This document shows positions 1 through 32,375 of a DNA stretch of 32,375 bases, in pieces. This DNA is from a virus. Lineage: Duplodnaviria > Caudoviricetes. The stretch is from IMG/VR virus record IMGVR_UViG_3300023283_000317, positions 1 to 32,375 of that record. One strand, given 5' to 3'. Under the pieces are notes generated by a model. That model did not search any database. It saw only the letters and a program-made list of their open reading frames with translations, and was not told the DNA's origin. How positions within the stretch are numbered: position 1 is the stretch's first letter; each line of letters opens with the position of its first letter. The translations under genes and the position numbers were made by a program.

Positions 1-468
1 GCGTGTGGATGTTCAGCGAACCGCTGGCCGGCCGGCGGCAGGTGAACGTGACCGAGCGTCGCACCGCGGTGGACTGGGCGCATCAGATGCGCGAGCTGGT
101 GGACGTGCACTATCCCGAGGCCGAGCGTGTGACGGTGGTGCTGGACAACCTCAACACGCACACCCCGGCGTCGCTGTACGAAGCGTTCGAACCCGCCGAA
201 GCGCGCCGGCTCGCCGAGAAACTGGAACTGGTGTACACGCCCAAGCACGGCTCGTGGTTGAACGTCGCGGAGATCGAGTTAAGCGTGCTCAGCCGACAGT
301 GCCTGGATCGACGCATGCCCAAGCGTTCGATGATCGCTCAAGAGATCGCGGCGTGGGAGGATCGTCGCAATCAGGATGCATGCACGATCGACTGGCGCTT
401 CACCACCGCCGACGCTCGCATCAAGCTAAAACACCTGTACCCGAAGACTCAGACGTGACGCGGTACTA
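1..468 (+). mobile_element. Right end of an IS630-family insertion sequence
   Basis: Transposase stop followed by CGCGGTAC and TA (467-468, within CTAG); IS630 elements duplicate TA. Left end is outside the window so the inverted repeat cannot be verified. Confidence 0.75.
3..458 (+). CDS. IS630-family transposase, C-terminal DDE part (5' truncated by window)
   Basis: Motifs VVLDNLNTH, YTPKHGSWLNVAEIELSVL and WRFTTADARIKLKHLYP are typical of IS630/DDE_3 transposases. Confidence 0.93.
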   Translation: MWMFSEPLAGRRQVNVTERRTAVDWAHQMRELVDVHYPEAERVTVVLDNLNTHTPASLYEAFEPAEARRLAEKLELVYTPKHGSWLNVAEIELSVLSRQCLDRRMPKRSMIAQEIAAWEDRRNQDACTIDWRFTTADARIKLKHLYPKTQT

Positions 469-1407
469 GACGCGGTTGACGATGTCGGTCGAGTCTTCGA
501 CCACAGTGAAACCTCCTGCTGGCCGCCAGGCGAGTTGGAGGCTTTGAAGGAACTCGGGCTGGTGCGCCAGGCTGCCAGCGGCCTGCACGCTCCCTGCCCC
601 AACTGCGATGAAGCGCACATCGAACCCGTGACGATCCGGCGGACGCCCGGATCATCGCCGCGCTATTTCATCCGATGCCCGGAGTCGATGCGGGTCGAAG
701 TGACCGCCGACATGTGCGTCGGGTGGCAAGTCGACGGCGATGGCCTGGCGAAAGCCTTGTCCGACGCCATGGACATGAAGGCCAAACCGAAGGCGATGGT
801 CCCCGGCCGACTTTGGCGGCTGGGGCGCACCCCGTGGAAGCAGACGACGCGCGAGGTGGTGCTGGCAACCCGGTTGCACGAAGCCGATGCAGCTGCCGTC
901 GCCGCCCACCTTGGTCCCGGTGGCCGGACCATCGTGTTTGTGCCGCGCGACGCTCCGGACGATCGCATATGGCCGGGCCATGTGCCGGCAGTTGTCGCAC
1001 TGTCGCGGGTCGCGACACTCACGCCGCAGGGCATCCAACTGGATGTGGCGGCGATGACGGAGATCGTCGCCGATGCCGATGCCCTGGCCGAGGCAAGGTC
1101 GGTGCTGCCCGTCGATCCCGAGGTGAAGAAGCAGGTCGTGCGACAACAGGTCAGGTCGGAAATCAAGGGACACCTCGAAGACGACGTCCTCATTGCCGCC
1201 TGGAAGATGCATGGATCAGTTCGAAAAGCAGCCTCGGCGCTTACTGACCAGATGGGTCGGACCGTAACCAAAGACAAGGTTCAAGCTGCGATCACACGAG
1301 CAGGCGGAGCTAAAGCTCTTCGTGAATCTGACGACTCGGGTTCTGTCGCCAGAACTGTCGCGTCGCAATCCCGCGACAGGCCGAAAAAAGTTCTTGAACG
1401 CCGCTAG
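466..1407 (+). pseudogene. Cys-motif (CPNC...C) protein with C-terminal HTH-like region, probably interrupted near its 5' end by IS630; possible internal TTG start at 535
   Basis: The frame of ORF 535-1407 continues back to the IS junction (LDAVDDVGRVFDHSETSCWPPGELEAL); C-terminal GSVRKAASALTDQMGRTVTKDKV looks HTH-like. Confidence 0.6.
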
Positions 1408-1437
1408 CCGCGTATCAGCAACAGCTTAAGTCTCGCC

Positions 1438-1462
1438 AGGCGGGCTTTGATCCCGCCTTTTT
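1438..1462 (+). terminator. Intrinsic terminator-like hairpin
   Basis: AGGCGGG-ctttgat-CCCGCCT followed by TTTT, about 30 nt after the stop at 1407. Confidence 0.6.
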
Positions 1463-1628
1463 CATGCGCCAACCGCGACACCGCGGGCCTCGGTCGAGGC
1501 CGGCCCGGCTCATAACCGGCCAGTCACGACCGCACCTGTGATCCTCGCGGCAAGGTGTCGCGGCACAGACCCACGACTGTGCGTTCGGCGATTGGTTCGG
1601 GAGCAAAACGACCGGCCTCGAGGTAACC

Positions 1629-2210
1629 ATGGCCTCGAGCCACGACGTCGTTTCGAACCCGTACGCACAATCTCTCATCCGCATCAAGGCACGCCAGCTC
1701 TGCCGGCGCGCCGACTTTAGCCGATCGGATCTGGAGGACCTGCACCAGGAGATGAAGATGTATCTCCTGAAGGTCGGCCACCTCTTCGATCCGAGTCGGG
1801 CCCGCATGGAAACGTTCATCGCACGCGCGATCAACTCGTGCATCGCGATGATCCTGCGGGACCGGCGGCGGGACAAACGCCGTATCGACGTGGAACACGT
1901 GTCGCTGGAGGGCACCGAACTGCCTGGCGACAACGGAACGTTCTCCCTCTGGGCGCAACTCAGCACCGACGATCTATCTCGCCGAACGGGCCAATCGCCC
2001 GTCGATCCTGTCGACGCCATCGATTCCCAAGACGCCTTCACGTGGGCAATGGACCAACTCTCTGCTGACGATCGCGAGATCGCCGCGCTGGTGATGGAGC
2101 GCGGCAAGGCGGGCGCTGCCCGTGAGCGCGGCGTGTCGCGCCGGCAGATCGACAACGCGCTGCAGCGGATGCGCCGGCACTTTGAAGACGCCGGTCTGGG
2201 CGGTGCGTGA
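1629..2210 (+). CDS. Phage-encoded sigma-70/ECF-like RNA polymerase sigma factor
   Basis: Region-2-like DLEDLHQE...FDPSRARMETFIARAINS; region-4 HTH LSADDREIA...AARERGVSRRQIDNALQRMR; GAGG RBS. Confidence 0.82.
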   Translation: MASSHDVVSNPYAQSLIRIKARQLCRRADFSRSDLEDLHQEMKMYLLKVGHLFDPSRARMETFIARAINSCIAMILRDRRRDKRRIDVEHVSLEGTELPGDNGTFSLWAQLSTDDLSRRTGQSPVDPVDAIDSQDAFTWAMDQLSADDREIAALVMERGKAGAARERGVSRRQIDNALQRMRRHFEDAGLGGA

Positions 2211-2222
2211 CACGTTGATCGA

Positions 2223-2256
2223 CGGACGCCGCCGATGACGGCGGCATACATACCCA
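2223..2256 (+). promoter_or_regulatory. Candidate phage-sigma promoter, copy 1
   Basis: CGGACG-N13-CGGCATACATACCCA; the 15-mer is identical to 19437-19451. Confidence 0.55.
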
Positions 2257-2369
2257 GTGCCCCCGGAACCGGACCGGCCCCAGAGTCTCGAAGGCAAGGA
2301 CGCCAGCGGGTCACCCAGGCGCTGGGGGGCCGGTTGATGACGGATGACCGCAGCTACTGGAGACCTGCG

Positions 2370-2672
2370 ATGACCACCGACGTGTATCGCATCACGATCG
2401 ACCGCGCCGCGAAGGTCAGCGAAGCAGAGCAGACGCTGCACCTGGCCATCCTCGCGGCGGAAGGTCTGTTCGGCGAAGCACAGGTTCGCATGGACATGGC
2501 CTACCACGTCGATGAGCCGCGCCAGGCGTTGATCATCGATGGCTCGACCGCCGTGGGTCGCGCCGTGCTCCGCATGTTCATCGCGCTGCTGCTTCACGAA
2601 ATCGGCCGCGAGGCCTTCACCGTTCGGCGCGTTCCACAGATTCATCGTTCACCGCTGGGGAGGGCCGCATGA
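2370..2672 (+). CDS. Hypothetical phage protein (100 aa)
   Basis: GGAG RBS before ATG 2370; stop overlaps next start (ATGA). Confidence 0.7.
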   Translation: MTTDVYRITIDRAAKVSEAEQTLHLAILAAEGLFGEAQVRMDMAYHVDEPRQALIIDGSTAVGRAVLRMFIALLLHEIGREAFTVRRVPQIHRSPLGRAA

Positions 2673-3844
2673 ACGGGTCGCGCGATGACATCCCGCTCGT
2701 GCGACTCGGCCAAGGCGACTACGCCCGCGACATCTACCCCTGCCTCGCCCCCGGATTTGGCCCGCGGAACACCAACCCCACCACGACGCCCATGAACACC
2801 ACGACTTCCATGACACCTGGAACCAACCGCGACGTTCTGACCTACTCGGCGCTGAACTGTTTCCGCAACTGCCCGCGGAAGTACAAGCTGCGCTACATCG
2901 ATCAACTCAGGCGTCCCGAACGGCCCGATGCCCTCGCCTTCGGCAGCGTCATTCACGCTGCGCTCGAGCAGTGGTATCGCACCGTCGATGACGAACGCCG
3001 ACTCCTGAAGGTGCTCGACGTGATCGATGACCATTTCCCCGGCCGGGCCAACGATCCCGATCACAAGTCCCGCTGGCATCTGGCGCGGGCCATGTTCGAG
3101 GGCTACGCCCGGCGCTACCCGACCGAGGACTTCGAGATCGTCGAGATCGAGAAGGAATTCACTGCAGAGATTCGCAACCCGGACACCGGCCGACCCAGCC
3201 AGACGTTCATCATCGCCGGCAAGGCCGACGGGATCGTGCAACAGGATGGCGAGCTGTATCTGCTCGAGCACAAGACCGCTTCGGCGATCACTTCCGACTA
3301 CCTCGACCGTCTGTGGACCGACACACAGATCGCGCTGTACTGCCACTACCTGCGGGAGCTCGGTTATCCGATCGTCGGCGTGATCTACAACGTCTTGCTC
3401 AAGACCCGCCTCAAGCAGCGCGAAGGCGAGACGCTGGAAGAGTACGAGGCTCGGCGCGCGGCGCTGGCTGCGAAGAACAAATCGGGCCGCTCGACTGCGA
3501 AGCGCCAACAGCCGGAGACCGACGAGGATTTTCGGGCTCGGCTGGCTGACTGGTACACGCAGCCCGGCGCTTTTCATCGTGAGCGCATTTACCTGTCGGC
3601 CGATCGCATGGCCATGCTGCAGGAAGAGGTCTGGGAGATCACGCAGCAGTATCTCGACGCGCGCCGCCGGGGCAAGTGGCTGCTCAACACTTCCAGCTGC
3701 TTCAGCTTTCAGCGGGCCTGCGACTACCTGCCGTTGTGCCAGTCGGGTTTCAGCCCCAACGTGCGAGACAACCTCTACGAGGTGGTGCCACCGCACGAGG
3801 AACTGGCGGAGCTGACCGTCGGCGCGACTGATGGTGACTTCTGA
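2669..3844 (+). CDS. PD-(D/E)XK nuclease, Cas4/AddB-like (start may be 2792 or 2810)
   Basis: TYSALNCFRNCPRKY, FGSVIH, GKADG...LEHKT, QIALY and three C-terminal Cys, consistent with an Fe-S staple. Confidence 0.88.
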   Translation: MNGSRDDIPLVRLGQGDYARDIYPCLAPGFGPRNTNPTTTPMNTTTSMTPGTNRDVLTYSALNCFRNCPRKYKLRYIDQLRRPERPDALAFGSVIHAALEQWYRTVDDERRLLKVLDVIDDHFPGRANDPDHKSRWHLARAMFEGYARRYPTEDFEIVEIEKEFTAEIRNPDTGRPSQTFIIAGKADGIVQQDGELYLLEHKTASAITSDYLDRLWTDTQIALYCHYLRELGYPIVGVIYNVLLKTRLKQREGETLEEYEARRAALAAKNKSGRSTAKRQQPETDEDFRARLADWYTQPGAFHRERIYLSADRMAMLQEEVWEITQQYLDARRRGKWLLNTSSCFSFQRACDYLPLCQSGFSPNVRDNLYEVVPPHEELAELTVGATDGDF

Positions 3845-3874
3845 CCCACGCCCAACGCCCATGGAGACCACGAC

Positions 3875-4648
3875 ATGACCGTCTGCCTGCCTGCGAACAA
3901 GTCCACGCCCACCACCGACCTGTCGACGAAGACCACGCTGATCTACGGGCCGCCGAAGATCGGCAAGTCGAGCTTCGCCGCCCGGTTCCCCGACGCCCTG
4001 TTCTTCGAATGCGAGCCGGGCCTCGGCGAACTGTCGGTCTACAAGGTGCCTACCTACAGCTGGGCTGATTTGCTCGAAGCGTGCAAGCTGGTCGCGGCCG
4101 GAAATCACCAGTTCAAGACCGTGGTGATCGACACCGTCGATAACGCCTTCAAGTTCTGCACCGACCACGTCAACGCCAAGCACAACGTCGAATACGAGGG
4201 CGACCTCGATCACGGCAAAGGGTGGGCGTTCGTCAAAAACGAATGGCACCGGGTGCTGACGCGCCTGGCCAGCCTGCCGGTGGGCCTGGTGTTGATCAGC
4301 CACGCGACCGACAAGCAGATCGAAACCCGTACCGGCAAGTACAGCAAGACCCAGCCGTCGCTGCCCGACCGCGCGCGCCATGTTGTGTTGGGTCTGGTGG
4401 ACATGATCCTGTACTGCGACACCACCTCCCGCCCCAAGGCCTCCGGTTCCGGGGGCGGCAAGGGCAGCGAGATCGTTCGCATCATCCGCACCAAACCCCA
4501 TCCGACCTACGAGGCGGGCGATCGCACGGGCCGGCTCCCCGAAGTGATGTCGCTCGAATTCGCCGCCTTCGCCAGCCACTTCGCTGGGCCGGCCACGCCC
4601 GCCGGCGCTCGTCCCGCCGCACAACCACAACCCTCCAGCAAGGAGTAA
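3875..4648 (+). CDS. Sak4-like (AAA_24) recombination ATPase
   Basis: Walker A YGPPKIGKS, Walker B VVIDT, LISH; lies between exonuclease and SSB genes. Confidence 0.85.
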   Translation: MTVCLPANKSTPTTDLSTKTTLIYGPPKIGKSSFAARFPDALFFECEPGLGELSVYKVPTYSWADLLEACKLVAAGNHQFKTVVIDTVDNAFKFCTDHVNAKHNVEYEGDLDHGKGWAFVKNEWHRVLTRLASLPVGLVLISHATDKQIETRTGKYSKTQPSLPDRARHVVLGLVDMILYCDTTSRPKASGSGGGKGSEIVRIIRTKPHPTYEAGDRTGRLPEVMSLEFAAFASHFAGPATPAGARPAAQPQPSSKE

Positions 4649-4654
4649 CCGGCC

Positions 4655-5254
4655 ATGACTGATCCTTCGATGACCGCCACGAACACGAACAATGAACCCG
4701 CCTTCGATCCGGCCAATCCCGGTGGCGCAGGTTCTCCTGCGCCGGAAAGCGCCGGCTTCGACGACGACCCGGCCGCGCACGAAGCGTTCGGTGATCCGGA
4801 GTCGGGTCCGCGCGCAGGTGCCGTCAGTGATCTGAGGGCGTTCGACGAAGAGTACGACGATGCCGAGGTGCCGTCCTACGAAGAGGTGCCCGACGGCAAG
4901 TACCAGGTTCGCGTGCATCGCGTGGAACTGGGCACCAGCCAGGCGGGCGATCCCATGCTCAAGTGGGACCTGGTCGTCCTGTCCGGCCAGCATGCCGGTC
5001 GCCACGTGTTCAAGAGCGCGGTGATCACGCACAAGTCGCTGCCGTTCGTCAAGGGCGATCTGCACACCCTCGGTGTCCAGTTGCCCAGGTTCAGCGACTT
5101 GCCGAACCATCTCGATCAACTGCTCGACCAGACGCTGGAGATCACCAAGCGTACGCGCGGCGAATACACCAACGTCTACTTCAACCGCCGACTCGAAGGC
5201 CTGCCCAGCGCCGGTGTCGACGGCCTGCCCGACGATGAACCCGCGCCGTTCTGA
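4655..5254 (+). CDS. DUF669-like single-stranded DNA-binding protein
   Basis: VPDGKYQVRV...SQAGDPMLKW OB-fold-like core; acidic tail ending DDEPAPF; AAGGAG RBS. Confidence 0.8.
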   Translation: MTDPSMTATNTNNEPAFDPANPGGAGSPAPESAGFDDDPAAHEAFGDPESGPRAGAVSDLRAFDEEYDDAEVPSYEEVPDGKYQVRVHRVELGTSQAGDPMLKWDLVVLSGQHAGRHVFKSAVITHKSLPFVKGDLHTLGVQLPRFSDLPNHLDQLLDQTLEITKRTRGEYTNVYFNRRLEGLPSAGVDGLPDDEPAPF

Positions 5255-5315
5255 ATCATGCATCTCTCCGACGCTTGCTCGGTCGGTTCCCGTTCGAGTC
5301 AACGTCAGTCGTGGG

Positions 5316-5369
5316 GCCGCCCCTGGCCTCGCCCGGCATTCTGGGTCCGGGGTCAGGGGACGGCTTTTT
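5316..5369 (+). terminator. Long GC-rich hairpin plus T5 (terminator or attenuator)
   Basis: GCCG/CGGC, CCCCTGGCCTCG/CGGGGTCAGGGG (with G-U) and CCCGG/CTGGG stems, CATT loop, then TTTTT. Confidence 0.6.
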
Positions 5370-5383
5370 CACCAGGAGTCTCC

Positions 5384-5848
5384 ATGACCTCAGAGACGCG
5401 CCCGATGGACTTCGCCATCGTCATTGATTCACGCGAGCAGCAACCGTACTCCTTCGGCTGCGCCACGGAAGTTCGCAAGCTCAATGCGGGCGACTATTCC
5501 GTGGTTGACCAGGAAGACCGTATCGCTGTCGAGCGCAAGAGCCTGCCGGACTTCGTGCGCACCGTCATCCACGACGCACCACGATTTCGCAGCGAGTTGG
5601 CCAAGTTGTCAGCCTGCGAATTCGCATGCGTCGCAGTCGAGGCCGATCTCGATCAGGTGCTGCGCGGCCTGCGCCAGTCCGACCTGCGGCTTGTCACGCC
5701 AGCGGCCGTGCTGGGTGCGGCGTTGCACATCGCTGTCCACCATCGCATCCCCGTGTACTGGTGCGGCAGCCGCCAGGCTGCCTGTGCGTTCACTGAGGCG
5801 TTTTTGCGCATGGCTGTGCGTGCCGGGGGCAAGGGGGTGGCGAGGTGA
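5384..5848 (+). CDS. ERCC4/XPF-domain nuclease
   Basis: IVIDSREQ, GDY and AVERKSLPDF (ERKxxxD) motifs; AGGAG RBS before ATG 5384. Confidence 0.88.
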   Translation: MTSETRPMDFAIVIDSREQQPYSFGCATEVRKLNAGDYSVVDQEDRIAVERKSLPDFVRTVIHDAPRFRSELAKLSACEFACVAVEADLDQVLRGLRQSDLRLVTPAAVLGAALHIAVHHRIPVYWCGSRQAACAFTEAFLRMAVRAGGKGVAR

Positions 5849-8004
5849 GCCAGACGATCCACGGCACGGTCGTGAAGACCTACTACAGCGACGCGCAGTT
5901 CTCGGCCGGCGTGATCGCTACCGACGACGGCACGCAAGTTCGGTTCCGCGGGCGGCTGTATGCCGCCGAAGGCGATCGGCTGTCGGCGATCGGCCAGTGG
6001 ACGGTTGACCCGAAGTACGGCCATCAATTTGAGATCAAACAGCTCGACTATGAACTGCCCCAGACCCGGGAGGGGCTGATCAACTACTTATCCAAGCACC
6101 CGGCCTTCGTCGGGGTCGGACAGAAGAGCGCCGAGCGGATCGTGGACGTGCTCGCGGACGGCGAAGAACTCGGCGAGGCGCTGCGCAGTCGATTCGACGA
6201 CTTCGTCGCCGCCGGCGTGCCGCGCAAGACGCTTGAGGCCTTGGCGAGTTCGTGGGACCAACATGCCGGCGAGAACGCCGTCCGCTCGTACCTCGCCGGC
6301 TTCGGCCTGACTCCACACCAGATGCAGACGCTGCTGGAGAAGTTCGGCACCAGCATCGTCTCAATGCTCAAGCACGACCCGTACCTACTGATCAAACATC
6401 TGTCGGGCTACGGTTTCAAGAAGGTCGACCAGATCGCCCTGAAACTCGGCGTCGCCAAGACGCATCCGGGCCGGATCGAAGCGGCGCTGTCTTACTGCGT
6501 CTCGCAGCAGATCAGCAACGGTCACACCTGGACACCCGGCAGCGAGCTGGTCACGCAGGCGAACGATGCGTTGGTGATCGACACGCTGGACAGCCGCGAT
6601 CTGATCCAAGCGGCAGGCAACCGGCTGATCGCCAACGGTGACCTGGTCGCCGACGGCTGCGCCGTCACATTGCCGTGGCTGCACCGCAATGAGCAGTTGA
6701 TCGAAGCGGCCTTCCGGCGCGCGGCGCGAACAGACGACGAGACACCCGACGTGTCAACCCGTCGTCCCGAAGACGATCTCAGCGATGATCAGCGTGAGGC
6801 ATTCCACACGGCGATCACCAATCGCATCTCCGTCATCTCCGGCGGCGCGGGCACCGGCAAGACCTACGTGGTGGCCCGATTGGCCCGTCGCTTTCAGGAG
6901 GCCGGGCTGGTTGTCAGTCTCGCCGCCCCAACGGGCAAAGCCGCCAAGCGCATCGAACAACTGCTGCGCGCCCATGGCGTTGACCTGTCCGCGTCCACGA
7001 TCCATCGCCTGCTGGGCTACAACGGCATCGAGTACCGCGAAGACATCCTGCCCGCGGACGTGGTCATCATCGACGAGGTGTCGATGGTCGACGTGCCGCT
7101 CATGGCCGAGTTGCTACGCCATATCGATCTCGACCGCACCCGCCTGATCCTTGTCGGCGACCACAACCAACTGCCGCCGGTCGGGCCCGGCAACGTGCTG
7201 CGCGACTTGATCCAGCACAACCTGGTGCCTGCCACCGTGATGACGAAGGTCCACCGCCAGGCCGGCGTGCTGAAGACCAACAGCGTGGGCGTCTTGAAGG
7301 GACAACTGGCACCGAGCGCCACGGATGATCAGTCGCGGTGGGTGGTGGTCAACCGTTTCCGCGATGCTCAGGCCATCAAGCATTGGCTGCGTGACCTGGT
7401 CCTGACGGACATCCCGAAGCGGTACGGTTTTGATCCCGTCCATGACGTTCAGATCATCACGCCCGAGCACCGCGGGCCGCTGGGCACACGGTCGCTCAAC
7501 CAGATGATGCAGTACCTGCTCCCCCGGAAACGTCCCCAAGCCCGGAATGGCGACGTGCCGAGCGACAGCAAACCGGGTCGCCTACTTCCGGGAGACAAGG
7601 TGATTCAGACACGGAACGACTACGAGCTGGGCGTGATGAACGGCACGATCGGTTTCGTGCAGGAGGTGGGCAAGAGCGGATTGGTGATCGACTTCGAAGG
7701 CAAGGACGACGTCGAGGTCGACTGGAACAAGGCCAAGTCGGTGGACCTGGCGTATGCCCTCACGGCGCACAAGGCCCAGGGCAGCGAGTTTCCCTGCGCC
7801 GTGGTTCTCTGTCACAAGTCACACTTCTTCGCCGATCGTAACTGGCTCTACACCGCCGTGACCCGCGCCGCGCACACCTGCGTGCTGGTCGGCGATGACT
7901 ACGGGCTGCGCCGAGCGGCCAGTCAGGTGCGCAACACCAAGCGCCGGACGTGGATGAGTCTTTGGGCATCGCGAGCGCGACAGTTGCAGGAGGCTGCGGC
8001 TTGA
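5845..8004 (+). CDS. recD2: RecD2-like SF1B DNA helicase
   Basis: N-terminal OB/HhH region, GGAGTGKT, IIDEVSM, VGDHNQLPPVG, YALTAHKAQGSEF, LYTAVTRA. Confidence 0.92.
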   Translation: MSQTIHGTVVKTYYSDAQFSAGVIATDDGTQVRFRGRLYAAEGDRLSAIGQWTVDPKYGHQFEIKQLDYELPQTREGLINYLSKHPAFVGVGQKSAERIVDVLADGEELGEALRSRFDDFVAAGVPRKTLEALASSWDQHAGENAVRSYLAGFGLTPHQMQTLLEKFGTSIVSMLKHDPYLLIKHLSGYGFKKVDQIALKLGVAKTHPGRIEAALSYCVSQQISNGHTWTPGSELVTQANDALVIDTLDSRDLIQAAGNRLIANGDLVADGCAVTLPWLHRNEQLIEAAFRRAARTDDETPDVSTRRPEDDLSDDQREAFHTAITNRISVISGGAGTGKTYVVARLARRFQEAGLVVSLAAPTGKAAKRIEQLLRAHGVDLSASTIHRLLGYNGIEYREDILPADVVIIDEVSMVDVPLMAELLRHIDLDRTRLILVGDHNQLPPVGPGNVLRDLIQHNLVPATVMTKVHRQAGVLKTNSVGVLKGQLAPSATDDQSRWVVVNRFRDAQAIKHWLRDLVLTDIPKRYGFDPVHDVQIITPEHRGPLGTRSLNQMMQYLLPRKRPQARNGDVPSDSKPGRLLPGDKVIQTRNDYELGVMNGTIGFVQEVGKSGLVIDFEGKDDVEVDWNKAKSVDLAYALTAHKAQGSEFPCAVVLCHKSHFFADRNWLYTAVTRAAHTCVLVGDDYGLRRAASQVRNTKRRTWMSLWASRARQLQEAAA

Positions 8005-10316
8005 CCAGTGCCGGCGCTCAACCTGTGCAGAGCATCGATCGGTTCGCCTTGCTCGACTGGCTGGAGCCCAACTGCGAGCCCGACCGGGTGGCGCTGCTCT
8101 ATCCCAAGGGAGATCGTGGCTTGTCGCCGGGCTGGGTGATCGGCCGGGCCGACGCGCAGCGCGCGATCGCCGCGTACCGGGCCGGCAAGCTGGCCGAGGA
8201 AACCTTCACCTCGACCACCAAGCACGGCAAGCAGTACCGCATTCACGGCGCGGTGCGTTTGGGTCTGGTCCCGCATCGCAATGATCGGGTGCTAGCGTTC
8301 TGTGTCGACCTCGATGATCACGGCGACGACGGTGGCACGGTTCATCTGGCCCAGGCAATCAGCCGCTTCTTCGGCTGCCAACCTCTGACGTTCACGTCCA
8401 AAGGCGGCAAAGGTCTGCACAGCTTCATGCACCTGGCCGAGCCGATGTCCGCCGAGGCCTTCGTCGAATGGGCACGCGGGTGGGGCTTCAACCGCCAGGG
8501 CCAGCCGGAGATCTTTCCCAAGACCACCAAGAACACTCAGGCGTGGCTGCCGAACGAGCCGAACGATCGCGGTGGCGACTGCTATGTCAGCGGGAGCTTC
8601 GAGTCGTGCAGGATCGCGGCGTTGCCGCCTGCGTCGCCGGTCAAGCTGACCACGAGCACGTTGGATTTCCTGCGGGGGTTCGTCCAGCAGCCCGGCCGCA
8701 ACGAAGCGCTGAACAAGGCGGCGTTCGAACTGGCGCAGAAGCGGGTGTCCCGAACCGAGGCCTGGCGGTTGTGCCGCTTCGGTGCTCGTCTATGCGGACT
8801 GGAAAGTGAAGAACCGGAGCAGACGCAGACCACGTTCGACAGCGGTTACGAGGCGGGCAGTCGCGCGCCCGCATCACCAGCGGCAGACGCACTGCCCGCG
8901 GATGAATCGGAAGTGCTCAAGTTCCGCCGGCTCGACGGCATCGGCAACGGCGAGCGGTTCGTCGACAACTATCGCGGCACGGTGCGCTACAGCTACGAGC
9001 TGGACCGCTGGCTGGTGTGGACCGGCAAGCGGTGGTCGCTCGACGCCCAGGCCCAGGTCGAGGCGATGGCCAAGAAGACCGCCCGCCTGATTCTCAAAGA
9101 GATGCAGCGAGCAATCGACGAGGCCCGCGACGCTGGCAAAGACGATGGCGAGCTTGAGTCGATCGAGAAGGCCTACCGCAAGCACTATCTTTCCGCCGCT
9201 CGCGTACATGGCGTGCGTGACACGCTGAAGATGGCGCAGTCCGAGCCGGGTGTGAAGGTGTCGGTCAACCAGATCGACGCCAACCACATGCTGCTCAATG
9301 TCAGCAACGGCACGATCGACCTTGCGACCGGCCGGATGCATGTTCACCGCCGGCAGGACGGCATCACAAAGATCGGCCGATCACAATACGACCCGCACGC
9401 GCTGTGCCCGCGATGGACGGCGTTCCTACGGCGTATCTTCGACGGTGACGACGAGCTGATCACGTTCATTCAGCGGGCGGTCGGCTATTCACTGACCGGG
9501 CAGGTCAGTGAGCAGTGCCTGTTCTTCCTGTACGGCACCGGGCAGAACGGCAAGTCGGTCTTCATCCAGACGCTGCTGCACATGCTCGGCGAGTACGGCC
9601 AGAAGGCCCCGACCGAGATGATCATGAAGCAGGAGCGGTCCACATCCGGCGGCGCATCGCCGGACATGGCGCGTCTGCGCGGCGTCCGCTTCGCCGTGAC
9701 GGCGGAACTCGAAGAGAACCAGCGCATGGGCGAAGCGCGGGTCAAGGATCTGACCGGTGCCGACCGCATCGTCGCCCGGCCGTTGTACCGCGACCCGATC
9801 GAGTTCGAACCGACCCACAAGCTGTGGATATACGGCAACCACAAGCCGACGATCCGCGGCACCGACGAGGGCATCTGGCGGCGCATCCGGCTGATCCCGT
9901 TCACCGTCACCATCCCCAACGACGAAAAGGACCCGCACCTGGTCGAGAAGCTGCAGGCCGAACGCGACGGCATCCTCGCTTGGGCCGTGGCCGGTTGTCT
10001 GGCGTGGCAGCGTGAGGGGCTGGGCATCCCGGTCGCCGTGGCCGAAGCGACCGAAGCGTATCGCAACGAGAGCGATCGGCTCGGGGCGTTCCTTGAAGAG
10101 TGCTGCATCGTCGAGGAGTACGCGCGGGCCGGCAAGAGCGAGGTGTATGCCGCCTACGAGCAGTGGTGCCGCGATTCGGGTGAGCACGTGGTCAGCAAGA
10201 AGAAGCTGAGCCAGATGCTCAGCGAGCGCGGCTTCAGCGAGGCTCGCACCAAGCACGAGCGCCGGTGGATCGGCCTGGGATTAGCCGGGGGAGGAGGCGC
10301 ATATGGGCACGGGTGA
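8001..10316 (+). CDS. Primase-helicase: AEP prim-pol-like N-terminus plus D5/P4-family SF3 helicase
   Basis: VDLDDH and TSKGGKGLH (AEP motifs), GRNEALNK (PriCT-like), GTGQNGKS, NHKP, GIWRR; TTG 8001 overlaps the recD2 stop with AGGAGG RBS. Confidence 0.88.
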   Translation: MTSAGAQPVQSIDRFALLDWLEPNCEPDRVALLYPKGDRGLSPGWVIGRADAQRAIAAYRAGKLAEETFTSTTKHGKQYRIHGAVRLGLVPHRNDRVLAFCVDLDDHGDDGGTVHLAQAISRFFGCQPLTFTSKGGKGLHSFMHLAEPMSAEAFVEWARGWGFNRQGQPEIFPKTTKNTQAWLPNEPNDRGGDCYVSGSFESCRIAALPPASPVKLTTSTLDFLRGFVQQPGRNEALNKAAFELAQKRVSRTEAWRLCRFGARLCGLESEEPEQTQTTFDSGYEAGSRAPASPAADALPADESEVLKFRRLDGIGNGERFVDNYRGTVRYSYELDRWLVWTGKRWSLDAQAQVEAMAKKTARLILKEMQRAIDEARDAGKDDGELESIEKAYRKHYLSAARVHGVRDTLKMAQSEPGVKVSVNQIDANHMLLNVSNGTIDLATGRMHVHRRQDGITKIGRSQYDPHALCPRWTAFLRRIFDGDDELITFIQRAVGYSLTGQVSEQCLFFLYGTGQNGKSVFIQTLLHMLGEYGQKAPTEMIMKQERSTSGGASPDMARLRGVRFAVTAELEENQRMGEARVKDLTGADRIVARPLYRDPIEFEPTHKLWIYGNHKPTIRGTDEGIWRRIRLIPFTVTIPNDEKDPHLVEKLQAERDGILAWAVAGCLAWQREGLGIPVAVAEATEAYRNESDRLGAFLEECCIVEEYARAGKSEVYAAYEQWCRDSGEHVVSKKKLSQMLSERGFSEARTKHERRWIGLGLAGGGGAYGHG

Positions 10317-10944
10317 CAGATCGGTGACAGATGGTGACGGATCGAAACCCCGATCTGTCACCCCTCAAGCCCCGGAACAAAAGCAGGTTACAAATCCGGT
10401 GACAGATGTGACAGATGCGCCCGGAAAGTCCCATACGCGTGCGCGCGCACACGCGCATGGGAAAGTTACTGAAAACAGCGTCACCATCTGTCATCTGTCA
10501 CCCGAACCCCCGGGAGCCTCCGAAGCCCCTGACGCCGACGCCAAACGCTACGCCATGTGCGACCACGACGACCCGGCGAAGCCGGTCTACAGGCCAGAGG
10601 ACGACGTCTTGGAATTCAAACGATCGGTTCGGTTCGCGGCCATCGACGTGATGATCCTGACCTACGCCGCCCGCCGCCATGCCGAGTGGCTCAGCGAGAT
10701 CGGCGTCTGCCCACCGGATATCGCCAAGCTGATCCGCCAAGACTTGGCATACATAACCAGTGTCCTGGAGCGCGAGCGCCAGGATGTAGCGGCGGCAATG
10801 CCCGCTTCCGCGGGCTTGGGCGACGTTGGCCCACGTTCGCGAGAAGACGTCCGGGCGACCACGCCTACGCCCACACTCTTCGACGCGACACGTGGCGACG
10901 TGGGCCAAACGGAGCCGAGCGAGGTCATAACCGGGAAGGCTTAG
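10303..10944 (+). CDS. Hypothetical protein overlapping the repeat region (doubtful N-terminus)
   Basis: GGAGG RBS and open frame, but the N-terminal VTD repeats simply translate the DNA repeats. Confidence 0.4.
   Translation: MGTGDRSVTDGDGSKPRSVTPQAPEQKQVTNPVTDVTDAPGKSHTRARAHAHGKVTENSVTICHLSPEPPGASEAPDADAKRYAMCDHDDPAKPVYRPEDDVLEFKRSVRFAAIDVMILTYAARRHAEWLSEIGVCPPDIAKLIRQDLAYITSVLERERQDVAAAMPASAGLGDVGPRSREDVRATTPTPTLFDATRGDVGQTEPSEVITGKA
10313..10501. repeat. GTGACAGAT direct and inverted repeats; putative replication origin
   Basis: Forward copies at 10313, 10324, 10334 (1 mismatch), 10387 (2 mismatches), 10399, 10408; reverse at 10353, 10486 (1 mismatch), 10493. Confidence 0.75.
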
Positions 10945-10991
10945 GTACTTGGACGGTTGCGCTCGCTACTGATGGCGGCGGGAACAGTCGC
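10943..10991 (+). other. Candidate lambda-like cos packaging site
   Basis: AGGTACT-N23-TGGCGGCGGGAA with flanking inverted repeat GCTACTG/CAGTCGC. Confidence 0.4.
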
Positions 10992-11036
10992 CTACGTGCT
11001 TTGAGTTGGTTGCAGATAAAAAAGCAAGAGGAATCC

Positions 11037-11378
11037 ATGTCCGCAACAAGCCCCGACACCATGATGGACGCCTCCATCCAGCACCTTGTCATCTGGGCGG
11101 CCGACCACATCGAACGCATCGAGAAGTGGTTGGAGCTCGGCGCACCGGATGCCCGCGAAATCTGGCGTAGCTGGTGCGATACCGAAGAAAAACTCGGGCA
11201 TGCCTATCGCGTTGCCCTGACCCTGCGCGCCACCGAGGTAGTCGCGCTGTGTGAATCCATTCGTTTGCGCGGGTGCACGGAAGCACTCGTGCGCGAGAAC
11301 CCTTTCAAGATCGCGATGGCGATTCGCATCTACTTGCACGGAGGCAATGACCGTGAAGATCACGAAACGAAAGATTGA
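11037..11378 (+). CDS. Hypothetical protein (113 aa)
   Basis: GAGGA RBS before ATG 11037; overlaps next gene by 32 nt; no recognised motif. Confidence 0.45.
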   Translation: MSATSPDTMMDASIQHLVIWAADHIERIEKWLELGAPDAREIWRSWCDTEEKLGHAYRVALTLRATEVVALCESIRLRGCTEALVRENPFKIAMAIRIYLHGGNDREDHETKD

Positions 11379-12717
11379 TGACGTCCGCCCCTACGAGAAC
11401 AACCCGCGTCAGAATGACGACGCGGTCGAGGCGGTCGCCAAGAGCCTGCAGGAATTCGGCTGGCGTCAGCCGATCGTCGTCGATGAAGACGGCGTGATCA
11501 TCGTCGGCCACACCCGCTGGAAGGCGGCGAAAAAGCTCGGCCTGAAGGAGGTGCCCATTCACGTGGCCACCGACCTGCCGCCGGAGAAGGTGCGGGCCTA
11601 CCGCATCGCCGACAACCAGACCTCGACGCTGTCGGAGTGGGATTACGACCTGCTGCCGATCGAACTGACTGCGTTGCAAGACGCCGACTACGACCTGGAC
11701 CTGCTGGGTTTCGGGGAAGACGCCCTGAAATCCATCCTTGCCCCCGCCGGCAACGAGGGTCTGACTGACCCGGACGAGGTGCCCGAACCGCCCGACGATC
11801 CGGTCACCCAGCGTGGCGATATCTGGGTGTTGGGTGACCACCGGCTGATGTGCGGCGACAGCGCAAGCGCCGAAGATCTCGACCGGCTCTTGGACGGCGC
11901 GATCATCGATTTGTTTTCAAGTGACCCGCCTTATAACGTCCGCGTCGAACCGCGCAGCAACAACGCGATCGCCGCCGGGCTGTCGTCGTTCAGCGCCGCG
12001 GGCAAACGCGGCGATGCCATTAAGGCCAGTGACGCGGCGGGCATGCACCACCAGGGCTTTGACCTGGCGCGCCACAAGTCCAAGTCGAAGGCGGCGCACA
12101 AGCAAATGCGCGCCAAGGACCGGCCGTTGGAGAACGACTTCGTCACCGCCGAGGCGTTCGACGAGATGCTGCTGGCGTGGTTCGGCAACGCCGCGCGCGT
12201 GCTCAAGCCTGGCGGCTCGTTCTACATCTGGGGTGGCTACGCGAACCTGGGCAACTACCCCGGCCCGCTGAAAGCGACAGGGTTGTATTTCAGCCAGGGC
12301 ATCGTGTGGGACAAGCAGCACCCGGTGCTGACGCGCAAGGACTTCATGGGCGCGTTCGAGATCTGTTTCTACGGGTGGAAGGAAGGCGCAGGCCACCACT
12401 TCTATGGGCCGAACAACGCGACCGACCTCTGGCACGTCAAGAAGGTCAACCCACAGTCGATGGTGCATCTGACTGAGAAGCCGGTGGAACTGGCGACGCG
12501 CGCAATTGAGTACTCATCGAAGCCGGGCGAGAACGTGCTCGATCTGTTCGGTGGGTCGGGGTCTACGCTGATCGGATGCGAGCAGACGGGCCGGCGGGCG
12601 TTCCTGATGGAACTCGACCAGGCGTACTGCGACGTGATCGTTCAGCGTTGGGAACAGTTCACCGGGCGCAAGGCGGAACGCGCCGCTGGAGTGTTGCCCG
12701 CAGGCGATTCGCAGTGA
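11347..12717 (+). CDS. ParB/Srx N-terminal domain fused to N6-A/N4-C DNA methyltransferase
   Basis: PYENNPR...EFGWRQPIVVD...GHTRWKAA (ParB); DPPY, HLTEKP and LDLFGGSG in beta-class order; GGAGG RBS. Confidence 0.92.
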   Translation: MTVKITKRKIDDVRPYENNPRQNDDAVEAVAKSLQEFGWRQPIVVDEDGVIIVGHTRWKAAKKLGLKEVPIHVATDLPPEKVRAYRIADNQTSTLSEWDYDLLPIELTALQDADYDLDLLGFGEDALKSILAPAGNEGLTDPDEVPEPPDDPVTQRGDIWVLGDHRLMCGDSASAEDLDRLLDGAIIDLFSSDPPYNVRVEPRSNNAIAAGLSSFSAAGKRGDAIKASDAAGMHHQGFDLARHKSKSKAAHKQMRAKDRPLENDFVTAEAFDEMLLAWFGNAARVLKPGGSFYIWGGYANLGNYPGPLKATGLYFSQGIVWDKQHPVLTRKDFMGAFEICFYGWKEGAGHHFYGPNNATDLWHVKKVNPQSMVHLTEKPVELATRAIEYSSKPGENVLDLFGGSGSTLIGCEQTGRRAFLMELDQAYCDVIVQRWEQFTGRKAERAAGVLPAGDSQ

Positions 12718-12723
12718 ATCGAT

Positions 12724-13881
12724 TCACGGCTCGTTGCTGGTGAGTACCTGGAGATACTTATGGTACGCGAACACCCGATCACGCTGCTTGCCGGTAGTTT
12801 CACGCAGAACGCCCACCTCCACCAGGATGCCAACGGCCTTGCGCGCCGTGGGCGCGGTGCTGTTGAGCATCCGGCTTGCTCGCGGCACCGTGACCATCGG
12901 GTGGTCCGGGAGCATGTCCAGCAATTGGATGGCGGCGACCGTCGCTCGGCCGCTTCCCGTCAATCGCCGTCGATCCTTGCCGAGCAAAGCAAACAGCCGT
13001 TGCGCGACATCGACACCGTCTTCGGCGGCCTCCGCAACACAGGTGAGATAGAAGTCGGTCCATCCTTCCCAATCACCATCGGTACGGACCGCGGACAGGC
13101 GGTCGTAGTACTCGCGCTGGTGGCGCTTGAACGCCACGCTCAAGTAAAGCAGCGGCGATTTCAGGATGCCCCAGTGTTCCAGCAGCAGCACGATCAGCAG
13201 CCTGCCGATGCGACCGTTGCCGTCGAGGAACGGGTGGATGGTTTCGAATTGAACATGGGCAAGCCCCACCTTGATCAGCGGCGGCAACGGGTCATCGCTG
13301 TGAACCCATCGTTCGAGCGCAGTCAGCGCGACCGGAACGTCCTCCGGAGGCGGTGGGACAAAACGGGCGGTGCCGGGGCGCGTGCCGCCGATCCAGTTCT
13401 GGCTTTTCCGGACAGCACCCGGTTGCTTATTGCTTCCGCGCACGCCTTTCATCAGGCGCTTGTGGGCTTGGCAGAGCAGTCGCGTGCTCAAGGGCAAGCC
13501 CTTGGGCTTGGCCATCTCCCGGCGCGCGTAGGTCAATGCATCGACGTAGTTGCAGACCTCCTCGACATCCTCGGGATGATCGGCCGCGTCGGTCGCCTCG
13601 AACTCCACAACATCGCGCAGCGTGGCTTGCGTCCCTTCGATCTGCGAGGTCAGGACGGCTTCCTTCCGCACGAAGCCGTAGAGAAACCAGCTCGCGCTCG
13701 GGACGAGGTGGGCGGCGACTTCGAGCCTCGCAAGTGCTGTAAGGGCGTCGGCGCACTTGGCCCCGAGGGTTCCCGAAAGATCGAGCGGAGGCTTGGCGGG
13801 CGGGAGCGGATGGGGCACGAAGGCCTGGACGGACTCACCGGTCGTCGTGCTGGTGCGATATGTCCCTGTTTGGCGCGGCAT
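12724..13881 (-). CDS. fic: Fic-family AMPylase with N-terminal inhibitory motif and C-terminal HTH
   Basis: Canonical HPFLDGNGRIGR; TSQIEG inhibitory motif; C-terminal wHTH-like region. Confidence 0.93.
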   Translation of the reverse strand: MPRQTGTYRTSTTTGESVQAFVPHPLPPAKPPLDLSGTLGAKCADALTALARLEVAAHLVPSASWFLYGFVRKEAVLTSQIEGTQATLRDVVEFEATDAADHPEDVEEVCNYVDALTYARREMAKPKGLPLSTRLLCQAHKRLMKGVRGSNKQPGAVRKSQNWIGGTRPGTARFVPPPPEDVPVALTALERWVHSDDPLPPLIKVGLAHVQFETIHPFLDGNGRIGRLLIVLLLEHWGILKSPLLYLSVAFKRHQREYYDRLSAVRTDGDWEGWTDFYLTCVAEAAEDGVDVAQRLFALLGKDRRRLTGSGRATVAAIQLLDMLPDHPMVTVPRASRMLNSTAPTARKAVGILVEVGVLRETTGKQRDRVFAYHKYLQVLTSNEP

Positions 13882-13883
13882 GG

Positions 13884-13967
13884 CGAGGAAGCAATCCTTT
13901 CCGAGTATCGGACTCTAGCAAACGATCGTTTCCTAGTCCAGCCGGCTGGTAAAGGATCGTTTCTTAG
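13884..13967. promoter_or_regulatory. Three 22-bp imperfect palindromes upstream of fic (putative operators)
   Basis: CGAGGAAGCAATCCTTTCCGAG (13884), CTAGCAAACGATCGTTTCCTAG (13915), CTGGTAAAGGATCGTTTCTTAG (13946). Confidence 0.65.
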
Positions 13968-14046
13968 CCGGTTGCCGGTCCCCGCTTGGGCCGGACAAAA
14001 CCTCGGCCGACGAGACCGAGGTGAAAGAGGTGGTGGAATGATGATC

Positions 14047-14391
14047 TCAGTACGGCAGTTCAGCCAGGAACGTGAACTCGATCATCGCGTCTTCGTAGAG
14101 GCAGTTCGATGCGGGGTAGTTGCGCCGTCCGCGCGTGACCACACACCCTCGCTCCTTCATGAATTCAAGCGCGACGTTGACCTGCGTGAAGGGCAGGTCG
14201 AGCGCCTTGGCCAGCGGGTCGAGCGTAACGCCGTCAGTGGCACGCTCCTCGATCGCATGGGCGACCTCCTCGTACACCTCGCGTGTGCAACGGTGCGTGT
14301 ACGTGCGGTCATCGGGAAAGATCACCTTGCGCTCAAGGACGCCATCGACGACTTCGAAGATCACGTTGCGGTCTCGGTGGCGGGTCGCCAT
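14047..14391 (-). CDS. Hypothetical protein with wHTH-like C-terminus
   Basis: TLDPLAKALDLPFTQVNVALEFMKERGCV; closely coupled to the upstream gene. Confidence 0.7.
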   Translation of the reverse strand: MATRHRDRNVIFEVVDGVLERKVIFPDDRTYTHRCTREVYEEVAHAIEERATDGVTLDPLAKALDLPFTQVNVALEFMKERGCVVTRGRRNYPASNCLYEDAMIEFTFLAELPY

Positions 14392-14394
14392 CGC

Positions 14395-15123
14395 TCACGC
14401 TCCCTTCTTGCCGACGGCGCTGAGCGTGAAGCGACCGCGCTCGACCTTGATGAACCGGGCGTCGTCGCCCTTGTTCTGCGTCTCGCGCAGGATCGCCGAG
14501 TACAACGTGGCCCAAGGCGTGGCGGCTTCGCTCGACCAGAGCTTCTTCGCCGTGACCTGCTCGACGATCTGCTTGCAGTTCATCGGCTCGTCCGCCTCGG
14601 CCAGGACCTGCACGGCCGCGTCGATGAGGCTGAGCTTCTTCGGCTTCTTCTCTTTCGACGAGGCCTTCGCCTTCTTCTTGCCGCGCTTGGCGTCGGCGGC
14701 GCTCTCCGTCATGGCCCGCTCGCTGGCGGTCATGCCGTCGGCGCTGCTGGCCCGCTCGTTTCGGACGCGTGCGTTCTCCTGATCCGCCTTGTGCTTGGCG
14801 AGCAGCGCTTTGCGCTCGGCGGCGGTGAGCTTCTTCTTCGCCCGACTCGTCGGTACCTCAATGCCGTCGGCGAGGTTCCCGTTCTTGATGGCTTTCGCAG
14901 CCTTGGCGTCGCTGTTGTCGCGGTTGGCGGGTGTCGTGCTCGGGGCCTTCGCGGGGCCACGCAGCTTCTGGGCGCTTTTGATCCGAACCTTCCGGTTCGT
15001 CTTGAGGTTGGTCGCATCCCAGCCGCCGCCCCCGGAATGCTCCGCGTCGATGCGGACGGGCACGACCTTGTCCGTGATCTTGGCGCTGTAGACGCCGCCA
15101 ATCTTGACCTGCTGCTTCTTCAT
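14395..15123 (-). CDS. Lys-rich protein with C-terminal HARE-HTH-like winged helix
   Basis: SLIDAAVQVLAEADEPMNCKQIVE...TPWATLYSAILRE...F..VERGRF; AAGGAG RBS. Confidence 0.78.
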   Translation of the reverse strand: MKKQQVKIGGVYSAKITDKVVPVRIDAEHSGGGGWDATNLKTNRKVRIKSAQKLRGPAKAPSTTPANRDNSDAKAAKAIKNGNLADGIEVPTSRAKKKLTAAERKALLAKHKADQENARVRNERASSADGMTASERAMTESAADAKRGKKKAKASSKEKKPKKLSLIDAAVQVLAEADEPMNCKQIVEQVTAKKLWSSEAATPWATLYSAILRETQNKGDDARFIKVERGRFTLSAVGKKGA

Positions 15124-15168
15124 GATGCTGCTCCTTGTGAAAGGGAATGGAAAGAAAAAGAGCCGGGC

Positions 15169-15531
15169 TCACAGTCCCAGCTCTTCGCACAGTGCGTTGT
15201 ATTGGTCGGTCCCGAGCATCTCGACGAGCTGCTCGATGAACCATTGAATCTGCCGATCAACCTCGGGGTTGTTGGTGCTGGCCGGTTGCAGCCAGGCAGC
15301 GATCGCGGCGACGGCCTCGGGGCTGAATTGCTCGCGGATGGCGTCGAACAGTTCGCCCTCGTCGTTCTCCGGTACGGTGGCGCGGCCCGCTTCGTATGCC
15401 GCCGCCAGGGCGGCCTCGACGCCCCATACGCTGACTTCGTGGAAGTCGAGGCTGTCGCTCTTACGTTCTTCGAGCGTCTTGATGCCCAGGTGCTTGCGGG
15501 CAATGGTCATGATCTGGTCTTGCTTGGTCAC
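15169..15531 (-). CDS. DUF6900-like protein
   Basis: IARKHLGIKTLEERKSDSLDFHEVSVWGVEAALAAAYEAG; AAGGAG RBS before GTG start. Confidence 0.75.
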   Translation of the reverse strand: MTKQDQIMTIARKHLGIKTLEERKSDSLDFHEVSVWGVEAALAAAYEAGRATVPENDEGELFDAIREQFSPEAVAAIAAWLQPASTNNPEVDRQIQWFIEQLVEMLGTDQYNALCEELGL

Positions 15532-15564
15532 GGTGATCTCCTTGTGGGTTCGTGGTTGGGTGGT

Positions 15565-15831
15565 TCAGTCCTGAAAGCGCTGCATCTCTCGGAACAGGTC
15601 GTGGATCATGCTGTTGGTGCCGCGCACGCCGTCGCAGCGGTGCTGTACTTCCTCCGCGACCTTGAACAGCTCGTCGTCGCTGATGCGGGCGGGCAGTTCC
15701 CATGTCTTCCACACCTGCTCCTTCTTTGGCTCGCGAAGGATGCTGTCGATGCGGATGGTGGTGCTGCCGGGCTTGCGTTCGATGCTGACGTGGCCGGCGC
15801 TGCCTTCGAGTTCGATTCGCGTGGTTCGCAT
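15565..15831 (-). CDS. Hypothetical protein (88 aa)
   Basis: AAGGAG RBS before ATG 15831; first gene of the minus-strand block. Confidence 0.7.
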   Translation of the reverse strand: MRTTRIELEGSAGHVSIERKPGSTTIRIDSILREPKKEQVWKTWELPARISDDELFKVAEEVQHRCDGVRGTNSMIHDLFREMQRFQD

Positions 15832-15867
15832 GGCGCATCTCCTTGTTGTGGCTCGCGTTACACACAC

Positions 15868-15896
15868 ATTGAGCCATGATTTCGCGCCCGCATCAA
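15868..15896 (-). promoter_or_regulatory. Sigma70-like promoter of the minus-strand accessory operon
   Basis: TTGATG-N17-CTCAAT with TGn extension. Confidence 0.4.
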
Positions 15897-15939
15897 GCGC
15901 TTAAGGCCAGCATTTGCAGTTATTTACGAGATTCCTGAA

Positions 15940-16167
15940 ATGGCCCGCCGCGACACGCAAAACCCGGTCCAGTCCGCCGAATCCGGCCAAGCTTTCGACC
16001 CGTCTGCGCTATCTATGCCGGTGGCGGCGAAGGTGCTCGGCCTGCCCGAGGCGACCCTGCGTAAGCATGTCGACGAGGGTCTGCCGCTGAACGCGGACGG
16101 GTCGCTGAATCTGGTGACCTATGCCGCCTGGCTGAACGGAACGGACGAGGGAAGCGATGGCGATTGA
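15940..16167 (+). CDS. Small HTH protein, putative terminase small subunit (Nu1-like)
   Basis: AAKVLGLPEATLRKHVDEGLP...LNLVTYAAWL; overlaps the terminase large subunit start. Confidence 0.65.
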   Translation: MARRDTQNPVQSAESGQAFDPSALSMPVAAKVLGLPEATLRKHVDEGLPLNADGSLNLVTYAAWLNGTDEGSDGD

Positions 16168-18424
16168 TATCCGTGAGCTCAGCGCGACCGAACTGATCCG
16201 ATTGGTGAACTCCACGCCGCTCGGGCCGGTGCTCAATGCGCCCAAGCTGAACCGCCAGATGAACGAGGCGGGCTTCCGCATCACACCCGGCAGTAATCCG
16301 AAGCGCATCAGCCTGGTGAAGTACATCGCATGGCTGGCCAAGCGCCGCGAGCAGCCGCGCAAGGCTTCGATCAGCTACGCCGAACGCAAGCAGCGCGAGG
16401 CCGAACGCAGCCTCGCTAAGAGCCGGGCCGGCCGCGACATCGGCCCACCCCCGCCGCCCGAAGACGTGGAGCGCCGCGATCACTGCGCGCATAGTTTCCG
16501 TGCGTTCTGTGAAACCTATTTCCCCAGCGCGTTCTGTTTGCGTTGGTCCGAAGACCACCTGCGCGTCATGGCCAAGATCGAACGCGCTGTGCTTCACGGC
16601 GGGCTGTTCGCCTTTGCCATGCCGCGCGGCAGCGGCAAGACGACGCTCGCGCGTGTCGCGGGTATGTGGGCGGTGCTATTCGGGCACCGCGAGTACGTTT
16701 GTCTGATCGGGTCAGCCGAAGACCAGGCGAAGAACATCCTCGAATCCATCAAGCGCGATCTGCTCGCAAACGATCTGCTGCTGGCGGACTTTCCCGAAGC
16801 GATCTACCCGATCCGCAAGCTGGAGAACAACGCCCGCCGGCAGATCGGCCAGCTCTGCAACGGCGAGCCGACCTACATCACCTGGTCGGCCGACCGCCTG
16901 GTGATGCCGACGATGCAGGACTCGCCGTCCTCCGGCCGCATCGTCACCGTCGCCGGTTTGGACTCCAACATCCGCGGCCAGCAGCACACCAAGATGGACG
17001 GGTCGATCGTCCGCCCGTCGCTGGTCATCCTCGACGATCCGCAGACACGGCAGTCGGCGGCATCAGCGACACAGACGCGCCACCGCCTGGCGATCCTCAA
17101 CGGCGACGTGCTCGGTATGGGCGGACCCGGCGTGAAGATGGCCGGGTTCATGACCTGCACGAAAATCTACCACGACGACCTGGCCGACCAGATTCTGGAC
17201 CGCGAACGCAACCCCGATTGGCAAGGCGAATGCACAAAGATGGTGTACGCCTTCCCGTCCGGCACCGAAGCGGAACGGCTGTGGGATCGATACGCCCAGA
17301 TTCGCGCCGACAGTCTGCGTGCCGACAGCGACGGTGCGGAGGCGACCGAGTTCTACCAGAAGAACCGCGAGGCGATGGACGCCGGCGCGGTTGTCGCATG
17401 GCCCGACCGCTACAACGACGATGAGATTTCAGCGCTTCAACACGCAGTCAATCTCAAGCTCCGCGACGAAGAGGCCTTCCTCGCCGAGTACCAGAACGAA
17501 CCGTTGAGTGAGCAGGCCGAAGACGACATTCTCACCCCCGACCAGGTGGCCGATCGGATCAACGGCCGACGCCGGAAGCTCGTGCCCGCGTCCGCAACAC
17601 ACCTGACGGCGTTCATCGACGTGCACGATCGCCTGCTGTACTACCTGGTCGCGGCCTGGGAACAGGGCTTCACCGGCTACGTGGTCGACTACGGTACTTG
17701 GCCAGATCAGAAGCGAATGCACTTCACAATGCGGGATGCGAAGAAGACGCTGGGCAACTTGCTGCCCGGGGCCGGCGTTGAGGGCGCGGTCCAGTCTGGA
17801 CTGGAAGCGCTGGCGACGAATCTGCTGACACGCGAATGGAAGCAGAACGAGGGCGCGACGCGCATTGATCGACTCCTGATCGATAGCGGATATCTTCCCG
17901 GCGTCGTTGCGAATGTGTGCCTCAAAGTTCCGGGTGCGGGAAGCGTGATGCCGTCCAAGGGCGTGGGGATTCGGGCCGGTAACAAGCCGATGGCGTCGTA
18001 TCGCCGCAAGCCGGGCGAGCGACACGGCCACCACTGGTACATGCCCAACGTGTCGCGCACGACGGAGATTCGCCACGTCCAGTTCGATACCAACTACTGG
18101 AAGACGTTCGTCCACGCCCGCCTGGCGACTACGCCAGGTGATCAAGGTTGCCTGACGCTGTACGGCAAGTCGGCGAATGAGCATCGGCTGTTCGCCGAGC
18201 ACATCGCCGGTTCCGAGGTCAGCACGGTGACCGAAGGCCACGGGCGGGTCGTGCGGGAATGGGCGCTGCGCCCGTCGCGACCGGACAATCACTGGTTCGA
18301 CTGCTTGGTGGGGGCGGCGGTCGCTGCTTCGATGTGTGGAGTGCGGCTGGGTGTGGAATCCGTCGAACCGCCGAAGGCCAGGCAGCGCGTGCGGCTTTCA
18401 GCACTGCAACGGCAACGGGCGTGA
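16157..18424 (+). CDS. Terminase large subunit (lambda GpA-like nuclease domain)
   Basis: Walker A MPRGSGKTT, ILDDPQT, AFIDVH, LLIDSGY, DNHWFDCLV. Confidence 0.88.
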   Translation: MAIDIRELSATELIRLVNSTPLGPVLNAPKLNRQMNEAGFRITPGSNPKRISLVKYIAWLAKRREQPRKASISYAERKQREAERSLAKSRAGRDIGPPPPPEDVERRDHCAHSFRAFCETYFPSAFCLRWSEDHLRVMAKIERAVLHGGLFAFAMPRGSGKTTLARVAGMWAVLFGHREYVCLIGSAEDQAKNILESIKRDLLANDLLLADFPEAIYPIRKLENNARRQIGQLCNGEPTYITWSADRLVMPTMQDSPSSGRIVTVAGLDSNIRGQQHTKMDGSIVRPSLVILDDPQTRQSAASATQTRHRLAILNGDVLGMGGPGVKMAGFMTCTKIYHDDLADQILDRERNPDWQGECTKMVYAFPSGTEAERLWDRYAQIRADSLRADSDGAEATEFYQKNREAMDAGAVVAWPDRYNDDEISALQHAVNLKLRDEEAFLAEYQNEPLSEQAEDDILTPDQVADRINGRRRKLVPASATHLTAFIDVHDRLLYYLVAAWEQGFTGYVVDYGTWPDQKRMHFTMRDAKKTLGNLLPGAGVEGAVQSGLEALATNLLTREWKQNEGATRIDRLLIDSGYLPGVVANVCLKVPGAGSVMPSKGVGIRAGNKPMASYRRKPGERHGHHWYMPNVSRTTEIRHVQFDTNYWKTFVHARLATTPGDQGCLTLYGKSANEHRLFAEHIAGSEVSTVTEGHGRVVREWALRPSRPDNHWFDCLVGAAVAASMCGVRLGVESVEPPKARQRVRLSALQRQRA

Positions 18425-18436
18425 CAGGCCACCACG

Positions 18437-18877
18437 TCAATCGATGAACAGGTCGGGTCGAACGCGGAAGTGGTCAGCCAGCACGCGTAGGTGATCGACG
18501 GTCAGCGAGCGTTCACCGCGCAGAATCTTCGCCGCGTGGCTGCGATGCACGTTAAGCAGTCGGCCCAGATCGGCGGCGCTCATGCCGTGCTCGTCCATCA
18601 GTGAACGTAGCATCTCCAAACCACTGAACTGCCGCGTCTCCACAGCGTGGTGTACCGACTCGTATGCGTTGAGCAGCGTCGAAACCGAATCGAGGTAATC
18701 CTCTTGGTCATCGTTCAGATCGTGGCCGGCCATGGCGTCGATGATGTCAGTCACATTCTCCCGATCAACCTCATCATGGATTGGGCGCAGCGGGTAGAGA
18801 CCCAGCAGGCCATCCCAATTGGTCGGAATGTCGCCGATCGTCAGATGCTTACTGGTTCCGGGGGGTGTGTTGCTCAT
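18437..18877 (-). CDS. higA: HigA-type antitoxin (XRE HTH)
   Basis: LRSLMDEHGMSAADLGRLL...ILRGERSLTVDHLRVLADHF; ATGA overlap with the toxin stop. Confidence 0.88.
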   Translation of the reverse strand: MSNTPPGTSKHLTIGDIPTNWDGLLGLYPLRPIHDEVDRENVTDIIDAMAGHDLNDDQEDYLDSVSTLLNAYESVHHAVETRQFSGLEMLRSLMDEHGMSAADLGRLLNVHRSHAAKILRGERSLTVDHLRVLADHFRVRPDLFID

Positions 18878-19182
18878 AGTTCGTCCTTCCATCGATCTTT
18901 GTCGTAGTCCGCGTGGGTTAAGAAACGCAGGACGTAAACGTTGCCTCGGTTGTAGTGGATGGCGGTGATCAGGCGGTAGTTGCCGCCACCGATGTTGAAC
19001 ACAACCACCTTCCGGCCGCTGGCGACGGTCACGCCGTCGGCGTGCGGGAACGTGCGTCGCACGTCCACCAGGCTGCTCCATTCAGCCGAACGAGTCTTTG
19101 CCAGCCAGTCCTCCAGCGAGGGCTTGGCCCGACGATATCGGGTCCAATACTCGCGGATACGGGCGGGCTTGATCACGTTCAT
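18874..19182 (-). CDS. higB: HigB-type mRNA interferase toxin
   Basis: W..LVDVRRTFPHAD...VVFNIGGGNYRLI...LTHADYDKDRW. Confidence 0.92.
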   Translation of the reverse strand: MNVIKPARIREYWTRYRRAKPSLEDWLAKTRSAEWSSLVDVRRTFPHADGVTVASGRKVVVFNIGGGNYRLITAIHYNRGNVYVLRFLTHADYDKDRWKDEL

Positions 19183-19184
19183 GT

Positions 19185-19243
19185 GTAGTCATTTTGGCCA
19201 CCTATCGGCTCGAAGTCAAGCGGCCTGAAGCCAAATTGGCCAC
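19185..19243 (-). promoter_or_regulatory. higBA promoter with two 17-bp palindromic operators
   Basis: TTGACT (19219-19214)-N17-CAAAAT; boxes GTAGTCATTTTGGCCAC (19185) and GAAGCCAAATTGGCCAC (19227). Confidence 0.65.
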
Positions 19244-19417
19244 TTTTTTCTGAACTGGTGAGGCCCAGGCCTTCTGGACGGGGACGCTCAGCTCCTGAGA
19301 ACCGGGGCGTGAGCCCAAAGCAGGACGGCGGTTGAACATTTCTGTCAATACCCGTAGCGCCACTACGGGTATCGATCGGATTCATCAAGTCGCTATCCCT
19401 TCATCTCGCATCAACAG

Positions 19418-19451
19418 CGGTCAGTCCCTCTTCAACCGGCATACATACCCA
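19418..19451 (+). promoter_or_regulatory. Candidate phage-sigma promoter upstream of the tRNA-like element and head genes
   Basis: CGGTCA-N13-CGGCATACATACCCA, same spacing and 15-mer as 2223-2256. Confidence 0.55.
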
Positions 19452-19453
19452 CC

Positions 19454-19525
19454 AGCGGGATAGAGCAGCGGTAGCTCGCCAAGCTCATGCCCTGGAGGGC
19501 GCGGGTTCGAACCCCGCCCCCGCCA
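19454..19525 (+). tRNA. Degenerate tRNA-Met(CAT)-like element
   Basis: Acceptor AGCGGGA/CCCCGCC, D arm GAGC/GCTC, anticodon arm CCAAG-CTCATGC-CCTGG, T arm GCGGG-TTCGAAC-CCCGC; three A-C mismatches. Confidence 0.7.
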
Positions 19526-19537
19526 TTTAGGAATCCC

Positions 19538-19735
19538 ATGGCCGAAGAACTGTCCAACTCGATCCAAACCAATGCCGAAGGGCCGAAGAAGGCCAGCGGC
19601 GACTCCGGCTCCGTCGAGCAGCACGCGATCAATGACCAGATCGCCGCCGACAAGTACCTGGAGTCGAAGAAGGCCAGTCGCGCGAAGGGGCTCGGCATCA
19701 AGCTGGCCAAAATCTCGCCGGGAGGGACTGTCTGA
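19538..19735 (+). CDS. Putative gpW-like head-tail joining protein
   Basis: 65 aa, immediately before and overlapping the portal start, AGGA RBS; call is positional. Confidence 0.65.
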   Translation: MAEELSNSIQTNAEGPKKASGDSGSVEQHAINDQIAADKYLESKKASRAKGLGIKLAKISPGGTV

Positions 19736-21195
19736 TGTGGCCGTTCCCCCGCACCCGGAAGAATGCCGCTGCGCCGCGACGCCAGCGGGCGACGATGCCC
19801 GCCATTGTGCGGGCGCGTTACGACGCGGCGCAGACCACGGCTGAGAACGCCCGTCACTGGGCGATGGCCGACGCGATGTCGGCGGACGGTGCCGCCTCGG
19901 CTGACGTTCGCAAGAAGCTGCGCGAACGTGCTCGATACGAGGTGGCGAACAACTCCTACGCCAAGGGCATCGTGCTGACCATCGCCAACGACGCCATCGG
20001 CACCGGGCCGCGCCTCCAATTGCTCGCCGCAGACCCCAAGTTGAATCGACAGGTTGAAACGGCATTCACCGAATGGGCCAGGGCCGTCAACCTCGCTGAA
20101 AAACTCCGCGCGATGCGCATGGCCAAGGCGACCGATGGCGAAGCCTTCGCCGTGCTCACGGCGAATCCGCTGATCGAATCCCCGATCCAACTCGACGTGC
20201 AACTGGTCGAAGCGGATCGGGTCGCCTCGCCTGTCATGTCGGTGATGCCAACCGCGAACGACATCGACGGCATCATCCTCGATGTCTACGGAAACCCGCA
20301 CACCTACATGGTTCTGCGCCAGCATCCCGGAGAGTTGACGGCCTGGAAGACACAGTACGACGTGGTGCCGGCTAACGCGGTTGTGCACTGGTTCCGGACC
20401 GATCGACCCGGTCAGCATCGCGGCGTTCCGGAGATCACGCCGGCGCTTCCGCTGTTCGCCCAACTGCGTCGTTACACCTTGGCGGTCATCGCGGCCGCCG
20501 AAACCGCCGCCGACTTCGCGGCGGTGCTGTTCACCGACGCGCCGGCCAACGGCGAGGCCCAGGCGCTTGAACCCATGGACGTGGTCGAGCTCGAAAAGCG
20601 CATGGCCACCGTCCTGCCCGATGGGTGGAAACTTGGCCAGGTCGATGCCAAGCAGCCCAGCACCGGCTACCGCGAGTTCAAGCACGAGATTCTCAATGAG
20701 ATCGCACGCTGTTTGAACTTGCCGTTCAACGTCGCTGCCGGCAACAGCGCCGGCTACAACTACGCCTCTGGCCGTCTCGATCACCAGACCTACTTCAAAT
20801 CCATCCGGGTCGAGCAGGCGCACCTGGCCGAGACGGTGCTCGATCGCATCTTCGCAGCATGGGTCCACGAGGCGATGTTGATCACGGAGTTCGCGTTTCT
20901 GCGGAATGCAGGACCGATCCCGCATCAGTGGTTCTTCGACGGCACCGAGCACGTCGATCCGGCCAAAGAAGCGAACGCGCAAGCAACGCGCCTCTCGAGC
21001 AACACGACCACGCTCGCCGCCGAGTACGCCCGCCAAGGGAAGGACTGGGAGGTCGAACTGCGCCAGCGCGCCAAGGAACGGCAGTTGATGCGCCTGCTCG
21101 GCCTTGTTGCCGCCGACACACCACCCACTTCACCCGACGACGATGAGGAGTCCGACACGGATGTCGAATCCCGCGACACACGACAAGCAGCCTGA
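19735..21195 (+). CDS. Portal protein, lambda family
   Basis: LRERARYEVANNSYAKG, RPGQHRGVP, YNYASGRLD, VDPAKEANA. Confidence 0.92.
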   Translation: MWPFPRTRKNAAAPRRQRATMPAIVRARYDAAQTTAENARHWAMADAMSADGAASADVRKKLRERARYEVANNSYAKGIVLTIANDAIGTGPRLQLLAADPKLNRQVETAFTEWARAVNLAEKLRAMRMAKATDGEAFAVLTANPLIESPIQLDVQLVEADRVASPVMSVMPTANDIDGIILDVYGNPHTYMVLRQHPGELTAWKTQYDVVPANAVVHWFRTDRPGQHRGVPEITPALPLFAQLRRYTLAVIAAAETAADFAAVLFTDAPANGEAQALEPMDVVELEKRMATVLPDGWKLGQVDAKQPSTGYREFKHEILNEIARCLNLPFNVAAGNSAGYNYASGRLDHQTYFKSIRVEQAHLAETVLDRIFAAWVHEAMLITEFAFLRNAGPIPHQWFFDGTEHVDPAKEANAQATRLSSNTTTLAAEYARQGKDWEVELRQRAKERQLMRLLGLVAADTPPTSPDDDEESDTDVESRDTRQAA

Positions 21196-23263
21196 CTACC
21201 TGACTTTTCGGTGCCCGCTAACGGTTGAGGCCGCGAGCGAACCGGATAGGAAGACGCCTCGCTTTCGCATGGTGGCCTACACCGGCGGTGTGATGCGGAT
21301 CACCGGCTTCCCGCACCCGGTGGTGGTCGACCTTGAAGGATTGGCCATCGATCGCCAGGACATCCCGGTCCGCCTCGATCACAACCCGCGCCAAGGCGTA
21401 GGCCACACGCAGCGCGTGTTGATTGAGAACGGCCAGGTCGTCGCCGAGGGCCTGGTCAGCCGCGACACTTCATGGGCGCGCGACGTGGCCAAGTCGGCGA
21501 CCAACGGCTTTCCCTGGCAGGCGAGCATCGGCGCTGCAGTGGTTGAAGCCGAGTTCATTCCCAACGGCCAGCAGGTGACCGTCAACGGCAGAACGTTCAA
21601 CGGCCCGCTGCATGTGGTGCGTGGGGCCATCCTCAAAGAGATTTCGTTCGTCGACAGCGGTGCCGATACCGCCACGTCGGCGCGCATCGCTGCTCAACAC
21701 AAGGAACAAGAAGTCATGGACGACAAGAACACGAGCACCTCAGACGACGCCCAGCAGATTGCGGAGGCGACCGATGCGAACGCCACCCCAAGCAACGACA
21801 CCGACACCCAGCCGAAAGCGGACAAGACGCCCAAGTCGGCCACGCAGAAACCGCAAGCCTCGCCTGCCCCGACCGGAAACGCGGGCAACCCGACCACGTT
21901 CAACGCCTCCGTCCCCATCTCATCCGAGGATGATGCGGTAACCAAAATGCGTCAGCGCATCGCGGCCGAAACCCGGCGCGTCGAGGCGATCCAGAAACTG
22001 TGCGCCCCCGGAAATGGCAAGCACGCCGACATCGAGGCCAAGGCCATCGAGGAAGGCTGGGACGTGACCAAGACCGAGCTTCACATCCTGCGCGCCTCGC
22101 GCCCGCAGGTGCCCGCAACGACCGCCTCGCGCCCGGGCAACGCGAACTTCCGGGGGCCGCAGATGTTCGAGGCCGTGGCGCTGATGGCGTCGGGCCTGCC
22201 CAACTCGCGCATCGAGGCGCTGTACGACGAGCCGGTGCTCGAAGCGGCCGACAAGCTGCGCGGTGTCGGCATCCAGGAGTTCTGCGAGCTGGCGTGCGGC
22301 CAGCAGCTGCCGCGATTCCGGCGCGACGCGACCGGTTGGCTGCAGGCGGCGTTCAGCACCGCTTCGCTGCCGGGCATCCTTTCCAACATCGCCAACAAGA
22401 TGCTGCTGGAGGGGTACAACTACATCGAGGACGCCTGGCGCAAGCTCGCCAAGATCGCCAGCGTCAACGACTTCAAGGAGCACAGCCGCTACCGCATGAC
22501 CGGCGCGTTCAAGTTCGAGCAGGTTAGCGCCGACGGCGAGCTCAAGCACGGCAAGCTCGATGAGCAGAAGTTCGGGCAGAAGGCCGACACGCACGGCATC
22601 ATGTTCGCGCTGACGCGCCAGATGATCATCAACGATGACATGGGTGCGTTCACGGACATTCCGCGCCAGATCGGCATGGGCGCTGCCGAGTCGATCGCCG
22701 ACGCGGTGTGGGAACTGTGGCTCAAGAACCCCGTGCAGTCCGACGGCAAGACGTTCTTCCACGCCGATCACGGCAACTACGCCGAGGGTGCGGACACGGC
22801 GCTGAGCGTCGACGGTCTGACCGATGCCGAGATTCTGTTCGGTGAGCAGACCAAGCCCAACGGCCGGCCGCTGGGCATCCCGGCCAGCATCCTGCTGGTG
22901 CCCACGGCGCTGAAGGTGCCAGCGGCGCAGCTGATGAACTCGATGCAGCTGAATGAGACGACCACGGCGAACAAGCCCAAGCCGGTGAACAACCCGCACG
23001 TGGGCAAGTTCGATGTCGTCTCCAGCGTGTACCTGTCCAACGCCAGCTTCACCGGTGCTTCGAGCAAGGCGTGGTATCTGCTGGCCGACCCGAACCGCCT
23101 GCCTGCGATCGAGATCGCCTTCCTCAACGGCGTCGATCGGCCCACCGTCGAGAAGACCGACGCGGACTTCAACACGCTGGGCGTGCAGTTCCGCGGCTAT
23201 ATCGACTTCGGCGTCCGCGAGCAGGACCACCGTGGTGCTTTGAAGATGAAGGGCGAAGCGTAA
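21161..23263 (+). CDS. Prohead protease-scaffold-major capsid fusion
   Basis: Protease-like RLDHN...WQASIG...LKEISFV..GAD, low-complexity linker, capsid-like C-terminus (IINDDMGAF...DFGVREQDHRG); GAGGAG RBS before 21161. Confidence 0.87.
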   Translation: MSNPATHDKQPDYLTFRCPLTVEAASEPDRKTPRFRMVAYTGGVMRITGFPHPVVVDLEGLAIDRQDIPVRLDHNPRQGVGHTQRVLIENGQVVAEGLVSRDTSWARDVAKSATNGFPWQASIGAAVVEAEFIPNGQQVTVNGRTFNGPLHVVRGAILKEISFVDSGADTATSARIAAQHKEQEVMDDKNTSTSDDAQQIAEATDANATPSNDTDTQPKADKTPKSATQKPQASPAPTGNAGNPTTFNASVPISSEDDAVTKMRQRIAAETRRVEAIQKLCAPGNGKHADIEAKAIEEGWDVTKTELHILRASRPQVPATTASRPGNANFRGPQMFEAVALMASGLPNSRIEALYDEPVLEAADKLRGVGIQEFCELACGQQLPRFRRDATGWLQAAFSTASLPGILSNIANKMLLEGYNYIEDAWRKLAKIASVNDFKEHSRYRMTGAFKFEQVSADGELKHGKLDEQKFGQKADTHGIMFALTRQMIINDDMGAFTDIPRQIGMGAAESIADAVWELWLKNPVQSDGKTFFHADHGNYAEGADTALSVDGLTDAEILFGEQTKPNGRPLGIPASILLVPTALKVPAAQLMNSMQLNETTTANKPKPVNNPHVGKFDVVSSVYLSNASFTGASSKAWYLLADPNRLPAIEIAFLNGVDRPTVEKTDADFNTLGVQFRGYIDFGVREQDHRGALKMKGEA

Positions 23264-23324
23264 ATCAGCGCCGCGCGCCCTTTGTCGCACCTGATCCTCT
23301 CAAGCATTCAAGGAGCAACTACTC

Positions 23325-23678
23325 ATGACGGCACGATTCATTCATGACGGCGACGCCATCGACTACACCCCCGCCCCCGGAAGTGACGTCACCGCCGGCG
23401 ATGTGGTGGTCCAGGAGGATCTGGTCGGCGTGGCCAAACTCGACATCCCAGCCGACACGCTCGGCGCACTGCACGTGACCGGCGTGTTCGACTTCCCCAA
23501 GGCGACTGGCAGCGGCCAGTCGATCCCCGCCGGTGTGAAGGTGTACTGGGACGACGTCGCCAAACAGGCGTTCGCGGCAGGCGGTGGTTCCAGTTCGGGC
23601 GGTGAGAAGCTGCTCGGTAAGTCCGTCCTCGCCGCCAGTGAAAGTGACGAGACGGTGCGCGTGCGCCTGACGCAGTGA
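23325..23678 (+). CDS. DUF2190 capsid decoration/cement protein
   Basis: GDAIDYTP...VGVAKLDI...GVFDFPK...VYWD...VRVRL; directly after the capsid gene. Confidence 0.85.
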   Translation: MTARFIHDGDAIDYTPAPGSDVTAGDVVVQEDLVGVAKLDIPADTLGALHVTGVFDFPKATGSGQSIPAGVKVYWDDVAKQAFAAGGGSSSGGEKLLGKSVLAASESDETVRVRLTQ

Positions 23679-23803
23679 CCCCCCGGACCCCGGACCCACA
23701 TGTGCCCGCTGTGCTGCCATCTCGAATCACAGTTCGTTTGGCGGCGTGACGACCGCGAGCGCCGGCGATGCGACCGGTGCAACTACGAATGGGAACGACA
23801 GTC

Positions 23804-24181
23804 ATGGCCACCCCCGGCAACATGCTCGAACGCGGATCGGACTGGCTCGAACGCATGCGCACCACGCACATGTCCAGCCCCGTCGAGTACCGCAGACCCC
23901 CGGCAACCGAGGCGTTGACCGTCAATGCGACGTTCGGCCGCACGGACATCGAGATCGCCGACGAAGGCGGCACCACGATCGAGTCTCACGTGTGGGACTT
24001 CCTCATCCTCGCCGAGGAACTGACCGTTGGCGAGCCGGAACCGGGCGATGTGATCGCGGCGAACGGCAGGCAGTACGAGGTCATGGCGCTCGGCGACGAC
24101 ATCAAGGGCTGGCGATGGAGCGACCCATACCGGCAGACCTACCGGATTCACACCAAGGACATCGGAGCGCCCCCGGAGTAA
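23804..24181 (+). CDS. Putative head-tail adaptor/closure protein
   Basis: Position; DFLILAEEL...PEPGDVI...YEV...RIHTK pattern. Confidence 0.65.
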   Translation: MATPGNMLERGSDWLERMRTTHMSSPVEYRRPPATEALTVNATFGRTDIEIADEGGTTIESHVWDFLILAEELTVGEPEPGDVIAANGRQYEVMALGDDIKGWRWSDPYRQTYRIHTKDIGAPPE

Positions 24182-24185
24182 CCGC

Positions 24186-24422
24186 GTGAGTGATGTGACG
24201 AATGACAGCACGCAGAAGCAACTCGAAGCGATCAATCGCAAATTCGATCGCCTCGACGAAGCGATCCGTGGCACCCCCGTGAACGGCAGCAAGCCCGGCA
24301 TCCTCATCCGCCTCGATCGGCTGGAGCAGGACGCCAAGCGCCAGAGCAAACTGATCTGGCTGATCGTCGGCGCGCTGCTTACCGGCTTGTCGTCGGCCCT
24401 CGTCGTCTGGATCGGAGGGTAG
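24186..24422 (+). CDS. Small coiled-coil protein with C-terminal TM helix (holin-like?)
   Basis: RLDRLEQ followed by LIWLIVGALLTGLSSALVVWI. Confidence 0.6.
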   Translation: MSDVTNDSTQKQLEAINRKFDRLDEAIRGTPVNGSKPGILIRLDRLEQDAKRQSKLIWLIVGALLTGLSSALVVWIGG

Positions 24423-24425
24423 TTC

Positions 24426-24863
24426 ATGAGCCTGGTCATTGACATCGCCGACGCCCTCGCCGCCGAACTTAACGTGGCCGCGCCGGGCACTTTCAGCCAA
24501 CCGTTCACGGCCGAGCGGCAGGTGTTGCCCATCTTCGAGCTGGCCGACCTGGCGGAACTGAAGGTGACCGTCGTGCCCCGGTCGGTGCAGATCACCGGCA
24601 GCACACGCGCCACCAGCCAGTATGAGATCGCCATCGACGTCGGCGTGCAGAAGCGCGTCGGCAAACAGGTGGACGACGACGTGGAGGCGCTGAGCACGCT
24701 GGTGGACGAGATCACTGACTACTTGCGCCGGCGGACGCTTCAGGAAGTTCCGGGGGCGGCGTGGGTGTCGATCGACAACGAGCCGGTCTACGCCCGCGAG
24801 CACCTGGCCGAACAGCGTGTGTTCACCAGCGTCCTGACCGTGACCTACCGAGCGTTGAAATGA
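24426..24863 (+). CDS. Putative tail terminator/completion protein
   Basis: Position and size; C-terminal beta strand VFTSVLTVTYR; GGAGG RBS. Confidence 0.6.
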   Translation: MSLVIDIADALAAELNVAAPGTFSQPFTAERQVLPIFELADLAELKVTVVPRSVQITGSTRATSQYEIAIDVGVQKRVGKQVDDDVEALSTLVDEITDYLRRRTLQEVPGAAWVSIDNEPVYAREHLAEQRVFTSVLTVTYRALK

Positions 24864-24884
24864 CCCCGTGCGGATGCGAACAGC

Positions 24885-25313
24885 ATGTTCGGCTTCGAGA
24901 TCACCAAGCTGTTCTTCGACAAGAAGGCGGTCACGAGCAGGACCGACCGCACGACGCGACGTGTGCTCAGCCGGTTCGGCGCGTTCGTGCGGCGCACGGC
25001 GCGGCAGAGCATCCGCAAGCGCAAGAAGCCCGCGCCGCCCGGCAAGCCGCCGAGCAGCCACATCGGTCTGCTGAAGAAGTTCATCTTCTTCGGCTACGAC
25101 CCCCGCCCCCGGAAGCGATCGGTGGTCATCGGGCCGGTGCAACTCACGCAGAAGGGACGGGGTGAAGCGCCGGCCCTGCTCGAGCACGGCGGAATGGGTA
25201 AGGCCGGCAAGAAACGCGTCCGGTACAGACCACGGCCGTTCATGGTTCCCGCGTTCGAGAAGGAACAACCGAAGCTGCCCGCCATGTGGCGCGACAGCGT
25301 CCCCCGGAAGTAG
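24885..25313 (+). CDS. Basic neck/tail completion protein (HK97 gp10-like)
   Basis: Arg/Lys-rich; PGKPPSSHIGLLKK, LEHGG, RPFMVPA. Confidence 0.7.
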   Translation: MFGFEITKLFFDKKAVTSRTDRTTRRVLSRFGAFVRRTARQSIRKRKKPAPPGKPPSSHIGLLKKFIFFGYDPRPRKRSVVIGPVQLTQKGRGEAPALLEHGGMGKAGKKRVRYRPRPFMVPAFEKEQPKLPAMWRDSVPRK

Positions 25314-25334
25314 GCATAGCAAGGAGGCACGACG

Positions 25335-25772
25335 ATGCCGCAGACATTCCTCCTTGGCATGAACGCCAAGGTTTACCAGGGTCCCGAGGGCACGGACCTC
25401 GTGTCGCTGGACGAGATGGACAACGTCAAGGACGTGTCGCTCACGCTGGAGGCCGGTGAAGCGGATGTGACTACGCGGGCGAATCAGGGCTGGCGCGCCA
25501 CCGCGCCGACGCTGCGCGAGTGCACCGCCGAGTTCCAGATGCTCTGGAAACCTGGCGACGCAGCCTTCGAGGCAATCAAGACTGCGTTCCTCAGCGCCAC
25601 GCCCTTGCGCCTGGCCGTGCTCACCGGCGACGTCGCCGCCAGCGGCACCGAAGGACCGCTCGGCGACTTCTCGATCACGAACTTCAGCCGTGACGAGCCG
25701 CTCGAGGATGCGGTGATGACCAACGTCACCGCCAAACTCGCCAAGTTCGAAGAGTGGATCGAGGTCGCGTAA
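25335..25772 (+). CDS. Major tail tube protein (putative)
   Basis: AAGGAGG RBS; VKDVSLTLEAGEADVTTR...GW...EPLEDAVMTNVTAK; no sheath gene nearby. Confidence 0.75.
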   Translation: MPQTFLLGMNAKVYQGPEGTDLVSLDEMDNVKDVSLTLEAGEADVTTRANQGWRATAPTLRECTAEFQMLWKPGDAAFEAIKTAFLSATPLRLAVLTGDVAASGTEGPLGDFSITNFSRDEPLEDAVMTNVTAKLAKFEEWIEVA

Positions 25773-25852
25773 GCCCCCGCCCCCGGAAATCTTGGAAGCA
25801 GTGACCACACACGCATCCTTATAGAAGGACGCATCATAGAAGGACACATCCC

Positions 25853-26350
25853 ATGAAGACATTCAACGACGCGGGCGGGCGCACCTGGTCGATCACGCTG
25901 ACACTCGGCACCGCCATGCACGTCAAGACCAAGCTGGGCATCGACCTGCTCCAGCCGGAATCAGGTGACGATTCCGGGGGGCCGCCGTTGCTGACGCGAT
26001 TGGGCACCGACGAGATGCTGCTGGGCGAGGTGCTCTGCGCCATGCTCGAATCACAGTTCGAGAAGAACAACGTCAGCGCCGAGGACGTCCAGGCGTCGTT
26101 CGACGGCCAGACGCTGCTGGCGGCGCAGAAGGCGTTCTACGAGGAGATGATCGATTTTTTCCGCTCGCGCGGCCGCAACGATCGGGCCAAGGCGGTCGCC
26201 AAGCAGATGGCCATGATCGACGCCGCAATCGAAGCGATCGAGACGCGCATCGACGGGATCGACATCGACAAGACGATCGCTGGGGTGATGTCTGGCGAAT
26301 CGCCGGAAGCCTCGGACTCGGTCCCGGCGATTCCGGGATCGGCGGGCTGA
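25853..26350 (+). CDS. Tail assembly chaperone (putative)
   Basis: Follows the tail tube gene; helical acidic protein. Confidence 0.65.
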   Translation: MKTFNDAGGRTWSITLTLGTAMHVKTKLGIDLLQPESGDDSGGPPLLTRLGTDEMLLGEVLCAMLESQFEKNNVSAEDVQASFDGQTLLAAQKAFYEEMIDFFRSRGRNDRAKAVAKQMAMIDAAIEAIETRIDGIDIDKTIAGVMSGESPEASDSVPAIPGSAG

Positions 26351-26370
26351 CGCTGCGGCAACTGCTGTGG

Positions 26371-26604
26371 ATGGCCGAGGGCCTCGGGCGCGAGCGCTGG
26401 GCGCACACGTCGCTGATCTGCACGCTGATCGCCAACGCACACCGCGACCCGAAGAAGCGCCGGCCGTTCACGCCGTCTGACTTCGACCCTTATGCACGCC
26501 GAGATCGGTCATCACGGATGGTGGCCGACAAGCAAGACCTGGCTCTGCTCCGCGACGCACTCGAAGCCCGCCCCAATAAGAGCCCTCAACCGAAAGGCAA
26601 CTGA
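26371..26604 (+). CDS. Second tail chaperone ORF, possibly a -1 frameshift extension
   Basis: In the -1 frame of the upstream gene; protein-like sequence extends 5' of the first ATG. Confidence 0.6.
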   Translation: MAEGLGRERWAHTSLICTLIANAHRDPKKRRPFTPSDFDPYARRDRSSRMVADKQDLALLRDALEARPNKSPQPKGN

Positions 26605-26606
26605 CC

Positions 26607-26984
26607 ATGGACATCGCCGCATTCATCGATTCGCTCTCCGAACTGTTCAACTCCGGCTTCGGCTTCGCCCTGATCTGGGCGCTGCTGGTCGGTCTGTTCT
26701 TCTGGCTGTCGAGCGCCTTCAACCCGTTCGAAGAGAAGTGGAAGCGTTGGGAGGGCTCGATCATCACCGGCATCAAGCTGGCCGAGAAACAGATCCCCGA
26801 CGACACGCCCAACGCCGGGCTGGCCAAGTTGGATGCTGCACTGCGGTTCGTGCTCAAGGCCTACGCCGACGCGAACAACGGTAAGCAGCCGCCGGCCAAG
26901 CTCATCGAGCAGATCAAACAGGGCATCCAGATCAAGCACGCCGATCTGGACCGATTCGGCGGTCTCAGCGCCCGCAAACCCTAA
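26607..26984 (+). CDS. Membrane protein, holin-like candidate
   Basis: N-terminal TM FGFALIWALLVGLFFWL then IKLAEK...AKLDAAL. Confidence 0.6.
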   Translation: MDIAAFIDSLSELFNSGFGFALIWALLVGLFFWLSSAFNPFEEKWKRWEGSIITGIKLAEKQIPDDTPNAGLAKLDAALRFVLKAYADANNGKQPPAKLIEQIKQGIQIKHADLDRFGGLSARKP

Positions 26985-27006
26985 CCCCATGGGAAGGACC
27001 CCACGC

Positions 27007-27372
27007 ATGAAGACCACACGATCGTTGCTGTTCATCGCCATTGTTCTGGCGCTCACCGCCGCTGCCGGATGCGCCGCCACACCGGAGGACCGCTGGTTCC
27101 AGCAGCGCGATGCGCTGAACACCGCCAACCGCATCTACCTGGCCCACGTGCCGGTCATGTCCGACAAGCAGGTCGTGCACTACGGCGAACTGCTGCGAGC
27201 GGCCCGAGCCGAACTGGACAAGGCCAAGACCCAGTTGCCGCACGGCGGGTCCACGTTCGACACGACTCTGAACGTCGTCGAATCGATTCTCGCCCGCGTC
27301 GCCATGCTCGAAGCAGAAGCCGCAGCGAATCAACCACTCAACACGGAGGACACACCTCATGACGCCCGTTGA
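27007..27372 (+). CDS. Lipoprotein
   Basis: MKTTRSLLFIAIVLALTAAAG-C signal peptide and lipobox; AAGGA RBS. Confidence 0.72.
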   Translation: MKTTRSLLFIAIVLALTAAAGCAATPEDRWFQQRDALNTANRIYLAHVPVMSDKQVVHYGELLRAARAELDKAKTQLPHGGSTFDTTLNVVESILARVAMLEAEAAANQPLNTEDTPHDAR

Positions 27373-27565
27373 AATCCTCGCACTCGTCCAAGCCGCCCGG
27401 TCGCTTCTCGAACTGGGCATCTCGCAGTACCGCCTCGCCGAGCAGGAGGGGCGGCTCACCGACGAACAGAAGGCGGCGATCCTCGCCGCCGCCGAACTCA
27501 CCGACGACCAGGTGGACGCCGTCGTCGCCGCCGCCCGTCAGCGTCTTTCGCATCCGCCCTCTTGA
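27359..27565 (+). CDS. Small amphipathic helical protein
   Basis: GGAGG RBS; overlaps the lipoprotein stop. Confidence 0.65.
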   Translation: MTPVEILALVQAARSLLELGISQYRLAEQEGRLTDEQKAAILAAAELTDDQVDAVVAAARQRLSHPPS

Positions 27566-27636
27566 TGAGCAACGGAATGTGTTGTGTGCATGTGCACCGC
27601 GAAAACATGGCCAAATCAAACAGAGAGCCAATGACT

Positions 27637-28152
27637 TCAGCGTATCTTCAACATCTTCTTGAATTTCTTCTCGGCGGCATTGGGCTTGCCAGGTGTCGAG
27701 CGAATCACACCTTTGATCGTCCATTGCGGGATGCTCTTGGTGCTCTGTACGTTGCAGAGGTCTGGATTTCGATTTACGGCGAACTGAATGAGTTCCTTCT
27801 CCATGTGATTCAGTTCTGCGGCCGGAACCTTGCGCCTGTTATCGAACGGGGCCACGAAGAACAACACTGGCGTGCCCTTATGTCCGCGAAAGAGGGCATC
27901 GTTGTAGTGGTTCAGTTTGTGCGAAGTGAACGTCTCTTGCTTGAATCCCTTGCTCGCTTTGCCCACGTACCAAGGTTTGAACCCCTTAGCTGCTCGCATG
28001 CCAAACACATAACAGCCTTGTTTCAGCTTGAGTGCTTCGACCTCAGGCTGCGCCCAAAAGCTGTTGCCGTGCTGTGCGGTGACGCGCTTAACCGCGCCGT
28101 TCTTGTCGAAGCCGATGTCGAACGGTCCATACACCCTGAGATCTGTAGCCAT
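27637..28152 (-). CDS. Stand-alone GIY-YIG-like nuclease (moron)
   Basis: GCYVF...WYVGKA, helix MEKELI, PDLCN; lower GC; opposite strand to neighbours. Confidence 0.72.
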   Translation of the reverse strand: MATDLRVYGPFDIGFDKNGAVKRVTAQHGNSFWAQPEVEALKLKQGCYVFGMRAAKGFKPWYVGKASKGFKQETFTSHKLNHYNDALFRGHKGTPVLFFVAPFDNRRKVPAAELNHMEKELIQFAVNRNPDLCNVQSTKSIPQWTIKGVIRSTPGKPNAAEKKFKKMLKIR

Positions 28153-28211
28153 GAGAATCGCCTTGCGTTGAGGACTCGATCGGACACGACAGATTAGACC
28201 GGATGGACTGA

Positions 28212-30224
28212 ATGGCATCAACACAAGGCATCCGAGCAGGCCGCGCGTTCGTCGAGCTGTTCGCCGACGACAGCAAGCTGGTGCGGGGACTCCGCGCCGC
28301 CGAGAAGAAGCTCAAGGCTTTCGGTCAGGGTATCCGCAACCTTGGCCTGAAGATCGTGGGCCTCGGCGCGGCGATCCTCGCACCGCTTGCCGCGTCGGCG
28401 AAGCTGTTCAGCGGCTACGGCGACCAGGTCGCCAAGATGGCCAAGCGCACCGGCCTGAGCGTAGAGACGCTCAGCGAACTGCGTTTCGTCGCGTCGCAGA
28501 CCGGCACGGAGTTCGAGTCGCTGGAGATGGCGTTCCGCAAGATGCAGCGATCGATCTTCGACGCCGGACGTGGGCTGTCGACGCAGACCGACGCGCTGGA
28601 TGAACTGGGCCTGAAGTTCGAGGACCTCGACGGCTTGTCGCCCGAGCAGCAGTTCAAGCTGCTGGCCGACCGGATCGGCAAGGTAGAGGACCCGACCAGG
28701 CGCGCGGCGATCGCCATGAGCCTGTTCGGCCGCACCGGCACCAACCTGCTGCCGATGTTCGCCGCCGGGGCCAAGGGCATCGAGCAACTGCAGGAAGAAG
28801 CCCGTCGGCTGGGACTGACCATGAGCAAGGAGGACGCCGAGGCGGCCGAGCAGTTCACCGACGCGCTCGATTCGCTGTGGAAGGTGATCAAGATGGGCGT
28901 GTTCAACGTGGGCGCTGCGCTCGCACCGGCGCTGCAGATGGTGGCCGAGAAGATCACGGCCGTCGCGATCAGGATCAGCGAATGGATCAAACAGAACCGC
29001 CAGGTCATCGTGACCGTGCTCAAGGTCGCGTCGATCGTCGTGGCCGCCGGCGTGGCGCTGGTCGTCCTGGGGACGATCATCTCCGGCCTCGGATCGGCCA
29101 TTGGTCTGTTGGTCACGGTCGTCACCACGATCGTGGGTGTGCTCAAACTCCTGGCGGCGGCGATCGCCTTCCTCGTCTCGCCCATCGGCCTGGTCATCGC
29201 AGCGTTCGCTGCGTTGGGTACGTTCATCCTCCAAGCCACCGGCGTGGGAGTCAGAGCGCTGGATTGGCTTGGCAAGCGTTTCAATGCGCTCAAGGACACG
29301 GCGCTGGCCGCGTGGCGCGGCATCGCCGACGCCTTGGCCGCCGGGGACATCGGCCTGGCGGCGAAGATTCTTTGGCTGACGCTCAAGCTCGCATGGCAGA
29401 CAGGCATCGACCAACTCAACCGTCTGTGGCTGGCATTCAAGACCGGGTTCCTCAAGATCGCCAGCGAGGCGTTCTTCGGCGCGGTCGCGGCATTGCAGAT
29501 CGCCACGCATGCGCTCGAAGTGGCATGGATCGAGACGACCGCGTTCCTCAGCAAAATCTGGACGAAATTCACAGCCGGATTCCAGAAGGCCTGGGGCAGC
29601 GCGGTGAACTGGACGGCCAAGCGGCTGCTCGAACTGCAGGGTCTCTTCGACGACACCTTTGACGTGGACCAGGCCAAGCGGCTGGCCGACCAGCAGAACG
29701 ACGCGGACAACCGGCGCATCGATCGTCAACGCGAGGCGGCGCTGGCGTCGCGCGAGCAACAACGCCAGCAGCAACGTGAACAGTCCGAGCAATTGCACGA
29801 AGCCACGCTGGCCCAGATCGGCAAGGAGGCGGACGAGCGTCTCAAAACGCTCGACGCCGAGGCCGAGGCCAAACGCAAGACGACCCAGGACGCGCTGAAC
29901 CAGGCGCGGGAGGAGTTCCAACAGGCGGTTGACGAAGCGCGACGGAAGCGCGAAGCCGCTGAATCAGTTGACGATCCTGATCGATTGGAAGGTTCCGGCG
30001 ACATCATTGAGAAGGCGCGTCGAGCGCTGGATGGACTTGGCGATGTGGTCGAGCAGGAGGCCGAGAAGATCGGCGTGCGCGGCACGTTCAACGCCGCCGC
30101 GATCCAGAGTCTGCAGTCCGGCGGGAAGACCGAAGAGCGGATCGCCAAGGCCGCCGAGGAGACCGCGAAGAACACGCGCCGCATCGAGCAGGCGATCAAC
30201 GACCACGCGATCGCCTTCGCATAA
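28212..30224 (+). CDS. Tape measure protein
   Basis: RAGRAFVELFAD start, KMAKRTGLSVETLSEL, LFGRTGTNLLPM, hydrophobic Ala/Gly core, coiled-coil C-terminus. Confidence 0.88.
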   Translation: MASTQGIRAGRAFVELFADDSKLVRGLRAAEKKLKAFGQGIRNLGLKIVGLGAAILAPLAASAKLFSGYGDQVAKMAKRTGLSVETLSELRFVASQTGTEFESLEMAFRKMQRSIFDAGRGLSTQTDALDELGLKFEDLDGLSPEQQFKLLADRIGKVEDPTRRAAIAMSLFGRTGTNLLPMFAAGAKGIEQLQEEARRLGLTMSKEDAEAAEQFTDALDSLWKVIKMGVFNVGAALAPALQMVAEKITAVAIRISEWIKQNRQVIVTVLKVASIVVAAGVALVVLGTIISGLGSAIGLLVTVVTTIVGVLKLLAAAIAFLVSPIGLVIAAFAALGTFILQATGVGVRALDWLGKRFNALKDTALAAWRGIADALAAGDIGLAAKILWLTLKLAWQTGIDQLNRLWLAFKTGFLKIASEAFFGAVAALQIATHALEVAWIETTAFLSKIWTKFTAGFQKAWGSAVNWTAKRLLELQGLFDDTFDVDQAKRLADQQNDADNRRIDRQREAALASREQQRQQQREQSEQLHEATLAQIGKEADERLKTLDAEAEAKRKTTQDALNQAREEFQQAVDEARRKREAAESVDDPDRLEGSGDIIEKARRALDGLGDVVEQEAEKIGVRGTFNAAAIQSLQSGGKTEERIAKAAEETAKNTRRIEQAINDHAIAFA

Positions 30225-30242
30225 GCACAGGGAAGTGCGTTC

Positions 30243-31043
30243 ATGGCAGTCACGGTTCAAGAGCGATACGGCAGGCGTCTCAGCGATGAAAGCGCTGAAC
30301 TGCTGTACCTCATCCGTGGCACGACCGACGATGCCACGGCACGCGCGGCGCTGCTTGGCAATTCGCCTGATTTCCACGACGGCCTTCCGCGCGACGACAC
30401 CGAGGTCGAGGAACTTGAAGGCCTCGACGCCTACCTCGGCACGGTGCGGTACGTCTCACCGGACGGGCAGCCGCCGGACACCGGTGAATCTTCGTTCTCG
30501 TTCGATACAACCGGCGGCACCCAGCACATCACCCAGTCGCTGAACACGGTGGGCACCTACGCCTCGCCCGCCATCCCCGCCGCTCCCGACTTCGGCGGCG
30601 CGATCGGCGTGACGCAGGACAACGTCGAGGGCGTGGACATCACCGTCCCGGTCTACTCGTTCTCCGAAACGCATTACATCCCCGCCGGCCAGGTGACCAA
30701 CGCCTACAAAGGCACGCTTTTCAATCTGACCGGCAAGGTCAACGACGGCGGCTTCCGCGGGCTGGCGGCCGGGGAGTGTCTGTTCCTCGGCGCGACGGGT
30801 TCGCGCCGCGAATCCGAGGACGACTGGGAGATCACGTTCCGCTTCGCCGGCAGTCCCAACAAAACGGGCCTGACGGTCGGTGACATCGCAGGCATCTCGA
30901 AGAAGGGCTGGGAGTACCTCTGGGTGCGCTACCAGGACACCGAAGACGACAACGCCAAGATGCTGATCAAGAAGCCCGTCGCGGCTTATGTCGAGCAGGT
31001 CTACGACGAAGGCAGCTTCGCGGCGCTGGGAATCGGAACGTAA
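30243..31043 (+). CDS. Putative distal tail/baseplate protein
   Basis: Directly after the tape measure gene; acidic, Gly/Thr-rich; KKGWEYLWVRY. Confidence 0.6.
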   Translation: MAVTVQERYGRRLSDESAELLYLIRGTTDDATARAALLGNSPDFHDGLPRDDTEVEELEGLDAYLGTVRYVSPDGQPPDTGESSFSFDTTGGTQHITQSLNTVGTYASPAIPAAPDFGGAIGVTQDNVEGVDITVPVYSFSETHYIPAGQVTNAYKGTLFNLTGKVNDGGFRGLAAGECLFLGATGSRRESEDDWEITFRFAGSPNKTGLTVGDIAGISKKGWEYLWVRYQDTEDDNAKMLIKKPVAAYVEQVYDEGSFAALGIGT

Positions 31044-31059
31044 CTCCCGGAATTGAACC

Positions 31060-32375
31060 ATGGGTGACGCCCTGAAGAAAGTCCAATCCGGCGACCCGCT
31101 GGTCATCCCGGCGGCGACGTTCAACGCGTTTGTCGACGCCGCGTTCGACTTCCGTCGCCGTCAGCGGGGCCTCGGCCGCGACAGCCAGGCGGTGTTCCGC
31201 CAGCTCGACATCATCCCCGTGCGCAACGACACGGGCGAAGACCTCGACCGGTTCAGCGCCGTCGGCATCGCCGCGCCGATCATCGGTCCCGATGTCAACG
31301 CCGACGAGTTCAAGAATCGCGCCACCGCGATCGGCGTCAAACCGATCGTGCCCGACCATCGCGGGCGCTTCGCGGTTTACCTTGAGCCGGTGAAGGACGG
31401 CAGGATCGCCCCGGCCTGCGTCAGCGGTGCCATTCCCTGCCGGATCAACGTCGAGGAAGAGACGCACCTGCGCGCCGACATCGAGCACGACGAAACGATC
31501 CTGCTGACCGGTCACCACGGCGGCGCTGAGATTCTCTGGAAGGAATCGGGCAAGGGCGTCAAGTGGGCGCTGGTCAAGGTGGGCATCGCCGAGCCGCTGG
31601 CGATCACGTTCGATGTGAAGCTCGTCAAGGCGGACGGTGAGCCGGGCGAGAACTGCGAGGAAGACTGCTCGTTCAAGTACGACATCTACGACATCCACAC
31701 CGGCGAGAAGCTCAGCGAAGACGACGAACCGCAGGAGCCGATCCAGTCGGACATCCGCCCGAAGAAGACGCAGATGATCGCCGCCACACGTGGCACGGCG
31801 TACTGGACGGTCAAGGAGGTCGACGGCAAACCCAAGATCGCCGTGCAATTGGAGGAGGCGTTCGAGGAACCGACGCCCCGCGCCCAGCAGTACGTCGTCA
31901 CCGGCATCACGTGCGACGACCCCGGAAGCGGCAGCGGGTCGGCCTCCGGGAACGGAGGCGGCGGCACGCTCGGCCACGGTAATTCCGGGGGCGACGACTG
32001 CTGCGACTTCACGCTCAAGTACCACACATCGAAGGTGTGCTACCCGCCCGGCGTGAAACTCGAAGACGGCCCGACCTACACCGTGCGCTGCGGCAGTTCA
32101 TCCAGCGGCTCATCGTCGGGATCGAGCTCCGAGTCGTCGGGCGGCTCGCCCAGTGGATCGGGCAGCCCGTCGGGGTCACCTTCATCCAGCGGCAGCCCGA
32201 GTTCGAGCAGTTCGGGTCCGCCGAGCAGTTCGAGCGGTAGTTCACAAGGATCGTCATCGCCCAGCAGCGGGCCGCCGCCATCCGGTAGTTCTGGACCACC
32301 TCAGTTACCGCCCCCGCCGAACGAGCCGGGGTATTACCAGCTCTGCGTCTGCTACGACGGCACGGTTCACTGGAC
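31060..32375 (+). CDS. Tail-associated protein with Cys-rich segments and a Ser/Gly/Pro linker (3' truncated; not in the ORF track)
   Basis: Open frame from ATG 31060 (MGDALKKVQSGDPLVIPAATFNAF...) to the window end with no stop. Confidence 0.75.
   Translation, partial: MGDALKKVQSGDPLVIPAATFNAFVDAAFDFRRRQRGLGRDSQAVFRQLDIIPVRNDTGEDLDRFSAVGIAAPIIGPDVNADEFKNRATAIGVKPIVPDHRGRFAVYLEPVKDGRIAPACVSGAIPCRINVEEETHLRADIEHDETILLTGHHGGAEILWKESGKGVKWALVKVGIAEPLAITFDVKLVKADGEPGENCEEDCSFKYDIYDIHTGEKLSEDDEPQEPIQSDIRPKKTQMIAATRGTAYWTVKEVDGKPKIAVQLEEAFEEPTPRAQQYVVTGITCDDPGSGSGSASGNGGGGTLGHGNSGGDDCCDFTLKYHTSKVCYPPGVKLEDGPTYTVRCGSSSSGSSSGSSSESSGGSPSGSGSPSGSPSSSGSPSSSSSGPPSSSSGSSQGSSSPSSGPPPSGSSGPPQLPPPPNEPGYYQLCVCYDGTVHW

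Follow-up and report, generated by a model that had tools for sequence, protein, structure and literature searches.

The window analysed here, a stretch of viral DNA of 32,375 nucleotides, contains the 9-mer CCCCCGGAA in 14 exact copies, eight on the plus strand and six on the minus strand. This raises the question of whether the motif is a device of the phage or a mark of its host, and of how its copies are made and kept. An earlier note, drawn up from the letters alone, placed all 14 copies and their strands correctly and was right that ten of them extend to GCCCCCGGAA and three read CCCCCGCCCCCGGAA (23374, 25106 and 25780); the three 8/9 matches it named (2748, 23680 and 24170) also exist, but are three of the 19 one-mismatch sites for CCCCCGGAA in the window. 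The extended consensus of the motif is purine-CCCCCGGAA-GT. The window itself is a lambda-like prophage, and its nearest named relatives lie in the Phycisphaeraceae.

Motif copies in the window

An order-0 estimate gives 0.71 expected copies, in keeping with the fewer than one proposed earlier from base composition, and Markov models of orders 2-4 give 0.15-0.30 against the 14 seen; the expectation at order 5, which is overfitted, is 1.58, and CCCCCGGAA ranks first among the 9-mers of the window at orders 2-5. All copies but the intergenic one at 25780 are coding, and synonymous-codon resampling of 28 window genes yielded a mean of 0.8 and a maximum of 5 copies in 1,000 resamplings, compared with the 13 coding copies seen. 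The enrichment stands under both the k-mer and the codon-shuffle checks that the earlier note had proposed. A codon or peptide cause is ruled out by the resampling and by the copies of the host genome G054, which use all six frames; that note had argued the same from peptides (ASGSGGG, LLPRKR and others) that are indeed present in the translations.

Homologs cover 12 of the 14 sites. No spanning homolog was found for the copies at 2260..2268 (plus strand), near the N-terminus of a hypothetical ORF (2235-2672), and at 18856..18864 (minus), at the N-terminus of a HigA-like antitoxin gene, and two to five homologs each are available at 4447, 7521, 25780 and 31983. The claim that a DNA-level, frame-independent signal favours loop insertions is borne out by the homolog alignments, which show extra bases in the window, relative to most homologs, at 22005, 23374, 25106, 25972, 22148, 25301 and 15029. 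In the protease-capsid gene, the copy at 22005..22013 (plus) lies in a three-codon insertion (CAPGNG versus CxG) that makes the window nine bases longer than 131 of 142 homologs, and the copy at 22148..22156 (minus; NFRGP) lies inside a three-codon insertion that adds nine bases relative to the two closest homologs; most homologs are shorter than the window both here and at 25301..25309 (plus), at the 3' end of the neck/tail-completion gene. CCCCCG stands upstream of the copies at 23374..23382 (plus; head cement gene, TPAPGS), 25106..25114 (plus; neck/tail-completion gene, DPRPRK) and 25780..25788 (plus; intergenic, after the major tail gene): the first is six bases longer than 114 of 123 homologs and is common to five other phages, third codon positions being kept, the second is six bases longer than 50 of 52, and the third is also present in three of five. 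The copy at 25972..25980 (minus) lies in a four-codon insertion (DSGGPP) in the gene at 25853-26350, 12 bases longer than 30 of 33 homologs, and that at 15029..15037 (plus), in the HARE-HTH gene (14395-15123, minus; HSGGGG), is three bases longer than 18 of 22, the related locus L051 having a one-mismatch copy at this site. At 31983..31991 (minus), in a low-complexity part of the last tail ORF, the window is nine bases longer than L051, and at 7521..7529 (plus), in the RecD2-like helicase gene (LLPRKR), one related prophage without the motif is shorter. The copy at 4447..4455 (minus), in the Sak4-like AAA_24 gene (ASGSGGG), is also found in one of two homologs, and that at 24748..24756 (minus), in the gene at 24426-24863 (EVPGA), is a same-length multi-base replacement, the length being equal in 68 of 75 homologs.

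Distribution in host chromosomes and prophages

The motif is a genome-wide mark of one planctomycete family, the Phycisphaeraceae, and no phage device. It is borne by 38 of 201 Phycisphaerales genomes, with up to 2,129 copies per genome and at least 500 in ten of them, and its enrichment is 30-100 fold. Host copies sit in housekeeping genes on both strands; in G054, the densest host (0.63 per kb) and the sole genome of its genus, 69 of 86 copies fall within ORFs, coding cover being 84%. Density varies about 100-fold within the one family, and sister genomes differ strongly (85 per Mb in G099, 6 per Mb in G138); the rpoC tree was built by a fast method and the support of its root split is only 60. 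Two motif carriers, ZRK34 and syqfu, have complete genome records. Among the origins listed in the earlier note the host mark is the right one, the chromosomes of the host branch being full of the motif. Its proposition that equal density across the host genome would point away from a phage system held in part: the richest chromosomes match or exceed the window (4.6-6.3 against 4.3 copies per 10 kb), these being chromosomes of relatives only. The motif is also non-polar, as had been claimed, with both orientations in use and no replichore polarity found among the matches listed (the first 100 sites of longer sub-patterns) on two complete chromosomes, where the best split was 0.58 and 0.60 versus 0.59 when shuffled and the sites in G003 reach to 4.6 of 7.4 Mb.

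Related prophages carry the motif in motif-bearing hosts and essentially lack it in other named hosts. In four hosts the prophages are 3-28 fold richer in the motif than the host itself, which would favour a phage-encoded system in which the prophage's ParB-MTase, HARE-HTH protein or primase would use the motif as its site. Such a system is nevertheless extremely improbable and already largely refuted, given the host chromosomes with up to 2,129 copies, a capsid tree on which the motif-rich label takes 10 changes (at least six of them forced), and a window primase (AEP) domain that matched one of 36 genomes or records. The two proteins favoured in the earlier note fail likewise, their genes being common in motif-poor relatives: among relatives' loci of at least 10 kb, homologs of the ParB-MTase and HARE-HTH occur in 33 and 35 of 51 motif-poor loci versus 20 and 21 of 27 motif-rich ones. 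No methylase link to the motif was found, and the phage ParB-MTase, the one examined, does not track it.

Gain and retention of copies

New copies come from insertions made in a single step or from the replacement of several bases, and the junction is sharp at the first C and ragged past the last A. In phages, 121 of 194 motif sites lie in single-step insertions, usually in-frame, as against 24 of 409 controls. Of the 167 coding copies, 106 meet alignment columns made up mostly of gaps (3.4% background), and phage pairs whose flanks are at least 93% identical differ by clean 9-base inserts. Nine of 25 motif copies in host aconitase lie in insertions or gapped loops, and loops grow longer in host and phage proteins alike as the motif is gained. 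With symmetrical flank filters on both sides, 27 of 51 events leave the old sequence unbroken as far as the first C, and just three do so as far as the last A; with generous ends the asymmetry is 30 versus 10 (P=2e-4), events in related phages being not fully independent. The base preceding the sharp junction is a target-derived purine in 22 of the 27 events, and the bases added after GGAA often differ from the GT consensus. A CCCCCG stutter lies upstream of 27 of 268 host copies versus 0.3 expected, irregular head-to-tail arrays in G159 give 237 overlapping triple matches (control 0), and motif pairs within 40 bp across 20 host stretches are direct in 21 cases and inverted in two. The phase of the tandem arrays is 26 versus 6 at the first C, but 12 versus 12 once consensus bases are left out. 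No conserved sequence was found past GT(T) at motif copies, and a transposon-end remnant was set aside since conservation stops there.

Copies, once present, resist synonymous drift. In 715 kb from seven hosts, with the G003 and G058 stretches chosen around known motif matches, there are 270 perfect copies versus 6 expected, and 94 words with one mismatch at positions 3-6 versus 98.5 expected. Where an insertion is shared, synonymous identity stands at 0.90, compared with 0.65 in the flanks, and is the higher of the two at 17 of 19 sites, which agrees with the earlier proposal of a loop-favouring signal selected at the DNA level; the shared insertions could instead reflect recent recombination or repeat events. 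In G054 the motif encodes 66 of 134 compatible peptides (4 expected), and at two conserved APG[ST] sites of host aconitase it is used in 7 of 52 copies (0.38 expected). Decay is greater in phages, with 296 perfect and 323 one-mismatch copies (98 expected), than in hosts, with 86 and 81 (74 expected) in G054. Two results count against the explanation preferred below: FRGY, the only ancestral phage site that synonymous changes could by themselves turn into the motif, has it in just 1 of 33 rich phages and in 1 of 52 poor ones, and in 10 rich hosts the motif occurs at none of nine compatible RpoC sites.

Known systems and candidate mechanisms

In density and exactness the motif resembles the uptake sequences of Neisseria and Haemophilus, but it fails three of their features. 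Like USS (Pasteurellaceae) and DUS (Neisseriaceae), it is a non-palindromic 9-10-mer in both orientations with a weak flanking consensus, present in hundreds to thousands of exact copies (at least 500 in 10 of 201 genomes) and placed in permissive parts of core proteins; one-mismatch copies are few, and perfect copies exceed the excess of one-mismatch copies in hosts and more weakly in phages. Its density of up to 0.63 per kb stands beside 0.80 for USS and 0.89 for DUS in the accessible text of PMC2817400. Their sequences are unrelated to the motif, however, and belong to another phylum. USS and DUS arise without length change, gap-free alignments making up 131 of 140 and 86 of 91 in that same text, whereas the motif came in insertions at the 121 phage sites; they frequently form inverted intergenic pairs, whereas the motif forms direct tandem arrays; and they are depleted in accessory DNA, being absent from recently acquired genes (PMC2397512), whereas the motif is richer in the prophages of four hosts. 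Both the insertion-borne copies and the 21 direct over two inverted close pairs count against an uptake-sequence reading. Many new DUS differ too much from the sequence they replaced to have come from point mutation, and the creation of uptake sequences from nothing is given as an open question (PMC2397512). HIP1 of cyanobacteria, for which the accessible part of PMC13756078 proposes a role in gene transfer, is likewise a lineage-wide iterated short word. It is, however, an 8-base palindrome read by methylases, whereas the motif is asymmetric. REP/RAYT elements and telomerase-like repeat addition provide enzyme-made, dispersed short repeats and irregular head-to-tail arrays; REP/RAYT differ as intergenic hairpins flanking a Y1 transposase, the motif being without a hairpin, mostly coding and not clustered at Y1 genes, and for telomerase-like addition a shared reverse transcriptase was not found (RVT_1 in two of five rich genomes). 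SPDIR in Acinetobacter baylyi, in which ectopic single strands act as Okazaki primers and leave microindels (accessible text of bioRxiv 2024.07.02.601687), shares one-step insertions and clustered replacements from such strands, but the patches described there are highly variable and the motif is one recurring word with a fixed start.

It is very probable that the motif is a host signal, written in one step and then retained, and likely that it is both recognised and copied by a putative host DNA-uptake or repair system. Uptake combined with patching is the mechanism tentatively preferred: a putative host DNA-uptake protein would read the motif and favour DNA carrying it, probably yielding single-stranded fragments that start at the first C, and these motif-ended strands would be patched into new sites. 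The prophage itself acquired the host signal largely through short one-step insertions. ComEC (53 of 54 genomes) and DprA (40 of 40) do not discriminate, since they are equally present in motif-free genomes.

Other mechanisms predict parts of the same record. A dedicated templated writer, in which a telomerase-like or protein-templated polymerase would extend free purine-ended 3' ends with CCCCCGGAA(GT), restart and so leave arrays and CCCCCG stutters behind, and rewrite decayed copies with or without a fitness benefit, would account for the purine before the sharp junction, the stutter, the G159 arrays and the contrast between G099 and G138. It is unlikely: RVT_1 turned up in only two of five rich genomes (four of the five incomplete) and Ku, with no relation to motif density, in 5 of 48, and the AEP families PF01896 and PF09250 were matched in none and three of five genomes (all incomplete). 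Most genomes in the searches for candidate enzymes are incomplete, so that a gene not found may still be present. The bases after GGAA are often other than GT, and the array phase is null. A Chi-like stop, equally unlikely, would have an AddAB-type resection nuclease halt at TTCCGGGGG-3', which would protect the DNA and leave 3' termini placed precisely at the run of Gs, some of them to be joined into breaks. This predicts the same sharp junction, and all of 36 genomes have a PD-(D/E)XK family match; many have it in a pair of neighbouring ORFs (about 950 and 1,100 aa), the arrangement that AddAB would show. The family is near-universal, however, and occurs in motif-free genomes too. Chi (RecBCD/AddAB) is also G-rich on one strand and non-palindromic, and according to the accessible text of PMC3784561 it can be enriched in temperate phages, selection in phages without RecBCD inhibitors being similar to or stronger than in hosts, in line with the prophages that exceed their own hosts in motif density; Vibrio has non-polar Chi candidates (bioRxiv 2020.08.13.249359, accessible part). 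Chi enrichment is, however, about 2-3 fold in that text of PMC3784561, far below the motif's. The leading-strand polarity of Chi is absent here among the matches listed on two chromosomes, and we know of no case of Chi arising by insertion.

A self-copying site of priming or nicking, at which a host primase or nickase would act at the first C and release short strands that seed insertions and tandem duplications, would fit the fixed start with a purine ahead, the variable downstream extras and the frequent direct tandem copies. It is distinctly unlikely, as the DnaG of rich hosts looks ordinary over the first 330 alignment columns (DnaG itself being near-universal, as are ComEC and DprA), no shared AEP was found, and array phase is null. 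Y1 transposases occur in five of five genomes searched, with no motif-free genome among them, and 27 Y1 loci are flanked at background level (34 copies in 81 kb, or 4.2 per 10 kb, about the genome level). The motif could also be bound by a protein that organises the nucleoid or packages DNA, the latter perhaps in a gene-transfer-agent-like particle, with chance templated events as the sole source of the insertions, and its conservation profile does resemble that of a binding site. This reading is very improbable: words one mismatch away are plentiful (about 4.6 per 10 kb in G054), so that selection by itself should work through point mutations, whereas phage gains are mostly insertions sharp at one edge.

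No description of the motif was found in the literature, in a search that left most subscription papers outside its reach. To our knowledge, few bacterial lineages have a short word this dense (USS, DUS and HIP1), and none is planctomycete. For this motif, comparing close phage pairs shows the creation events directly, and their fixed edge points to specific chemistry; given the roughly 100-fold range of density within one family, whole-proteome profiling could find the gene. It is possible, if doubtful, that the Phycisphaeraceae encode a putative enzyme system that writes one fixed word of 9-11 bases into DNA ends across chromosomes and prophages, together with a reader that retains it, and the likening of such a writer to a telomerase at internal breaks or to a self-copying priming site is just as tentative. 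If this is true, the system would have inserted peptides into core and phage proteins genome-wide.

The motif in the window and in related prophages

PHROGs and Pfam identify the window as a lambda-like prophage that carries a sigma factor, a PD-(D/E)XK exonuclease, a Sak4-like protein, SSB, an ERCC4 nuclease, RecD2 and a primase-helicase, together with ParB-methyltransferase, HARE-HTH, terminase, portal, protease-capsid, cement, tail and tape measure genes. Insertions among the phage modules comprise a DDE transposase fragment (3-458), a Fic gene (12724-13881), a HigBA pair (18437-19182) and an unannotated 195-aa gene on the reverse strand (27637-28224); in sequencing run X3 one contig joins across 27543-28219. 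By language-model features, the N-terminal part of the primase-helicase (8007-8960) is similar to AEP-TOTE primases; a prophage in G020 has it too (80%), and a search of 35 further genomes or records found it in none. ATCTGTCAC has six window copies against 0.2 expected; at least some of them, at about 10370-10510, lie directly past the primase gene, and they are possibly iterons of the phage's origin.

A coordinate recount bore out the 14 exact copies of the 9-mer described in the earlier note, with their strands and extensions, against a Markov expectation of 0.15-0.30 (orders 2-4). The motif ranks first among window 9-mers at orders 2-5, and 13 coding copies compare with a mean of 0.8 and a maximum of 5 over 1,000 rounds of codon resampling. 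The one-mismatch variant GCCCGCGGAA has five window copies (2760, 2871, 5944, 10806 and 30753; about 0.2 expected), an excess that is weak in related phages and shows no rise in hosts.

Among 159 related loci (the best 79 of 110 and the best 80 of 293 confirmed stretches), the motif frequently heads the 9-mers in loci of Phycisphaeraceae-labelled genomes, ZRK34, syqfu and UBA7800, reaching 46 copies in 19 kb; loci from Anaerohalosphaeraceae, Thermoguttaceae, Planctomycetaceae and other Phycisphaerae have 0-1 copies. Locus L023, itself Phycisphaeraceae-labelled, is without copies, and its genome sits with the motif-free rows on the rpoC tree. On a capsid tree of 79 rows, 28 of them motif-rich, the label needs 10 changes, at least six being forced by well-supported branches. 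On these sequence comparisons, motif presence in related prophages follows the host. The earlier suggestion of a site for the ParB-methyltransferase or HARE-HTH protein is not supported: of 51 motif-poor loci, 33 have a homolog of the former and 35 of the latter. A phage-encoded system is highly improbable. Capsid relatives are up to 79-86% identical, the closest named among the matches listed being Phycisphaera sp. RI_212. The window's assembly consists of the window alone and host comparisons rest on relatives' hosts; wherever both are comparable, prophages are denser in the motif than the chromosome (copies per 10 kb: ZRK34, 4.5 versus 0.36; RI_212, 2.6-4.5 versus 0.16; syqfu, 2.3-10.9 versus 0.79; UBA7800, 3.2 versus 0.50).

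Origin of new copies

Of 303 distinct phage sites, the 194 with at least two usable homologs were compared for length, and 121 were at least 3 bases longer than their homologs, with modes of 9, 12 and 6 extra bases, against 24 of 409 random controls. Codon alignments show 106 of 167 copies overlapping columns that are mostly gap, against a background of 3.4% of residues; for the capsid alone the figures are 24 of 65 against 1.9%. Several exact 9-base inserts separate phage pairs with flanks at least 93% identical, and thus stepwise change cannot be their source. Among 35 same-length pairs scored, nine have mismatches at four or more bases of the motif and 11 at a single base. Under symmetric filters, 27 of 51 events leave the ancestral sequence intact up to the first C and three leave it intact up to the last A (30 versus 10 junctions with consensus extensions allowed). 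In 22 of 27 events the base preceding the sharp junction is a purine derived from the target; junction and insertion events come partly from related phages and are less than fully independent. Of 25 host aconitase copies, nine lie in gapped loops, nine alter the peptide and seven arise by synonymous choice.

The motif in host chromosomes

Enrichment (100 or more copies, and five times as many as the reversed-pattern control) is found in 38 of 201 genomes of the order, 10 having at least 500 copies; the denominator includes the unpublished G103, on which no other claim rests. The top hosts are G054 (2,129 copies in 3.4 Mb), G159 (1,643) and G141 (1,422). A count of the 11-mer CCCCCGGAAGT in 251 genomes of the phylum singles out G020, G001 and G016, all of this order; the 11-mer is weakly raised in two unplaced genomes, G420 (27 versus 4) and G447 (17 versus 4), which fall outside the order's genome sample. 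On a fast-method rpoC tree of 26 rows, the genomes that carry the motif fall into two well-supported clades. Six rows stand apart from these, five of them lacking the motif and one uncounted, at a root split support of 60; density within the two clades runs from 6 to 626 per Mb.

Among 53 proteins picked for carrying the motif are enolase, aconitase, Rho, GlyRS, RuvB, IspE and NuoG; in none of the five richest sampled genomes was a copy found within the rpoC ORF. Host copies occupy all six reading frames, and no replichore polarity was seen in host chromosomes. With its flanking bases, the consensus reads purine-CCCCCGGAA-GT, often with CCCCCG directly upstream. Hosts carry irregular head-to-tail arrays, and nearby pairs are direct, not inverted. 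A triple array (G105:C2:3801511-3801555) lies between two halves of a DprA match in one open 435-aa frame. DnaG and aconitase of four hosts (G162, locus L380; G105, L374; G054, L392; G186, L301) contain other in-frame low-complexity inserts, such as NPKSEIRNP, which suggests that core proteins are also taking up another family of short tandem repeats.

Retention, mechanism and known signals

Any mechanism must cover two steps, one-step writing with a fixed edge and then retention. Seven hosts together, over 715 kb, have 270 perfect copies (6 expected); one-mismatch words are at background at positions 3-6 (94 versus 98.5) and in excess at the end positions (239 versus 109). Neutral scars at steady state would be expected to give roughly equal numbers of one-mismatch and perfect copies. 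At shared phage insertions third-position identity is 0.90, the flanks having 0.65, and is the higher of the two at 17 of 19 sites; at gap-free phage sites the values are 0.66 and 0.57 (11 of 18). In G054 the motif encodes 66 of 134 compatible peptides (4 expected). Two findings argue against strong selection for gain in phages: the conserved FRGY site, reachable by synonymous change, uses the motif in one rich phage of 33 and one poor phage of 52, and the decay halo around the motif is larger in phages than in hosts. Retention could also be due to rewriting or recent recombination.

What the motif does, and by which enzyme, we infer. To our knowledge, no process other than biased uptake brings a non-palindromic 9-mer to such a density with no polarity. 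Given this fit, and given that SPDIR is an established path from stray single strands to microindels (bioRxiv 2024.07.02.601687), the tentatively preferred reading is an uptake-type reader, a protein that would recognise the motif and also yield motif-ended fragments. Two alternatives are less likely, a Chi-like nuclease stop and a templated writer; each is doubtful. A self-copying priming or nicking site is less probable again, and a nucleoid or packaging site is quite improbable. None of the individually searched candidate genes (RVT_1, Ku, ComEC, DprA, AEP/primase families, Y1 transposases, DnaG and PD-(D/E)XK nuclease) follows motif density among genomes.

In density, exactness and symmetry the motif is like the uptake sequences DUS and USS. 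Nevertheless, it is not classed with them, because its copies mostly do not arise gap-free, its close pairs are mainly direct and not inverted, and accessory DNA is not poor in it. It differs from Chi in its want of polarity, and from HIP1 in not being a palindrome. These comparisons draw on PMC2817400, PMC1939737, PMC2397512, PMC3784561, bioRxiv 2020.08.13.249359, bioRxiv 2024.07.02.601687 and PMC13756078. No published account of the motif was found, as judged by titles and abstract openings in a literature incompletely covered. In summary, the motif is a real, family-wide iterated DNA signal, apparently undescribed, whose creation events can be read straight from the sequence.
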